Below are positions 1 through 58,942 of a stretch of 58,942 nucleotides of DNA, piece by piece. Below the pieces are notes generated by a model. It was not told the DNA's origin and made no database searches. It saw only the letters and a list, made by a program, of their open reading frames with translations. Origin of the DNA: Acidimicrobiia bacterium. Its GTDB lineage: Bacteria; Acidobacteriota; Vicinamibacteria; Vicinamibacterales; UBA2999. Where the stretch lies: contig VFZH01000005.1 of assembly GCA_016871255.1 (NCBI GenBank), positions 1 through 58,942 of the forward strand, given 5' to 3'. The first letter of the stretch is position 1. Each line of letters opens with the position of its first letter. The position numbers were made by a program, and so were the translations under genes.

Positions 1-759
1 CACGTTGTTGATGAACAGCCCGCCGGCTTCCGTCTCCGCGCTCACCCCGCGGCTGGTTACGGTGACCTCTTCGACCGCCATGTTGTTGATCTGGTAATGG
101 CGCACGCCGACGCCGCCCGAGCCGATGCCCGAGAAGCTCATCCCGTCCAGCATCATCTTCGCGTCGTCGCCCGCGCTGCCGTGGACGCCGAACGTCGAGG
201 TGTTCTCGCCCGTGCTGCCTCCGACGTCCTGCTGCCCCGTCACCTTGGCGCCCAGGGTCAGGGCTCCGAAGGCGTTCACCGACTTCCCGGTCGGCAGCGC
301 ATCCTGCACCTCACGCGACAGCACGGTGCGCGTGCGCGTGTTCTGCACGTCCACCACCGGGTTCGCGCTGGTGACGGTAATCGTTTCTTCGAGTCCGCCG
401 ATCTTCATGTCGGCGTTGACCGTCGCCGTGAAGCCGGTGGTGAGCTCGAGGCCTTCGCGCCTGACGGTCGCGAACCCGGGGAGCGTGAACGTGACGACGT
501 ACTCGCCGGGACGCAGTTCGACGATCTTGTACTGCCCCTGCGCGTCGGTCACGGCGACGCGGACCTTCTCGATCAACGTGGGGCTGGCGGCCTCGACCGT
601 CACCCCGGGCAGAACCGCGCCGGTAGCGTCCCGCACGGCACCCGCGATGGCGCCGGTCGTGGCGGATTGCGCGGCTCCGGCGTCGGGGGTCAGCAGCACA
701 CCCAGCAGCACCCAGGCGACGAGGCCGGTCGCACGTGCGGAAGTCGAGCCGTGAGTCAT
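1..759 (-). CDS. TonB-dependent receptor, N-terminal part (CarboxypepD_reg-like domain); 3' end runs off the window
   Basis: Not in the ORF track because it is open at the window edge. Own translation from ATG at 759 gives MTHGSTSARATGLVAWVLLGVLL...AAQSATTGAIAGAVRDATGAVLPGVTVEAASPTLIEKVRVAVTDAQGQYKIVELRPGEYVVTFTLPGFATVRREG... It has a signal peptide and is colinear with the N-terminus of the complete receptor at 30352..33312. Confidence 0.85.
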   Translation of the reverse strand, partial: MTHGSTSARATGLVAWVLLGVLLTPDAGAAQSATTGAIAGAVRDATGAVLPGVTVEAASPTLIEKVRVAVTDAQGQYKIVELRPGEYVVTFTLPGFATVRREGLELTTGFTATVNADMKIGGLEETITVTSANPVVDVQNTRTRTVLSREVQDALPTGKSVNAFGALTLGAKVTGQQDVGGSTGENTSTFGVHGSAGDDAKMMLDGMSFSGIGSGGVGVRHYQINNMAVEEVTVTSRGVSAETEAGGLFINNV

Positions 760-928
760 CGTGAAGCCCTTCGAGAACAGGTGGACACAGGGCCGGGCGG
801 AGACAGGCACTGGCGGCGGCTCCGCCGGGCGGCGTACGGACGTCACGAGATCGTAGGGACCGCAATACACAGGAACAACGACATTTTTCGACTCTTTCAA
901 CAAGGTTCTGCGACATAATCGGCCGTCC

Positions 929-1846
929 ATGGAACTGCGGCACCTGCGCTACTTCGTCGCCGTCGCCGAAGAGGAGCACTTTGCCCGGGCGGCCGCGCGG
1001 CTCCACATCTCGGCCCCGCCGTTGAGCCAGCAGATCCGGGACCTGGAACGCGAGCTGGGGGTGTCTCTGTTCGAGCGGGTCGGCCGCCGCGTGCGGCTCA
1101 CGCCCGCCGGCCGCGCCCTTCGCGAGGACGCGATCAACGTGCTCGCGGAGGTGGATCGGAGCGTCCGGCGGGTCCAGGCCGCAGCGCGCGGAGACTACGG
1201 ACACCTTGCCCTGGCGTTCGCGGAAACCGGGAGCCTGGACCTGGTGCCCAGGTTCGCACTCCGGTTCCGCGAGCGGCATCCGGACGTCGAGCTGGAGCTC
1301 CTGCCGATGCCGATTCACACGCACATCGACGCGCTGCGGGCGCGGGAGATTACGGCAGCGGTCACCTTCGGCTTCGGGGAGCCTGCCGATGCGGACATCT
1401 CGTCGCAGGTGATGTACACCCAGCGGATGGGGCTGATCATGTCCCGCGATCATCCGCTGGCTGCGCGCCAGCGAATCGAGTCCCGCCTGCTGGCCGGCCA
1501 GCCCTTCGTCTGGGCGCGGCGCGATACGAGTCCGATCTTTCACGACTACGTCTCCGCCAGGATGGCCGAGCGGGGGTTGCACCTGCGGGTCGCCGTTCGC
1601 ACCACGACCTGGGAAGCCCGGTTGAGTCTGGTGGCGAGTGGGGCGGGGATCACGTTCGGCGGGCCGGTACAGGACCTGGAGGCCAGAGGCCTCGTCTACC
1701 GCCCGCTGACCGACGTCCGCGTGGACATCACCAGCCTGCTGATCTGGCGGCGCGAGGACGATCGGTCCCGGCTGCTCCTGTCCGTCCGCGAGATCCTGAG
1801 CGATCTCATGGTTCCGGCGCGACGTCGCCGGGCCGTCGCCGGCTGA
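929..1846 (+). CDS. LysR-family transcriptional regulator
   Basis: N-terminus MELRHLRYFVAVAEEEHFARAAARLHISAPPLSQQIRDLERELGVSLFERVGRRVRLTPAG is the canonical LysR HTH. Length is 305 aa. Divergent from the receptor gene at 1..759. Confidence 0.9.
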   Translation: MELRHLRYFVAVAEEEHFARAAARLHISAPPLSQQIRDLERELGVSLFERVGRRVRLTPAGRALREDAINVLAEVDRSVRRVQAAARGDYGHLALAFAETGSLDLVPRFALRFRERHPDVELELLPMPIHTHIDALRAREITAAVTFGFGEPADADISSQVMYTQRMGLIMSRDHPLAARQRIESRLLAGQPFVWARRDTSPIFHDYVSARMAERGLHLRVAVRTTTWEARLSLVASGAGITFGGPVQDLEARGLVYRPLTDVRVDITSLLIWRREDDRSRLLLSVREILSDLMVPARRRRAVAG

Positions 1847-1858
1847 CGTCGCGCGCGT

Positions 1859-2746
1859 CTACTGCCCGCCCTGCACGATGCGGCCGCTGGTGACGAACCG
1901 CCGGTAGTCGGTGAATTCCTGCCGCACCCGCAGCTGCGGCACGCCCGAGTGACGGATGACGGTCAGCGATTCCACGAGCCGGGGCATCAGAATCGTCTCG
2001 GGCGGATCCGTGAAGGTCACGCGCCGGTAGCGGATCGACGTGTCCGACCGCTCGATGATCAGATGCGGACTGCCGCCGAACCGCTGCTGCTCCGGGGGCA
2101 CCGGCACGTCCACCAGGCCTCGCAGGCGCTCATCGAGCCGCAACACCTCCCCCGTCTGCTCGTCGAGCCAGACACGCCCGGTGCTCCGCCCCGGAACCTC
2201 GATCGTCACGCACTCGTCCTTCCAGGTGGTTTCGACCGGGCCCCGGGTCACGGACCGGAAGTCGAGCATCGCAGCCGTGCGGCCGTCCACCCGCTCGGTC
2301 CCCGCGAACTCGAACGCGTAGTCCTGGTGCTTCTCGGGCAGGAACATGGCGAGCGGCTCGGGCGACACCGCCTTCGGATCCATACAGCCCGGTTCATCGC
2401 CCGGCCGGGGAGGCCGGCCGTCCACGCGGAGCAGCGTGCGCAGGATCTGCGCCGCGGGCCCGCCGTCGTCGCCGGGCGCCCACTCGACGCGGAGCTCGTA
2501 CTCGAGCCGCCGCGCGCGGTCGGACGGCATCAAATCCCTGGCCAGCGGCTGCAGCGTCACGCGCTCGCGCGCCACGATCGACTGCGCCCGGTCCACGTAC
2601 CGGCGCACGTAGCGGGCAGCACGCGCCAGCAGCACGACAGGATCGTCGGATGCAGCCGCACCCGCAGAAATACTGTCCGCGGGGACGACTCCGGCCGGCG
2701 CGGCCAGCGTGGCCGCCAGGACGGCTGCAAATAGGCGCTCGCGCAC
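1859..2746 (-). CDS. Secreted hypothetical protein
   Basis: 295-aa ORF with a GTG start, an Ala/Leu-rich signal peptide (MRERLFAAVLAATLAAPAG) and G/C-rich third positions. No family recognised. Confidence 0.6.
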   Translation of the reverse strand: MRERLFAAVLAATLAAPAGVVPADSISAGAAASDDPVVLLARAARYVRRYVDRAQSIVARERVTLQPLARDLMPSDRARRLEYELRVEWAPGDDGGPAAQILRTLLRVDGRPPRPGDEPGCMDPKAVSPEPLAMFLPEKHQDYAFEFAGTERVDGRTAAMLDFRSVTRGPVETTWKDECVTIEVPGRSTGRVWLDEQTGEVLRLDERLRGLVDVPVPPEQQRFGGSPHLIIERSDTSIRYRRVTFTDPPETILMPRLVESLTVIRHSGVPQLRVRQEFTDYRRFVTSGRIVQGGQ

Positions 2747-2870
2747 GGGTGACCTTCGCGTAAACTGACGTCAGACGCCGCGACCCTAATCTACTTCACC
2801 GTCTGCCGGCCCGCGGCGCGCTCCTTGCCGCAGAGCCGGCTGGCGGGTGCGCCGCCCGGAAGGAGCTCAC

Positions 2871-3359
2871 ATGGTTCCGAAGTCCGTCCTCGTGCTGCTC
2901 ACGGTCGTCCTCGCGGGCGTCGCTGCCGCCCCTGCGATGACCGCCGAAGATCCGACTCCGAACCTCGATGGCTTCTACCTGTGCGACGGCGTCAACCCCG
3001 AGGGCAACCCGTATCGCGGCTTCGTCGAGATCGTCAAGGCCCAGAATACGTTCCATCTCCGCTGGACCTTCCCCCAGAGCCGGGACTCGGCCATGGGCAT
3101 CGGCATCGTCAGCAACGGCGTGCTCGCCGTCAGCTACTACGGCGGAACCACGGCGGGCGTCGTGGTCTACAAGATCGACGCCGGGTCCAAGATGGTCGGC
3201 GAATGGACGGTGGCGGGCACCAACGGCAGCGTCTACAAGGAAACGCTGACGCGCCTGCCGGGCAAGCCGGCGATGCCGGAGGACCGGGATCACACTCCGT
3301 CGGAGCGTCCGCGCCGGTCGCAGCCGCGCAACGACCCCGGACGGATCATCCAGGGGTGA
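2871..3359 (+). CDS. Secreted hypothetical protein
   Basis: ATG at 2871 is preceded by GGAAGGAG (2858-2865). Signal peptide MVPKSVLVLLTVVLAGVAAAPA. The track ORF starts earlier, at GTG 2847. Confidence 0.6.
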   Translation: MVPKSVLVLLTVVLAGVAAAPAMTAEDPTPNLDGFYLCDGVNPEGNPYRGFVEIVKAQNTFHLRWTFPQSRDSAMGIGIVSNGVLAVSYYGGTTAGVVVYKIDAGSKMVGEWTVAGTNGSVYKETLTRLPGKPAMPEDRDHTPSERPRRSQPRNDPGRIIQG

Positions 3360-3437
3360 GCGCGATCTGACCCTGGTCCGCCATCGGGCCCGGTTGCTCC
3401 CGGGCCCGTTCGTCCCTTCCCGTCCCGCGCTCCCGGC

Positions 3438-4196
3438 ATGACTGCGGCGCTGATCGAGTTCGCCGCCGCGTTTGCCGCCGGTGCCGTCAACTCGGTGGCC
3501 GGGGGCGGCACCCTCATCACCTTCCCGACCCTCGTCTGGCTCGGGCTGCCCTCGATCACGGCCAACGCCACCAACACCGTCGCCATCTGGCCCGGATCCA
3601 TCGGCGCCATGTGGGGGTACCGGCGCGAGCTGCGCACGACGCCCGCACCGCTCTGGGTGCTGGCCATCCCGAGCACCGCAGGCGGGATGATGGGCGCGAT
3701 CCTGCTCCAGTTGACGCCGACGGAGCTGTTCGATCGCTTCGTGCCGATCCTCGTTCTGTTTGCCACGCTGCTGTTCATGGCGCAGGACGCCCTGCAGCGC
3801 CGGCTCGGGCTCGACGCGCGCGCACCGCGGGACCACGGCTGGCAGGCGGGCGCGATCGTCTTCCAGTTCGCCGTCGGCCTGTACGGCGGCTACTTCGGCG
3901 CCGGCATCGGCATCCTGATGCTGGCGGCGCTCAGCCTGCTGGGCCTGCGCGACATCCACGAGATGAACGGCGTGAAGAACCTGCTGGGGCTGTGCATCAA
4001 CGGCACCGCCGCGATCTACTTCGTGGCCATGGACATGGTGGCGTGGCCGGCGGTGTTCGCCATGGCCGGCGGGGCGATCGCCGGAGGCATCGGCGGCGCC
4101 GGCATGGCCCGGCGCATCGGCCCGAAGGCCGTTCGCCGGATCGTCGTCGGCGTCGGCTTCGGCATGACCGGGCTGATGGCGCTCCGCCTGTGGTGA
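3438..4196 (+). CDS. TauE/SafE (DUF81) family anion-exporter-like membrane protein
   Basis: 252 aa and polytopic. The N-terminal motif AGAVNSVAGGGTLITFPTLVWLGLP and the repeated hydrophobic halves are typical of TauE/SafE. Confidence 0.85.
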   Translation: MTAALIEFAAAFAAGAVNSVAGGGTLITFPTLVWLGLPSITANATNTVAIWPGSIGAMWGYRRELRTTPAPLWVLAIPSTAGGMMGAILLQLTPTELFDRFVPILVLFATLLFMAQDALQRRLGLDARAPRDHGWQAGAIVFQFAVGLYGGYFGAGIGILMLAALSLLGLRDIHEMNGVKNLLGLCINGTAAIYFVAMDMVAWPAVFAMAGGAIAGGIGGAGMARRIGPKAVRRIVVGVGFGMTGLMALRLW

Positions 4197-4198
4197 GC

Positions 4199-4385
4199 GC
4201 GCGGACGCGAAATCCCGAAGCCCAGAACCCGAATCCCAGACCAACTCCCAACGCCCGAATCCCAACGGGGCCAGTGTGCGCCTGCCGACTCCTTGGAGGT
4301 CGGGGCATTGGGATGTGGGATGCGGGACTTGACTTGGGATGTCGGATGCGGAGTGTGGGATTTGGACCCTCCCGTGCGTCCGCGC
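4199..4385. repeat. Family-B palindromic element: (AATCCCR)n arm, central hairpin, (YGGGATT)n arm, with 10-bp terminal inverted repeats
   Basis: GCGCGGACGC at 4199-4208 is the reverse complement of GCGTCCGCGC at 4376-4385. The left arm has 7 CCC tracts (4209-4266). The right arm has 5 GGG tracts (4306-4355). Confidence 0.85.
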
Positions 4386-4398
4386 ATACACTGTCTCC

Positions 4399-4980
4399 AT
4401 GGTGCTCACCCCTTCGACCATGCTCGACATCGGCACGGCGCTGCCTCCGTTCCGTCTTCCGGACACCAGCGGGAGAGAGGTGTCCGATCGCGACTTCGCG
4501 GACGCGAAGGGGCTGCTCGTCGCCTTCGTCTCGGTGCACTGCCCGTTCGTCAAGCTGATCCAGGACGAACTGGGGCGGTTCGGGGCCGAGTACCAGCCGA
4601 AGGGGCTGGCCATCGTGGCGATCGGCTCGAACGACCTGGCCACCTATCCCATGGACGGTCCGGAAGGCATGCGGCGGCAGGCCAGCGCCTGCGGCTGGAC
4701 GTTTCCCTGCCTGCTGGACGAGACGCAGGAGGTGGCGAAGGCGTTCCGGGCAGCCTGCACACCCGACTTCTTCCTGTTCGACGGCGACGGCACACTGGCG
4801 TACCGCGGGCAGTTCGACAGCAGCCGGCCGGGCAGTGGCATCGCACCAACCGGCGCCGACCTGCGGGCGGCCGCGGACGCGGTGCTTGCGGGCACAGCCG
4901 TGAGCGCGACGCAGAAGCCCAGCATCGGGTGCAACATCAAGTGGCGGGCCGGGAACGAGCCGCCCTGGTTCGGAGCCTGA
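4399..4980 (+). CDS. Thioredoxin-fold thiol-disulfide oxidoreductase (AhpC/TSA-like)
   Basis: MVLTPSTMLDIGTALPPFRLPDTSGREVSDRDFADAKGLLVAFVSVHCPFV... shows the typical redoxin N-terminus with a single active-site Cys context. The upstream in-frame ATG at 4339 lies inside the repeat and is less likely. Confidence 0.8.
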   Translation: MVLTPSTMLDIGTALPPFRLPDTSGREVSDRDFADAKGLLVAFVSVHCPFVKLIQDELGRFGAEYQPKGLAIVAIGSNDLATYPMDGPEGMRRQASACGWTFPCLLDETQEVAKAFRAACTPDFFLFDGDGTLAYRGQFDSSRPGSGIAPTGADLRAAADAVLAGTAVSATQKPSIGCNIKWRAGNEPPWFGA

Positions 4981-4995
4981 TTCCCCCAGGCGCGA

Positions 4996-6147
4996 TCAGA
5001 GCCGGCGCAACCGCCCGGCCGCGGCTTCCAGCGTCTCGTCCCGCTTCGCGAAGCAGAACCGGATCGTGGTCCCGGCCTCCGCCGTGTACAGGAACGGCGA
5101 CAGCGGAATCGCGGCCACGCCGCACTCGGCAATCAGGCGCTCGGCGAACGCGTGGTCCGGCTCGCTGGTCACGCGCGAGTAGTCCATCAGCTGGAAGAAC
5201 GTCCCGCGGCACGGCAGCGGTACGAGCTTCGAGCCGGCCAGCAGGCCGAGGAACAGGTTCCGCTTCCGCTCGTAGAACGCCGCCACCTCCCGGCACTCGG
5301 GATCGCGCCGGACGACGTCCGCGTACGCGAGCTGCACGGCGCCGTTCACGGCATAGGTCACCCACTGGTGCACGCGCCGGATCTCGGCCGTCAGCGCCGC
5401 CGGGGCGGCCGCGTAGCCGACCTTCCAGCCGGTCGTGCTGTAGGTCTTGCCGAACGAGCTGATGACCACGGCCCGCGACGACACGTCGGGATCGCGTGCC
5501 AGGCTCTCGTGCCTGGCCCCGTCGAACACGATGTGTTCGTACACCTCGTCGGACACCGCATAGGCGTCCGTGCCGGCGAGCACCTGCCGGAGCTGCTGCA
5601 GATCCTGCCAGTCGAGGATCGTCCCCGACGGGTTGTGCGGCGAGTTGAGGACGAGCAGCCTCGTCTTCGGCCCGATGGCCCGTCGCACGTCGTCCCAGTC
5701 GATGCGGTAGTCCCGCGCGCCGAGCGGCACGAACACGGGCGTCCCCCCGGCCAGCTGAATCGCCGGCACGTACGAGTCGTACACCGGCTCGAAGACGATG
5801 ACCTCGTCGCCGGAGTGGACGAGCGCCAGGATGGTGCTGAACAGCGCCTCGGTCGCGCCCGACGTGACGGTGATCTCGGTCTCCGGATCGTACCGGCGAC
5901 CGTAGAGATGGCGGATCTTCGCCGCCAGCGCCTCCCTGAGCTCCGGCACGCCGGCCATCGCCACGTACTGGTTGTGCCCCTCGCGCATCCGGGCCGCCAC
6001 GGCGTCCACCAGCGCGGGATCGCAGTCGAAATCCGGAAACCCCTGTGAGAGGTTGATGGCACCGTGTTCCGCGGTCAGACGCGTCATCACGGTGAAGATG
6101 GAATCGCCAGACGCGAGCTTCGACCGGGGATCGGGAGCGCGGCTCAT
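4996..6147 (-). CDS. Class I/II aminotransferase (methionine-aminotransferase/YbdL-like)
   Basis: MSRAPDPRSKLASGDSIFTVMTRLTAEHGAINLSQGFPDFDCDP..., NSPHNPSG and SFGKTYSTTGWKVGY (PLP-Lys motif). Start ATG at 6147 overlaps the upstream stop (ATGA). The track ORF is N-terminally over-extended. Confidence 0.9.
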   Translation of the reverse strand: MSRAPDPRSKLASGDSIFTVMTRLTAEHGAINLSQGFPDFDCDPALVDAVAARMREGHNQYVAMAGVPELREALAAKIRHLYGRRYDPETEITVTSGATEALFSTILALVHSGDEVIVFEPVYDSYVPAIQLAGGTPVFVPLGARDYRIDWDDVRRAIGPKTRLLVLNSPHNPSGTILDWQDLQQLRQVLAGTDAYAVSDEVYEHIVFDGARHESLARDPDVSSRAVVISSFGKTYSTTGWKVGYAAAPAALTAEIRRVHQWVTYAVNGAVQLAYADVVRRDPECREVAAFYERKRNLFLGLLAGSKLVPLPCRGTFFQLMDYSRVTSEPDHAFAERLIAECGVAAIPLSPFLYTAEAGTTIRFCFAKRDETLEAAAGRLRRL

Positions 6148-6425
6148 CGCTCTTCTCCCCCTCCGGTTCCGTTCTCCTCGGGCTCGAGCAGCTCCTCGGG
6201 TTGCCTGAGCGACGCCAGGGGGTACTTCCGTCTCAGCGCCACGACGCGGTCGTAGTAGCCGGCCTTCGGGATCTCGCGGCGCACGAGCCGGTCGCGCAGG
6301 CGGCGCAGCTCGAACCGGTACAGGTCGCGGACGAACTCCTGGACGACGGCGGGTGGGGTGTGGCCGGCTGGACGCACACCGTGCGCCAGCAGTTGATCGA
6401 CCAGGTCGCGTCGATAGCGGTACAT
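6144..6425 (-). CDS. Small hypothetical protein (93 aa), masked in the track by a longer spurious ORF
   Basis: MYRYRRDLVDQLLAHGVRPAGHTPPAVVQEFVRDLYRFELRRLRDRLVRREIPKAGYYDRVVALRRKYPLASLRQPEELLEPEENGTGGGEER. Codon use matches the neighbours (CTG, GAC, CGC, GAG, TTC, TAC). Its stop overlaps the aminotransferase ATG, and its last codons contain that gene's GGAGGGGGAG SD. Confidence 0.55.
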   Translation of the reverse strand: MYRYRRDLVDQLLAHGVRPAGHTPPAVVQEFVRDLYRFELRRLRDRLVRREIPKAGYYDRVVALRRKYPLASLRQPEELLEPEENGTGGGEER

Positions 6426-6440
6426 CGTCAACCGGGACAA

Positions 6441-6497
6441 AGCGAACCGGGCTGGATACTCGATCGGCCTGCCCGCGCAAATCCAGCCCGGTTCGCT
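6441..6497 (-). terminator. Perfect 17-bp stem-loop between ahcY and the small ORF (attenuator, processing site or weak terminator)
   Basis: AGCGAACCGGGCTGGAT (6441-6457) is the reverse complement of ATCCAGCCCGGTTCGCT (6481-6497), with a 23-nt loop. No clear U-tract follows on the minus strand. Confidence 0.4.
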
Positions 6498-6514
6498 GTT
6501 CCCGGCAGCTGGTC

Positions 6515-8017
<1,503 letters not shown>

Positions 8018-8314
8018 CTCCCTAGACTCCTCAGCGTGGGTGCGAGGCGCTCCACGTGCCTCGACAGGACGGGTGTACAGGATAAACCAACCAGCCACCA
8101 GAGGGTCTCGTTCCCCCCGGGCGGCGACGTCCGGCGCCCCCCGGGCCTGGGGTGCCGACCGTGCTGCGGGGAGAACGACGCCGGTGACCGTCCGACCGCC
8201 CCGGCCGGAATGCCCAGGCAAAGGGACGTCGCGGCCCAGTGGGACGGACCGAGTGGACCGCGTCGCGGGCCGAGCGCCACCACGCAGTCGCCAGGAGCCG
8301 GCTCCGGCGGCCTC

Positions 8315-10219
8315 TCAGTCCGGAGCGCCGGCCGGCTGCGGGGCGGCAAGGTCGCCCCTGCCATCCAGCGTGCGTTCCAGCTCGCCCACCAGCGCGTCCA
8401 GCTCGGCGACGACGGCGCTCACCGTGTCCGGCCGCGTCAGGTCCACGCCAGCCTTCGCGAGCAGCCGGATGGGGTAGTCGCTCCCGCCCGCGCTCAGCAG
8501 GTCGAGGTAGCGCCGCACCGCCCCGGCCCGCTGGCCCTCGTTCGACGACCGGAGGTCCCGCATCAGCCAGGCGGTGGACGCGAAGCAGGTCGCGTACTGG
8601 TAGACGTAGTACGGCGTGGCGAAGAAGTGGGGGATCCGCGCCCAGGTCACCCGCGAGATCTCCTCGGCGTCGATCGCATCGCCGTAGTAGGCGTTGAGCA
8701 GCGCCCCGTAGATCGCGTTGAGCGTGTCGGCGGTGACCGGCTGGTCCTGCTCGACGAGGCGATGCGCCTGCAGTTCGCAGTCGGCGAAAAGGACCTGCGT
8801 GAAGAACGTCCCCGCGATGCTGTCGATCGCGTGCTGCAGCAGCACGACGCGCTCCTCCGGGCTGGTGGCGCGGGCCAGCATGAAGTCGAGGAAGAGCGCT
8901 TCGCTCAGCGTGGACGGCACCTCGGCCACGAAGATCTCGTAGGCGGCGTAGCGGAAGGGCTGCGCCCGGTGCGCGAGCAGCGTGTGCATCGAGTGGCCCA
9001 TCTCGTGGGCCAGCGTGAACACGGCGTCGAGCGTCTCGTTGTAGTTGAGCAGCATGTACGGGTGCGCCCCGTACACCGGGGCCGAATACGCGCCGCTCCG
9101 CTTGCCGCCGTGCTCGAAGACGTCGATCCAGCGATCCTCGAAGGCCTGCGTGACGTGGCGCTGGTACTCGCTCCCCAGCGGGGCGGCGGACGCCACCACC
9201 CACTCCAGCACCTCGTCGTAGGCGTACCGGCGATCCACGGCGGCCAGCGGCACGGCCGTGTCGAACAGCTTGTACTCCTGCACCCCGAGCGCGCGTTTCC
9301 GCAGGGCGTGATAGCGCCGGAGCGGCGCCACCCCGTCGCGGGCGACCCCGATCAGGGTCTCCACCACCGACGTGGGGATGTCGTTGGCGTGCAGCGCCGC
9401 CTCCAGCGTGGACCGGTACCCGCGGGCGCGCGCCGTGAACCAGTCGCGCTGGAGCACGCCGTTGTACAGGGTCGCGAACGTGTTCAGCGTGCCGGCGAAC
9501 GTGCCGTGAAACGCCCGGTAGGCCGCCGCCCGGTCCTCCTGGTTGCGGTTCGTCTCCAGCAGGGCCCGGTAGTTGCCGTAGGTCAGCGTGACCGTTTCTC
9601 CTGCCGCCAGCGTGATGGTCGGGTAGGTCACGTCTGCCGTCGTCAACGCGGTGTACGCTTCGTTCGGCACCCCGGCGAAGCGGCCGGCATAAGAGAGCAG
9701 CCGCTCGCCCTGTGCGTCGAGCACGTGCTCCTGCTCGTGGAACAGGCTCTCGATCGCGAACCGGTACACCGCCAGATCCGGATCCGCCTCCATCCAGGCC
9801 TGAATCGTGTCGAGCGGGACGGCCAGCAGCTCCGGGTTGAACCAGGAGGTGGCCTGCGCGTGTTTCGAGAAGAGGATCTGGACGCGCTGGCGCCGGGCGT
9901 TGATGGTGTTGTCGCGCTGGTCCTGGTCGTAGGTGAGCGCGGCGAAGTACCACACGCGGTACATCAGGGCCTCGGCCCGGTCCTGGGCACCCAGGGCCGC
10001 CAGCAGGGCCGCGCCGTCGCGGCCCAGCGTGCCTTCGAACGCGGGCATCGCCGCGATGGCCGTCTCGAGCTCCTGGTAGCACGCCTCCCAGTCGTCCCAG
10101 CCGCGACAGATCGCGGAGAGATCCCAGGTGTAGCGCTCGGGAATGGCAGACCGCAGGGTCTCGGCGCCGGCCCGGGGCCGAAATATTGACGATTGGAGAT
10201 TGGTGATTGAGGATTTCAT
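8315..10219 (-). CDS. pepF: Oligoendopeptidase F (M3B family)
   Basis: HEMGH zinc motif and length are typical. IPERYTWDLS near the N-terminus is typical of PepF. The only in-frame ATG is at 10219, inside a family-A array. Confidence 0.9.
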   Translation of the reverse strand: MKSSITNLQSSIFRPRAGAETLRSAIPERYTWDLSAICRGWDDWEACYQELETAIAAMPAFEGTLGRDGAALLAALGAQDRAEALMYRVWYFAALTYDQDQRDNTINARRQRVQILFSKHAQATSWFNPELLAVPLDTIQAWMEADPDLAVYRFAIESLFHEQEHVLDAQGERLLSYAGRFAGVPNEAYTALTTADVTYPTITLAAGETVTLTYGNYRALLETNRNQEDRAAAYRAFHGTFAGTLNTFATLYNGVLQRDWFTARARGYRSTLEAALHANDIPTSVVETLIGVARDGVAPLRRYHALRKRALGVQEYKLFDTAVPLAAVDRRYAYDEVLEWVVASAAPLGSEYQRHVTQAFEDRWIDVFEHGGKRSGAYSAPVYGAHPYMLLNYNETLDAVFTLAHEMGHSMHTLLAHRAQPFRYAAYEIFVAEVPSTLSEALFLDFMLARATSPEERVVLLQHAIDSIAGTFFTQVLFADCELQAHRLVEQDQPVTADTLNAIYGALLNAYYGDAIDAEEISRVTWARIPHFFATPYYVYQYATCFASTAWLMRDLRSSNEGQRAGAVRRYLDLLSAGGSDYPIRLLAKAGVDLTRPDTVSAVVAELDALVGELERTLDGRGDLAAPQPAGAPD

Positions 10220-10250
10220 TGACGATTGGCGATTGGCGATTGGCGATCGG
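10185..10250 (-). repeat. Family-A array (CAATCNC on the minus strand) spanning the pepF start codon
   Basis: Plus strand reads attgacgattggagattggtgattgaggatttcattgacgattggcgattggcgattggcgatcgg. Confidence 0.9.
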
Positions 10251-10269
10251 CGACCCGCAGCGTGATCCT

Positions 10270-10659
10270 CTACACCCGCTGAGCCTCTGCGCGAATCGGC
10301 ACCGCCCGGCCCTGCCCGTCCACGGCCACGAGCACCACCTCCGCCTCTGTGACGGTGACCCGCTCGCCGTGGCCCGCCGCCCACCGCTCGGCCTCCACCG
10401 ACACGCGCACGGTGATCGAGGTCCGGCCGATCCGGACGGTCTCGGTGAAGAAGTTGACGACGTCGCCGACGAAGACCGGCTCGTGGAACTCGACTTCACG
10501 CATCGCGCGCGTGACGTAGCGGTGCGAGGCCGTCTTGCGCGCCTCCACGGCCGAGGCCAGGTCGATGTGCGACAGGATGACGCCGCCGAAAATGGTGCCC
10601 ATCGGGTTGGTGTCCTTGGGCATCAGCAGCACCTTGATGGCCGGCACGCGCTCGCTCAC
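10270..10659 (-). CDS. Acyl-CoA thioesterase (hotdog fold, YciA-like)
   Basis: LLMPKDTNPMGTIFGGVILSHIDLA is the typical hotdog thioesterase core. GTG at 10659 was chosen as the start. The longer track ORF (to 10854) reads through the repeat and overlaps the speA start region. Confidence 0.8.
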   Translation of the reverse strand: MSERVPAIKVLLMPKDTNPMGTIFGGVILSHIDLASAVEARKTASHRYVTRAMREVEFHEPVFVGDVVNFFTETVRIGRTSITVRVSVEAERWAAGHGERVTVTEAEVVLVAVDGQGRAVPIRAEAQRV

Positions 10660-10700
10660 CTGTCCAGCATAGGCCGACTCGGGCGGGTCCGTTACATGGG

Positions 10701-10796
10701 TATTGGTGATCTGTGATTGGCGATTGGTGATTGCATTGGCGATTGGCGATTGGCGATTGGTGATTGCATTGACGATTGGTGATTGGCGATTGGGGG
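10701..10796 (-). repeat. Family-A array with a 33-nt higher-order period, in the divergent thioesterase/speA promoter gap
   Basis: GATTGGCGATTGGTGATTGCATTG occurs at 10715-10738 and again at 10748-10771. About 13 units of ATTGGYG/ATTGC. Confidence 0.9.
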
Positions 10797-10862
10797 CACG
10801 ACTTGCGCGTCCGGGTGATCTCGTGGCTGCGCGCGCGCGAAATGCGTTTATCATGGTCGGGA

Positions 10863-12827
10863 ATGAGCACGCTGACGAACGGTCGGCCGCGCGCCGCCAA
10901 CGGTGCGCCCGCTCCCGCCGCCGGCAGCACGACCAGCAGCGCCTGGTCGGTTCACGACGCCAGCGAGTTGTACGAAATCGCGCGCTGGGGCAACGGCTAC
11001 TTCAGCATCAACGGCATCGGCCACGTCCAGGTCCACCCGTCAAAGGACCCGGCATCGCACATCGACCTCAAGGAGCTGGTCGATCGTCTCCAGCTCCGCG
11101 GCATCGGCCTGCCGGTCCTCATCCGCTTCACCGACATCCTGAAACACCGGCTCGGCGACATCCACCACGCGTTCCAGTCGGCGATCAGTCAGCACCAGTA
11201 CCAGGGCGAATACTGCTGCGTGTACCCGATCAAGGTGAACCAGCAGCGCCAGGTGGTCGAAGAGGTGCTGAACTTCGGCCGGCCGTTCGGCTTCGGCCTC
11301 GAGGCCGGCTCCAAGCCGGAGCTGCTCGCCGTCATCGCCCTGGCGGACAACGACACGCCGATCATCTGCAACGGCTTCAAGGACACCGAGTACATCGAGA
11401 CCGCCATGCTCGCCCAGAAGATCGGGCGCACCATCATTCCGGTCGTCGAGAAGTACACCGAGCTCCCCCTGATCCTGGAGTACGCCGCCAAAGCCGGCGT
11501 CCGGCCGCAGATCGGCATGCGCGTGAAGCTCGCGTCGCGCGGCAGCGGGCGGTGGCAGTCCTCGGGCGGCTTCCGCTCCAAGTTCGGGCTCACGGTGACC
11601 GAGATCGTCCGGGGACTGGAGGAGCTGAAGAGCCACGGGATGCAGGACTGCCTCACGCTGCTGCACTTCCACCTCGGCAGCCAGATCACCAACATCCGCA
11701 TCGTCAAGGGAGCCCTGAACGAGGCCGCCCGCGTCTACACCGAGCTGGCCCGGATGGGCGCCGGCCTCCGCTACCTGGACGTCGGCGGCGGCCTCGGCGT
11801 GGACTACGACGGGTCGCAGACCAACTTCGAGTCGAGCATGAACTACTCGCTCGAGGAGTACGCCGCAGACGTCGTGTACCACGTCCAGACGGTATGCGAC
11901 GAAGCGGGGGTGGCGCACCCGACGATCCTCTCCGAGAGCGGACGCGCCGTCGTCGCCTACCACAGCCTGCTGGTGTTCAACGTCCTCGGCGTGTCCGCCT
12001 TCGGCGAGGAACGCGTGCCCACGGTGCCTGCGCCGGAGATGGAACAGCCGATCGTCGACCTGATCGAGACGCACAACAACGCGACCGCCCGGAACGCCGT
12101 CGAGGCCTTCCACGACGGCCAGGCGGCGCTCGACATGGCCCTCAGCCTCTTCTCCGCGGGCTACCTGCCGCTCGATCAGCGGAGCCTCGCCGAGAACCTC
12201 TTCTGGGCGCTCTGCACGAAACTGCGCAGGCTCACGCAGACGATGGCCGAAGTGCCGGAGGAGCTGCAGAACCTCGACGAGCAGCTCTCGGACACGGTCT
12301 TCTGCAACTTCTCGCTGTTCCAGTCGATTCCCGACAGCTGGGCAATCAAGCAGTTGTTCCCCGTGATGCCGATACACCGCCTGAACGAGCGGCCGACCAG
12401 CCACGCCGTGCTCGGCGACATCACGTGCGACTCGGACGGCAAGCTCGACCGGTTCGTCGATCGGCGCGACGTCAAGAAGACGCTGCCCCTCCACGAGGTC
12501 GGCGGCGAACCCTACTACCTCGGCGTCTTCCTCGTCGGCGCCTACCAGGAGATCCTGGGCGACCTGCACAACCTGTTCGGCGACACGCACGCCGTCCACG
12601 TCCGGCTCGACGAATCCGGGGTTGCCCGGCTCGATACGCTGATCAAGGGCGATACGGTGCGCGAGGTGCTGGACTACGTGGAGTTCGACGCCGACACGCT
12701 GCTCGGCAAGCTCCGCACCGACGTCGAAACCGCCGTCCGGGCCGGGCTGGTGGACTACGAGGGCGCCGGCCAGCTCCTGCGCTTCTACGAAGACGGCCTC
12801 AGCGGCTACACGTACCTCGAAGGATGA
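10863..12827 (+). CDS. speA: Biosynthetic arginine decarboxylase
   Basis: WSVHDASELYEIARWGNGYFSINGIGHVQV, YPIKVNQQ and LHFHLGSQ, with full SpeA length. The start is ATG 10863 or 10842. Confidence 0.92.
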   Translation: MSTLTNGRPRAANGAPAPAAGSTTSSAWSVHDASELYEIARWGNGYFSINGIGHVQVHPSKDPASHIDLKELVDRLQLRGIGLPVLIRFTDILKHRLGDIHHAFQSAISQHQYQGEYCCVYPIKVNQQRQVVEEVLNFGRPFGFGLEAGSKPELLAVIALADNDTPIICNGFKDTEYIETAMLAQKIGRTIIPVVEKYTELPLILEYAAKAGVRPQIGMRVKLASRGSGRWQSSGGFRSKFGLTVTEIVRGLEELKSHGMQDCLTLLHFHLGSQITNIRIVKGALNEAARVYTELARMGAGLRYLDVGGGLGVDYDGSQTNFESSMNYSLEEYAADVVYHVQTVCDEAGVAHPTILSESGRAVVAYHSLLVFNVLGVSAFGEERVPTVPAPEMEQPIVDLIETHNNATARNAVEAFHDGQAALDMALSLFSAGYLPLDQRSLAENLFWALCTKLRRLTQTMAEVPEELQNLDEQLSDTVFCNFSLFQSIPDSWAIKQLFPVMPIHRLNERPTSHAVLGDITCDSDGKLDRFVDRRDVKKTLPLHEVGGEPYYLGVFLVGAYQEILGDLHNLFGDTHAVHVRLDESGVARLDTLIKGDTVREVLDYVEFDADTLLGKLRTDVETAVRAGLVDYEGAGQLLRFYEDGLSGYTYLEG

Positions 12828-13249
12828 CCCGGCGCGGCGCGCGTCTCGTGTGGATACTGGCGGCGAGCCTGGCCGCCACGGCATGCGGACTGTTCGGGTC
12901 CGATTCGTCGGAGGCCCCGTCGCCCGTCACGCTCGACGGCACCTACGTCGGCAGCATCAACGACTCGATCGCCGGCGCCGGCACGGCGCGCATCACCGTC
13001 GTCGCCACCGGGACCAGCCTGTCCGGCACGTGGCAGGCGACGTTCGCCAACGCCAGCAACAACGCGAGCGGCACGCTGCAGGGCACGTTCACCGACACCA
13101 CGCTGACAGCCACGTTCACCCCGAGCGTGAGCGGCACCTGTCCCTGGGCCGTGACGATGACGCGCTCCGGCGCCACCATGAGCGGCACCTACGCGGCGAC
13201 CAACTGCAACGTGGCCAGAGCCGGCAGCATCGACCTGAAGAAGCAGTAG
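12824..13249 (+). CDS. Putative lipoprotein / secreted hypothetical protein
   Basis: ATG overlaps the speA stop (ATGA at 12824-12827). MTRRGARLVWILAASLAATACGLF has a signal peptide with Cys. Thr/Gly/Ser-rich beta-type sequence. Confidence 0.6.
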   Translation: MTRRGARLVWILAASLAATACGLFGSDSSEAPSPVTLDGTYVGSINDSIAGAGTARITVVATGTSLSGTWQATFANASNNASGTLQGTFTDTTLTATFTPSVSGTCPWAVTMTRSGATMSGTYAATNCNVARAGSIDLKKQ

Positions 13250-13283
13250 CGCCCGCCTCCGCGCGTCCCGCGCGCCGACGAGG

Positions 13284-16160
13284 TCAAGAGACGCGGCGGC
13301 GCTGATCGAAGAAGCGCCGGCAGGCGCGCTGGAAGCGGTCGTTGAGGGCGGCGGCCGCGTCGGGCGCGACCGGCCCGAGCCGCGACCACTGCTGCTGGGC
13401 GCTCTTCACTTCCTGCTCGGCCGCTCGCCACTTCAGCTCCTCGGACTCCCCCGGCTTCCCCCCGGCCAGGGTGTTGGCGGCGAGCCGATCGCGCCACTGC
13501 TGCGCCAGCCGCTCGGCAGGCGACAGGCTGGCCGCCACCGGACGCGGGGCGTGCTCGGCCAGCAGTTTCTCCACCCGTGCCACCAGCTTCTCCATCCGGC
13601 CCAGCGTCTGGGCGGGGTCGAGATCCGTGCCTTCGAACGCCCCGGGCCATACGGCCACGAGCGCGTTCAGCGCGGCGTGGAAACGCGCCGAGAGCGGGTC
13701 CACCAGGGTCCGGGGCAGGTCGGGAGCCTGCCGCCAACGCGACCGCAGCGTCTGCACCAGCGCGTACAGCTCGCCCGGCGGGTTCCCGGCCCCGGTACCG
13801 GCCTGGGGCACCAGGGCCTCCAGCTCGCGGACCACGGTCTCGCGCTCGGCGACCTTGTCCTGCAGGCCCGCCACGTCGCGATGCTTGTAGCGATCGAAGA
13901 AGCGGTCGCAGGCTGCGCGGAACCGCTGCCAGACCGCATCGGCCTTCGAGCGCCGCACCGGTCCGATCGCCTTCCACTCCGTCTGCAGGCGCTTGAGCGC
14001 CGCGGCCGTCATCTCCCAGTCGGTGGACTCGGCCAGCGCCTCGGCCTGCGCCGCAAGCGCCTCCTTCCGGGCCAGGTTGCCCGTCCACTCGTCCTTGCGC
14101 CGTTTCAGGTCCTCCTGCCGGCGGGTGAAGAAGCGGTCGCACGCCTTCCGGAAACGCTCCCAGACGGCACGCTCCCGGCCGCGTGCGACCGGACCGATCG
14201 TCTTCCACTCGGCCTGCAGCGCCTGGAGGGCGTTCGCCGTGCCCGCCCAGTCGGCGGACTCGGCCAGCGCTTCGGCCCGCACGGCCAGGGCCTCCTTCTT
14301 CTCCAGGTTCTGCGCCCGCTCGACCGCCTGCGTCGCGAAGTGGGTCTCGCAGCGCAGGTAGACCGCTTCCTGGGCGAGCCGGAACCGGCGCCACAGGACC
14401 TCGCCCTGCCCGCGGGGCGCCAGCGCCACGTCGCGCCACCGCGCCTGGTACTCGCGCATCTTCCGGGCAGCCAGGTCGAGCTGCTCCTCGGCCAGCAGCG
14501 TCTCCATGGCGGCGCAGAGCTCTTCCTGCACCTGTGCGTTGGCGAACCGCTGCCAGTCGTCCGCGTCGCGCAGCTCCTGCACGCGGGGGGCGAGCTGGCC
14601 GCGCAGCGCCTCCAGGCGGGCCGTCAGCTCCTGCCGATCCTGCTTCGTGGGCAGCGGCAGGCGCTGCTCGATCGCCGCGCGGATATCGCGCAGGACGCGC
14701 TCGCCTGCCTTCAAGGTCAGCGCCTCCGCGGCGGCCAGCGTCTCCGCCTGCCGGCAGATCTGCTGCACGCGCTGCAGGTTCTCGCGTTCCCTGCGCGCGC
14801 GGCGCTCCTGGATGTCGTGCTCGTGCGCCTCGAGCACCGCCACGGCGCGATCGAGCCGCCGGGCGGCGTCGGGGTTCGCCGCCGCGTGGTCGCGCAGCGT
14901 GTCGGCGTCTCGCCGCAGGCCGCGCCAGCGCGCCACCACCTCTTCGATCGGCAGGTCGGACGCGACCATCTGCTCCAGTTCGGAGGCGAGCGTATCCAGC
15001 CGGATGGCCGCCGCCGCGGCCAGCGCCCGGCGGCGCTCGCGATCCTCGCAGGCTCGACTGGCATCCTGGAACCGCCGCGTCAGCGACGCCGCGTACTCGG
15101 TGGGCATCGGCGGGAGCGCATCCCAGCGCGCCCGCAGCTCCGCCAGCCGGTCCGGCGTCTCGGGGCCCGCCAGCGCCTCCAGGGCCTCGCAGATCGCCAC
15201 GCGATCCACCTGCTCGCGTGCCAGCACCCGTGCACGCTCCGCCGCGGCCTCCCGCTCCTGCTCGCGCTCGGCCATGGCCTCGCGCGCGGCGTCGCACGCC
15301 GCCTCGAACCGCTGCTGCAGCGCGGCCTCCATCGTGAACCCGGCCAGCAGATCCGCCCAGTCGAAGCGAGCCTGGTTCAACTGGGCCGCGGCCTCATCGG
15401 GATCGGCAAGCCCCACCAGCGCTCCGGTACGCTGCAGGACCGCCAACGCGCGCGTCCTGTCGTCCGCAGACATCGGCACATCCGGCTCCACGGCCGGGGG
15501 CTGCGCCGCTTCCTCCGCCTCGCGCACGCGGGTACGTGCGCGCCGGACCGCCACCTTGTTGCGCCCGCGCTGAGCCACGGCTCGCACCGCTTCCAGGTCG
15601 GACACACGATCGAGCGCCGCAATGGCCACGTCGGTGTGCTCGGACTTCGTGGCCACGGCGGCGATCTCGGCCTCGTCGGACAGCCGGCCCAGCGCGCGCA
15701 GCCGCGTGGCGCCATCGCCCGCGTGCCGGCTCACCGAGCCGAGCAGCTTCTCGTCCGTCAGGCGATCGACCGCAGCGGTCCGCACCTCGGCCGACGCGCC
15801 GTCCCGCGCGATGGCCGCGACCTCACGGGCGCACCCCAGGTCGACCAGGTGGCCGAGCGGCCGTTCGCCGGCCGCCAGATCCGGCGCCTCCGCGGCGAGA
15901 CCCGCCAGCGCACGGACGGCATCGGCCCGGATCGACGCTTCCGGGTCGGTCCGTACCACTTCGGCCAGCACGTCGCCGTCCACCAGCCGCGACACCGCCG
16001 ACCGCCGCACGCGGGCATCTGCGTCGTCCCGGGCCAGCGCGTGCAGCGCCTCGAGCTCGTCATCGGCCAGCTCGTAGACGGCGGCCGCCCGCACGGTTGG
16101 ATCGGCGTGCTTCCACCGCGGGTTCCCCCGCAGCTTCTCCAGCAGTCCCATGCGCCACAC
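13284..16160 (-). CDS. Large DUF349-repeat protein with N-terminal HEAT-like repeats
   Basis: The unit W(K/R)xIGPVxRxxxxAVWxRFRxACDRFF is repeated several times. The N-terminal 200 aa has repeated VRxxAVxxL...D motifs. 958 aa. Confidence 0.8.
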   Translation of the reverse strand: MWRMGLLEKLRGNPRWKHADPTVRAAAVYELADDELEALHALARDDADARVRRSAVSRLVDGDVLAEVVRTDPEASIRADAVRALAGLAAEAPDLAAGERPLGHLVDLGCAREVAAIARDGASAEVRTAAVDRLTDEKLLGSVSRHAGDGATRLRALGRLSDEAEIAAVATKSEHTDVAIAALDRVSDLEAVRAVAQRGRNKVAVRRARTRVREAEEAAQPPAVEPDVPMSADDRTRALAVLQRTGALVGLADPDEAAAQLNQARFDWADLLAGFTMEAALQQRFEAACDAAREAMAEREQEREAAAERARVLAREQVDRVAICEALEALAGPETPDRLAELRARWDALPPMPTEYAASLTRRFQDASRACEDRERRRALAAAAAIRLDTLASELEQMVASDLPIEEVVARWRGLRRDADTLRDHAAANPDAARRLDRAVAVLEAHEHDIQERRARRERENLQRVQQICRQAETLAAAEALTLKAGERVLRDIRAAIEQRLPLPTKQDRQELTARLEALRGQLAPRVQELRDADDWQRFANAQVQEELCAAMETLLAEEQLDLAARKMREYQARWRDVALAPRGQGEVLWRRFRLAQEAVYLRCETHFATQAVERAQNLEKKEALAVRAEALAESADWAGTANALQALQAEWKTIGPVARGRERAVWERFRKACDRFFTRRQEDLKRRKDEWTGNLARKEALAAQAEALAESTDWEMTAAALKRLQTEWKAIGPVRRSKADAVWQRFRAACDRFFDRYKHRDVAGLQDKVAERETVVRELEALVPQAGTGAGNPPGELYALVQTLRSRWRQAPDLPRTLVDPLSARFHAALNALVAVWPGAFEGTDLDPAQTLGRMEKLVARVEKLLAEHAPRPVAASLSPAERLAQQWRDRLAANTLAGGKPGESEELKWRAAEQEVKSAQQQWSRLGPVAPDAAAALNDRFQRACRRFFDQRRRVS

Positions 16161-16195
16161 AGTCTACCGGAGCCTCGCGTCCCGCGCGAGAGGAA

Positions 16196-16233
16196 CGCGC
16201 GGACGCGAAATCCCGAATCCCGAATCCAAAATG
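16196..16233 (+). repeat. Family-B element, short copy with the conserved head
   Basis: CGCGCGGACGCGAAATCCCGAA at 16196-16217 is identical to 4198-4219, and is followed by tcccgaatccaaaatg. Confidence 0.85.
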
Positions 16234-16272
16234 CCACGGGCCGGGTCCTCTCGCGGAGGACCCGGCCCGTGG
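16234..16272 (-). terminator. Rho-independent-type terminator downstream of glnN
   Basis: Perfect 17-bp stem CCACGGGCCGGGTCCTC / GAGGACCCGGCCCGTGG with a 5-nt loop. On the minus strand it is followed by CAUUUUGG. Confidence 0.7.
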
Positions 16273-16295
16273 ATGTCGAACGTGTGTCGGGAGGG

Positions 16296-18476
16296 CTACT
16301 TGACGAACAGCATCTCCCGGTAGGTGGGCAGCGGCCAGATCGCGTGCGGCGTGAGCGTCTCGATCGCGTCGCCGATCTCGCGGAGCTTCGCCATGGCCGT
16401 GACGACCTTGTCGCGCATGTACTTCGCGTGCTTCTCCGGCGACCCGCCCTCGTGGGCGAGCAGCGCGTCGAGCGCGTCCGTCTGCGCCTTGAACTGGTCG
16501 ACCAGCTTCGTGTACTTCGCCAGCAGCTTCTTCGACTGCACGCTGGTCGTGCCGGCCGACTTCAGGGCGGCCACGCTCTGCCCGATCTGCTTCTGGTATT
16601 CGAGGGCGGCCGGCACGATGTAGCGGTTGGCCATCAGCACCATGAGCTGCCCTTCGATGTTGATCGTCTTCGTGTAGGCCTCGAGGTACACCCCGTAGCG
16701 GGCGCGGATCTCCCGCTCGTTGAGCACCTTGTGCGCCTCGAGCAGCTTGATGACCGCCGGCGCGATCAGCTCGGGCAGCGCATCGACCGTGTTCTTCAGG
16801 TTCAGGAGCCCGCGCCTGCCCGCCTCCTTCTCCCATTCCTTCGCGTAGTTGTTGCCGTTGAAGATGATCCGCTTGTGCTCCCTGACGACCTGCGTCAGCA
16901 GCTTCGCCACGGCGCTCTTGAGATCCTGACCGCCTGATGTCGCCTTCTCGAGCTGGTCGGCGATCGACCCGAGCGCGTCGGCCACCGCCACGTTCAGCAC
17001 CATGTTGGGCCAGCCGATGTTCTGCCCCGACGACACGGCGCGGAACTCGAACTTGTTGCCCGTGAACGCGAACGGGCTGGTCCGGTTCCGGTCACCCGCG
17101 TCGCGCGGCAGCTTCGGCATCGAGCTGACGCCCACGTCGAGCGTGCCACCCGCCTTGGTGCTCTTCGCCGCCCCCTTCTCGAGCTGCTCGAAGATGTCCG
17201 TGAGCTGGTCGCCGAGGAAGATCGAGAGGATGGCCGGCGGGGCCTCGTTGGCGCCCAGCCGGTGATCGTTGCCCGCGCTGGCGATGCTGGCCCGCAGCAC
17301 GCCCTGCCACCGGTCCACCGCCCGCAGCACGGCGGCACAGAACACCAGGAACTGCATGTTCTCGTGCGGCGTGTCGCCCGGACCGAGCAGGTTGTTGCCC
17401 AGGTCGTCCGACATCGACCAGTTGTTGTGCTTGCCGGAGCCGTTCACCCCGGCGAACGGCTTCTCGTGCAGCAGGCACTCGAGCCCGTACTTCGGTGCCA
17501 CGCGCCGAAGCATCTCCATCGTGAGCAGCTGGTGGTCGGCCGCCACGTTGGCGTTCTCGAAGATCGGCGCGATCTCGTACTGGCTCGGCGCCACCTCGTT
17601 GTGCCGCGTCTTCACCGGCACGCCGATCTTGTAGAGCTCCGTCTCCACGTCGGCCATGCAGGCGAGCACACGCTCCGGGATGGACCCGAAGTACTGGTCC
17701 TCCATCTCCTGCCCCTTCGGGGGCTTCGCGCCGAACAGCGTGCGGCCGGCGTTGATGAGGTCGGGGCGGGCGAAGTAGAAGTTGCGGTCGATCAGGAAGT
17801 ACTCCTGCTCCGGTCCGCAGGTGGTGACAACGCGCTTCGCCCTGGACCCGAAGAGCTTCAGGACCCGCACCGCCTGCTTCGACAGCGCGTCCATCGAGCG
17901 CAGCAGCGGCGTCTTCTTGTCCAGCGCCTCGCCCGTCCAGCTCACGAACGCGGTCGGAATGACCAGCGTGACGTTGTTGGAGTCCACGCGGAGGAACGGC
18001 GGGCTCGTGGGATCCCAGGCCGTGTAGCCGCGCGCCTCGAAGGTGGAGCGCATGCCGCCCGACGGGAAGCTCGAGGCATCCGGCTCGCCCCGGACCAGCT
18101 CCTTGCCGCCGAACTCCGTCATGGCCGATCCGGTGCCCGTCGGCGACAGGAACGAGTCGTGCTTCTCGGCCGTGATGCCGGTCATCGGCTGGAACCAGTG
18201 GGTGTAGTGCGTCGCCCCGTGCTCGACCGCCCAGTCCTTCAGGGCCACGGCCACGGCGTCCGCCGTCGCCACGTCGAGCGGCTCACCGTTCCGGATGGTC
18301 GCGCGCAGCGAGGCATAGACCCCCTTGGGGAGGCGCGCCTCCTGCTCCTTGTCGCTGAACGCCAGCGACCCGAACAGCTCGGCGGCCTTCGAAGGGGAGG
18401 TCAGCGTGGCGCGTCCCTCGGTCATCGACCAGTCGCAGATGCTCTTGACCGCATCGGTCAGTGCAGCAGATCCCAT
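16296..18476 (-). CDS. glnN: Glutamine synthetase type III
   Basis: About 726 aa. [29 protein letters not shown] and GSGKHNNWS are typical of GSIII. ATG at 18476 is preceded by AAAGGA. Confidence 0.92.
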
Positions 18477-18607
18477 GTGACAGACGTCCTTTCTTCTCGC
18501 GCCGGCAGCGGTCGCGATCACGGCGGTGTACGGTGATTCAGTTCCGAGCCCGTAGCTGGATGGAACGCTCGGCGGGCGATCCGCGCCTGACCGGACACGG
18601 ATGACGG

Positions 18608-18637
18608 ATTATGAACGATCCGCCTGAGGCGTGACAA
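18608..18637 (-). promoter_or_regulatory. Candidate sigma70-type promoter for glnN
   Basis: On the minus strand: TTGTCA (plus 18632-18637), 18-nt spacer, CATAAT (plus 18608-18613). It lies in the only AT-rich patch of the 359-bp glnN/glnA gap, and an 8-bp palindrome ACAATTGT (18637-18644) adjoins the -35. Confidence 0.35.
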
Positions 18638-18835
18638 CAATTGTGTTTTCGAGCCATCACGGGTCCATTCTTGTTCCCCAGGCGATCGCGTTTTGTCCCT
18701 CGCCCGGGAACAATCCTGCCCCCCCATGACAGGGCGCCGTCGATCCGCTATGCTGGCCGCCCGGCCTCCGGGCTACGCCCGAGTTCTTCCCATCGTGCGG
18801 CCCTCGCCCGACTCGCGGGGGCGAGGAGGTGACTC

Positions 18836-20272
18836 ATGTCCGACGCGTTCCCCACCACCCCCGCGGAGTTCTTCACGTACGCGAAGAAGCACGGCGCCGA
18901 AATGCTGGACCTGAAGTTCGTGGACCTGCTCGGCACCTGGCAGCACTGTTCGTACCCGCTCGACACGCTCGACGAGGGCACGTTCGAGGAAGGTCTCGGC
19001 TTCGACGGCTCGTCGATCCGTGGATGGAAGGGCATCCACGAATCCGACATGATGGCGGTCCCCGTGGCCACCACCGGCCGCATCGATCCGTTCTTCGCGA
19101 AGCCGACGATCAGCGTGATCGCGAACATCGTGGACCCGGTCACGCGGCAGGACTTCACGCGCGACCCACGCCACGTCGCCCGGAAGGCCGAGGCCTACCT
19201 GAAGGAGACCGGCATCGCGGACACCTGCTACATCGGGCCGGAGCCGGAGTTCTTCATCTTCGACGAGGTCCGGTACGAGCAGAACCAGCACACCGGCTTC
19301 TACCAGATCGACTCGGTGGAGGGCGCCTGGAACACGGCCCGGATCGAGGAGCCGAACCTGGGCTACAAGCCGAGCTTCAAGGGCGGCTACTTCCCGGTGA
19401 GCCCGTCGGACACCTACCACGACCTGCGCGGCGAGATGGTCGAGGAGATGCGCCGGATCGGCATCGTCGTCGAAGCGCACCACCACGAGGTCGCCACCGC
19501 GGGACAGTCGGAAATCGACATGCAGTTCCAGTCGCTGCTGACGATGGCCGATCAGTTCATGTGGTACAAGTACATCTGCAAGAACGTCGCGAGGCGTCAC
19601 GGCAAGACCGTGACGTTCATGCCGAAGCCGATCTTCGAGGACAACGGCAGCGGCATGCACACGCACACCTCGCTCTGGAAGGGCGGCACGCCGCTCTTCG
19701 CCGGCAACGGCTACGCCGACCTGTCCGACATCGGGCGCTGGGCGGCCGGAGGGCTGCTCCGGCACGCGCCCGCGATCCTGGCCTTCGCCGCTCCGACCAC
19801 GAACTCGTACCGCCGGCTGGTCCCCGGTTTCGAGGCCCCCGTCAACCTGGCGATGTCGGCGCGGAACCGCTCGGCGTCGATCCGGATTCCGATGTACTCG
19901 AAGAGCCCGAAGGCCAAGCGGCTCGAGTTCCGCTGCCCGGACCCGACCTGCAACGGCTACCTGGCGTGGCCGGCCATGCTCATGGCGATGATCGATGGGA
20001 TCCAGAACAGGCTCGATCCCGGCGCGCCGCTCGATCGCGACATCTACGAGATGACCGGCGCCGAGATGAAGGAGATGGGCATCCGGACGACGCCGGGATC
20101 GCTGGGGGAGGCGGTGGACGCGCTGGAGCGGGACCACGCGTTCCTGCTCGATGGTGACGTCTTCACCGAGGACCTGGTCCAGACCTGGATCGACTGGAAG
20201 CGCAGCCGCGAGCTCGACCCGATCCGCCTGCGCCCGCACCCCTACGAGTTCCAGCTCTACTACGACTCGTAG
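18836..20272 (+). CDS. glnA: Glutamine synthetase type I
   Basis: Full-length GSI pattern: [42 protein letters not shown]. Strong SD GAGGAGG lies 6 nt upstream of the ATG. Confidence 0.95.
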
Positions 20273-20377
20273 CAGGCGCTCCGGCCCCGGGGGCCGGCCG
20301 GCGCTGGCGGCTGCAGCCGGACCCGACACGACAGGAGGCGTTCGCGCGACGGCTCACCGAAGGCTTCGTCCGGGACG

Positions 20378-20920
20378 CTACTCGGCCCCCTCCCCCTTCG
20401 ACATCGTCGCGAGGCGGGCCACGCCGACGAGCAGCGGCCCGGGCGCGAGGTCGGGGCAGGTCGTGGCGGGCGGAAGGGGTCCCAGCCGGCGCAACGTCCG
20501 CGCCACCTCGTCGAAGCCCAGGCGGTCCGCGACGCACGGCGCGGCGCGATCGATTCCCCGGGCGAACGTCGCGCCGGTGCCGAGCAGCATCAGGACGATC
20601 GCCCGTCGATCCGCCGCAGCCGCCCAGACGATCGGCGGCACGAAGACCTCCTCGCCACCGGTCAGCTGCGGGTCATGCACGGGGATGAGCGCGTTGGGGT
20701 CCTGCCCGCGGCGGACGAAGTCGAACGCGCCGCGCACGTCGTCGTTCGCGATCGCCTCACCGAGCGAGCCGTGGATGCGGTAGCCCGCCTGCGCGCGGGC
20801 CGGTGCGGCGAGGCGCCACGCCTCCACCGCCACGAGCGCGACGGTGACGAGCACCGCGGGGATGGCCAGCGCCCACGCCAGCGTCCGCTCGCGACCGGCT
20901 GCGACGACGGGCGCGGTCAT
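20378..20920 (-). CDS. Membrane-anchored hypothetical protein (possible ankyrin-like repeats)
   Basis: ATG at 20920 overlaps the upstream stop (ATGA). There is one N-terminal TM helix (LAWALAIPAVLVTVALVAV), followed by AA..G....V..LL..GA-type repeats. Confidence 0.55.
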   Translation of the reverse strand: MTAPVVAAGRERTLAWALAIPAVLVTVALVAVEAWRLAAPARAQAGYRIHGSLGEAIANDDVRGAFDFVRRGQDPNALIPVHDPQLTGGEEVFVPPIVWAAAADRRAIVLMLLGTGATFARGIDRAAPCVADRLGFDEVARTLRRLGPLPPATTCPDLAPGPLLVGVARLATMSKGEGAE

Positions 20921-22365
20921 TGCTGCGGCACTGGCGCCGCCAGCGTGCGCTGGACGACGTCCGGGTAGTTGGTGGGTCGAACCGCATCGGGCGACGTGCC
21001 CTGGCGCGACATGTGGTTCATGATGGCCAGGTACGTATGTCGTCCGGCGAACTCCTCGCGGCGGGGAGCGAGCTGCGTCAACCAGCCCCGCGTGTTGGTC
21101 TCCGACATCCGCCGCGTCCACTCGAGGGTGCCCACCGCCCGGACGTGCCAGGTCAATGCGAGCACCGCGAGGAAGGCACCGGTCAGCGCGAACCGCCGGC
21201 CCGCAGCTCCGCTGCCCTCCGCGGCCCTGGCCGCCACGTGTCGGAGTGCCTCGTAGGCGGCCAGCGCGTAGAAGATGGCGGCCATGCCGCCGAGCCGATC
21301 GCGCGAGTAGTGGTAGCTGAGCACTCCGCTCGCCAGGAGCGAGGCCACGAAGGCGATGGCCACGCGACCCTCCGGCGTCCAGCCGTCGCGGCCCAGCCCG
21401 GGACAGACGCGCCGGATCCACCACACGATCGTGCCCGTGAGCGAGATGGCTCCCACCAGGTACACGACCTCCCAGGGCTGCAGGCGCGAGTGCGCGACGT
21501 CGCGCGCGATGGCGAAGAGCCCCGCCGATGGCTCGCCGACGAGCACGTTGAGGATGGTGCCGAGCACGTTGTACGCGTACATCCAGTACGGAAACGCGCC
21601 GAAGCGCGCGAGCGCCTCGGACGGTTCGATGATGCGGAACCAGAGGCCCATCGACTGCTCGAAGACGGGCCAGTTCCCGCTGAAGGCCAGCCTGAATGCC
21701 AGGTAGGCCAGTGTGACCGCCACGTGCGCCGCCGTCACCCACGAGCTGGCTCCGGGTGCGCGCGTCCACCACGCCACGACCACCACCGGGGCGATGACGA
21801 GGCCCTGCTCCTTGTATCCGAGCGCGACGATCGTCAGGAGCAGGATGGCGAGGCCGCTCCAGCCGCGCGCCGGCCGCGTCAGCAGCATCCAGACGGCCAG
21901 CGTCGGCGGCATGGCGACGAGCGTCATCAGGAGGGGCACTTCGAGGTTGTCGCGGAACCCCGGCGAGCCGATGAGCACGGCGACGGCGCACCAGGCGACC
22001 GCGGCCTCGAGGAGGCTGCGCGGCCGCAGCTGCCAGATGAGCAACACGGCGAGGGCGAGCGGCGCCGCCACCTGGAGACCCTTGAACAGCGCCAGCGCGA
22101 CATCGAGCGATCCGCTGCCGTTCCAGAACCAGTACCACGTGGCGAAGTAGAGAGGCCGATACCAGGAGCGCAGTGTCGGGTCGAAGAACGACCCCGTGGT
22201 TCGCTGCACGTCCTCGAGCACGGCCACGGTCTCGTTCACCGGGTATGGCGTCAGCCAGATCGACGTCCCGAGCGCGGCAAGGAGCGGCGCGCAGGCCGCG
22301 AGCACTCCAATGGGCCACCACGTACGCCTCACGTGCGCACCGTGTTGGCAGGCAGCTGGACGCAC
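20917..22365 (-). CDS. Polytopic integral membrane protein (possibly a GT-C/ArnT-like glycosyltransferase)
   Basis: 482 aa with 10 or more hydrophobic segments and Trp/Tyr-rich loops. GTG start at 22365, or GTG at 22332. Confidence 0.6.
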   Translation of the reverse strand: MRPAACQHGAHVRRTWWPIGVLAACAPLLAALGTSIWLTPYPVNETVAVLEDVQRTTGSFFDPTLRSWYRPLYFATWYWFWNGSGSLDVALALFKGLQVAAPLALAVLLIWQLRPRSLLEAAVAWCAVAVLIGSPGFRDNLEVPLLMTLVAMPPTLAVWMLLTRPARGWSGLAILLLTIVALGYKEQGLVIAPVVVVAWWTRAPGASSWVTAAHVAVTLAYLAFRLAFSGNWPVFEQSMGLWFRIIEPSEALARFGAFPYWMYAYNVLGTILNVLVGEPSAGLFAIARDVAHSRLQPWEVVYLVGAISLTGTIVWWIRRVCPGLGRDGWTPEGRVAIAFVASLLASGVLSYHYSRDRLGGMAAIFYALAAYEALRHVAARAAEGSGAAGRRFALTGAFLAVLALTWHVRAVGTLEWTRRMSETNTRGWLTQLAPRREEFAGRHTYLAIMNHMSRQGTSPDAVRPTNYPDVVQRTLAAPVPQQ

Positions 22366-22492
22366 CAGCCGGAGACGATGGGCATCATCAGACCGGATTA
22401 TTCACGAGATCCGACGCAGGCGTCCTCACCGCGCCGTGCCGGCGCCGGCACGAGCGGGTTCCAGGAAACGGGACGGCCTGCGTGCGCCTGCG

Positions 22493-22522
22493 TTGACTGA
22501 TTGATATCCATGCATGTAGATT
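22493..22522 (+). promoter_or_regulatory. Candidate sigma70-type promoter of the SahR-like regulator (near-leaderless)
   Basis: TTGACT (22493-22498), 18-nt spacer, TAGATT (22517-22522). The predicted TSS is a few nt before ATG 22533. Confidence 0.4.
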
Positions 22523-22533
22523 CATGGATATCA
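22502..22533. promoter_or_regulatory. Perfect 11-bp inverted repeat, candidate autoregulatory operator
   Basis: TGATATCCATG (22502-22512), 10-nt spacer, CATGGATATCA (22523-22533). It overlaps the candidate -10 and both candidate start codons. Confidence 0.5.
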
Positions 22534-23531
22534 TGAAGCACGCCTCCGCCTTCTTCCGGCTGCTCGGCGATCCGACACGGCTCCGTCTGCTGCGGGTACT
22601 GGCCAGGGACCGCTTCAACGTCAGCGAGCTGACGGGCATCCTGGACCTGGCGCAGTCGGGGGTGTCCCGTCACCTGGGGCTGCTGAAAGAGGCCGGGCTG
22701 GTCGCGGAGGAGCGAGCCGGAGGCCACGCGTACTACCGCCTGGCCACGCCGGACGCGAACGGCCACGGCGCGGTCCGGCCGCTGCTCGAGGCCGAGTTCG
22801 GCGCCGCAGCGAACGACGGCGCGGTGCGCGCCGACGAGGCGCGGCTGCAGGAGGTCCTGCGGGTCCGCAAGGAGAACTTCGAGTCGCACGGCGAGGGCCG
22901 GCAGCTCGTGCCCGGCCGGAGCTGGGCGGCCTGGTCGCGCGCGCTCGGGCACCTGCTGCCGGCGCTCGACGTGGCCGATGTCGGGTGCGGCGAGGGGTAC
23001 CTGACCCTGGAGACCGCCCGCTGGGCGAAGGGCGTCGTTGGCATCGATCGCTCATCCGGCGTGCTGGCGCGCGCACGGGCGCTGGCCGCGCGGCGGCGGG
23101 TCTCGAACGTGCGGTGGAAGAAGGGAGACCTCGCGCATCTGCCGCTGCCGGATGCCGGCGTGGACGTGGTGCTGCTGTCGCAGGCGCTGCACCATGCGGC
23201 CCATCCGGCCCTCGCACTGGGCGAAGCCGCCCGCGTCCTCAGACCGGGCGGCCGCGTGCTGATCCTGGACCTGCGCCGGCACGCGGAAGGCTGGGTGCGC
23301 GACCGGCTCGGGGATCGGCGTCTGGGCTTCTCCGAACAGGAGCTCGTGGACCTCCTCGGCGAGGCGGGATTCGAGCGGCCCCGCATCACCACGGGGGCGC
23401 GCCACGCGGGCGACCCGTTTGTCGTCGTGATCGCCTCTGGCGTCAAGTCCCAGGTCCCGAATCCCGGATCCCAAGCCAAATCCCAACGCCCAGGTCCCAA
23501 AGGGCAGGCTCGGCTCCGCCGCAGGGCCTGA
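22524..23531 (+). CDS. ArsR-family HTH fused to a SAM-dependent methyltransferase-like domain (SahR-like regulator)
   Basis: N-terminus FFRLLGDPTRLRLLRVLARDRFNVSELTGILDLAQSGVSRHLGLLKEAGLV is an ArsR wHTH. The C-terminal part has VADVGCGEGYL (motif I) and VLRPGGRVLILD. It lies immediately upstream of metH. Alternative start ATG at 22533. Confidence 0.8.
   Translation: MDIMKHASAFFRLLGDPTRLRLLRVLARDRFNVSELTGILDLAQSGVSRHLGLLKEAGLVAEERAGGHAYYRLATPDANGHGAVRPLLEAEFGAAANDGAVRADEARLQEVLRVRKENFESHGEGRQLVPGRSWAAWSRALGHLLPALDVADVGCGEGYLTLETARWAKGVVGIDRSSGVLARARALAARRRVSNVRWKKGDLAHLPLPDAGVDVVLLSQALHHAAHPALALGEAARVLRPGGRVLILDLRRHAEGWVRDRLGDRRLGFSEQELVDLLGEAGFERPRITTGARHAGDPFVVVIASGVKSQVPNPGSQAKSQRPGPKGQARLRRRA
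23445..23503 (+). repeat. Family-B array (8 CCC tracts) inside the 3' end of the SahR-like ORF
   Basis: aagtcccaggtcccgaatcccggatcccaagccaaatcccaacgcccaggtcccaaaggg. Confidence 0.9.
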
Positions 23532-23537
23532 GCACCC

Positions 23538-23612
23538 CTCACCAGTCGCCAATCGTCAATCGTCAATCATCAATCGCCAATGCAATCGTCAATCCCCAAT
23601 CCCCAATCCCCA
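23538..23612 (+). repeat. Family-A array (CAATC orientation) with a CTCACCAGTCGCC head, ending at the metH ATG
   Basis: ctcaccagtcgccaatcgtcaatcgtcaatcatcaatcgccaatgcaatcgtcaatccccaatccccaatcccca, followed by ATG. Confidence 0.9.
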
Positions 23613-27311
<3,699 letters not shown>

Positions 27312-27314
27312 GCG

Positions 27315-27355
27315 CCCGGGCACGCCGCGGGCGACGGGTCGTGCCGGGTTTCTCT
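27315..27355 (+). terminator. Candidate intrinsic terminator after metH
   Basis: Stem CCCGGGCACG (27315-27324) / CGTGCCGGG (27340-27348) with one bulge, followed by TTTCTCT. Confidence 0.5.
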
Positions 27356-27398
27356 GGCGACGCCGCAGGACTGCGGCGGCAGGCAGGAGCGCGGGCGG

Positions 27399-30068
27399 CT
27401 ACCGCCAGGGCATCCAGACGGAGGTCTTGACGACGAAGTAGTGCGACCCGGGCGCCGTCAGCGAGTCCCAGAGGTCCCAGGCGCCAACCCGTGTACCCAG
27501 CGCCTCGGATAGCGATCGGTTCTGCTGCCACACGGCGTACAGCGTGCTGCCGGGCCGCCACTCCCAGGCGAGCACCAGGTTGCTCCTGAAGGAGTGCACG
27601 TTGAAGTCGTTGTTGCGCAGGGTGAACCGCGTCCCACCCTGGGTGACCATCCGGCTGCCGTCCGGCTGCACCTCGATCGCGGACCCCTCGGCCCCATAGA
27701 CGAGGCGCTCACGACTCCCCGGCTCCCGAAGTTCTCCGAAGTTCCGGTACCGGCCGCTGGCGGCGAACGGCTCGGCGTACAGGTCCAGCGTCATGTCGGG
27801 CCGGACGGTGAAGTTCAGCCGGACCCGCGCCACCCAGGTCGTGCGATCGATGCGCGCGAACACGTAGCGACGGCCGAAGGTCTCGCTCCGGCCGCTTCCG
27901 AGGGTAGCCACATACTGCTGTGGCTGGGCTTCGTCCGTGAACTCGGGCTCCAGCGAGAGCTGCCATCGCGGCGTGGGCCGGAACGACATCCCGCCGCTCA
28001 CGGTCGTCCGGAACCCTCCGTCCTCATCGCCGGCGCGGACGACCCTCCCGTTCCAGGTGGTCTGCGTCGCCGGAGCCCCGCGCTGCTGCACCGTGACCGT
28101 CCAGCCTCGCGGCGTGCCCATCAGCGGGCCGCCCCGGGTCAGGTAGGCATCCGTCCGCCGGACGTTGAACGCCGTCGTGATCTGCGTCGTCCAGAAGTTC
28201 AGCCACGTCAGCGTCGCCGACGGCTGGAAGGCACCCCGTTGGCGGTCACCCGCGTACGTCCAGCCGTTGGACTGGGCGAGACCGATGATGTAGCTCCGGA
28301 ACACTCGGCCCGGCTGCGTCTCCCGGTAGCGGAGTGAGAGGTTCAGCGCGATGCCGTCTCCACGCTGCAGGCGCCCGAGATCGTTGGGCTCGAAGCCCTG
28401 CGATTCCAGGTCGGACTCGGCGCTCCACAGCCAGTGCGTGCCACCGGTCCGCTCGAACAGGAACCCCGTCTTGTAGCCCGGCATGTCGGTCCGCGTGGGG
28501 TCGAGCCGGACGTGGTCCTGGTCCGGCCGCTGGAAGTAGTGGGCGCTGCTGCGCTGAACGCGTTCGACGGCGGCCGCCGTTCCGGCAATGCGGGAGAACC
28601 CGCCCCACAAGGCCAGCTGGTATTCGCCCCCGCGGAATCGCAGCAGCGTGTCGCCCGAGAGCGTGATGGCGTTCTTCACCACCAGGCTCGCCAGCGCGTC
28701 GTGCTCCTGGAGGTCCCGATGAACCCCGGTGAACATGACGCTGACCGTGGAACCGGCGGCACCGAATTGCTGCTGGAGGCGCGCCACGGTCTGCGTGGTC
28801 CGCGGGGCCACGCCGACGGACATCACGTCCGGGCGGCCACGGAACGCGACCTGCGCCGACTCGTCGTCGCTGACGGCGCCCAGGAACCCCAGGGACAGGC
28901 CTGACGGGAGCCGGCCGGTCAGCTTCGCGGCAGCCAGGATGGTGGTGGTTTCCGGGTAGTCGACGTAGTCTCCTGAAACGGCCGTGAGCGGCGGCGCGCC
29001 GATCCGCCGTGAGTAGAAGAAGCTGTTCTGGATGGCCGGGTTCAGCAGCGACGCGCCTTCGAGGAAGAACGTCCGCTTCTCCTGGAAGAACGTCTCGAAG
29101 GCGGTCAGGTTGACCTCGGCCGGATCGGCCTCGACCTGCCCGAAGTCGGGATTGAAGGTCGCGTCCAGCGTCAGGTTGGGGCCGATGCCCATCTTGAGGT
29201 CCGCACCGGCACGGCCGGCCAGATTCCGGCCGTCGTCGAAGGGGTTCGCCCGGTCGCGCGTCCCGTTCAGGGTACTGGCCCCGGCGACGTACGGCAGCAG
29301 TTCGACGCGGCGGCCCGGTCGAACACCGCTGATACCACGCAGGTCTCCGAATCTGGAGGCCCAGCCCTGCTCCGTCCGCGGCACAGGCACCCAGTAGTCC
29401 ATCTCGTTCGAGGCCGGCGTGAACCGCTGGATGTTCAGGCCCCACACCTGGTCAACAGCGTCGTTGAAACGGAGCTGCGAGAACGGGATCCACATCTCGG
29501 CCGTCCAGCCGGCCTCATCCACCCAGACCCGGGCCTCCCACACCGGGTCGAACAGGCTGTCGAACACGTTCTCGTCGTCGCGGCTGTAGTACCGATCCAG
29601 CCGGACACCCGACGCGGTGACGCCGAAGCCGTAGGCCGTCCGCCGATCGAAGTAGGTGTCGAACGACACCAGGACGTAGTCCGACTGCGCTGCGGTGGCG
29701 TCGCGCCGGCCAAGCGGCGCCTGCGGCGGACCTCCGTACATCCGTGCCGCCACGTAGAGGGCGTCATCGTCGTAGGCGAAACGGACTTCCGTCGGTGCGC
29801 GCGGCGGCGCCCCTTCGTCGGGCTCCTTCTGGACGAAATCGGTGAGGGGGGCGGCCTGGCTCCACGCTTCGTCGTCGAGACGTCCGTCCACGCGGATCGT
29901 GCCGGACGGCACCTGGACCGCGGCGGCCTGCTTGCGATCGTCGCGGATCGCCGGAACACCGGCCTCCTGGGCGTGAACGGAGGCGGGAACGGATCCGGAC
30001 AGGACGGCCGGCAGCGCAGCACACCCGATCCGGCACACGATCCGGAGCCACGGCCGGGTCACGGCCAT
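27399..30068 (-). CDS. Outer-membrane-type protein, CBM9-like N-terminal domain plus DUF5916-like beta-barrel region
   Basis: Signal peptide from ATG 30068 (MAVTRPWLRIVCRIGCAALPAVLSGSVPASVHAQ). IRVDGRLDDEAWSQAAPLTDFVQKEPDEG and NPDFGQVEADPAEVNLTAFETFFQEKRTFFLEG match my recollection of this family. Confidence 0.75.
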   Translation of the reverse strand: MAVTRPWLRIVCRIGCAALPAVLSGSVPASVHAQEAGVPAIRDDRKQAAAVQVPSGTIRVDGRLDDEAWSQAAPLTDFVQKEPDEGAPPRAPTEVRFAYDDDALYVAARMYGGPPQAPLGRRDATAAQSDYVLVSFDTYFDRRTAYGFGVTASGVRLDRYYSRDDENVFDSLFDPVWEARVWVDEAGWTAEMWIPFSQLRFNDAVDQVWGLNIQRFTPASNEMDYWVPVPRTEQGWASRFGDLRGISGVRPGRRVELLPYVAGASTLNGTRDRANPFDDGRNLAGRAGADLKMGIGPNLTLDATFNPDFGQVEADPAEVNLTAFETFFQEKRTFFLEGASLLNPAIQNSFFYSRRIGAPPLTAVSGDYVDYPETTTILAAAKLTGRLPSGLSLGFLGAVSDDESAQVAFRGRPDVMSVGVAPRTTQTVARLQQQFGAAGSTVSVMFTGVHRDLQEHDALASLVVKNAITLSGDTLLRFRGGEYQLALWGGFSRIAGTAAAVERVQRSSAHYFQRPDQDHVRLDPTRTDMPGYKTGFLFERTGGTHWLWSAESDLESQGFEPNDLGRLQRGDGIALNLSLRYRETQPGRVFRSYIIGLAQSNGWTYAGDRQRGAFQPSATLTWLNFWTTQITTAFNVRRTDAYLTRGGPLMGTPRGWTVTVQQRGAPATQTTWNGRVVRAGDEDGGFRTTVSGGMSFRPTPRWQLSLEPEFTDEAQPQQYVATLGSGRSETFGRRYVFARIDRTTWVARVRLNFTVRPDMTLDLYAEPFAASGRYRNFGELREPGSRERLVYGAEGSAIEVQPDGSRMVTQGGTRFTLRNNDFNVHSFRSNLVLAWEWRPGSTLYAVWQQNRSLSEALGTRVGAWDLWDSLTAPGSHYFVVKTSVWMPWR

Positions 30069-30351
30069 GGCTCGCCGACATCCGTGTCCGGCCGGAGCCG
30101 ATGGCCGGTTCGCGTGCGTCCCGTCATGTCGAGGGTCCGGCTCGCAGGTGTGGCGACGGACAGCGCCGGGACCTCGTTGATTCGGATGCCGCAAGGGAGC
30201 GAACGCATACCACGCCGTCGGAAGGGAGACGTGTCGTAACCTGTCGCAGCCTGGAGGTCGTTCGGCTCGAGACGATCGGCGTGTGGTTCAGTCCGGCCGG
30301 GCGTGGAACCAGGCTGTCTCACGGCCCTGGCTCCACGCTCGGGCATGCCCG

Positions 30352-33312
30352 TCAGAATTCGACCGACGTGCTCAGCTTCATGTAGCGCGCGGCCTGGATC
30401 ACCTGCGGCGTCAGGAAGAGAGGGCCGTAGGTGTAGTTGGCGCGCTGTACCGCGCTCGAGTTGAACACATTGTAGATGTCGAGCGCGCCCGAGATCCGCG
30501 CGCGACCCGTGCGGAACGCCTTCGACAGCCGCAGGTTGAGCTGCTGCGACGCGTCGTTGAACACCTCGCCCGGCGCCACGATCGGGATCGTGACCGTACC
30601 GGCCGCGCCCTGACTCAGGTTGCGGCCGAGCGACGGCGCGATCTGCGCGTTCGTGAACACCGAGGTCACCTGGAAGTTGGTGATGCCGCCCGTCACGTAC
30701 TGCCCCTGCAGCGGCGCGAGCCGCTGATACACCGGGCTCACCGTGATGTCCCACGCGAGCGGCACGACCGCGTACAGCTTGACGTTCGTGGCGAACGGCG
30801 GTTTCACGTTGCACTGGAACAGGTCCTGCGCCGAGTTGACGACGAAGCAGCGGTCGGTCTCCGAGCGCCCCGTGTTCGTGCCCCCGGCCACCTGCACCCC
30901 GCGCGGCAACCGCGCCGTGAACGAGACATCCACGCCGTTGTAGCGCTCGTACTGGTCCCCGAAGTTGTCCGCCATCCGGACCCGGTTGCGGACCTGCCCG
31001 AACCTCGACGGGTTCACGTTCGTGAGCCCGCATACCTGGTAGCCGCCGCCGTTCGGCAGCCGCGAGTCCACGGGCGCCGTCACGCAGTACGGATCGTAGT
31101 CCGCTGGCGTCGTCAGCTCGTTCTGCGTCACGCGAAAGTTGCCGTACCAGCGCCGGTGGTAGCCGGCCGTCAGCGAGAGCCAGGACATCAGCTCGTGCTG
31201 GATCGATACCGAGCTCGTCCAGTTGAAGGGCCGCACGCCGAAGCCGGCCAGGACGTCCGGATCCGACGTCGTGGCGTTCGGCACGCTCAGCCCGAAATTG
31301 CGGTTCGAGATCGCGCCGCAGGCGCCGTTGGCGTTCGGGTTGGTCAGATCGCAGTTGGGGAAGAAGCTCCCCTCGGCGTCCGTCCACGTGCGCCCGGTCA
31401 TGTTCAGCGTCCGCGTGACGCTGGCGACGAACGACTGCTGCGGCGACACGCCCACGGTGGTCACGAAGCGGTTCAGGCTCACCTTGAGCGCCGTACGGCT
31501 GTCGCCGAACAGGTCGTAGGCGACGCCCACGCGCGCGTTGAGGTCCTTGTAGTCCGGCACGCCCTGCTCCGCCGCGAAGTCGCGCGCGGGCGCGAACTGC
31601 ACGGCCTCCTGCCGGTCCGCCGGCACGCGCCCGTCGAAGGTGTCGTAGCGCAGGCCCAGGTTCAGGGTCAGCCGGCGTACGGTCCACTGGTCCTGGACGA
31701 ACAGCCCGATCGTCCGGCTCTCGCGCGGCGTCGTGAACGGCGTCGCGTACTGCGTGAGCGAGATCGGCACGCCGTTGCGGAGCGACACGGCGATGTTGCC
31801 CTGCACGGTCGTCATGCCGCCGGTCGTCGCCCGTCCGATCTGCGCGCCCGCCTTCACGTTGTGCGACCCGGTCACGTAGGACACGGTCGGGGTGTACCCG
31901 AAATTGCGGAAACGCGACGTGCCGTAGGAGATTGCCCCGCTCCCGAGCGTCGAATTCGCACGGAGCATCATGCCGGTGGTGGTCTCGAGCGCCGAGATCG
32001 TGTCGGGCGCGATGTAGGACTGCGGCCTGGCGTGGAACGTCGTGTAGCCGTACGACGCCCGGTTCTCGATCAGCAGTCGCGAGGACATCGGGACTTTCCA
32101 GGTGCCCGCCACCAGGCTGTTCGGCTCGTACGGCGTGAACGTCGTCCCTTCGGGAGAGTGGCCGAACTCGATCGCGCGGTTGTAGACGATCTGCGGCTGG
32201 TGGTCGATGAACGCGGCGACCTTGTGTTTCGGCGTCACCTGCCACGTGAGCCGGGCGCTCAGGTTCTCGTTCTGCACCTTGTTCTCGGCCGGCGTGGACC
32301 GATCGGGCTGGTACGTCCAGCTCCGGTAGTTCTGGCTCTTGAACGTGCCGGCGATCGTCTGGTTGATGATCGAGTTGCGATAGGAGAGGAACGTCCACGC
32401 CCGGTCGCGCAGGATCGGTCCCCCGAAGGCGACGTTCGCGTCCCACTGCTCGATGATCTCGCTGACGTTGGGCGCCCCCTGGGCCCTCAGCTCGTCGGTC
32501 AGGTTGTCCGACTGCATGCCGCCCGGCGCCACGTCGGCGTACCCCTCGACCGCCGGCTGGTTCCCCCCCTCCTTGGGGATGACGTTCATCACCACGCCGC
32601 CGAAGATCTGCTCGGCGCTGCCGCTCTCCAGGACCACGTTCACTTCCTGGACGTACGCCTGGTTGATCCGCATGTTCTGGCCGCCAGACCCGCCGCCGAC
32701 GCGGTTCTGTGTCGAGACGCCGTCGACCATGCTGATCGCCTCGCCGATGCGGCCGCCGTAGGCGGCGATGTTGAACTGGTCCTTGTTGCTGCCGAGCGCG
32801 TCCTGGAGCGTGACGCTCGTGACCGCGGGCGCCAGCGCCGCGAACTGGTGCGGCGATCGCAGGGCGGGAAGCGCCTCGACGACCTCTCTGGAGAAGAGCT
32901 GCTGCGAGACGACACTCCGGACGTCCACCGTGGGCGCTTCGCCGGTGACGGTGACCGATTCCTCGATGGCGCCCACGGACAGCGTCACGTTGACCGTCGC
33001 GGTGAACGACGCCTGGAGCTGAATCCCCTCGCGTCGCACCGTCGAGAACCCGGGCAGCGTGAAGGTGACCAGGTAGGTGCCGGGACGCAGGTCGTCGATG
33101 CGGTACAGCCCCTGGTCGTCGGTCAGCGCCACGCGGACCTTCTCAATCAGCACGGGGCTGGACGCCTCGACGGTCACGCCCGGCAGGACCGCACCGGTCG
33201 TGTCCCTGACCACGCCGCCGATGCCGCTCTGCGCGTGCGCAGGCGCCCACGCGCCCAGCACACACGCCAACACGCCGAGGTAGACGATGCACACGCGGAA
33301 CCCTGCCGTCAT
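30352..33312 (-). CDS. TonB-dependent receptor with CarboxypepD_reg-like N-terminal domain
   Basis: 986 aa with a signal peptide. GVVRDTTGAVLPGVTVEASSP...LRPGTYLVTFTLPGFSTVRREG. The C-terminal residue is Phe after a beta-barrel-type sequence. SD is GAAGGAGAAGGG. Confidence 0.9.
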   Translation of the reverse strand: MTAGFRVCIVYLGVLACVLGAWAPAHAQSGIGGVVRDTTGAVLPGVTVEASSPVLIEKVRVALTDDQGLYRIDDLRPGTYLVTFTLPGFSTVRREGIQLQASFTATVNVTLSVGAIEESVTVTGEAPTVDVRSVVSQQLFSREVVEALPALRSPHQFAALAPAVTSVTLQDALGSNKDQFNIAAYGGRIGEAISMVDGVSTQNRVGGGSGGQNMRINQAYVQEVNVVLESGSAEQIFGGVVMNVIPKEGGNQPAVEGYADVAPGGMQSDNLTDELRAQGAPNVSEIIEQWDANVAFGGPILRDRAWTFLSYRNSIINQTIAGTFKSQNYRSWTYQPDRSTPAENKVQNENLSARLTWQVTPKHKVAAFIDHQPQIVYNRAIEFGHSPEGTTFTPYEPNSLVAGTWKVPMSSRLLIENRASYGYTTFHARPQSYIAPDTISALETTTGMMLRANSTLGSGAISYGTSRFRNFGYTPTVSYVTGSHNVKAGAQIGRATTGGMTTVQGNIAVSLRNGVPISLTQYATPFTTPRESRTIGLFVQDQWTVRRLTLNLGLRYDTFDGRVPADRQEAVQFAPARDFAAEQGVPDYKDLNARVGVAYDLFGDSRTALKVSLNRFVTTVGVSPQQSFVASVTRTLNMTGRTWTDAEGSFFPNCDLTNPNANGACGAISNRNFGLSVPNATTSDPDVLAGFGVRPFNWTSSVSIQHELMSWLSLTAGYHRRWYGNFRVTQNELTTPADYDPYCVTAPVDSRLPNGGGYQVCGLTNVNPSRFGQVRNRVRMADNFGDQYERYNGVDVSFTARLPRGVQVAGGTNTGRSETDRCFVVNSAQDLFQCNVKPPFATNVKLYAVVPLAWDITVSPVYQRLAPLQGQYVTGGITNFQVTSVFTNAQIAPSLGRNLSQGAAGTVTIPIVAPGEVFNDASQQLNLRLSKAFRTGRARISGALDIYNVFNSSAVQRANYTYGPLFLTPQVIQAARYMKLSTSVEF

Positions 33313-33599
33313 GGCCCTTCTCCTTCAAGGTGGCACTGCCCGGACGTCTGGCCGGTTCCGCTCGCCGGCCGCCACACGGCGACCGCCGTCATCGGGTCCG
33401 CTCCAGGGGGCGACGTGCGAGTCAGAACATACACTACCTCCACTCTACGGCAGAGGCAGCCGTTCGTCGCAAGTTGTCGCAGCCCCCCCGCCGGATCGCG
33501 TTTGATGGCACCCTGTCCAGGCAGGGTGGCCGGCGGGCGTTCTGTGTCAGAATGCCGCGCGCGACGTTCGCCCACCGGGTTCAGGGAGATTCCTGAGAC

Positions 33600-34535
33600 A
33601 TGGTCCCTGTTTGTCACCGGGTCGTCCTGTCCGCGCTCGTCACGCTGTGCGGAGGTTGCGGCAGCGCGGCCACGAGTACGCTGCCGGTCACGCTCCGCCT
33701 GACGGACAACTCCGTGCTGTCGGAGCCGCTCGCAGCCGCCTACGCGCGGGCGCTCCCCGATCTCCGGATCCAGGTGGTGCCCGGGGCCTTCGACGCCATT
33801 CAGCGCGGCGAAGCGGACTTCGGCTTCGTGACCGCCGACAAGGCGTACTTCGCGCACCTGGCGCGCGCGACCGCGGCCCCCCGGAACGTGGACATCCGGG
33901 GGTTGGCGGCGTTGCACGTCACGCCCCTCCACTTCGTCGTCGGGCCCGGGTCCGACATCCGGAGCATCGCGGATCTGCGAGGCCGGCGCGTCCGGGTCCC
34001 TGGCGAGCCGGGCACCACGCCCGAGGCCACGACGTTCATCGAAGCCGTGCTCCGCGCATTCGACGTCGATCCCGCGTCCGTGCGCCTCGAGTCGGCCCCG
34101 GCCCAGGCCTCCAACTGGATGCTGCAGGACGGCGCTCTGGACGCCGCGTTCATCTTCACGACGCGGTACCCCTCGCCCACCGTGCGCGAGGCCATGCAGC
34201 AGGGCGTCCGCATGCTGCCCATCGAAGGCCCTTCGGTGACCCGGCTGCGCCACGAGTATCCGTTCGTGCGGCTGGCGACTGTCCCGGCTGGCACGTACCC
34301 GGACCAGCCCGAGTTGCTGCGCACCGTCGGCCTGGATGGCCTGCTGGTGTGCCGCGCCGATCTCGACGTCTCGCAGGTGTACGGCCTGACGAAGCACTTC
34401 TTCGAGGCGGTGCAGCAGCTGTCCTCGATCGCGTTGACCATGCGATCGGCCAACCTCCAGAACGCGGCTGCCACGCCGATCCCCCTTCACGAAGGCGCCG
34501 CGCTCTACTACCGGGAACAGGCGCTGCTGCAGTGA
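33600..34535 (+). CDS. TAXI-family (TRAP-associated) periplasmic solute-binding protein, orphan
   Basis: SIADLRGRRVRVPGEPGTTPEATTFIEAVLRAFDVDP, LQDGALDAAFIFTTRYPSPTV, VPAGTYP and the C-terminal PLHEGAALYYRE are TAXI hallmarks. No TRAP membrane genes are nearby. Confidence 0.8.
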   Translation: MVPVCHRVVLSALVTLCGGCGSAATSTLPVTLRLTDNSVLSEPLAAAYARALPDLRIQVVPGAFDAIQRGEADFGFVTADKAYFAHLARATAAPRNVDIRGLAALHVTPLHFVVGPGSDIRSIADLRGRRVRVPGEPGTTPEATTFIEAVLRAFDVDPASVRLESAPAQASNWMLQDGALDAAFIFTTRYPSPTVREAMQQGVRMLPIEGPSVTRLRHEYPFVRLATVPAGTYPDQPELLRTVGLDGLLVCRADLDVSQVYGLTKHFFEAVQQLSSIALTMRSANLQNAAATPIPLHEGAALYYREQALLQ

Positions 34536-36202
34536 CTCGCCGCCCAGGTATCCCGCCCCCGGGACTCGCCCGCTGGATCACCGTGGCCGTCTGTCTGTCC
34601 GCGGGATTCCTCGCCTGGCTGGCGTACGTGGCGACCAGCGAGTGGCATCGGAGCGCGAGCCTGCTGTCCCAGCAACGGGCGGACGCGGCGGTCGAACTGC
34701 TCGTCACGATGCTGACGCGGGACATGCGCGCCGTCCAGGGTTCGGTGCTGCCACTCCTGTCGGCCGATCAACTGAGGACGGATCCGGGCGCAACGGTCGA
34801 CCACGCCGGACGCGCGTTCGCCCGCTACCCGTACGCGGAGGCGTTCTTCGCGTGGGTCGACGCCCAGTCGCCGCGGGTCGAGTTCTACATCCGCCTGGAT
34901 CGCTATCCGGTATGGGCTCCCGACATCGGGGCCGGGCGGTTTCCAGTGGTCGTCGTCCAGCAGCGCGAGATCGGAGAGCGGTTGCGGGCGGGCATGGCTC
35001 GGGACGCCGAGCACGGCCACCGGTTCTCGGTCTTCGACCTGACGATCGGTGCGACGGCCTATCACGCCGTCGCGTTGCTCTCCTACCGCGACGCGTACCT
35101 GCGCGACGTCGACACCGCCTTCGGGTTTCTCGTGAACACCGAGTGGGTCCGCAGGCACTACTTCACCGGCCTGATTGCCGAGCTCGCCCGCCTGGACGGC
35201 ACGGGCACGACGCCGGCCTACGCCATCCACGACGAGCGCGGGCGGATCGTGGCAGGCGCGCCGGCGCCGGCTGCGGTCCCTGCCAGCCAGCGGACGTTCC
35301 GGCCCACGTTCTTCGATCCGCTCGTCGTGCCCCTGGATCCGGAAGCCGGCTGGGACCAGCCGAGCCGCCACTGGAGCGCCACCGCCACGATCGTGGCCGA
35401 TCCGACGCTCACGCTGGCGAACGCCTGGGCCGACCGGGCGCTGCTCGTGCTGATCGGCGCCACGGTCGTCCTCGTCACCGGGCTCGTGCTGATCGCCAAT
35501 ACGGCCCGGGCCAACGCCCAGCTCGCCGATCTGCGCGCTGACTTCGTGGCGACGGTGACGCACGAGCTGAAGTCGCCCATCGCGACGATTCGCGCAATCA
35601 ACGAGACGCTGGCGGCGGGGCGGCACGGATCGGCCGAGGACTCCCGCGAATACGCGCGACTGGCCATCCACGAGACCAAGCGCCTCACGAGGCTCATCGA
35701 CAACCTGCTCGCGTACTCCCGCGTGACGGATGTGACGCAGGCGTACTCATTCGAACCCCTTGCGGTGGATTCACTCATCGACGAGGTCGTGCACGAGTTC
35801 GCGCAGCAGCTCGGCGATGCCGGATTCGAACTGGACGTATCGATCGAGCCGGGCCTGCCCAGGGTGCGGGCCGACCGGACCGCAGCAACGCTGCTGCTGG
35901 GGAACCTCGTCGACAACGCCGCTCGCTACTCCGGCGAGGCGCGCTATCTCGGTCTCCACGCGCGCCGCCAGGGCGACGCGGTCGCGATCGACGTCGTCGA
36001 CAACGGCGTCGGCATTCCGGACGAGGAGGTGCCGCACGTGACGCGAAAGTTCTTCCGCGGCCGGCATGCCCGATCCGGCGGCAGCGGGCTCGGCCTGGCC
36101 ATCGCGCAACGTATCGCGCTCGATCACGACGGCGACCTGACCATCCGCAGCACCCATGGGAGCGGGACCACGGTAACGGTCGTGCTCCCGGCGTCCCGAT
36201 GA
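34532..36202 (+). CDS. Sensor histidine kinase with a roughly 265-aa extracytoplasmic domain
   Basis: GTG start overlaps the SBP stop (GTGA). Two TM segments. H-box FVATVTHELKSPIATI, N-box LLGNLVDNAARYS and G-box GGSGLGLAIAQ. Confidence 0.88.
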   Translation: MTRRPGIPPPGLARWITVAVCLSAGFLAWLAYVATSEWHRSASLLSQQRADAAVELLVTMLTRDMRAVQGSVLPLLSADQLRTDPGATVDHAGRAFARYPYAEAFFAWVDAQSPRVEFYIRLDRYPVWAPDIGAGRFPVVVVQQREIGERLRAGMARDAEHGHRFSVFDLTIGATAYHAVALLSYRDAYLRDVDTAFGFLVNTEWVRRHYFTGLIAELARLDGTGTTPAYAIHDERGRIVAGAPAPAAVPASQRTFRPTFFDPLVVPLDPEAGWDQPSRHWSATATIVADPTLTLANAWADRALLVLIGATVVLVTGLVLIANTARANAQLADLRADFVATVTHELKSPIATIRAINETLAAGRHGSAEDSREYARLAIHETKRLTRLIDNLLAYSRVTDVTQAYSFEPLAVDSLIDEVVHEFAQQLGDAGFELDVSIEPGLPRVRADRTAATLLLGNLVDNAARYSGEARYLGLHARRQGDAVAIDVVDNGVGIPDEEVPHVTRKFFRGRHARSGGSGLGLAIAQRIALDHDGDLTIRSTHGSGTTVTVVLPASR

Positions 36203-36891
36203 TGAAGAAGCGGGTGCTCATCGTCGAGGACGACCGGGTGCTGGCGAAGGTCCTCAGGGACAACCTCGTGGCCGAAGGTTTCGAGGTGCAGCGAGCCGGC
36301 ACGGGGGCGCAGGCGCGGAACAGCATGGCGGCCTCCGCGCCGGATCTGATCCTCCTGGACCTCATGCTGCCAGACGAGGACGGGTTCGCGCTGTGTCGCG
36401 CCTGGCGCAGCGAATCGCCGGTGCCGATCATCGTCCTCAGCGCCAGGAGCCAGAGGGTCGACAAGCTTCAGGGCCTGCGGCTCGGCGCCGACGACTACCT
36501 GACCAAGCCGTTCGATCTCGAGGAGCTGATCGCCCGTATCCGCTCGGTACTGCGCCGATCGGCCCCGGGGGTGGATCGTCTGACGCTCGGCGCTGTGCAG
36601 ATCGACTTCGTGCACCTTCGGGCCTGGCACGGCGAGCGCCCGATCGACCTCACACACCGGGAGTTCGAGTTGCTTCGCTACCTCGCCGAGCGCTCCGACA
36701 CCATCGTGCACCGCGACGAGCTGCTCCGGCAGGTCTGGCGTTACCCGATCACGTTGCGGACGCGGGCGGTCGATCACGCGATCTCGAGGCTGCGGCGCAA
36801 GATCGAGGCCGACGCCCATCACCCTCGATTCATTCACACCGTCCACGGCGACGGCTACCGGCTGGTGGCCGACGTCCGCGGCGCCGCATAG
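36199..36891 (+). CDS. OmpR/PhoB-family response regulator
   Basis: ATG overlaps the kinase stop (ATGA). VLIVEDD, DLILLDLMLPDEDG and a winged-helix C-terminus ...IHTVHGDGYRL. Confidence 0.93.
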   Translation: MMKKRVLIVEDDRVLAKVLRDNLVAEGFEVQRAGTGAQARNSMAASAPDLILLDLMLPDEDGFALCRAWRSESPVPIIVLSARSQRVDKLQGLRLGADDYLTKPFDLEELIARIRSVLRRSAPGVDRLTLGAVQIDFVHLRAWHGERPIDLTHREFELLRYLAERSDTIVHRDELLRQVWRYPITLRTRAVDHAISRLRRKIEADAHHPRFIHTVHGDGYRLVADVRGAA

Positions 36892-36950
36892 GACCGAACC
36901 ACGGCAATCGAGCACTGGACACCGCACTACCACAGGACAAGGAGCCTCTG

Positions 36951-38132
36951 ATGACATCGATGAGCGTTTCGGGCGTGAGGATGACGGCTGCCGCGGGTCT
37001 CGTCGCCGGCCTGCTGGCCATGCAGGTCATCGGCAGCGCCCAGCAGCGGCAGAAGGGTGGCTACGACGCCACCGGGTCGTACGACGTGGTCCCCAACTGG
37101 CCCCAGCCGCTGCCCGAACACGGTACCGACTGGACGTACGGCCGGACGGGCGCCATCTGGGCCGAGTCGGCGGACCGGGTCTACGTCGTCCAGACGGGCG
37201 ACGTGCCGGTCCTCAAGGAGAAGCCGACGACGCAGCCCGGCAGCGAGGGGCGCAGCGCGCTGGACATCCCGGGCACGCGCTGGGAAAACAAGTTTCTCGT
37301 GTTCAATCGCGATGGCAAGGTGATCGAGAACTGGAAGCAGCACGATCACCTGCTCACCCACCCGCACAGCCTGAAGATCAGCCCGTACGACCCCGAGCGC
37401 CACATCTGGGTCGTGGACGGGCGCAGCCCCTCCGGTGATCCGGACGTTCGCGCCGGGGCCGGACCGAACCGCGAGGGCGCGTCGCACCAGGTCTTCAAGT
37501 TCACGCGCGACGGCAAGCTCGTCATGACACTCGGCGAGCACGGCGTTCCCGGCAACGACCAGTCACACTTCGGCGGGCCGACCGACATCGCGTTCTTCCA
37601 GAACGGTGACTTCGTCATCGCCGACGGATACCGGAACGGGCGCATCGTGCGGTTCGACCGGAACGGCAAGTACCTGTCGGAATTCGGTACGCGCGGCACC
37701 GGGCCCGGGCAGTTCATGCAGGTCCACGGCGTGACGATCGACGCGCGGGAGCGGATCTACGCCGCGGATCGCGGAAACCGCCGCATCCAGGTGTTCGACA
37801 AGAACGGCATGCTGCTCGACATCTGGCCCGACATCCCGATGCCCGACCACATCGCCATCACGCGGGACGGCCATCTCTGGGTGGCCGACGGCGCGGCGCA
37901 CCGCTTCATGAAGTACGACCTGGAGGGAGGCCTGCAGGAAACGTGGGGCACCTTCGGAACGGCGCCCGGGAACTTCTGGGTGCTGCACCACTTCAGCGTG
38001 GACAACGAGGGCAACCTCTACACGGCGGAGGTCATCGGCGGCAGGGCCCAGAAGTTCGTGCCGAGGGCGGGGGCAGACCGGGCCAAGCTGATCGATCTGT
38101 TCTTCGGCTACACGTACCCGCCGTCGCGCTAG
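36951..38132 (+). CDS. Secreted NHL-repeat six-bladed beta-propeller protein (paralog 1)
   Basis: AAGGAG SD 6 nt upstream, plus a signal peptide. NHL-type blades: IADGYRNGRIVRFDRNGKY and AADRGNRRIQVFDKNGM. Confidence 0.8.
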   Translation: MTSMSVSGVRMTAAAGLVAGLLAMQVIGSAQQRQKGGYDATGSYDVVPNWPQPLPEHGTDWTYGRTGAIWAESADRVYVVQTGDVPVLKEKPTTQPGSEGRSALDIPGTRWENKFLVFNRDGKVIENWKQHDHLLTHPHSLKISPYDPERHIWVVDGRSPSGDPDVRAGAGPNREGASHQVFKFTRDGKLVMTLGEHGVPGNDQSHFGGPTDIAFFQNGDFVIADGYRNGRIVRFDRNGKYLSEFGTRGTGPGQFMQVHGVTIDARERIYAADRGNRRIQVFDKNGMLLDIWPDIPMPDHIAITRDGHLWVADGAAHRFMKYDLEGGLQETWGTFGTAPGNFWVLHHFSVDNEGNLYTAEVIGGRAQKFVPRAGADRAKLIDLFFGYTYPPSR

Positions 38133-38152
38133 CGGAGGCACGGGGACCACGA

Positions 38153-38186
38153 GCGGGCGGCGGCTTCACGGGGTGCCGCCGCCCGC
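38153..38186 (+). terminator. GC-rich hairpin after the NHL gene
   Basis: Perfect 12-bp stem GCGGGCGGCGGC / GCCGCCGCCCGC with loop TTCACGGGGT. No U-tract. Confidence 0.45.
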
Positions 38187-38314
38187 CATCGGCACTCCAG
38201 CACGGTCACCCGTCGCTGTATAGTAGGAACCTGTCAGCGGAGCGGGCACGACCGTGCGCCGCCGGGCCGGTGACCCGCCGCGGCCCACCTGCCGCGCAGA
38301 CTCAAAGGGTTCGA

Positions 38315-38908
38315 TTGGAATACCTGATCAAGCAGTACCCGCTCGAAGCGGGCGCCCTCGAAATCCAGTACATCGAGGAGTTCTTCTGGGAGTTCCCGCG
38401 CAAGAAGACCGCCGCCGAGATCGTGGCGCGGCTCAGCAACCGCGACTTCCTGATCCTGATGGCCGAGGCGACGCTGCCCGATGATCCGGCGGGGACGATC
38501 GTGCCGGTGTCGTTCAAGATCGTCCACGAGATCCGGGCATCGGAGACCGAACCCAAGCTGGCCGACCTGGTGGCCCGTCTGCGCGGCGCGGTCGCGTTCG
38601 AGGGACGGAAGGTCCTCTACAACTGGATCGGCGGGACGCGCAGCGACTGGCGCGGCCAGGGCCACTTCCGCGCGCTGACCGAGGAGTCGGAGGCGTGGGC
38701 GCACGCGTCCGGCTACCACGAGGTGGTGGTGAAGACGAAGAACCGCTTCTACGACATGCGGGGGACGCTCGACCAGCTCCAGTTCGACGTCGTCAAGTAC
38801 GAGCCGAACGCGGCAAACAACCGCGACTCGAAGGTGTACCTGTCCAAGCAGCTCACGTCGGCCGTACTGCGCAGCCACACGAGCCGGCGGACGGTGACGC
38901 AGGTCTGA
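38315..38908 (+). CDS. GNAT-like N-acetyltransferase (start uncertain)
   Basis: The WRGQGHFRALTEESEAWA motif (R/Q-x-x-G-x-G/A) is typical. There is no in-frame ATG before the conserved part, so TTG 38315 is proposed. GTG near 38268 is also possible. Confidence 0.6.
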   Translation: MEYLIKQYPLEAGALEIQYIEEFFWEFPRKKTAAEIVARLSNRDFLILMAEATLPDDPAGTIVPVSFKIVHEIRASETEPKLADLVARLRGAVAFEGRKVLYNWIGGTRSDWRGQGHFRALTEESEAWAHASGYHEVVVKTKNRFYDMRGTLDQLQFDVVKYEPNAANNRDSKVYLSKQLTSAVLRSHTSRRTVTQV

Positions 38909-38909
38909 C

Positions 38910-39017
38910 GTGGAAGAGTGGAAGAGTGGAAAAGTGGAAAAGTGGAAGAGTGGAAAAGTGGAAAAGTGAAGTCGGAAGGGGGAAGTGAGAAGTTCGAAGT
39001 AAGTGGGAAGTGGGGAG
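38910..39017 (+). repeat. Family-C array: 7 tandem GTGGAARA octamers followed by a degenerate purine-rich tail
   Basis: 38910-38965 is (GTGGAAGA/GTGGAAAA)x7. The plus strand has no C from 38910 to 38972. It lies between convergent genes. Confidence 0.9.
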
Positions 39018-39026
39018 GCGCCGGCG

Positions 39027-39647
39027 TTACTGCGCGTACAGCGCGGCCAGTGCCGTCACGTCGGCTTCGGACAGCCCGGTCGCTGCGGATGACCCGATGT
39101 CGGCGACCGACGTGAGCCGCGTGCGGTAGGCGCCGAAGAAGCGCGGCCCGTCGTCCGGCCTCCTGAACGCGTACATGATCGTGTCGAAGTCGTCGGTGTG
39201 CGCCAGGCCGAGCGCGTGGCCGAGCTCGTGCAACGCCGTCAGGTAGATGATCAGCGCGCGGTCGAGCGCGTCGCCCGGTACACTCGAGAGGATGAACACG
39301 TCCGCCGCGGCGATGTGGCCCGTGCGCGGATCGAGTTCCGGCGCCGCCTCTCCATACAACCCGGTCGCGCCGGCAAACCGCACGCGCATCGGCGACTCCG
39401 GGCTCGGTGACCGCACGAGCTGGAACCGGCCGTCGGCGGCCCGGGTCCATGTCCGCATCGCCCGTTCGACCAGCTCGCCGGCGCCCTCGGGCGCGCGAGC
39501 CGGATCGATCCAGACGTCGATGCGGGCGCCCACCGGCCAGTGAATGGTCCCGAGCCGGCCGCTCCGCGCCTGACCGATCGCCACGACGACCGCGAAGAGC
39601 AGCGCCGCCGCAGCCGTCAGCGCGAGCCGGCGGACCTCGGATCGCAT
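39027..39647 (-). CDS. Matrixin-like (M10) zinc metalloprotease, secreted
   Basis: HELGHALGLAHTDD zinc-binding motif followed by a Met-turn candidate (TIMY). N-terminal signal/anchor. Confidence 0.8.
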   Translation of the reverse strand: MRSEVRRLALTAAAALLFAVVVAIGQARSGRLGTIHWPVGARIDVWIDPARAPEGAGELVERAMRTWTRAADGRFQLVRSPSPESPMRVRFAGATGLYGEAAPELDPRTGHIAAADVFILSSVPGDALDRALIIYLTALHELGHALGLAHTDDFDTIMYAFRRPDDGPRFFGAYRTRLTSVADIGSSAATGLSEADVTALAALYAQ

Positions 39648-39659
39648 GGGATCGATCGC

Positions 39660-40652
39660 CTACACGCGGGGCGCCAGGTCGATCCCCATCTCGGGATGAG
39701 GCGTGTACAGCTCCTCGAGGAACCGCACCTCCTCCGCCTCGAGCGTCAGGTCGATGGCCCCGACCGCCGTATCCAGGTTCTCCGGCTTCGTCGTGCCCAG
39801 GATGGGCGCCGTCACCCCCTTGGCGTACAGCCACGCCAGGGCAACCTGCGCGGGCGGCACACCCCGGCGCTCGGCCACGGTTCTGCAGCGCTCTGCGATC
39901 GCGAAGTCCCCGTCGGCCGTGTACAGGCGATGCGCCAGCTTGTCCGTCTTCGCCCTCAGGGTGGCAGAGGCGCCATCCCGCGTTCGCGTGCCCACCAGCA
40001 CGCCACGCGCGAGCGGGCTCCACGGGATGAGCCCGATCCCTTCCTTCCGGCAGAGCGGGATCATCTCGCGCTCCTCTTCCCGGTACACCAGGTTGTAGTG
40101 GTTCTGCATCGAGATGAACCGCGACCAGCCGCGGCTGTCGGCCAGCGCCAGCGCCTGGGCGAACTCCCACGCCCAGCAGCTCGAGGCGCCGATGTAGCGC
40201 GCCTTGCCGGCGCGGACGATGTCGTCGAGCGCCCGCAGCGTTTCGTCGATCGGCGTGGCCGGATCCCACCGGTGAACCTGGTACAGGTCGACGTAATCAG
40301 TGCCCAGCCGCCGGAGGGAGGCATCAATGGCGTCGAAGAGGTGCTTGCGGGACAGTCCGCGATCGTTCGGACCGGTTCCGGTCGGGTAGAACGCCTTGGT
40401 CGCGATCACCACCTGATCGCGGCGGCCGAAGTCGCCGAGAGCCCGGCCGACAACCTCCTCGCTGGCGCCCGCCGAATACATGTCGGCCGTGTCGAAGAAG
40501 TTGATGCCGAGGTCGAGCGCGCGCCGGATGATCGCGCGGCTGGGCTCCTCGTCGAGGGCCCACTCACGCCACGTCGACGTGCCCAGGCCCATGCACCCGA
40601 GGCAGATGCGCGAGACCTTCAGGCCGCTTCGACCGAGAGCGATGTAGTGCAT
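39660..40652 (-). CDS. Aldo/keto reductase
   Basis: MHYIALGRSGLKVSRICLGCMGLG, INFFDTADMYSAGASEEVVGRAL and DLYQVHRWD. ATG 40652 by homology. An in-frame ATG 33 nt upstream (40685) lies in the repeat. Confidence 0.9.
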   Translation of the reverse strand: MHYIALGRSGLKVSRICLGCMGLGTSTWREWALDEEPSRAIIRRALDLGINFFDTADMYSAGASEEVVGRALGDFGRRDQVVIATKAFYPTGTGPNDRGLSRKHLFDAIDASLRRLGTDYVDLYQVHRWDPATPIDETLRALDDIVRAGKARYIGASSCWAWEFAQALALADSRGWSRFISMQNHYNLVYREEEREMIPLCRKEGIGLIPWSPLARGVLVGTRTRDGASATLRAKTDKLAHRLYTADGDFAIAERCRTVAERRGVPPAQVALAWLYAKGVTAPILGTTKPENLDTAVGAIDLTLEAEEVRFLEELYTPHPEMGIDLAPRV

Positions 40653-40778
40653 TGAGGATTGGTGATTGGGGATTGACGATTTCATTGGCGATTGGTCGAT
40701 TGGCCAATTAGCCAATTAGCCGATTGGCCAATCTAGCCGATTGGTCGACTGGTCGATTGGCCAATTGGTCCATTGGCG
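40651..40778 (-). repeat. Family-A array (CAATC on the minus strand) ending at the aldo/keto reductase ATG
   Basis: The plus strand shows GATTGG-type units and three TTGGCCAA palindromes. Confidence 0.9.
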
Positions 40779-40782
40779 GGCG

Positions 40783-40872
40783 CTCTCAAGTCGTCAATCG
40801 CCATCAATCGTCAATCGTCAATCCTCAATCGACCAATACAATCATCAATCATCAATCCGCAATCATCAATCT
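40783..40872 (+). repeat. Family-A array (CAATC on the plus strand), head-to-head with the 40651-40778 array
   Basis: Head CTCTCAAGTCGTCA, then caatcgccatcaatcgtcaatcgtcaatcctcaatcgaccaatacaatcatcaatcatcaatccgcaatcatcaatc. Confidence 0.9.
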
Positions 40873-40879
40873 TCAGGGC

Positions 40880-41425
40880 TCAGATCGCGATCTCCCTGAT
40901 CGGCCCTGTTCCATCCCACCCGGCCGCGGCGTCGTGGATCATCGTCCCGAGCCCCGAGAACTGCGGGTCGGCCACGTCCGCGATCTCGAACTGGAAGCCG
41001 CCCGGACCGTCGTCGGTGGCGAAGAACGCGAACCTCGGCCCGCCGTTGGCGATCCACCCTTCATGCGCCAGCCGCACGCCGCCGCCGCGCAGCCGGGCCA
41101 CTTCCGCGTCGTAGCCGGGGCGATCGACCCAGGCGGCCACGTGCTGCAGCCCGTCGCCCGACGCGCGCAGCCGATCCAGGAACCCGCTGGGGTTGCGATC
41201 GGCCTGGTGGATCAGCTCGACCTGCAGATCGCCCGAAGCGGAGATCGCCAGCGTGAGGTTCGGGGGCGGCGACGGCTGCCCCTGGTACCAGAACTGCCCG
41301 ATCGGCAGGTTCTTCACGAGGAAGAACGGCCCGATCCCCAGGCGTTGGGTCCAGTACGCCAGGGCACGATCCAGATCCGAGACGACGAACCCGATCTGAC
41401 GAGTCGCTCCAAACAGACGGCTCAC
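40880..41425 (-). CDS. VOC/glyoxalase-family protein
   Basis: GTG at 41425 is preceded by GGAGAGGAGG with a 5-nt spacer. IGFVVSDLDRALAYWTQRLGIGPFF and LQHVAAWV are typical of VOC proteins. Confidence 0.75.
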   Translation of the reverse strand: MSRLFGATRQIGFVVSDLDRALAYWTQRLGIGPFFLVKNLPIGQFWYQGQPSPPPNLTLAISASGDLQVELIHQADRNPSGFLDRLRASGDGLQHVAAWVDRPGYDAEVARLRGGGVRLAHEGWIANGGPRFAFFATDDGPGGFQFEIADVADPQFSGLGTMIHDAAAGWDGTGPIREIAI

Positions 41426-41624
41426 GGCAGCCTCCTCTCCGGCCGGGCCCGACCCGGCCGGCCACGATGCTCGCCACACCATACCCCGACTCGTCCAACC
41501 AGCGGACCCCGCGCGATTGACTTCGCCTGCTGCGCCATATAACTTCCCCGCTGGCAACTGCGGGGGCCGGCAGCCGGTGCGGGCCGCCCACGTCGAAGTT
41601 CGATCAGGAAACGCGAGGGATGTC

Positions 41625-43025
41625 ATGGCAGACGTGCGTGCAGTCAAGCTCGACGGATCGATCTCCACCCTGAGCGGGGCGAAAATCGCCGCGTTCAAGA
41701 AGCAGATGCGCGGCGCCGTGGTGCTGGCCGGCGAACAGGGCTACGACCAGTTGCGCGAGGTGTGGAACGGTCAGATCGACCGCAAGCCCGCCCTCATCGC
41801 CCGCGTCGCCGGCGAAGACGACGTGGTGGCCGCGGTGAACTTCGCGCGCGACAACGAGCTGCTGACGTCGGTTCGGGGGGGCGGCCACAACATGCCGGGC
41901 CTCGCGGTCAACAACGGCGGCCTGATGCTCGACCTGCACGGCCTGCGCAACGTGCGCGTGGACCCGGTCGCCCGCCGCGCCTACGCGGAGCCGGGGCCGA
42001 CGTGGTTCGATTTCGATTACGAATGCCAGGCCTTCGGCCTGGCCACTCCGGGCGGCGCGGTCTCCCACACGGGCATCGCCGGTCTGACCCTGGGCGGCGG
42101 CGTGGGCTGGCTCAGCGGCAGACACGGCCTCACCTGCGACAACGTCATCTCCTTCCGCGTCGTCACGGCCGACGGCACGGTCCGCACGGCGAGCGCCGAC
42201 GAAAACCCCGACCTGTACTGGGCGCTCCGCGGCGGCGGCGGCAACTTCGGGATCGTCACCCAGTTCGAGTACCAGCTCCACCCGGTGGGCATGATGCTCG
42301 GCGGGATGATCCTCTATCCGTTCGACCAGGCGAAGGCGTTCTTCCAGGGCTACCGCGACTACCTGCCGTCCTGCCCAGACGGGCTGACGACCTTCGGCGG
42401 GCTGTTCAAGCTGCCGGACGGCACGAGCGTGGCGGGCGGCATCGCGGCCTGGAACGGCGATCACGCCGAGGGGCAGAAGGTGCTCGACGCCTCCTTCCGC
42501 AAGTTCACGACGCCGATGGCGGACCTGCTCGGCCCGATCCGCTACTGCAAGCTGCAGCAGCTCATCGACCAGCAGACCGAGCCCTTCCGCCGCTACTACG
42601 TGAAGTCGAACCTGATGCGCGAGATCAAGGACGAGTGCATCGACATCCTGATCGACCGCTACACGAAGGTGCCGTCACCCCTCTCGATGATGGCGTTCCA
42701 GCAGTTCGGCAACGGCATCGGCCGCGTCACGCCGGACGCCACGGCGTACGGGCACCGGAACGAGAAGGTCGAGCAGATGACGTTCTCCGCCTGGACGGAC
42801 CCGGCGGGCGACGACGAGAACCGGGCCTGGGCCCGTGAGGTCTCGGACAGCGTGCAGCCGTTCGCGCACGGCCACTACGTCAACCAGGTGGGGCTGGAGT
42901 CCGAGGAAGGCGTCGACCACATCAAGGCGGCGTTCGGCGACAACTGGGAGCGGCTGGTGGAGCTGAAGACGCAGTACGACCCGATGAACCTGTTCCGCCA
43001 CAACCAGAACATCCGGCCCAAGTAG
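41625..43025 (+). CDS. FAD-linked oxidase (PCMH-type FAD-binding plus BBE-like C-terminus)
   Basis: RGGGHNMPG, NPDLYWALRGGGGNFGIVT and the C-terminal YDPMNLFRHNQNI. Confidence 0.88.
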   Translation: MADVRAVKLDGSISTLSGAKIAAFKKQMRGAVVLAGEQGYDQLREVWNGQIDRKPALIARVAGEDDVVAAVNFARDNELLTSVRGGGHNMPGLAVNNGGLMLDLHGLRNVRVDPVARRAYAEPGPTWFDFDYECQAFGLATPGGAVSHTGIAGLTLGGGVGWLSGRHGLTCDNVISFRVVTADGTVRTASADENPDLYWALRGGGGNFGIVTQFEYQLHPVGMMLGGMILYPFDQAKAFFQGYRDYLPSCPDGLTTFGGLFKLPDGTSVAGGIAAWNGDHAEGQKVLDASFRKFTTPMADLLGPIRYCKLQQLIDQQTEPFRRYYVKSNLMREIKDECIDILIDRYTKVPSPLSMMAFQQFGNGIGRVTPDATAYGHRNEKVEQMTFSAWTDPAGDDENRAWAREVSDSVQPFAHGHYVNQVGLESEEGVDHIKAAFGDNWERLVELKTQYDPMNLFRHNQNIRPK

Positions 43026-43040
43026 GCGGCGTCAGCGCTG

Positions 43041-43098
43041 GTGATTGACCATTGGCGATTGCCTTGACGATTGGCGATTGGGGATTTGGCGATTGACC
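43041..43098 (-). repeat. Family-A array (GATTG on the plus strand) overlapping the aldolase start
   Basis: gtgattgaccattggcgattgccttgacgattggcgattggggatttggcgattgacc. Confidence 0.85.
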
Positions 43099-43886
43099 CG
43101 GCGCTGCCACTGAACCCGCTTCGTTCCACGCTGGAACGGGGCGACGTGGCGTTCGGTGTCGGCGTGCGGCTCACCCGCACGCCGGAGCTGGTCGCGCTCG
43201 CGGCGGCCTGCGACTACCGGTGGCTGTTCCTGGACATCGAGCACAGCTCGATGTCCATCGACACGGCCGCCGGGCTGTCGGTCACGGCCCTTGGCGCCGG
43301 GATCACCCCGCTGGCGCGCGTCCCTGCGGGTGACTGCACGCTGGCATCCCGCCTGCTCGACGCGGGTGCGTGGGGTGTCCTGGCCTCACACATCGAGACA
43401 GCAGACGAGGCGGCGGCGATGGTGCGTCAGCTCCGGTTCCCGCCCTCCGGCAATCGATCGGTGTCCTACAGCCTGCCGCAGCTCCGCTTTGCGCCGATGG
43501 CGGGGGGCACGGCCGCCCGTCACTTCAACGAGCAGGTGCTGCTGGTTGCGATGATCGAAAGCTCGGTCGCGGTGGCGCACGCGTTCGAGATCGCCGCGGT
43601 CCCCGGCGTGGACGCGCTGTTCGTCGGCGCCAACGACCTCACGGCAGACCTCGGCGTGCCAGGCGAGTTCGTCCACGCCGGCGTGACCGAGGCGTGCCGG
43701 CACGTCATCGACGCGTGTGCGGCGCACGGCAAGTGGCCGGGCCTCGGCGGCATTTACGACGAGGCGCAGCTCCGGCCGCACGTCGAGGCCGGCATGCGCC
43801 TGGTCCTCGGCGGCACCGACATGGCGTTGATGACCGCGGCCCTCCGGGAGCGGAGGGCGATGCTCGAGCGGGCAGCTCGGGGTTGA
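43071..43886 (+). CDS. HpcH/HpaI-family aldolase
   Basis: NPLRSTLERGDVAFGVGVRL...YRWLFLDIEHS and LVAMIES...GVDALFVGANDL. The start is a TTG at 43071 or 43086, inside the repeat. Confidence 0.82.
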   Translation: MAIGDLAIDPALPLNPLRSTLERGDVAFGVGVRLTRTPELVALAAACDYRWLFLDIEHSSMSIDTAAGLSVTALGAGITPLARVPAGDCTLASRLLDAGAWGVLASHIETADEAAAMVRQLRFPPSGNRSVSYSLPQLRFAPMAGGTAARHFNEQVLLVAMIESSVAVAHAFEIAAVPGVDALFVGANDLTADLGVPGEFVHAGVTEACRHVIDACAAHGKWPGLGGIYDEAQLRPHVEAGMRLVLGGTDMALMTAALRERRAMLERAARG

Positions 43887-43905
43887 CCGCATTCGCCAAG
43901 GCTAC

Positions 43906-43945
43906 GGCCCGGTCCGCCGGCGCTTCAGCGCCGGCGGACCGGGCC
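43906..43945. terminator. Bidirectional hairpin between convergent genes
   Basis: Perfect 18-bp stem GGCCCGGTCCGCCGGCGC / GCGCCGGCGGACCGGGCC with loop TTCA. Confidence 0.7.
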
Positions 43946-43950
43946 ACCCA

Positions 43951-44319
43951 TCACCTGCGGAAGCCGCTTTCCACGGTGAAGTACTGCGCCTGCATCCCCA
44001 TGTCCGACAGCGCCTTCTTCACCTTCACCAGCTCGGGCTCCGACGCGTGGACCTCGAGGCGCGTGATCTCGGCGACCTTCAGCATCTCGCCGAAGATGGC
44101 GCCGATGTTCCCGAGGTGCGCCAGCCAGGCGTCGGCATGCTCGTAGCCCTCGCGCGCGAACACCTGGTCGCCGTCGAAGGCGAATCCGCAATACAGCGCA
44201 CCCGGCTCCTCGCCGGTCTTCTGCACCATCTGCTCGCAGAGCGCCTTGAACTCCGCCATCTTGCCGGCCTGCACCTTGAAATACGGGGCCGGGCTGACGC
44301 ACGAATCCTGAGTGGGCAT
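43951..44319 (-). CDS. ABM (antibiotic-biosynthesis-monooxygenase-like) ferredoxin-fold protein
   Basis: 122 aa with an AAGGAG SD. The pattern YCGFAFDGDQVFAREGYEHADAWLAHL is typical of ABM domains. Confidence 0.6.
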   Translation of the reverse strand: MPTQDSCVSPAPYFKVQAGKMAEFKALCEQMVQKTGEEPGALYCGFAFDGDQVFAREGYEHADAWLAHLGNIGAIFGEMLKVAEITRLEVHASEPELVKVKKALSDMGMQAQYFTVESGFRR

Positions 44320-44360
44320 GGGATCTCCTTCGGGTGATGTGACCGGCGCGAACCCGCTCG

Positions 44361-44768
44361 CTAGACGCCCGCGGCGTCGGGGCTGAACCGATCGGTCTGA
44401 TACTGGGTGAACGCCGCGTAGTCCGGGCGCAGGGGGTACCACACATCGAGGTTCAATGCCGGACCGTCCTCCTCCCGAGGCCCCTCGCCCCAGTGCAGCG
44501 CGTTGGGCGGGATGCGGATGACGGTGCCCGCCGGGCAATCGAACACCTGCTCCTCGATGTGCAGCGTGATCCGCCCCTTCAGGATCATGAAGAGCTGCTC
44601 CCACGGGTGACGATGGGGCGCGGTCTCCATGCCGGGGTGCAGGGTCGTAAGGCCGATGACGACGTTGTCGCCACGGAAGACCTTCTGGGTGACACCGGGA
44701 CGCATCGTGCGCTCCGGGATGGTGTCCCAGTTGTACTGCGGGACGGCAACGGCCTGCTCCACGGACAT
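44361..44768 (-). CDS. Cupin-domain protein
   Basis: AGGAGGAG SD. HPGMETAPHRHPWEQLFMILKG...AGTVIRIPPNALH carries cupin motifs 1 and 2. Confidence 0.8.
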   Translation of the reverse strand: MSVEQAVAVPQYNWDTIPERTMRPGVTQKVFRGDNVVIGLTTLHPGMETAPHRHPWEQLFMILKGRITLHIEEQVFDCPAGTVIRIPPNALHWGEGPREEDGPALNLDVWYPLRPDYAAFTQYQTDRFSPDAAGV

Positions 44769-44820
44769 GGTCTCCTCCTGACCGGTCCACCATAGGGCGA
44801 ACGGAGGGCGGGGAGCAAGA

Positions 44821-44888
44821 GCGGACTCGAAATCCCAAAGCCCAAATCCCGAATCCCAAGCCCAATCCCAGGACCCAAATCCCAAAGT
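44821..44888 (+). repeat. Family-B array with a conserved head, in a divergent promoter gap
   Basis: GCGGACTCGAAATCCC head (15/16 identical to 4201-4216). There are 8 CCC tracts separated by 3-4 nt. Confidence 0.9.
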
Positions 44889-45004
44889 GCGCCCGTATCG
44901 GGTAAAGTGTGGCGGTCCATCCCGCCGCTCGCGGCGGATCGCGGTTCCGCCCGGCGCTGCGCCGAGTGCGCGTGCCGGCGCTTCAGCTACGGAGTTCCTG
45001 AATC

Positions 45005-46213
45005 ATGGCCGATCCCTTCTCGCAATCCGCCGCCAAGCCGCAGGGCGTCGGCGTCGGGCCGATTCCGTTCGATCGGGCCCGGCTCGACCGCGCCATGGAC
45101 GAAGCCGGTGTGGATGCGCTGCTCGTCACCAGCCACATCAACATCCGCTACCTCACCGGCGGCTACCACTGCCTCTTCTACGACACCATGGAAGAGCTGG
45201 GCGTCAGCAAGTACGGCCCGACCATCCTGTATCGCAAAGGACAGCCCGAGCGGTCGTTCTTCCTCGGCTCCTACTTCGATAAGGAGCAGCTGCCGAACGA
45301 CCCGATCTGGGTACCGAACGCCGAACTCGGGAACTGGGTGGGCACGACGACCCCGCCGCTCATCGCGGACTGGGTGAAGAAGGAGAAGCTCGAGAAGGCC
45401 ACACTCGGCATCGAGTCCCCCTTCCTGTCGGTCGAGGTGTACACCGAGCTCGTGAAGCTCCTTCCCGACGTGAAGTGGGTCAACGCGGTGACGGTGCTCG
45501 AGTACCTGCGGGCCATCAAGACGCCGCAGGAGCTGGAGACGCTGCGTATCGCGTCGGACAAGGTGGTCGAGGCGATGCAGTACGGGTTCCGCCGGCTCAG
45601 GCCCGGCATGAGCAGCCGCGACATCGAGAAGGTCGTCGCGGACAGGGAGCGCGAGCTCGGGATGACGTTCGACTACTGCCTGGTCGGCTTCGGCAAGGAC
45701 ACGAACCGGACGCCGCGTGCCAACATGACGTTCGAGGCCGGCATGATCGCGGACTTCGACTCGGGCGGCAACATCAACGGCTACATCGGCGACCTGTGCC
45801 GCATGGGCAGCCACGGCGAGCCGGAGCCGCTGCAGAAGCAGATCCTGGACGAGATCAACCACGTGCAGATGTCGGCCAGACAGCCCATGAAACACGGCGC
45901 GCGCGGCGGATCCATCCTCGAGGCGGCCCAGGCCGCGATCAAGGAATGTGAACACGGGTCCTGGATGGGGTTCATCGTGCACGGCATGGGGCTCGTCTCG
46001 CACGAGGCGCCGCGACTGGTGAACAGGCCGATCCCGTACGCGAACGAGTGGGCCGAGCGGCCGCTCGAAACCGGCATGGTCGTGTCGATCGAAACGACGG
46101 TCGCCAAGCCCGACTGCGGATACATCAAGCTGGAAGACACGATCGCCGTCACCGCCACCGGATGCGAGGGCTTCGGCGACGGCGGCCGCGGCTGGAACCC
46201 GATCGGGAGCTGA
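45005..46213 (+). CDS. M24-family metallopeptidase (Xaa-Pro peptidase/creatinase-like)
   Basis: Creatinase-like N-terminal domain (GVDALLVTSHINIRYLTG). The C-terminal pita-bread region has IKTPQELETLR and ...GMVVSIET. Confidence 0.82.
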   Translation: MADPFSQSAAKPQGVGVGPIPFDRARLDRAMDEAGVDALLVTSHINIRYLTGGYHCLFYDTMEELGVSKYGPTILYRKGQPERSFFLGSYFDKEQLPNDPIWVPNAELGNWVGTTTPPLIADWVKKEKLEKATLGIESPFLSVEVYTELVKLLPDVKWVNAVTVLEYLRAIKTPQELETLRIASDKVVEAMQYGFRRLRPGMSSRDIEKVVADRERELGMTFDYCLVGFGKDTNRTPRANMTFEAGMIADFDSGGNINGYIGDLCRMGSHGEPEPLQKQILDEINHVQMSARQPMKHGARGGSILEAAQAAIKECEHGSWMGFIVHGMGLVSHEAPRLVNRPIPYANEWAERPLETGMVVSIETTVAKPDCGYIKLEDTIAVTATGCEGFGDGGRGWNPIGS

Positions 46214-46262
46214 CGCCCTGGCTGACGTCGACGTCGTCCCCAACCTGATCGGCGCGAAATGG

Positions 46263-47681
46263 GTGCGCCCCGGCGGCGCGGAGCTGTTCGACAGCTACAA
46301 CCCGGCCACGGGCGAGGTGATCGCCCGCACGCCGCTGTCGCGCGCCTCGGACGTGGATGCCGCAGTGGCCGCGGCCCGCGCAGCGTTCGAGGGCTGGCGC
46401 GAGACGCCGGTCGTCCAGCGCGCCCGGATCCTGTTCCACTTCCACCAGAAGCTCGAACAGCACTTCGACGAGCTGGTGCGCATCGTCACCACCAACCAGG
46501 GCAAGACGCTGGCCGAAGCGCGCGGCAGCCTGCAGCGCACCATCGAGAACGTCGAGGTCGCGTGCGCGGGTCCGTCCCTCCTCATGGGCGGCTACGGCCT
46601 GGAGAACGTCGGTTCCCGCGGCGTGGACAGCCACGTCGTCCGGCAGCCGCTGGGCGTCTGCGCCATCATCACGCCGTTCAACTTCCCCGCCATGGTGCCG
46701 ATGATGTTCCTGCCCTATGCGCTGGTGTCCGGGAACACGGCGGTCGTCAAGCCGTCCGAGCAGGTGCCGCTGATCCAGCGGCGCGTGGCGGAGTTGCTGC
46801 TCGAGTGCGACCTTCCGCCCGGCGTGCTCAACGTCGTGAACGGCGGCCGCGAGGCGGTCGAAGCGCTCTGTGACCACCCAGACGTCCGGGCGGTGTCGTT
46901 CGTCGGTTCCTCACCGGTGGCGCGCGCCGTGTACCGGCGCGCCACACACGCCGGCAAGCGCGCCCAGTGTTTCGGCGGCGCGAAGAACCTCGTCGTGGTG
47001 ATGCCCGACGTGAACCTGGACGACGCGATCCGGTCGATTGCCGAGTCGTTCTTCGTGTGCGCCGGCCAGCGGTGCCTGGCCGCGAGCGTCATGGTGCCCG
47101 TCGGCGAGGTGCACGCCGAGGCGCGGGACCGGATGGTGGCGCTGGCACAGGGCTACCGCCTGGGTGACGGCGCGGTCGAGGGCACGACCATGGGCCCCGT
47201 GGTCACGGGTCTGGCCCGCGACCGCATCGTCGGCATGATCGACCGCAGCGCGAGCGCCGGCGTGCCGCTGGCGCTGGACGGACGCACGGCGCGGGTGGCC
47301 GATCGGCCAGATGGCTTCTTCGTGGGGCCGACCATCTTCGACGAGGTGTCGGCCGACGTCGAGATCGGGACCGAAGAGGTGTTCGGTCCGGTGGCGGTCA
47401 TCGCGCCCGTGAAAACGCTCGAGGACGCCTTCACGCTGATGCACCGCATCCCGAAGGCCAACGCGGCGGCCATCTTCACCTCATCGGGGAAGGCCGCGCG
47501 CGAGTTCAGCCACCGGGCAACCGCCCCGATGGTCGGGGTGAACATCGGCGTCCCCGCGCCAATGGCCTACTTCCCGTTCGGGGGCGCGCGCGAAAGCTTC
47601 TTCGGCGACACCAAGGCGCACGGCCGCGCCGGCTTCGACTTCTTCACCGAGCAGAAGCAGACGATCTATCGGTGGACCTAG
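46263..47681 (+). CDS. Aldehyde dehydrogenase (methylmalonate-semialdehyde dehydrogenase-like); N-terminus probably longer
   Basis: ITPFNFPAM, FVGSSPVA and VCAGQRCLA (catalytic Cys). The conservative start is GTG 46263. Homology (NLIGAKWV) continues upstream to a possible CTG at 46218. Confidence 0.88.
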   Translation: MRPGGAELFDSYNPATGEVIARTPLSRASDVDAAVAAARAAFEGWRETPVVQRARILFHFHQKLEQHFDELVRIVTTNQGKTLAEARGSLQRTIENVEVACAGPSLLMGGYGLENVGSRGVDSHVVRQPLGVCAIITPFNFPAMVPMMFLPYALVSGNTAVVKPSEQVPLIQRRVAELLLECDLPPGVLNVVNGGREAVEALCDHPDVRAVSFVGSSPVARAVYRRATHAGKRAQCFGGAKNLVVVMPDVNLDDAIRSIAESFFVCAGQRCLAASVMVPVGEVHAEARDRMVALAQGYRLGDGAVEGTTMGPVVTGLARDRIVGMIDRSASAGVPLALDGRTARVADRPDGFFVGPTIFDEVSADVEIGTEEVFGPVAVIAPVKTLEDAFTLMHRIPKANAAAIFTSSGKAAREFSHRATAPMVGVNIGVPAPMAYFPFGGARESFFGDTKAHGRAGFDFFTEQKQTIYRWT

Positions 47682-47759
47682 CGATTGGTGATTGAGGATT
47701 GATGATTGGGGATTGATTGAAAATTGAAAATTGAGGATTGAGGATTGAGGATTGAGGAT
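47682..47759 (-). repeat. Family-A array starting immediately after the ALDH stop codon
   Basis: cgattggtgattgaggattgatgattggggattgattgaaaattgaaaattgaggattgaggattgaggattgaggat. Confidence 0.9.
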
Positions 47760-47802
47760 GGGTAGTTCGTGACTGGGTGCAGCAGAGACGGGAGGTGGAG
47801 TG

Positions 47803-48513
47803 ATGGCGATCTCCAGGCGCGATGCGATCGGTCTGACGGGCTCGGCGCTGGCCGGGCTCTCTTTCGGCAACCTTGACGCCGCCGCGCTCCAGGCGCCGTC
47901 GGGGCCGTGGCCCGACACGCTGGTCGAGCGACCCCTTCGCGAGGGGTTTCCTGCTCCCCTGCCGCTCAACGCGGACGGCTCGGCGCCCGAGCACCCGGCG
48001 GGCGCCGCCGGGCCGATCTCCGACCCGCTGATGTGGCGAACACCAGACCGCCAGACGCCCGAGATCGAGTTCGACTACCGGAAGATGGCGATCAAGGTCG
48101 ATCCGCGCGGCCTGGGCCGGCTGGGCGGCACGCTGCGCTTCGAGCATCTCGAGAAGCTCCCGCGCGCCACCCACACGTTCCTGCTCCAGTGCGGCGCGCC
48201 CAACCCGCGCGGCATCGTCACATGGAGCGGCGTGCGGTTCAGTGACTTCGCAGACATGCTGGGCCTCGTGCCAGGCGTCCACTACTGCCGCTTCATCGCC
48301 TCGGACCGGATGTACGTGGACGAGCCGCTCGACACGCTCCGCCACCCGCAGGTGCTGCTGGCTTGGATGATGAACGGGGCGCCGATTCCCCCGCGCCACG
48401 GGGCGCCGCTGCGCCTGATCATCCCCTTCCGCTACGGCAACCGCAGCATCAAGGCGATCACCGAGATCCTGTTCGGCACGCCCAGCCTGCCGATGCCGCC
48501 GCTGCCCGCGTGA
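47803..48513 (+). CDS. Molybdopterin-dependent oxidoreductase domain protein (sulfite-oxidase/MsrP-like), Tat-exported
   Basis: Twin-arginine signal MAISRRDAIGLTGSALAG. GAPLRLIIPFRYGNRSIKAITEI is typical of the Mo-binding domain. GGGAGGTGGAG SD. Confidence 0.8.
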   Translation: MAISRRDAIGLTGSALAGLSFGNLDAAALQAPSGPWPDTLVERPLREGFPAPLPLNADGSAPEHPAGAAGPISDPLMWRTPDRQTPEIEFDYRKMAIKVDPRGLGRLGGTLRFEHLEKLPRATHTFLLQCGAPNPRGIVTWSGVRFSDFADMLGLVPGVHYCRFIASDRMYVDEPLDTLRHPQVLLAWMMNGAPIPPRHGAPLRLIIPFRYGNRSIKAITEILFGTPSLPMPPLPA

Positions 48514-48522
48514 CCCGGGAAC

Positions 48523-48542
48523 GGGCCGGCTTCAGCCGGCCC
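48523..48542. terminator. Bidirectional hairpin between convergent genes
   Basis: GGGCCGGC TTCA GCCGGCCC. It has the same GCCGGC..TTCA..GCCGGC core as the hairpin at 43906-43945. Confidence 0.45.
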
Positions 48543-48544
48543 GG

Positions 48545-49573
48545 CTACGGTGCGCGCGGCGCGACGCTGTTGGGGAACGGCAGGTCCACCAGCGTCGAGT
48601 TGCCGCCCGTGCTGTAGAACAGCTTCCCGTCGGGACTCCCCACGTTCTCGTTGAACGTCGTCGAGTAGTGGTACGCGACGCGCCAGGCGCCGCCCTCGCG
48701 GAACAGCACGACGGTCAGGTGCCGCAGGTCCGTCGGCCGGTTGTACACGAACTGGTGGTAGCGCCCCAGCAGGATCGCCATGTTGTCGCCGTACAGGCGC
48801 AGCTGCAGCGGGTCGATGCGCTGGAGATCGTGGTAGCACTCCTCCGTGCCGTCGATCATCCAGGCCCGCGTGTACGTCATCCCGTTGAACCCGGAGATCA
48901 GGTAGTTGGCTGCAAGCAGCCGGTCCACACGGGGCGTCTGGCAGTTCTGAAACGCCGCCGCGTAGGTCAGCGCCGCGTTGAAGGCCGCCTTCTCCATCGC
49001 GACCCGATCGGCCTCGGGCGCGCCGGCCGGCCCGGCATGGCGCGCGATCGTCGGCGAGAAGCCACCCGGCTGCTTCGTGGACGGCCCTCCCTGCAGCTGC
49101 GCGAACGCCTTGCCCTCTGCGGGGCCGGCACCTGACTGCATGACCGCAGAGTGGTGGTGCGCGAGCTTCCAGACGCCGTCGTGCCGCACCAGCACGTGCG
49201 TGAGCTGGTGGATCGGCATCGGCTCGTCCCGGACGAACTGGTGATACTTGGAGATCACCAGCGCCGCGCGATCCCCGTCGTTGAGGCTCACGTGCATCGG
49301 CTCGATCCGGACGAGCGACCGGGCGCACGACTCGACGGTGTCGAGGAACCAGGCACGCGAATACGTCATCCCGTTGTAGTCGGTGAAGGTGAAGTCCTTC
49401 GTCGTCATCCGGTCGGCTGCCGCGCGGTCGCAGCCCTGGAACGCCTGTGCGAAGGCGTTCTCGAAGGCGATGACCGGTTCGGCACGGGCAGCGTCGGACG
49501 CCGGGACGCCCTGAGCCGCCGTCGACGACGTGATGGCAAGCAGGGCACAGACAGCGAACAGACGAGGTGCCAT
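48545..49573 (-). CDS. Secreted protein with two tandem NTF2/SnoaL-like (DUF4440-like) domains
   Basis: Signal peptide plus an internal duplication: DYNGMTYSRAWFLDTVESCARSLVRIEPMHVSL versus GFNGMTYTRAWMIDGTEECYHDLQRIDPLQLRL. Confidence 0.7.
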   Translation of the reverse strand: MAPRLFAVCALLAITSSTAAQGVPASDAARAEPVIAFENAFAQAFQGCDRAAADRMTTKDFTFTDYNGMTYSRAWFLDTVESCARSLVRIEPMHVSLNDGDRAALVISKYHQFVRDEPMPIHQLTHVLVRHDGVWKLAHHHSAVMQSGAGPAEGKAFAQLQGGPSTKQPGGFSPTIARHAGPAGAPEADRVAMEKAAFNAALTYAAAFQNCQTPRVDRLLAANYLISGFNGMTYTRAWMIDGTEECYHDLQRIDPLQLRLYGDNMAILLGRYHQFVYNRPTDLRHLTVVLFREGGAWRVAYHYSTTFNENVGSPDGKLFYSTGGNSTLVDLPFPNSVAPRAP

Positions 49574-49612
49574 GTCGGGTCTCCTGAGTGGACTGGGACT
49601 TCCAAGCTTACA

Positions 49613-49621
49613 TGCTATAGT
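49613..49621 (+). promoter_or_regulatory. Candidate extended -10 element for the NHL paralog 2 gene
   Basis: TGcTATAGT lies 27 nt upstream of ATG 49648, with GGAGGAGG SD between them. No convincing -35. Confidence 0.3.
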
Positions 49622-49647
49622 CCCGCCTCACCGGAGGAGGTTACGGC

Positions 49648-50838
49648 ATGACCGAGCGGTGTATCAGGCCCACAGGCGGTGCGGTTCTCGGCGTTCTGCT
49701 GGCCCTCGGTGCCGGGGCCGCCGGGTGCGCGCCCTCCCCGGAGAGTCAGCCGGAGCCAGAAGCGGCCGCCCCCCAGGAGGACGGCGTCCCCGTGTTCGAG
49801 GTGGACCCGACCTGGCCGAAGCAGCCCTTTCCCGACCAGTGGATCATGGGCGGCGCCATGGGCGTGGACGTGGATGCGAACGACCACATCTGGGTCTCAC
49901 ACCTCGCCTCGGACCTCACGCAGTTCGAAACCGGCGCCGCCGCGGACCCGCCGAGGGCCATCTGCTGCCGGCCGGCCCCGCCGATCATCGAATTCGACCA
50001 GGACGGCAACATCGTGCGGGCCTGGGGCGGCCCGGGAGAAGGGTACCAGTGGCCCCGTTCCGTCCACGGCCTGACCGTGGACTACCGGGGCAACGTCTGG
50101 GTGGGCGGCAACGTGGCGCCCGATGCGCACGTCCTGAAGTTCGCGCCTGACGGCAGGTTCCTGCTGCAGATCGGGCGATCGGGCGAGAGCCGGGGAAACG
50201 CCGACACGGCGAACCTCGGGTCGCCGGCTGACGTGGCCATCGATCCGGACACCAACGAAGTGTGGGTGGCGGACGGCTACCGCAACCGGCGTGTGATCGC
50301 GTATGACGCCGACACGGGCGAATACAAGCGCCACTTCGGCGCCTACGGCGAGCCGCCGCCCGATACGCCCCCTGCGCCGCCTGGGGGTGGCCCGCCGCCG
50401 GCCGCGCAGGACGGGCCGCCGAAGCGGTTCGGCCTGGTGCACTGCGTCGTGATCTCGAACGACGATCTCGTCTACGTCTGCGACCGGGTCTTCGACCGCA
50501 TTCAGGTGTTCCGCACGGACGGCACGTACGTGACGGAAAGGGTCATCACGCCCGACGTGGTCGGCGCGGTCGCCAACGACGTCTCGTTCTCACCGGATCC
50601 CGAGCAGCGGTTCATGTACGTGACCGACCACGCGAGCTCGAAGGTGTGGATCCTCCGGCGCGAGACGATGGAGGTCGTCGGCTCGTTCGGCTACGGGGGC
50701 CACTTCGTCGGCGGCTTCACCATCACGCACAACATCGCCACCGACTCGAAGGGCAACCTCTACGTGACCGAAGGGCTCGAGGGGAAACGCGTGCAGCGGT
50801 TCCTCTACAAGGGCATGGGACCCGCCACCGCGCAGTAG
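49648..50838 (+). CDS. Secreted NHL-repeat beta-propeller protein (paralog 2)
   Basis: VADGYRNRRVIAYDADTGEYKRHFGAYG and CDRVFDRIQVFRTDGTY. About half of residues are identical to the ORF at 54001..55116, by eye. Confidence 0.8.
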   Translation: MTERCIRPTGGAVLGVLLALGAGAAGCAPSPESQPEPEAAAPQEDGVPVFEVDPTWPKQPFPDQWIMGGAMGVDVDANDHIWVSHLASDLTQFETGAAADPPRAICCRPAPPIIEFDQDGNIVRAWGGPGEGYQWPRSVHGLTVDYRGNVWVGGNVAPDAHVLKFAPDGRFLLQIGRSGESRGNADTANLGSPADVAIDPDTNEVWVADGYRNRRVIAYDADTGEYKRHFGAYGEPPPDTPPAPPGGGPPPAAQDGPPKRFGLVHCVVISNDDLVYVCDRVFDRIQVFRTDGTYVTERVITPDVVGAVANDVSFSPDPEQRFMYVTDHASSKVWILRRETMEVVGSFGYGGHFVGGFTITHNIATDSKGNLYVTEGLEGKRVQRFLYKGMGPATAQ

Positions 50839-50952
50839 GATCCGCCACCGCCTGCCACGCCCGTCCGCGCCCGCGCATCGAGCGCCGTTCCGGCCGCGGT
50901 ATACTCCGCAGGTTCACGAGACGGGCGCCGGCCGGGCGTCGGAGGAGACACC

Positions 50953-51264
50953 ATGCTGTACGAGCTGCGGATCTACACGGTTCAGCCTGGCAAGGTCGGC
51001 GAACTGCAGGCGCTCTTCGAGAACGAAGGCCTTCCGATCATCAAGGAGCACTCCAAACTCGTCGGCTGGTGGTCCACCGAGGTCGGGCCGCTCAACCAGG
51101 TCGTCCACCTCTGGGCGTACGACAACGCGGGGCACCGCGAGCAGGTCCGCGCCAAGGTGGGCAGCGACCCGCGCCTGACGGCGTACCGCAGCAAGGTGCT
51201 GGCGCTGCTCGTGTCGCAGTCCAACATGCTGCTGGTGCCGTCGAACTTCTCTCCCCTCAAGTAG
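50953..51264 (+). CDS. NIPSNAP-family protein
   Basis: MLYELRIYTVQPGKVGELQALFENEGLPIIKEH...VVHLWAYDN is the typical NIPSNAP pattern. GGAGGAG SD. Confidence 0.8.
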   Translation: MLYELRIYTVQPGKVGELQALFENEGLPIIKEHSKLVGWWSTEVGPLNQVVHLWAYDNAGHREQVRAKVGSDPRLTAYRSKVLALLVSQSNMLLVPSNFSPLK

Positions 51265-51279
51265 CGCGAGGACACATCC

Positions 51280-52038
51280 ATGGCAACAGGCTTTCAGGGC
51301 AAGGTCGCCGTCGTCACGGGCGGCGGATCCGGAATCGGACGCGCAGCGGCGATCGCGTTCGGCGCGGCGGGGGCAAAGGTTGTCGTGGCCAACCGCACGG
51401 CCAGCTCCGGCAACGCGACGGTGGACGCCATCAGGAAGGCGGGCGGCGACGCCATCTACGTCAGCACGGACGTCGCGAAGGCGGCGGCCGTCGAGGCGCT
51501 GATGACGAAGGCCGCGTCGCAGTTCGGCCGCATCGACTTCCTGTGCGCCAGCGCAGGGTCGCAGCCCACCCCGGGCCCGATGCTGGACGAAACCGAAGAC
51601 GCCTGGAACCTGAACCTCGACGTGAACCTGAAGGGCACCTGGCTCGCGATGAAGTACGCGATCCCCCACATGCTGAAGGTCGGCGGCGGTTCGATCGTCA
51701 GCGTGGCGGCCGCGACGGGTCTGGTCGGCTTCGCCAACTGGACTTCGCAGTGCGCCAGCAAGCACGGCGTGGTCGGGTTGACCAAGTCGGTGGCCCTCGA
51801 GTTCGCCAAGCAGAACGTGCGCGTCAACTGCGTCTGCCCGGGCCTGGTGCGCACGCCGATGACCGAGACGCTGGCCGGAGGCGCCGCCAACGTGGACGGC
51901 CTGGCCGCCATGGAGCCGGTCGGCCGCCTGGGCACGCCGGAAGAACTGGCCGCCACGATCGTCTTCCTCTGCTCCGACGGCGCCGGGTTCATCACCGGGC
52001 AGGCGCTGGCCGTGGACGGAGGCATGGTCGCCGGGTGA
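51280..52038 (+). CDS. SDR-fold protein with substituted catalytic residues
   Basis: TGGGSGIGRA Rossmann motif and full classical SDR length. However, NNAG is replaced by CASAG, the catalytic Ser position is Ala (SIVSVAAATG), and YxxxK reads QCASK. Confidence 0.85.
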   Translation: MATGFQGKVAVVTGGGSGIGRAAAIAFGAAGAKVVVANRTASSGNATVDAIRKAGGDAIYVSTDVAKAAAVEALMTKAASQFGRIDFLCASAGSQPTPGPMLDETEDAWNLNLDVNLKGTWLAMKYAIPHMLKVGGGSIVSVAAATGLVGFANWTSQCASKHGVVGLTKSVALEFAKQNVRVNCVCPGLVRTPMTETLAGGAANVDGLAAMEPVGRLGTPEELAATIVFLCSDGAGFITGQALAVDGGMVAG

Positions 52039-53252
52039 CCGACCGCCCCGAATACGGACCGTCCTGGTTCGTCAGCCCGTGGAACTTCCGCGATCCGGAG
52101 GTGCCACGGGAGCCGCGGCGCCTCGTCGTTCACGACGTCACGCTGCGCGACGGCGAGCAGATGGCGGGCGTCGTCTTCAACGTCGAGGACAAGATCGAGA
52201 TCGCGGCCGCGCTCGACCGGGCCGGCGTGGACCGGATCGAAGCCGGCATGGTGGCGGTGTCGGCCGAAGATCGCGAGGCGATCCGCGCCATCATCGCCAG
52301 CAAGCCCAGGGCCGACATCTGGACCATCGTCAGGGCCCTGCCCAAAGACGTGGAGATGGCGCTCGACTGCGGCGTATCCGGCGCCGGCGTCGTGCTCCTC
52401 GCCAACGAGCAGTACTGCCGCATCTTCCGGTGGACGCTGGAAGACGTCCTGGGAAAGGCCGTCGACGCTGCGAAGCAGGCACGGGCCGGCGGGCTCACGA
52501 CGACGCTGCTCATCGCGGACGCCACGCGGATGACCGATGAGCGGCTGCGCTACATCATCGACACGGCGACACGTTCCGGCCACTTCAGCTCGCTGGCGCT
52601 GATGGACACCTTCGGTGCGCTCAGCCCCAACGGGACGCGCGCGATGATCCGCGGCGTCACGGCGATGACGGACGTGCCGATCGAGTTCCACGCCCACAAC
52701 GACTTCGGCGTCGGCACGGCCAACGCGCTGACCGCGTGGGTCGCCGGGATCGAGACGATCCACACGTCGGTCATCGGGCTGGGCGAGCGGATCGGCAACG
52801 CCCTGTTCGAAGAGGTTGTGCTGGCCGCCCGTCTCCTCTACCGCGCCGAATCGCGAATCGACCTGAGCCAGCTCACGGCGGTGGCGCAACTGGTCTCGGA
52901 GAAATCCGGCGTGACGCCTGCACCCAACAAGCCGGTCAGCGGCAGGAACTTCACGCGCATCGAGTCCGGCTCCGTCGCGTCGGAGTTCCTGCGCTGGAGC
53001 GCCATGCCCGACGCCGACATGCAGTGGATGTTCCCCTATACACCCGATGTGGTGGGCGGACCGGCGGTCGAGCTGGTGCTGGGCAAGGGCAGCGGCATGG
53101 CCAACGTCGAACAGGCGCTCTCGCGCCTGGGCCGGCAGGTGCCGGACACCTCGAAGCCTGCGCTGGTCGAAGCCGTCAAGCGCGAGGCGAGCCGGCTGCA
53201 CCGGGAGTTGACGCTCGAGGAGTTCGACGCGCTCGCCGCACAGGCCAGCTGA
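52035..53252 (+). CDS. HMGL-like / pyruvate carboxyltransferase (DRE-TIM metallolyase) protein
   Basis: GTG overlaps the SDR stop (GTGA). VHDVTLRDGEQ and IEFHAHNDFGVGTANAL are metal-binding motifs. Confidence 0.85.
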   Translation: MTDRPEYGPSWFVSPWNFRDPEVPREPRRLVVHDVTLRDGEQMAGVVFNVEDKIEIAAALDRAGVDRIEAGMVAVSAEDREAIRAIIASKPRADIWTIVRALPKDVEMALDCGVSGAGVVLLANEQYCRIFRWTLEDVLGKAVDAAKQARAGGLTTTLLIADATRMTDERLRYIIDTATRSGHFSSLALMDTFGALSPNGTRAMIRGVTAMTDVPIEFHAHNDFGVGTANALTAWVAGIETIHTSVIGLGERIGNALFEEVVLAARLLYRAESRIDLSQLTAVAQLVSEKSGVTPAPNKPVSGRNFTRIESGSVASEFLRWSAMPDADMQWMFPYTPDVVGGPAVELVLGKGSGMANVEQALSRLGRQVPDTSKPALVEAVKREASRLHRELTLEEFDALAAQAS

Positions 53253-53253
53253 C

Positions 53254-53808
53254 GTGCCCCGCATCCCGCTCGTCGATCCGGACCCGCCGGACCCGATCGT
53301 GGCCGCCTTGTTTGCCGCGGTACGCGCCAAAGGTGGCGGACCGCTCAACCTGCACCGTACGATCGCGAACGCCCCGGAGCTGCTGGGACCGTTCCTCGAT
53401 CTGGCGTTCGCCCTGCGCGCCGCGCCCGTGGCGCCGCGCATCGACCGGGAGCTGGTGATCCTGCGGACCCTCCAGCTCGCCGGGGGCGACTACGGGTTCG
53501 CGCATCACCGCACGATGGCGCTCGCCTTCGGGCTCGCCGACGCCCAGATCCACGACCTGGCGCGCTGGCACGGCAGCTCCCACTTCTCCGATCGCCAGCG
53601 GACGCTGCTGGCCTACGCCGACGCGATGATGTCACCCGACGGCGTCGACGACGCGACGTACGACGCCGTGGCGGCGTTGCTGCCGGCACGGCAGGTCGTG
53701 GAGCTTACGCTCAGCGCGGCGTTCTACGCCATGGTCGCCCACACGACGCGCGCCCTGCGCATCCCCCTCGACGCTGAAGGGGTCGTGGGCCAATACGGCC
53801 AGCGCTGA
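53254..53808 (+). CDS. Carboxymuconolactone decarboxylase (AhpD-like) family protein
   Basis: GTG lies 1 nt after the upstream stop. LNLHRTIANAPELL...RELVILRT...FAHHRTMA is the typical CMD-family helical pattern. Confidence 0.75.
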   Translation: MPRIPLVDPDPPDPIVAALFAAVRAKGGGPLNLHRTIANAPELLGPFLDLAFALRAAPVAPRIDRELVILRTLQLAGGDYGFAHHRTMALAFGLADAQIHDLARWHGSSHFSDRQRTLLAYADAMMSPDGVDDATYDAVAALLPARQVVELTLSAAFYAMVAHTTRALRIPLDAEGVVGQYGQR

Positions 53809-54000
53809 CGGGCCCGTCGCCGGGGCGCCAGTTCGGCAACTCTCCTCGGGCCTTCGGGGCGAGATGGCCCAGCCCCGATCAGAGACGCACCAGATGGGCG
53901 CCCATCTCCGGGCCGACATGAACCGGCAGTTCGGCTGGCTCGTCGGCATCCAGGTGACCACGCAGGCGGCGATCGTGGTCGCCCACTCGCCCCATCGGCC

Positions 54001-55116
54001 CTACCGGCCCTGCGCGGGCACCATCCCCTTGAACAGGAACCGCTGGACCCGTTTGCCGTCGGTGCTCTCGCCGACGTAGATGTTCCCCTTCGAGTCGACG
54101 CCGATGGCGTGTGCGGTGATGAAGCCGCCGCCATCGTGACCGCCGTGGCCGAACGACGAGACGACCTGCAGATTCGACCGGCGCACGATCCAGATGCGCT
54201 CGTTCCCTCCGTCGGCCACGTAGAGGAACTGCTGGCCAGGATCGTGGGAAAAAGCGAGGCCGTCCGATGAACCCGAGGCACCCATCGTGCGCGGCGCGAT
54301 CTGGAACTCCGTGACGTACTCCCCGCTCGTGCGGAACACCTGGATGCGATTGCTGGTCCGGTCGCACACGTAGAGGAGACCGTCTCGACTGAGCGCCAGG
54401 CAGTGGACGGTCCCGAACTGTCGCGGCAGCGGCTTGTCCGGGTCGTACTGGAACGGCGCATCGTCCGGGCGTTCCCCGTACGCGCCCCAGTGCCGCCTGT
54501 AGGCGCCGGTGTTCCCGTCGAACACGATGACGCGGCGGTTGCCGTACCCGTCGGCGACGAACACCTCGTTGGTCCCCGGATCGACCACGACGCCGGCGGG
54601 GCCGCCGAGGCTGGTCGTGTCGTTGCTGCCCTTCCCCCGCTCCTTCCGGCCGATCTGGAGGACGAACGCGCCGTCGCGCGTGAACTTGAGGACCTGTCCT
54701 TCCTTCCCATGGCTGCTCGTGATCCAGATGAAGCCCGCGTGATCGACGAACAGCCCGTGTTCCGTTGACGGCCAGTCGTATCCCTGGCCGGGGCCGCCCC
54801 ACGAGCGGACCACGGTGCCGGCCTGATCCAGCTCGATCACCGGCGGCGCCGGCTTGCAGCAGAGCGCCTTCGGCGGATCGAACGTCGCCAGGTTCTCGTA
54901 GCTGCTGATCGAGCTGCCGACGCTGTCGACCCACACGTGGTCGTTCGCGTCGACCGACAACCCGCCGATCCAGCCGAAGATCCAGGGTGTGGGCAGGGGC
55001 TTCGGCCAGAGCGGCTCGTACTCGAACCGCGGAACCTGGTCCTGCTGCGCCGTGACGACCCCCTCCGCCCCGGCCAGCAGCGCCACCCCGAGACCTGCAG
55101 CAAGAAGCCACCGCAT
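54001..55116 (-). CDS. Secreted NHL-repeat beta-propeller protein (paralog 3)
   Basis: Signal peptide MRWLLAAGLGVALLAGAEG. VADGYGNRRVIVFDGNTGAYRRHWGAYG and CDRTSNRIQVFRTSGEY. Confidence 0.8.
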   Translation of the reverse strand: MRWLLAAGLGVALLAGAEGVVTAQQDQVPRFEYEPLWPKPLPTPWIFGWIGGLSVDANDHVWVDSVGSSISSYENLATFDPPKALCCKPAPPVIELDQAGTVVRSWGGPGQGYDWPSTEHGLFVDHAGFIWITSSHGKEGQVLKFTRDGAFVLQIGRKERGKGSNDTTSLGGPAGVVVDPGTNEVFVADGYGNRRVIVFDGNTGAYRRHWGAYGERPDDAPFQYDPDKPLPRQFGTVHCLALSRDGLLYVCDRTSNRIQVFRTSGEYVTEFQIAPRTMGASGSSDGLAFSHDPGQQFLYVADGGNERIWIVRRSNLQVVSSFGHGGHDGGGFITAHAIGVDSKGNIYVGESTDGKRVQRFLFKGMVPAQGR

Positions 55117-55222
55117 GACGCACCTCCTGAGGACCGGATCACGCCAGGTCGCGAAATCGCGAAATCCGGGTGATCATAGATCGGTTGCACTTACCCGATC
55201 CGTCTCCTGTTCAGAGGTGCTC

Positions 55223-56434
55223 ATGCTGAGAAGGCTTGCCATGCTCGTGCTGCTGCTGTTCCCCGTCCTCCCGGCCGCGCAGGTGGCGGAGTGGTACCAG
55301 TGGCGAGGTCCCCATCGCGACGGCAAGTCGCCGGAGACCGGGCTCCTCTCGTCGTGGCCGCAGGGGGGGCCGCCGCTCCTCTGGCGCTCCACGGGCAACG
55401 GCAACGGCTACTCGTCGTTCTCCGCCTCGAACGGCCGGCTGTACACGCTCGGCGCGCGCGGTGGGACCGAGTACGTCATCGCGCTGGACGCCTCCACCGG
55501 GAAGCGGATCTGGGAGACCAGGACCGGAGAGCTGTTTTCGAACGATCGCGGAGATGGTCCCCGCGGCACGCCGGTCCTCGACGGCAGCCGGCTCTACGCA
55601 CTTGGCGGCAACGGTGATCTCGTGTGTCTGGACGTGGCCACCGGAAAGCCGATCTGGACGAAGAACGTGCTGAACGCGTTCCGGGGACCGCTTCCCTACT
55701 GGGGCATCAGCGAGTCACCGCTGATCGTGGACGATCGCGTGCTGGTCAACGCCGGTGGCCCGGGCGCCTCGATCGTGGCGCTGAACAAAGGGACGGGGGC
55801 CACTCTCTGGCAGACGACACACAGCGATCCCGCCGGCTATTCGTCGGCGGTGCTGACAACGGCCGGCGGCGCCCGCCAGGCGGTGTTCTTCACGGAGGAG
55901 AACGCCGTGGGCGTGGAGGTGGCCAGCGGCAAGGTCCTGTGGACCTACGACCGCGCGAACAACGGGACGGCCAACGTCGCGACCCCGATCGTCAGCGGCA
56001 ACCGCGTGTTCGTGTCGTCGGCGTACGGCACCGGCGGCGCCCTGCTCGAGCTGGCCCCGGCCGGTGCGCGCGAGGTCTACTTCACGCGCGACATGATGAA
56101 CCATCACGCCTCGTCGGTCCTGGTCGGCGAGCACCTGTATGGCTTCTCGAACTCGATCCTCACGGCCATGCGCTTTGCGGACGGCCAGGTGGCGTGGCGG
56201 GATCGCAGCGTGGGCAAGGGGTCGATCATCTGGGCCGACGACCGGCTCTACCTGTTCAGCGAGAACGGCGTGGTGGGGCTGGCGGAAGCGAACCCGACGC
56301 GGTACGTGGAGCACGGCCGGTTCCGGATCGATCCGGGGAGCTACCCCACATGGAGCCACCCCATCATCACGGGAGGCAGGCTGATCATCCGCGAGCAGGG
56401 CAACGTGTACGCCTACGATGTGCGCGCCCGCTAG
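55223..56434 (+). CDS. PQQ-like (BamB-like) beta-propeller repeat protein, secreted
   Basis: Signal peptide, WYQWRGPHRDGKS, and repeated G.L.ALDA.TGK..W blades. Confidence 0.85.
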   Translation: MLRRLAMLVLLLFPVLPAAQVAEWYQWRGPHRDGKSPETGLLSSWPQGGPPLLWRSTGNGNGYSSFSASNGRLYTLGARGGTEYVIALDASTGKRIWETRTGELFSNDRGDGPRGTPVLDGSRLYALGGNGDLVCLDVATGKPIWTKNVLNAFRGPLPYWGISESPLIVDDRVLVNAGGPGASIVALNKGTGATLWQTTHSDPAGYSSAVLTTAGGARQAVFFTEENAVGVEVASGKVLWTYDRANNGTANVATPIVSGNRVFVSSAYGTGGALLELAPAGAREVYFTRDMMNHHASSVLVGEHLYGFSNSILTAMRFADGQVAWRDRSVGKGSIIWADDRLYLFSENGVVGLAEANPTRYVEHGRFRIDPGSYPTWSHPIITGGRLIIREQGNVYAYDVRAR

Positions 56435-56593
56435 TGCAGCGCAGGCGAGATGGCGTCAAGGGATCGCGGTCGAGGCGGGTGCAGCCGCCAGGCGGCGCGA
56501 CGAGGAATACCGCCTGTATTGCGAGGAGCGCCAACGTCGCGGATGCGCCTGCATCGGCCGCGAGGATTGATGCGATCTCGCCTGCGCTGCACT
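56433..56593. repeat. 161-nt element bounded by a perfect 19-bp inverted repeat
   Basis: AGTGCAGCGCAGGCGAGAT (56433-56451) is the reverse complement of ATCTCGCCTGCGCTGCACT (56575-56593). Inner pairings GCGTCAA/TTGATGC, CGCGACG/CGTCGCG and AATAC/GTATT extend the fold. Confidence 0.7.
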
Positions 56594-56684
56594 GGCCTCG
56601 GCACACGGCGGTGACCTGCTGGAGGGGGCGGGAGACGCCCTGGCCTCGGCGATGGCCGATCGTTCCTGACGGGCTGCGGGGGCG

Positions 56685-57146
56685 TCAGGGGACCCGGGGT
56701 GGCTCGCTGGTCACCAGCACGATCTTCCCGGCGTGATCGCCGGACTCGATGCGCCGATGAGCATCGCCTGCGCATTCGAGGGGAAACGTGCTGTCGATGA
56801 CCGGCGCGATCTCACCGCGTTCGAGCAGCGGCCAGACCTCCTGCCGCACTGCTGCGGCGATGGCCCCCTTCTCTTCGGCGCTCCGTGACCGCAGCGTCGA
56901 GCCGGTCACCGACAGGCGACGGCTCAGGATGGGCCACAGGTCGATCGTGGCCGAGGCGCCCTGCTGGAAGCCGATCTGGACCAGCCTCCCGCCCGGCGCC
57001 AGCGCGCGCAGGTTGCGGTTGACGTAGTTGCCGTCAACGATGTCCAGGATCAGGTCGACCCCGCGCCCGCCGGTCGCCCGACGCACCACCTCCACGAAGT
57101 CTTCGGTACGGTAGTTGAGCCCGCTTCGGGACTTGGGATCTCGCAT
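56685..57146 (-). pseudogene. 5'-truncated NAD(P)H:quinone oxidoreductase (MDR family) remnant
   Basis: The 153-aa ORF equals only the C-terminal half of Qor-type enzymes (NYRTEDFVEVVRRATGGRGVDLILD...GKIVLV). The GroES-like domain and the nucleotide-binding glycine motif are absent. The upstream gene ends 10 nt away. Confidence 0.6.
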
Positions 57147-57156
57147 GTCTGCCGCC

Positions 57157-58167
57157 CTACCGGTATCGCTCCTTGATGGTCGGAATCAGGTAGTCGTCGA
57201 AGGCGGTGGTGAAATCGAACTTCGGCGAGAAGCCCCAGTCCTGCCGGGCGGCGCTGTCGTCCACCTCCGCCGGCCACGAGTCCACGATCGCCTGCCGCTT
57301 CGCGTCCGCCGAGTACCAGATGTCCGCGTCGGGGAACGCCTTCAGCACGGCGTCTCGGACCTCCTCGGCCGTCGGGCTGAAGGCGCTGAGGTTGTACGCG
57401 TACCGGGTGAGCGCCTCCGGATGGGCAGCCGCGAGCGCCAGCAGCGCATCCACGGCGTCCGGCATCGCCATGAACGGGATCTTCGTGTTGGGCCTGACGA
57501 AGCACGCGTACGGCTTGCCGGTGGCGGCCGCGTGGATCATCTCCGGCGCGTAGTCGGACGTGCCGCCGGACGGCAGCGTCATCGCCGAAATCAGTCCGGG
57601 GAACCGCACCGAGCGGAAGTCCACGCGCGGCTCGACCCCGCTCGCCAGCTGCTTGTAGTGGCGTCCGTAGTACCGGCCGAGGTGCTCGCAATACAGCTTG
57701 TTGCACCCGTACATCGTCCGCGGCTGGTTGTAATCCTCCTCCCGGACCGGCGGGATGCCGGCCTTGGTCTCCGCGTCGGGCATGCCGTAGACGGCAATGG
57801 ACGACGGGTAGAGGAAGGCGACCGGGCGCCCGTGCGACTCGCCTTCGTGCTGCGCCAGCTCGAGAAGGTTCAACGTGCCGGCCACGTTGACGTCGTGAGC
57901 CGTCAACGGCGTGAACTCCGACCGTGTCGAAAGCAACGCTGCCAGGTGGTAGATCCGATCGACCTCGAACTCCGCGAGCACGCGCTCGAGCAGGCCACGA
58001 TCGAGGATCGACCCGGTCAGCTCGCGCCGCACGTGCCTGGCCAGCGCCGGGTCCAGCGGCGTCACGTCGATCGTGACGATCGCCGCATCGGCCACGGCCA
58101 GCCGCTCGATGAGCGCGTGACCGATCTCGCCGTTGGCGCCAGTGATCAGGACAGCGGGGGTTCTCAC
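57157..58167 (-). CDS. NAD-dependent epimerase/dehydratase-family protein (short-chain L-threonine dehydrogenase-like)
   Basis: VLITGANGEIGHAL and YGCNKLYCE (YxxxK), 336 aa. GTG start. Confidence 0.85.
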   Translation of the reverse strand: MRTPAVLITGANGEIGHALIERLAVADAAIVTIDVTPLDPALARHVRRELTGSILDRGLLERVLAEFEVDRIYHLAALLSTRSEFTPLTAHDVNVAGTLNLLELAQHEGESHGRPVAFLYPSSIAVYGMPDAETKAGIPPVREEDYNQPRTMYGCNKLYCEHLGRYYGRHYKQLASGVEPRVDFRSVRFPGLISAMTLPSGGTSDYAPEMIHAAATGKPYACFVRPNTKIPFMAMPDAVDALLALAAAHPEALTRYAYNLSAFSPTAEEVRDAVLKAFPDADIWYSADAKRQAIVDSWPAEVDDSAARQDWGFSPKFDFTTAFDDYLIPTIKERYR

Positions 58168-58178
58168 GGGAGAGTCAG

Positions 58179-58239
58179 ATCAAATCCCAAAGCCCGAAGC
58201 CCAAAGCCCAAGCCAGATCCCAAGGACCAAATCCCAAAG
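58179..58239 (+). repeat. Family-B array in a divergent gap
   Basis: atcaaatcccaaagcccgaagcccaaagcccaagccagatcccaaggaccaaatcccaaagc (6 CCC tracts). Confidence 0.9.
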
Positions 58240-58273
58240 CAGCGCGTCACGCTGCCCTTGTCACGCCGCGCCA

Positions 58274-58346
58274 CTCGCCAGTCCTCAATCCTTCAATCGC
58301 CAATCGCCAACGCATTCCCCAATCGACAATCCTCAATCTCCATTGC
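58274..58346 (+). repeat. Family-A array (CAATC orientation) with a CTCGCCAGTCCTC head
   Basis: ctcgccagtcctcaatccttcaatcgccaatcgccaacgcattccccaatcgacaatcctcaatctccattgcc. Confidence 0.9.
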
Positions 58347-58363
58347 CACGATACACTCCCTCC

Positions 58364-58597
58364 ATGACTCGTGACGAGCGGCAGGAGGTGCTGAAGATCG
58401 TCGACGCCCACACGCGGACGATCGGTGTCTGCGAGGCGTGCGCCAGAACGACGCGGGACCTTGCAGCCGAAGTCGCCCGCGGCAGCCTGCCCCCGCGAGA
58501 CGACCTGAAACGCACTGTCGACGAAGCCGAACGGGTGCTGACCGAGCTGGCGGACGTACGGAAAGAGGTGGAACGGCTGCGGCGATCCCTGAACTGA
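58364..58597 (+). CDS. Small hypothetical coiled-coil protein (77 aa)
   Basis: MTRDERQEVLKIVDAHTRTIGVCEACARTTRDLAAEV...VRKEVERLRRSLN. G/C-rich third positions, followed by a strong hairpin. Confidence 0.5.
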   Translation: MTRDERQEVLKIVDAHTRTIGVCEACARTTRDLAAEVARGSLPPRDDLKRTVDEAERVLTELADVRKEVERLRRSLN

Positions 58598-58635
58598 TGC
58601 GTGAGGCTTGAGGTCAGCGTTGGGAATTCGGGATT

Positions 58636-58665
58636 CCCCGGCCGCGCGTCCGCGCGCGGCCGGGG
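58636..58665. terminator. Bidirectional GC hairpin between convergent genes
   Basis: Perfect 13-bp stem CCCCGGCCGCGCG / CGCGCGGCCGGGG with loop TCCG. It contains the CGCGTCCGCGCG motif shared with family-B heads and is preceded by a short GGGAATTCGGGATT copy. Confidence 0.65.
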
Positions 58666-58672
58666 ATCGTCG

Positions 58673-58942
58673 CTACTTCGCCGCGGGTGGCGGGGGCGCG
58701 GTCGGTACCCGCATCCGCTCGTGGTCGCCCTTGTCGGGCACGCGCAGATCCCGGTACACCATGATGGGCGGGCTGCCCTTGGCCGCGCGGCCCGGCTTCT
58801 CCCAGTGAATCGTGGATCCGTCCATGCCCTTCAGCAGTTCCGGGGTCGGCGCGCCGGCCAGCGTGAACGACACCTGCAGCTTGTCGCCCGCAACCAGCTT
58901 CGGGATCTTCCACACCACGACATGGCCTGATAGATCCTGCTT
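58673..58942 (-). CDS. Hypothetical protein, C-terminal fragment (5' end outside the window)
   Basis: The frame is open to the window end: ...HVVVWKIPKLVAGDKLQVSFTLAGAP... is beta-sandwich-like, with a Pro-rich tail. Confidence 0.45.
   Translation of the reverse strand, partial: KQDLSGHVVVWKIPKLVAGDKLQVSFTLAGAPTPELLKGMDGSTIHWEKPGRAAKGSPPIMVYRDLRVPDKGDHERMRVPTAPPPPAAK

Follow-up and report, generated by a model that had tools for sequence, protein, structure and literature searches.

The window, the whole 58,942-nt stretch analysed here, derives from a contig of a Vicinamibacterales (Acidobacteriota) population, a soil-type acidobacterium, and carries tandem 7-nt units at 14 dispersed loci together with one 8-mer array, at 8-18 copies per array. 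All 15 arrays were confirmed at the coordinates given in a first-pass annotation, and enrichment counts and composition upheld its reading of them as non-random and G-depleted on one strand, with GATTGNNGATTG matching 36 times where 0.03 matches were expected by chance in the window and AATCCCNAATCCC, at ≤1 mismatch, matching 13 times where 0.09 were expected. Array bases account for 2% of the window and for 18% of the intergenic DNA in it, their GC content is 37-65% against 69% for the window, and 91% of array bases fall in the intergenic part, which itself covers 10.4% of the window. Array-bearing gaps comprise 8 co-directional, 3 divergent and 2 convergent cases. The description of the arrays as mostly promoter-proximal proved half right, with about half of them located at gene ends and six adjoining stop codons, and the statement that all are intergenic did not hold, as A1 straddles the start of an M3 peptidase gene, B3 lies in an ArsR-methyltransferase open reading frame (ORF) and A4 overlaps the ATG of an aldo-keto reductase (AKR) gene by 2 nt. 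Nor are the three proposed families fully separate: family A (CAATCNC) and family B (AATCCCR) grade together, with A3 ending in three CAATCCC units that are AATCCCC in another phase.

Evaluating family A revealed that the 3' end of the G-poor strand adjoins the starts of the MetH, AKR and M3 peptidase genes, where it reads ...CAATG without a Shine-Dalgarno (SD) sequence and with almost no RNA structure. A3 (23538-23612, plus strand) opens with the head CTCACCAGTC, continues as (CAATCNC)n and ends in ...CCCCAATG, filling the whole interval from the ArsR-methyltransferase stop to the MetH ATG (23613); a second in-frame CAATG lies at 23580, and a 111-nt fold had a minimum free energy (MFE) of -2.2. 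A1 (10185-10250, (CAATCNC)n read on the minus strand) holds the M3 oligopeptidase ATG (10219-10217) inside ...GTCAATGAAATCC..., and its lower 35 nt encode MKSSITNLQSSI within the ORF; no other start codon precedes the conserved PERYTW when the N-terminus is compared with that of relative L123, and the peptidase is 634 aa in both the NCBI and JGI gene calls. A4 (40651-40778, G-poor strand on minus) runs into the AKR ATG (40652-40650), a start confirmed against relatives L121 and L122, such that homologue N-termini, together with independent gene calls from NCBI and JGI, fix all of the starts beside A1, A3 and A4. SD matches in the window are weakest (1/5) for the genes behind these three arrays, whereas eight other genes have a perfect GGAGG. 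The initiation region of MetH has a folding energy of -1.7 kcal/mol, where 48 genes average -30.6 and random windows -34.4. Among the four roles proposed in the first-pass annotation, unstructured SD-independent leaders fit best, with the fit confined to the start-adjoining A1, A3 and A4 and possibly A8. A8 (58274-58346, plus strand) consists of the head CTCGCCAGTC followed by (CAATCNC)n and ends 17 nt before the ATG (58364) of a 77-aa ORF, with ATACACTCCCTCC in between. As a counter-point, TACACT-N6-ATG follows both A8 and B1 and has the geometry of leaderless mRNAs, in which case the arrays would lie upstream of the promoter.

The remaining family A arrays sit further from starts or at gene ends. 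A2 (10701-10796, G-poor strand on minus) contains a 33-nt higher-order repeat, ends 41 nt upstream of a 4HBT thioesterase GTG (10659) with a conserved TATGCT-N6-GTG box just downstream of it, and has an MFE of -12.9 compared with -21.9 for shuffles. A5 (40783-40872, G-poor strand on plus, head CTCTCAAGTC) is the inverted partner of A4, and its 3' end lies 7 nt from the stop codon of a convergently read glyoxalase gene. On the minus-strand transcript, the two arrays pair into a long hairpin (-98 kcal/mol, z = -7.6) in which A4 is the 3' arm. As a second counter-point, the AKR start falls within this hairpin in its long-range context, which would hinder rather than help initiation. A6 (43041-43098, G-poor strand on minus) has its 3' end 15 nt from the stop of a FAD/BBE oxidase gene and is enclosed by a short GC stem (fold -40.3, z = -2.0); its G-rich strand is sense to, and probably overlaps, the predicted TTG start of an HpcH aldolase gene, a further exception to intergenic placement. 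A7 (47682-47759, (GATTGAG)n on plus, G-poor strand on minus) directly follows an ALDH stop TAG (0 nt), with 40 nt between it and the following gene, which carries a GGAGG of its own.

Family B was more varied in its settings. B1 (4199-4385), between a TauE stop and an AhpC/TSA start, had been listed as a single array and proved to be an inverted pair, with AATCCCR units at 4210-4267 (G-poor on plus) and GGGATK units at 4307-4372 (G-poor on minus) closed by GCGCGGACGC and GCGTCCGCGC; the centroid structure retains the closing stem, the whole folds at -92 kcal/mol (z = -2.1), and both G strands carry G-quadruplex (G4) motifs. B2 (16196-16233, plus strand; head CGCGCGGACGCG then AAATCCCGAATCCCGAATCC) is, on the minus strand, the U-rich tail after a 17-bp GC hairpin (16272-16234) past the GlnA-III stop, a terminator-like site (-86.1 kcal/mol, z = -7.3), and a near copy at 16175-16190 is the pairing partner of its head. 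B3 (23445-23503, plus strand) is a degenerate run of AATCCCR units inside the ArsR-SAM-methyltransferase ORF, where it encodes a C-terminal tail (KSQVPNPGSQAKSQRPGPKG...) that is not conserved; both NCBI and JGI call this ORF at 335 aa. B4 (44821-44888, plus strand; head GCGGACTCG then an AAATCCC array) occupies a divergent gap, 64 nt from a cupin start and 116 nt from an M24 peptidase start, and is not boundary-proximal, while B5 (58179-58239, plus strand; AAATCCC/AAAGCCC) lies 34 nt upstream of A8 and 11 nt from an epimerase GTG, where its G-rich strand is sense. B6 (58615-58637, minus strand) is a short inverted copy 17 nt past the stop of the 77-aa ORF and adjoins a perfect GC hairpin (58638-58667; z = -2.3 on plus, -4.0 on minus) whose core is the head CGCGTCCGCGCG. 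Finally, array C (38910-39017) reads (GTGGAARA)n on the plus strand with only 2 C, placing the G-poor strand on minus with an MFE of 0; it starts 1 nt past the stop of a plus-strand gene (38315-38908), ends 9 nt before the stop of a convergent matrixin-like gene and has a 24-nt higher-order period.

We confirmed by sequence check that non-periodic heads are shared by several arrays. The B head CGCGCGGACGCGAAATCCCGAA recurs without mismatch over exactly 22 nt at 4198 and 16196 and with 15/16 matching positions at 44821. The heads of A2, A3, A5, A7 and A8 read as annotated, GCGGAC[GT]CG precedes 5/7 B arrays, CTCNC[CA]AGTC opens A3, A5 and A8, and 6 arrays have at their 5' edge [CA]AGTC, a motif with a background frequency of 0.001 per nt. 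The 12-mer CGCGTCCGCGCG does occur in three exact copies as claimed, with the third at 58645-58656, one base off its annotated position; at ≤1 mismatch it shows no enrichment (9 against 11 expected), leaving as meaningful only the three exact copies beside B arrays. B-type arrays also adjoin GC hairpins. Such sharing, together with the 10-nt terminal inverted repeats with which B1 folds as one unit, the B-spacer(34 nt)-A layout seen twice (B3/A3 and B5/A8) and a Y1 transposase-family gene near metH in L121, would suit non-autonomous MITE- or REPIN-like elements that carry an array and insert beside genes. We nonetheless consider mobile elements very unlikely, as B1 has no target-site duplication, no transposase or RAYT is encoded and no mobile-element features were found in the 59-kb window, copies differ beyond the head in length and unit order, relatives have other units in equivalent gaps, and the B head had only chance matches inside coding sequence, with no array-associated copies, elsewhere in the metagenome collection. 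Moreover, the [CA]AGTC head differs from the repeat unit by a single transition, mirroring the CCCCA(A/G)T alternation of Nostoc. The suggestion of a selfish element thus found no support. The claim that the arrays are related elements and not slippage products stood as to the shared heads, while internal higher-order duplications of 24, 26 and 33 nt point to slippage in situ; slippage alone does not account for heads common to several arrays or for one unit recurring across many loci.

Comparison with relatives revealed that A1, A2, A3/B3 and A4 are missing from the equivalent junctions in L121-L124, which carry arrays of other units there, likewise as inverted pairs. In syntenic L123 the gap without a counterpart of A2 is 122 nt compared with 203 nt here, and at the A3 junction the methyltransferase and metH genes of relatives overlap or lie 4-32 nt apart. 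Units differ completely between the related genomes (CAATCNC, GGGGCCA, AAGGTCA and GTTCCGAG). Array length was constant: a comparison of copy number between assemblies, which had been proposed to detect slippage polymorphism, found none, with no indels across B1, A4, A5, A6, C, B5, A8 and B6 in 10 contigs from several other runs and assemblies, and the arrays are therefore not hypervariable switches. This constancy across eight arrays, along with flanking genes of housekeeping metabolism rather than surface structures, makes it most improbable that these are contingency loci tuning expression by gain or loss of 7-nt units, even though a one-unit change in the 35 nt of A1 inside the M3 peptidase ORF would shift the frame and heptamer simple sequence repeats (SSRs) tune expression in Haemophilus influenzae. 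Rehm et al. 2015 reached a like view on their repeats.

To assess orientation, we tabulated arrays against gene starts and ends and found the G-poor 3' end at the boundary, at starts and also at the stop codons of convergent genes, with all 8 A arrays having it ≤41 nt from a gene boundary and with B1 (heads facing outward), B4 and B5 as exceptions. Where an array touches a start codon, the G-poor strand is sense; where it touches a stop (A5, A6, A7, C, B6 and B2), the G-rich strand is. Scoring which end of the G-poor strand, 3' versus 5', lay no more than 30 nt from a gene boundary, with genes in comparison loci called by a simple ORF/GC3 heuristic, gave 56 versus 15 at 120 genome loci (p = 1e-6), 297 versus 150 at 284 viral loci (p = 3e-12) and 41 versus 18 for arrays of unrelated units. 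Modulation of transcription or translation by non-B DNA or RNA (G4, i-motif), an idea put forward for the repeats of Xanthomonas and Nostoc, draws on canonical G3+ x4 motifs on the G strands of B1, B3, B4 and B5 and on G4 formation in vitro by oligonucleotides of related units (Rehm 2015), but no such motif occurs in any of the eight A arrays or in C, and the GATTGNN arrays of the comparison set that are unable to form G4 (139/146) still scored 54 versus 15. Polarity does not need G4 potential, which refutes G4 as a general explanation and leaves it with a very small probability for these arrays. Rather, we attribute the orientation to the G-poor strand being nearly free of start codons, SD-like motifs, stops and structure: among 254 arrays, G-poor versus G-rich strands contained 6 versus 131 start codons, 0.3 versus 28 SD-like motifs and 12 versus 74 stop codons per kb, and 153 versus 41 had an MFE of 0. 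As a further counter-point, this tolerance argument covers G-rich sense strands avoiding starts better than G-poor sense strands avoiding stops.

The same strand also has the right composition for Rho, with 31 C and 7 G in the 75 nt of A3, 2 G in the 108 nt of the family C complement, a UC dimer every 7 nt and an MFE near 0. Rho loaded on unstructured RNA read toward the gene would couple transcription to translation at starts and stop antisense or read-through transcription before gene entry at convergent ends, one mechanism for the G-poor strand reading toward the nearest gene whichever its direction. We regard Rho loading as unlikely, given that it would cause polarity at A3, inside a conserved methyltransferase-metH operon, and offers no reason for a rut site to adjoin a gene within 0-30 nt. 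About equally unlikely is that the arrays are platforms for a single-stranded RNA-binding protein reading ~7 nt per domain (S1, cold-shock-domain or similar), making the adjacent genes a translation regulon. The 7-nt period, strand-specific placement right at start codons and reuse of one unit at many loci of one genome would fit such a platform, as would the ATTGG/CCAAT in many family A units, which we take to be the Y-box core that an earlier report linked to cold-shock proteins, and a like proposal already exists for TAACTGA repeats and Nostoc recO/recF. Units that vary between relatives and a polarity independent of unit, however, are a better fit to an effect of base composition than to a protein reading a specific sequence, the genes beside the arrays share no common function, and the window encodes no candidate protein.

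On balance, we think it probable that these are long SSRs of the heptanucleotide class that arose in place and whose orientation is kept by transcript-level constraints. Slipped-strand or unequal duplication of 7-8 nt units would have added arrays in this lineage to otherwise conserved gene junctions, and constraints on the transcript would decide which orientation survives beside a gene. At the MetH, AKR and M3 peptidase starts, with A8 grouped alongside, a G-poor sense strand may serve as a structure-free leader that supports SD-independent translation, and arrays that meet a stop codon have the stop-codon-dense G-rich strand as sense. Between co-directional genes, the inverted pairs A5/A4 and B1 fold into long hairpins, and B2 provides the U-rich tail of its terminator-like site.

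The arrays had been left without a named family and are a fresh example of a described class of heptamer repeats (cyanobacterial STRR and the repeats of Rehm 2015 and MacGregor 2015), not genes, RNA families or transposons. Phase-variable heptanucleotide SSRs such as those of the Haemophilus influenzae hmw1A promoter likewise place a 7-nt tandem unit upstream of or inside a gene 5' end, but here no length variation was seen, the organism is environmental and its arrays lie beside housekeeping genes. REP/BIME/REPIN elements with RAYT resemble the arrays in being intergenic, often past stops, with inverted doublets folding to hairpins and short GC-rich palindromic cores comparable to the B head, whereas REPs are imperfect 20-40 nt palindromes rather than tandem 7-mers, families A and C have no palindromic unit, and no RAYT was seen here. 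Closer are the TAACTGA direct repeats found in marine Beggiatoaceae and in some cyanobacteria and Bacteroidetes, for which a translational role was proposed and close strains show indels in 7-nt steps (MacGregor 2015, PMC4679880): these too are G-poor heptamers placed 'forward' a few nt from start codons without SD, but in another unit and in sets of 2-6 copies compared with 8-18, while half of the present arrays are found at stop codons or paired into hairpins. A translational role is likewise suspected for the heptamer repeats that precede recF and recO in Nostoc PCC 7120 (10.1101/2022.06.06.494920), where experiments in that different organism saw small, mixed effects.

The closest counterparts are the Xanthomonas GGGAATC and Nostoc PCC 7120 GGGGA(T/C)T repeats (Rehm et al. 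2015, PMC4692102), the latter being the classical cyanobacterial STRR1 CCCCA(A/G)T, whose G-rich strand lies antisense ≤50 bp upstream of an ORF or sense ≤50 bp past a stop, sometimes overlapping it. Our arrays differ in phylum (Acidobacteriota, Vicinamibacterales), in a dominant unit (CAATCNC/GNGATTG) without G-tracts or G4, in the 8-mer family, in the conserved non-periodic heads and GC hairpins of family B, and in a far higher density in the window (15 in 59 kb versus ~185 per 5-Mb Xanthomonas genome). They share tandem heptamers at many dispersed chromosomal loci, ~90% intergenic placement, frequent inverted pairs, G-rich-strand polarity relative to ORF starts and stops and flanking genes of all functional classes. 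The likeness extends to the units themselves, with the family B YGGGATT being one base off the Xanthomonas GGGAATC, the last three A3 units (CAATCCC) being the Nostoc unit, and the AGTC head variant here mirroring the Nostoc A/G alternation.

The short-period arrays reported in the first-pass annotation were all found where it had placed them, and Tandem Repeats Finder independently recovered them, with a period of 7 nt and 7-12 copies at all eight family A arrays (unit CAATCNC, complement GNGATTG; A1-A8) and at B4 and B5 of family B (AATCCCR/YGGGATT; B1-B6), and a period of 8 nt in family C (GTGGAARA). In the window, GATTGNNGATTG occurs 36 times versus 0.03 expected from shuffles and AATCCCNAATCCC, with one mismatch allowed, 13 times versus 0.09 expected, and the units recur in dispersed fashion, with eight loci for A and six for B over the 59 kb. 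GC content is 37-65% in the arrays versus 69% throughout the window, and the summed array length of 1,208 nt makes up 2.05% of the window. Intergenic DNA represents 10.4% of the window, holds 91% of the array bases and is itself 17.8% array; the claim that all arrays lie between genes holds apart from A1, B3, A4 (by 2 nt) and probably A6, which overlap reading frames. Within the window arrays there are also higher-order periods of 24, 26 and 33 nt at 95-97% identity, which look like the signature of recent in-place multi-unit duplication.

The window spans an entire metagenomic contig. Evaluating the gene setting through a gene map built from third-position GC and annotated with Pfam revealed ordinary chromosomal genes, namely MetH (75-78% identical to proteins named Vicinamibacterales, Acidobacteriota), AdoHcy hydrolase, two glutamine synthetases, arginine decarboxylase (ArgDC), peptidases, oxidoreductases, a two-component system and TonB-type outer-membrane proteins. 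This map contained no transposase, RAYT or phage gene, and across the whole window there were no Rfam matches at the gathering threshold and no tRNA or tmRNA genes by ARAGORN. Looking up the exact M24 peptidase protein returned no record. At 20378-22305 (- strand), two neighbouring ORFs that overlap (180 and 462 aa) have good coding statistics and no Pfam match. Close by, the ArsR-SAM-methyltransferase gene start is overlapped by a palindrome, ATATCCATGCATGTAGATTCATGGAT (22500-22530), which two relatives (L122 and L123) conserve and which probably serves as the operator for ArsR-type autoregulation of the methyltransferase-metH operon.

The positions of the family A arrays relative to genes share one orientation: in 8 of 8, the 3' end of the G-poor strand (the array strand nearly without G) lies at most 41 nt from a gene boundary. 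A1 (10185-10250) faces the M3 peptidase start with the ATG inside the array and 35 nt coding, A2 (10701-10796) faces the 4HBT start at 41 nt, A3 (23538-23612) faces the MetH start at 0 nt, A4 (40651-40778) overlaps the ATG of the AKR gene by 2 nt, and A8 (58274-58346) faces the start of a 77-aa ORF at 17 nt. The remaining arrays face the stop of a convergently read gene, at 7 nt for A5 (40783-40872), 15 nt for A6 (43041-43098) and 0 nt for A7 (47682-47759). The 5'-side distances of the eight are 19, 66, 6, 101, 130, -13, 40 and 106 nt. Family C (38910-39017) begins 1 nt past a stop codon. This ORF-proximal polarity is followed by all eight A arrays, C, B6 (58615-58637) and B2 (16196-16233), and is broken by B1 (4199-4385), B4 (44821-44888) and B5 (58179-58239).

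At three of these genes the repeat itself supplies the start codon (...CAATG). The M3 peptidase has no alternative start codon ahead of its conserved PERYTW motif, the AKR N-terminus MHYIALGRSGLKVSR aligns with MEHINLGKTGLKVSR and MDYVNLGRTGLKVSR from two relatives (L121 and L122, respectively), and the three repeat-derived starts are well supported. NCBI and JGI gene calls are of equal lengths and place the MetH start at 23613 or at a second CAATG at 23580 inside A3, a disagreement that arises because A3 contains two CAATG sites. A perfect GGAGG precedes eight window genes, so the organism does use Shine-Dalgarno (SD) sequences; the array-fused genes are the poorest, with an SD match of 1/5 at the starts joined to A3, A4 and A1.

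Folding the initiation region (-60..+30) of every window gene gave MFEs of -1.7 kcal/mol for MetH, -11.0 for AKR and -15.1 for the 77-aa ORF, against a 48-gene mean of -30.6 and a value of -34.4 (sd 7.4) kcal/mol for random 90-nt windows. A3 together with the MetH start (111 nt) reaches an MFE of only -2.2 kcal/mol and the G-poor strand of family C an MFE of 0, such that G-poor sense arrays are predicted to be nearly structure-free. An array touching a start codon would provide a structure-free, SD-less leader. Local lack of structure permits SD-independent initiation, and from this general finding on unstructured starts we infer that G-poor leaders support initiation. Evidence on the other side comes from the TACACT-N6-ATG that follows A8 and B1, a leaderless-type geometry that 4HBT and ArgDC also show in conserved form and that would place both arrays upstream of a promoter rather than in a leader; from the AKR start, which is buried in a hairpin that A5 and A4 are predicted to form as a pair (-98 kcal/mol, z = -7.6); and from the three B arrays that break the polarity rule. 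The arrays also have the composition of Rho-loading (rut) sites, namely C-rich, G-poor, unstructured RNA of about 70-80 nt or more, with 31 C and 7 G in A3 and 2 G in the complement of C. As sigma-70 promoters the arrays themselves were rejected, since the TTGNNG units lack usable -35/-10 geometry and a scan of the B2 region found none.

Three copies of the sequence ATACACTNNCTCC, all in + orientation, lie at 4386-4401, 33429-33445 and 58351-58366; those at 4386 (AhpC/TSA) and 58351 (77-aa ORF) place TACACT exactly 6 nt before an ATG, spaced as a -10 box would be for a leaderless mRNA. Similar boxes are TATGCT-N6-GTG/ATG at 4HBT (10660-10680, - strand) and TATCAT/TATGAT-N7-9-ATG at ArgDC (10845-10865, +). 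The -10-like boxes 6-7 nt before the 4HBT and ArgDC starts are kept in L123 (1232-1356), at about 76% protein identity, which suggests that leaderless mRNAs are common in the clade.

Family B is the more heterogeneous in anatomy. B1, taken in the first-pass annotation for a single array, is instead an inverted pair closed by GCGCGGACGC/GCGTCCGCGC, and the non-periodic head at the edge of B2 pairs with a near copy to form a second hairpin. A 17-bp GC hairpin at 16234-16272 (- strand) after GlnA-III is followed by CATTTTGGAT, its U-rich tail being the start of B2, and is the sole terminator-like site of that region. B6 adjoins a perfect GC hairpin built round the B head, and B3 (23445-23503) is translated as a C-terminal tail. 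The heads themselves had been quoted correctly, and the identity between 4198 and 16196 ends at exactly 22 nt; copies of the shared 12-mer are present with one coordinate off by one, and with one mismatch allowed the 12-mer is not enriched in the window (9 versus 11 expected). Five of 7 B arrays have GCGGAC[GT]CG 0-13 nt upstream, in three cases as half of a GC hairpin; CTCNC[CA]AGTC opens A3, A5 and A8; and six arrays bear [CA]AGTC at their 5' edge (background 0.001 per nt), the head AGTC being one transition apart from the unit AATC. The heads are thus real but modest, and we read them as a sign that the arrays of this genome may be related or seeded alike, not transposed. A metagenome scan with the 20-nt B head returned six chance matches in unrelated coding sequences and no arrays. 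REP/REPIN elements were rejected given that the units are 7-8 nt direct repeats, that only the B head makes short GC hairpins and that the window holds no Y1 transposase; MITEs were rejected given that only B1 has 10-nt terminal inverted repeats, that its flanks GGTGAGC/ATACACT show no duplication and that the head was found beside no array elsewhere. A divergent gap without a full array carries, at 55147-55167, the two-copy 8-mer GTCGCGAAATCGCGAAATCC, which has CGCGAAATCC in common with the junction of B heads and arrays; it may represent an incipient array or the decayed remains of one.

Comparison with four syntenic loci of relatives (L121-L124) showed the window arrays to be absent from the same junctions in these nearest relatives outside the population (about 76% MetH identity). 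The methyltransferase and metH genes of relatives overlap or lie 4-32 nt apart; in L123 the M3-4HBT gap is 25 nt and the 4HBT-ArgDC gap 122 nt, versus 50 nt (with A1 partly inside the M3 ORF) and 203 nt in the window, and in L123 a GGAGAG precedes the M3 ATG by five nt, as read from the sequence. Arrays in the relatives are built from other units (GGGGCCA/CCCTCGC, GGGAGATC, AAGGTCA/AAGGGCA and (GTTCCGAG)6/(CCTCGGAA)5), several of them as inverted pairs, and one occupies the DUF349-GlnA-III gap where the window has B2. Tandem 7-9-mer arms form hairpins in the relatives at L122 356-447 and at L121 6060-6130 and 6509-6630, as where (GTTCCGAG)6 stands immediately next to (CCTCGGAA)5; template switching may be what keeps the two arms matched.

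Within the population, 10 contigs from other assemblies (Logan, ENA, JGI) align gapless over B1, A4, A5, A6, C, B5, A8 and B6, because of which the arrays are not visibly hypervariable, a comparison of low power given an essentially clonal population and consensus sequences from which minority variants may escape. The lack of gaps over 8 arrays in these consensus sequences led us to reject phase-variable contingency repeats, and directional array growth toward the gene was rejected as well, the predicted homogeneity gradient not being found (18 vs 21 arrays, p = 0.39). One JGI contig (L140) equals the window over 56428-58669, has unrelated DNA upstream (its positions 1-3758) and shows three base substitutions within codons 3-6 of the 77-aa ORF; it represents either a chimera of the assembly or a co-existing strain with a rearrangement. 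In other assemblies, short-read contigs stop within A4 (L139, at 40693) and B5 (L134, at 58192), and the arrays therefore fragment assemblies; in practice they break short-read assemblies and mislead start-codon calling.

To place this polarity more broadly, we looked for four GATTGNN units across 185,579 species genomes, which gave at least 120 stretches, the matches listed including Acidobacteriota, Planctomycetota, Chloroflexota, Cyanobacteria, Bacteroidota, Verrucomicrobiota, Gemmatimonadota, Xanthomonadales and others. We counted G-poor 3' versus 5' ends within 30 nt of a gene boundary, using heuristic gene calls with GATTG masked, since its TTG counts as a start codon. For GATTGNN at 120 genome loci among the matches listed, 56 3' ends (25 at starts, 31 at stops) were counted versus 15 5' ends (p = 1e-6), and unrelated skewed units at these same listed loci gave 41 vs 18 (p = 0.004). 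Three cores (GATTG, its reversal GTTAG, and GTATG) were used to retrieve viral loci, of which the 284 among the matches listed gave 297 vs 150 over all units (p = 3e-12), with those from the reversed control core alone at 160 vs 71 (p = 5e-9). GATTG is not a uniquely favoured core, as GTTAG also gives at least 120 viral stretches and GTATG at least 44. Arrays initially assigned to gene interiors mostly sit close to the 5' end of ORFs called too long, with the G-poor strand as sense, and therefore add to the start class. In all, the G-poor strand points toward the nearest boundary across more than 400 loci of many bacterial phyla and viruses among the matches listed.

A G-quadruplex (G4) cause of the polarity was rejected, as arrays unable to form G4 show the same bias (54 vs 15, p = 2.6e-6, in the non-G4 subset of 139/146 arrays among the matches listed). 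In the window, a motif of four G3+ runs is absent from A1-A8, C, B2 and B6 and present in B1, B3, B4 and B5. Because a non-G4 family shows it, the polarity is independent of G4 and belongs generally to short-period arrays with G/C skew, in bacteria as in their viruses. Of the GATTGNN units elsewhere, among the matches listed, only about 20% have GG after GATT, which counts against the idea of a cold-shock Y-box (ATTGG/CCAAT), kept solely within a less likely alternative. At 2940-3250 of a locus of Oscillochloris sp. ZM17-4 (L031), four copies of a higher-order repeat of about 69 nt each join a GATTG array to an invariant spacer of 35 nt (TCCGGATCCCGACCGAGCAGGCACAGATAAATTGCA); they begin 16 nt from a gene start, and an inverted CAATC array comes after them.

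The two strands of 254 skewed arrays differ in what they would offer to translation. RNA MFE was 0 for 153 arrays on the G-poor strand versus 41 on the G-rich strand (MFE per nt, p = 2e-36), and the G-poor strand carried 6 start codons per kb versus 131, 0.3 SD-like tetramers per kb versus 28 and 12 stop codons per kb versus 74. Beside a start codon, G-poor sense alone would escape false starts upstream, SD-like decoys and structure; beside a stop codon, G-rich sense would give stops in all frames, and among the matches listed TGATTG or TAGATTG ends many genes in other phyla. On the explanation we favour, the repeats would thus arise by slippage and be filtered by translation-level constraints. 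The anatomy of the arrays and the statistics of their polarity are direct observations, and the polarity rule together with the strand differences turns a vague puzzle into one that is simply testable. An extended reading, which we consider improbable, is that skewed heptamer arrays are widespread SD-independent start regions and gene-boundary insulators of bacteria and phages, their G-free leader being read by a heptad-spaced single-strand binder (S1 or a cold-shock-domain protein) or by Rho, with each genome evolving a unit of its own and the arrays thereby defining lineage-specific post-transcriptional regulons.

Knowledge of heptamer arrays goes back to studies of cyanobacterial STRRs around 1990, and such arrays are abundant in many large, often GC-rich genomes. 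The first-pass annotation had placed the window arrays in no named family; they do in fact share the defining features of the heptamer repeat class STRR/GGGNATC, except for G4 potential in A and C. That class is marked by 7-nt units in tandem, usually in at least 4 copies; by one unit recurring at many dispersed loci with strong over-representation in non-coding DNA; by a polarity in which the G-rich strand reads antisense shortly before starts and sense shortly after stops; and by inverted array pairs. The window shows all of these, the polarity with B1, B4 and B5 as exceptions and the inverted pairs as A5/A4 and B1 with its closing stem. G4 potential of the G strand, stressed by Rehm et al. 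2015 and not by the older STRR definition, is lacking in all arrays but B1, B3, B4 and B5, and the arrays are therefore filed under the broader class and not as G4 repeats.

The closest description is that of Rehm et al. 2015 (PMC4692102), with GGGAATC in Xanthomonas and GGGGA(T/C)T in Nostoc, where intergenic bias, inverted pairs and polarity are as in the window, loci are kept between two Xanthomonas species while repeat length varies, most repeats are transcribed, no function could be assigned and G-quadruplexes were favoured. The A/G alternation of the Nostoc unit CCCCA(A/G)T is the same as that between the AGTC head and AATC unit here, and in a 2022 Nostoc preprint (10.1101/2022.06.06.494920) heptamers overlap the recO ATG. 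TAACTGA repeats, for which S1, Csp or CsrA were suggested as readers, adjoin SD-less starts (MacGregor 2015, PMC4679880); A3, A4 and A1 resemble them in being G-poor in the forward sense and a few nt from an SD-less start, whereas the window units CAATCNC, AATCCCR and GTGGAARA differ. The arrays, seen on one contig of the organism, are thus a real, well-observed feature of a known kind. What they add to the published systems is Acidobacteriota as a new phylum, a very high array density, fusion of arrays to conserved housekeeping start codons where relatives have an ordinary junction (at least one with an SD), and a family unable to form G4 in which the published gene-boundary polarity still holds.

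Follow-up and report, generated by a model that had tools for sequence, protein, structure and literature searches.

The stretch of DNA analysed here, referred to as the window, comprises 58,942 nt from an uncultured Vicinamibacterales-like acidobacterium of lake water, with a G + C content of roughly 69% (66-75% across the window). The best matches of its MetH and PepF proteins, at 66-74% identity, belong mostly to metagenome-assembled genomes of Vicinamibacterales and Acidobacteriota. The sequencing runs searched for the window yielded matching lake-water DNA runs, with no RNA run among them. Eight tandem arrays of a degenerate heptanucleotide, CAATCNN, were found in the window, every one of them in a spacer or at a gene end. 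These arrays, an adjoining block of 8-nt units and the start codons beside them are as follows.

10184-10253, minus strand: CAATCNN array in sense to pepF, filling the 54-nt spacer from the thioesterase stop (10276-10274) to pepF
10219-10217, minus strand: pepF ATG, the sole in-frame ATG, GTG or TTG outside the upstream thioesterase gene
10701-10796, minus strand: CAATCNN array in sense to the thioesterase gene, 2.4 copies of a 33-nt super-unit, 56 nt upstream of GTG 10659
23543-23615, plus strand: CAATCNN array in sense to metH, filling the ArsR-methyltransferase-metH spacer, with two 33-nt super-units, each with a terminal CAATG
23580-23582 and 23613-23615, plus strand: first and second array ATGs of metH (upstream ArsR-methyltransferase stop at 23529-23531)
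40650-40702, minus strand: CAATCNN array in sense to the aldo/keto reductase gene, terminating on its start
40685-40683 and 40652-40650, minus strand: first and second ATGs of the reductase gene, the second giving the canonical MHYIALG start
40703-40777, minus strand: block of 8-nt CCAATYGR-type units between the inverted and sense arrays (TRF period 8 and 24)
40805-40875, CAATC on the plus strand and GATTG on the reductase strand: inverted partner array, 5 nt past the glyoxalase stop (40880)
43039-43095, minus strand: antisense array (GATTG on the plus strand) flanked by the FAD/BBE oxidase stop (43025) and an HpcH-family gene
47683-47761, minus strand: antisense array directly after a stop codon (47681)
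58278-58342, plus strand: CAATCNN array in sense to the downstream gene, whose ATG (58365) follows 23 nt past the array end, without a Shine-Dalgarno (SD) sequence and without an ATG in the array

An initial annotation of this DNA had described a conserved 36-nt module, running from ATG to ATG, at the starts of three genes. The three strings were found letter for letter at 23580-23615 (plus), 40685-40650 (minus) and 10219-10184 (minus), the gene identities agreed with Pfam (metH, encoding cobalamin-dependent methionine synthase; an aldo/keto reductase gene; and pepF, encoding an M3 oligoendopeptidase F), and the array ATGs of all three are in frame with their ORFs. The module as such, on the other hand, is not supported: the strings are segments of longer CAATCNN heptanucleotide tandem arrays (23543-23615, 40650-40702 and 10184-10253) and do not constitute a discrete element. 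TRF recovered period-7 arrays of 7-12 copies from the window, with imperfect units (78-81% matches), as well as additional heptamer and octamer repeat families, and a pattern of three successive units matched 37 times in the window and never in 100 shuffles. A scan of the whole window against Rfam 15 gave no match at the gathering score. Logan contigs covering metH and pepF/thioesterase end inside the arrays.

These properties place the arrays in the heptanucleotide class of long simple sequence repeats (LSSR/STRR). The 7-nt units are joined head to tail beyond chance, the arrays are numerous, dispersed and confined to spacers or gene ends (eight in 59 kb, a density that applies to the window only), and their presence or length varies among relatives, as seen in the metH orthologues and in two related metagenome contigs, L125 and L137, the latter pair differing by one 12-nt stretch (aatccgatcgcc) and not by a 7-nt unit. 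Repeats of this class in cyanobacteria, the STRR heptamers, were reportedly described by Mazel and coworkers in 1990. According to a summary of the survey by Mrazek et al. 2007 (PMC4679880), heptamers dominate among the long simple sequence repeats of prokaryotes, their phylogenetic occurrence is sporadic, and polymerase slippage has been proposed as their source.

The repeat is not confined to this lineage. A cross-genome pattern scan, taking one genome per species and covering at least 120 loci, recovered CAATCNN arrays in at least 120 species across many phyla among the matches listed, including Acidobacteriota, Planctomycetota, Cyanobacteria, Chloroflexota, Bacteroidota, Desulfobacterota, Verrucomicrobiota and others. 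Cultured carriers include Nostoc, Oscillochloris and Bizionia. The period of seven is characteristic: in the fetched loci among the matches listed, 98 arrays had period 7 (about 20 of them heptamer arrays with other units) versus 9 for all other periods between 4 and 12. CAATCNN arrays are also abundant in RNA-derived contigs of other organisms, where DNA carry-over is possible, and in RNA runs of one cyanobacterial locus the array words occur at very high depth, with the adjacent gene absent.

The orientation of the arrays relative to the genes follows a clear rule. Among the matches listed together with the window, an in-frame ATG lay between -45 and +25 nt of the array end for 21 of 34 sense arrays versus 3 of 26 antisense arrays (approximate counts, as the gene calls were heuristic and based on open frame plus GC3). 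The Fisher p value was 1.4e-4, or 7e-4 for the listed matches without the window. Among the same listed matches, the median distance from array to ATG was 15 nt for sense and 69 nt for antisense arrays, and an SD was absent from 17 of the 21 sense arrays that adjoin a start. The two strands are also unequal in composition: the CAATC strand had a median G content of 8%, compared with 29% for the loci as a whole, and stop triplets in any frame were present in 10 of 152 sense versus 98 of 152 antisense arrays (again among the matches listed). Between an antisense array and the gene there was often a sense array as well in this set, so that the two form an inverted pair, and many arrays lie after stops, in antisense or near no gene. 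In other phyla, a dnaE-like gene (L103) and a czcA-like gene (L109) each have their start codon in a terminal CAATG.

Whether the arrays donate starts and tags is best judged by comparison with relatives, at the metH junction among others. In relatives, the stop codon of the ArsR-methyltransferase gene and the start codon of metH overlap, as TGATG (L139) or ATGA (L140), with no array or other repeat. In the window, by comparison, 48 nt separate the stop from the first array ATG and 81 nt from the second, and this gap is the array. Comparison with the relatives thus indicates that the array replaced an ancestral stop/start overlap at this junction. A second repeat family in the window extends the C-terminus of the ArsR-methyltransferase by about 16 residues. 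Two further relatives (L141 and L142) retain the coupled ATG of metH and carry repeat units in frame between this ATG and the conserved RLxxLL helix, the units being either octamers (AACCNTCG) or GAATCCC-like heptamers; as no other start codon is available there, at least some relatives thus translate repeat arrays, as extensions of the N-terminus. Approximately 10 of 120 MetH entries have such repeat-like N-termini. Homology had been thought to favour the second metH ATG of the window, but the comparison is less clear than that: homologues have 14-17 residues before ILVLDGAMG, while the short form would have 9 and the long form 20. With either ATG, metH probably starts on an array-borne codon without an SD, in a leader that is G-poor and essentially unfolded (-2.6 kcal/mol across 119 nt around the array).

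At pepF, the start codon itself has been lost to the repeat. PepF homologues begin with MPxLDTFRPEPG, with exactly 19 residues before IPxRYxWDL in 46 of 120, whereas the N-terminus in the window reads MKSSITNLQSSI-FRPRAG, the array-encoded MKSSITNLQSSI standing in place of the ancestral MPxLDT. As judged from these relatives, the array overwrote the ancestral ATG together with the following five codons. Because the ancestral ATG has been replaced, the array ATG is the only start left to pepF, in agreement with the initial annotation, which had noted it as the only in-frame ATG available; outside the thioesterase gene there is no in-frame GTG or TTG either. A GTG at 10384, preceded by GGAGG at a distance of 7 nt, was considered and rejected: its position is internal to the thioesterase gene, in a different frame, and its use would bring an Arg/Gly-rich overlap. 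It is therefore probable that pepF starts on the array-borne ATG and carries a 12-residue array-encoded tag which, if translated, would correspond to the PepF peptide MKSSITNLQSSIFRP. The start region is partly paired in the predicted fold. The orthologues of metH and pepF that were checked for the 36-nt module do not contain it.

The reductase gene presents a different situation. Its second ATG was correctly recognised as the start supported by homology, since it gives the canonical MxYxxLG beginning, and it was also chosen by the gene caller on the JGI contig (330 aa). The same array sequence is present in L001 and L002. The short protein is recorded in Lake Tanganyika-series JGI and Logan assemblies, and an exact-protein look-up found the short form and not the long form on record, which reflects the choice of the gene caller rather than biology. 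The RNA predicted from 40630-40885 (minus strand) folds at -101.4 kcal/mol (z = -6.7) into a long imperfect hairpin, in which 40805-40875 pairs with 40650-40777: the CAATC array, both ATGs included, finds its partner in the GATTG array past the glyoxalase stop, and the octamer block at 40703-40777 makes up an inner stem. Since the reductase ATGs lie within a predicted hairpin of -101 kcal/mol, an unstructured leader is no general description of these starts. The G-poor, unstructured leader proposed at first accordingly holds for metH and breaks down at the reductase copy, which by this model has no such leader if the spacer is transcribed. The reductase, too, would start on an array-borne ATG without an SD. 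The same layout, GATTG array, spacer, CAATC array and ATG, recurs at gyrB of the same-lake locus L135 and at many other loci. A MITE-like element was rejected, because inspection by eye showed nothing in common between the spacer sequence of the reductase pair and that of the gyrB pair.

Such hairpins raise the question of whether the arrays work through the DNA itself or through the stability of the RNA, the inverted pairs forming cruciforms or hairpins that terminate, insulate or protect 3' ends in the manner of REP/BIME elements or, alternatively, the arrays, which are AT-richer than their 69% GC genome, serving as promoters or nucleoid-protein sites. The strength of the glyoxalase-reductase pair, its layout shared with gyrB and many other loci, and the occurrence of inverted pairs in Xanthomonas as well (PMC4692102) would all fit such a role, as would the antisense arrays that begin right after stop codons in the window (47683, 40875 and 43039). 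Most arrays, however, are single and unpaired (metH, pepF, thioesterase and 58278), scans for sigma-70 promoters and intrinsic terminators around the three arrays gave nothing above shuffle expectation, and the sense arrays that end at start codons would be left unexplained. We consider a role of this kind very unlikely. Two of the antisense arrays have further features of their own. The array at 47683-47761 is followed by a 40-nt spacer with a strong SD (GGGAGGTGGAG) and ATG 47803, and the array at 43039-43095 (fold z = -2.9) contains the called TTG start of the HpcH-family gene, 43086, which is thus repeat-derived; the gene is called with 266 aa in L001.

In the initial annotation, the in-frame relation to the gene was regarded as a built-in property of the element. 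The recurrence of CAATG every 33 nt in the 10701-10796 array was borne out (TRF period 33, 95% matches), and two ATGs within one copy are mutually in frame because 33 is divisible by 3. The relation to the gene, in contrast, is not fixed. At the thioesterase gene of the window, neither array ATG (10769 or 10736) shares the frame of the gene, and the former opens an upstream ORF of 25 codons (10769-10692; MQSPIANRQSPMQSPIANHRSPIPM followed by a stop) that ends 35 nt before GTG 10659. At L135, the terminal CAATG is the start of gyrB, while the ATG of an upstream CAATGAAATC lies in another frame, which a TAA from a variant unit closes; a second copy lies directly past the gyrB stop on the other strand. 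A copy at L131 has no gene in frame. Within the lineage, array ATGs are in frame with the gene in 3 of 5 cases, which does not differ significantly from the expected one third (about p = 0.2) and is what selection against overlapping out-of-frame upstream ORFs would leave.

A scan for the exact module pattern in a metagenome collection, evidently incomplete as L001 was not returned, gave at least 16 loci and a similar picture: one or two copies start a gene, and others are out of frame, after stops, inside a gene or near no gene. In frame, a copy starts an rmlA-like gene (L132), and another lies inside a hemY-like ORF (L126). Elsewhere, copies precede a dinB GTG start overlapping the ATG (L127), nuoK, with an out-of-frame ATG two bases later (L134), or an SD with a later ATG (L138); one opens an upstream ORF ending on the rpsB start (L124), and four or five of the copies lie after convergent stops.

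What does appear to be constant is the 33-nt spacing itself. The super-unit consists of four heptamers plus a truncated CAATG unit, and its junction (...AATCNN-CAATG-[A/C]AATCNN...) was counted five times in the window, spread over four arrays, with exactly four heptamers in every interval between truncated units. The junction was found 0 times in approximately 0.9 Mb from 120 other genomes among the matches listed. The super-unit is a true higher-order repeat, peculiar to this lineage, and simple slippage combined with frame selection does not predict its constant spacing. Intervals of 12 or 54 nt would keep the frame equally well, so that frame preservation does not account for the constancy of 33 nt. 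A plausible route would be duplication of a 33-nt block that included the start-proximal CAATG, with only frame-neutral duplications being retained.

The ATGs within the arrays and a unit length that is not a multiple of three might suggest phase variation, in which gain or loss of 7 nt would shift the frame of an ATG or the spacing of a promoter and thereby toggle expression or N-terminal isoforms. Array length does differ between L125 and L137, but by the 12 nt mentioned above. The genes concerned are housekeeping genes with no surface or host-interaction genes among them, an argument that has also been made for the GGGNATC repeats (PMC4692102); furthermore, a terminal start codon is insensitive to the number of units, and imperfect units imply lower slippage rates. 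Switching of this kind is highly improbable.

With regard to translation initiation, no SD-like 4-6-mer was found within 20 nt of the array starts (23580, 23613, 40685, 40652 and 10219), as had been reported. The accompanying contrast with SD-bearing neighbours stood in part: strong AGGAGG-type sites are present at 18836, 41425, 44768, 49648, 55116 and others, amounting to about one third of the window genes, but array-free genes also lack an SD (929, 3438, 22524, 39647, 57146 and 58167). The proposal that the element donates start codons holds for pepF and for the terminal CAATG at the reductase gene, metH and L135 gyrB, although not as the action of a conserved cassette; likewise, an N-terminal tag is consistent with the in-frame units of L141 and L142 MetH and with the array-encoded residues of PepF, but it is not a general property of a cassette. 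Weak folding is also predicted for the thioesterase and 58365 leaders. Two other modes of initiation were considered and set aside. For leaderless initiation and array-derived -10 boxes (NNCAAT), the units give GTCAAT, GCCAAT and CCCAAT, without the -11 A. Pairing of CCAAUC with the GGUUGG segment of 16S rRNA was dropped, as this segment belongs to helix 45.

Several earlier observations bear on initiation without an SD. A CA-repeat translation enhancer of E. coli was reportedly described by Martin-Farmer and Janssen in 1999; Scharff and colleagues (2011) are said to have pointed to a local absence of structure in SD-independent initiation, and Yamamoto and colleagues (2016) to 70S scanning re-initiation. 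The metH leader resembles such SD-independent leaders, being G-poor, C/A-rich and unfolded around an SD-less AUG between co-directional cistrons, while the reductase copy, predicted to be base-paired, does not. Those leaders, moreover, are experimentally defined effects of composition and not a repeat family, whereas the arrays are known from their sequence.

Taken together, these observations make it fairly probable that the arrays are heptamer simple sequence repeats generated by slippage, of which the tolerated strand reaches the 5' ends of ORFs and supplies ATGs. In this scenario, the arrays would grow by replication slippage and accumulate in short spacers between co-directional genes, where they would replace tight coupling. 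As the CAATC strand is G-poor, largely free of stops and barely folding, it would be tolerated as far as the 5' ends of ORFs and also within them, and the G-rich complement would be found mostly past stop codons. The CAAT end of the unit yields an ATG whenever G comes next. Initiation at such codons would be independent of an SD, either de novo on a structure-free leader or through re-initiation by ribosomes of the upstream cistron. The in-frame ATG pairs are then best understood as survivors of selection, and an upstream ATG that is out of frame may be kept only if its reading frame meets a stop ahead of the gene.

An alternative is that CAAUCNN is a dedicated post-transcriptional element, its 7-nt register being read by a single-stranded-RNA-binding protein, for example ribosomal protein S1 or one with a cold-shock domain, which would recruit ribosomes to SD-less starts, or occlude them from these starts, and thereby form a regulon. 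A conserved 5-nt core with a free NN in at least 120 species of many phyla, and the sense orientation beside SD-less starts, would be expected of such an element, and cold-shock proteins have been reported on heptamer direct repeats with one protein per heptamer (PMC4679880). Against this reading, the downstream genes are functionally unrelated (metH, pepF, reductase, thioesterase, gyrB, dnaE and efflux pump), many arrays lie after stops, in antisense or near no gene, the metH and pepF orthologues lack arrays, and the candidate binder is hypothetical. We regard it as unlikely, albeit conceivable. That one CAATC core recurs across many phyla might nevertheless reflect a common recognition factor and not neutral tolerance. 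A bolder version, in which CAAUCNN would be a cross-phylum element for SD-independent initiation or re-initiation, read in a 7-nt register by a ribosome-associated S1 or cold-shock-domain protein, replacing coupling and minting starts and tags, with the 33-nt super-unit as a lineage-specific functional module, is quite unlikely.

Heptamer repeats with similar habits have been described in other bacteria. The GGGAATC/GGGGA(C/T)T repeats of Xanthomonas and Nostoc PCC 7120 are dispersed, mostly intergenic and favour spacers between co-directional ORFs (Rehm et al. 2015, PMC4692102). Ahead of ORFs, at a distance of 0-50 bp, it is their C-rich strand that lies on the coding strand, and their G-rich strand is found within 50 bp past stops; inverted pairs occur, most copies are transcribed, the length varies between relatives, and the function is unknown (PMC4692102). 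The CAATCNN arrays resemble them as dispersed heptamers with inverted pairs and a positional rule, the latter seen both in the map of the window and in the census (21/34 versus 3/26), and on the opposite strand the CAATCCC units at 23590-23612 read GGGGATT. Unlike those repeats, however, the arrays show no preference for four units, and they do not have the four or more consecutive G3-4 tracts required for a G-quadruplex: CAATCCC units number only three, and since most units (CAATCGC, CGT, CAC and CCT) have no G3 tract on the complement, the G-quadruplex idea does not apply. Conversely, the 33-nt super-unit with its truncated CAATG is a feature of the CAATCNN arrays that Rehm et al. 2015 do not describe.

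In position, the arrays also resemble the TAACTGA repeats of marine Beggiatoaceae, some Cyanobacteria and Bacteroidetes, which lie just upstream of SD-less starts (MacGregor 2015, PMC4679880). These repeats overlap the place of the ribosome-binding site, an SD is rare and the downstream genes are functionally unrelated; a translational role, with S1, Csp and CsrA as candidates, has been proposed and is untested (PMC4679880). Both are forward repeats near SD-less starts, but the likeness is one of position, as unit and family differ and the TAACTGA sets are short, with 2-6 copies. TAACTGA contains forward stop codons and so cannot be read through, whereas CAATCNN is almost stop-free and can become coding. 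A third case is the GAC(C/T)AAT heptamer of Nostoc PCC 7120, which precedes recO and 13 further genes. In several of these it is no more than 30 nt away from the start, and the SD is non-canonical or distant; according to reporter deletions, the repeat may influence the access of regulators (Pradhan et al. 2022, bioRxiv 10.1101/2022.06.06.494920). The register of that unit is CAATGAC, compared with CAATCNN here.

The kind of heptamer repeat and its positional rule are thus already known. The degenerate CAATCNN unit in an acidobacterium, its breadth across phyla and the 33-nt higher-order unit are new, as is the demonstration by comparison of sequences that arrays have erased a coupling junction and a start codon; neither replacement of start codons nor a 33-nt higher-order unit is known to have been reported in the LSSR/STRR surveys. 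For gene evolution, the comparison offers a clear natural case of a microsatellite erasing the coupling junction of metH and the start plus N-terminal codons of pepF while the genes stay intact, and it shows a route by which starts without an SD and short N-terminal tags can come about. The CAATC core at SD-less starts in many phyla also raises a composition-based or protein-mediated alternative to Shine-Dalgarno initiation. In terms of annotation, start sites and N-termini beside arrays are unreliable: gene callers pick either ATG, and arrays come to be translated as odd S/P/N/Q-rich extensions, as in several MetH entries.

Start codons of repeat origin appear to occur in both array orientations. 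The apparent TTG start of an HpcH/HpaI-family gene (window 43071-43095, plus strand), placed at 43086 in the JGI call and also possible at 43071, belongs to a GATTGNN array, which is antisense with respect to that gene. Arrays of the CAATC family also make up short upstream reading frames. In the window (10769-10692, minus strand), a uORF of 25 codons, MQSPIANRQSPMQSPIANHRSPIPM followed by a stop, is wholly array-made and ends 35 nt ahead of the GTG start of the thioesterase gene. An array ATG likewise opens a uORF of 11 codons in the metagenome contig L124 (892-965); this frame contains GGAGG and closes on a TGA that shares bases with the ATG start of an rpsB-like gene (cgATGAagg). This junction looks like a termination-reinitiation arrangement.

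In addition to the CAATC family, the window harbors a second repeat family, with the units GAATCCC, GGATCCC, AAATCCC, AAGCCC and GGTCCC, and an octamer/heptamer array that shows no sequence kinship with the CAATC family.

Other repeats in the window
4214-4267, second repeat family
23444-23500, second repeat family, within the ArsR-methyltransferase ORF at its 3' end
38910-39014, GTGGAAAA x7 followed by GAAGTGG x7, in a spacer (TRF scores 97-111)
44830-44886, second repeat family
58181-58240, second repeat family

From the repeat at 23444-23500, the ArsR-methyltransferase, encoded directly upstream of metH, is extended by about 16 C-terminal residues, SQVPNPGSQAKSQRPGPKGQARLRRRA, which are absent from three orthologues. 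Repeats are also found at the metH start in other acidobacterial contigs: one MetH orthologue carries GAATCCC-type heptamers in frame (L142:413-470) and another carries AACCNTCG octamers in frame (L141:1501-1545), in both cases behind an ATG that overlaps or abuts the stop codon of the preceding gene and ahead of the conserved RLxxLL helix. On these sequences, the repeat units that have colonised the upstream junction of metH differ from one lineage to another. In two long contigs, metH was called in consecutive pieces (two in L140:1501-4878 and four in L141:1501-4695), for which assembly frameshift errors are a likelier explanation than real splits.

The CAATCAC/CAATTAC array words of a cyanobacterial locus (L033:3430-3505) occur at very high summed word depth in RNA-seq-derived contigs (runs X25, X32 and X36), reaching at most about 9.8e5 across contigs in X36, a single-organism transcriptome, and with many different flanks. 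Although DNA carry-over is a possible source of the depth, this combination suggests that such arrays are transcribed widely in cyanobacteria.

Arrays were also observed within or ahead of coding sequences elsewhere. A CAATCAG x4 plus CAATG block lies in frame within a protoporphyrinogen-oxidase-like ORF (...FRIRNAISNQQSAISNEGAFKSLPGG...) of another metagenome contig (L126:1308-1344), an apparent repeat insertion into coding sequence. In L077:4544-5760, a CAATCGN array precedes each of three consecutive pseudopilin-like genes (GFTLLE/AFSLLE motifs); with no obvious ATG from array to prepilin motif in these three genes, the arrays may form part of the pseudopilin leader peptides.
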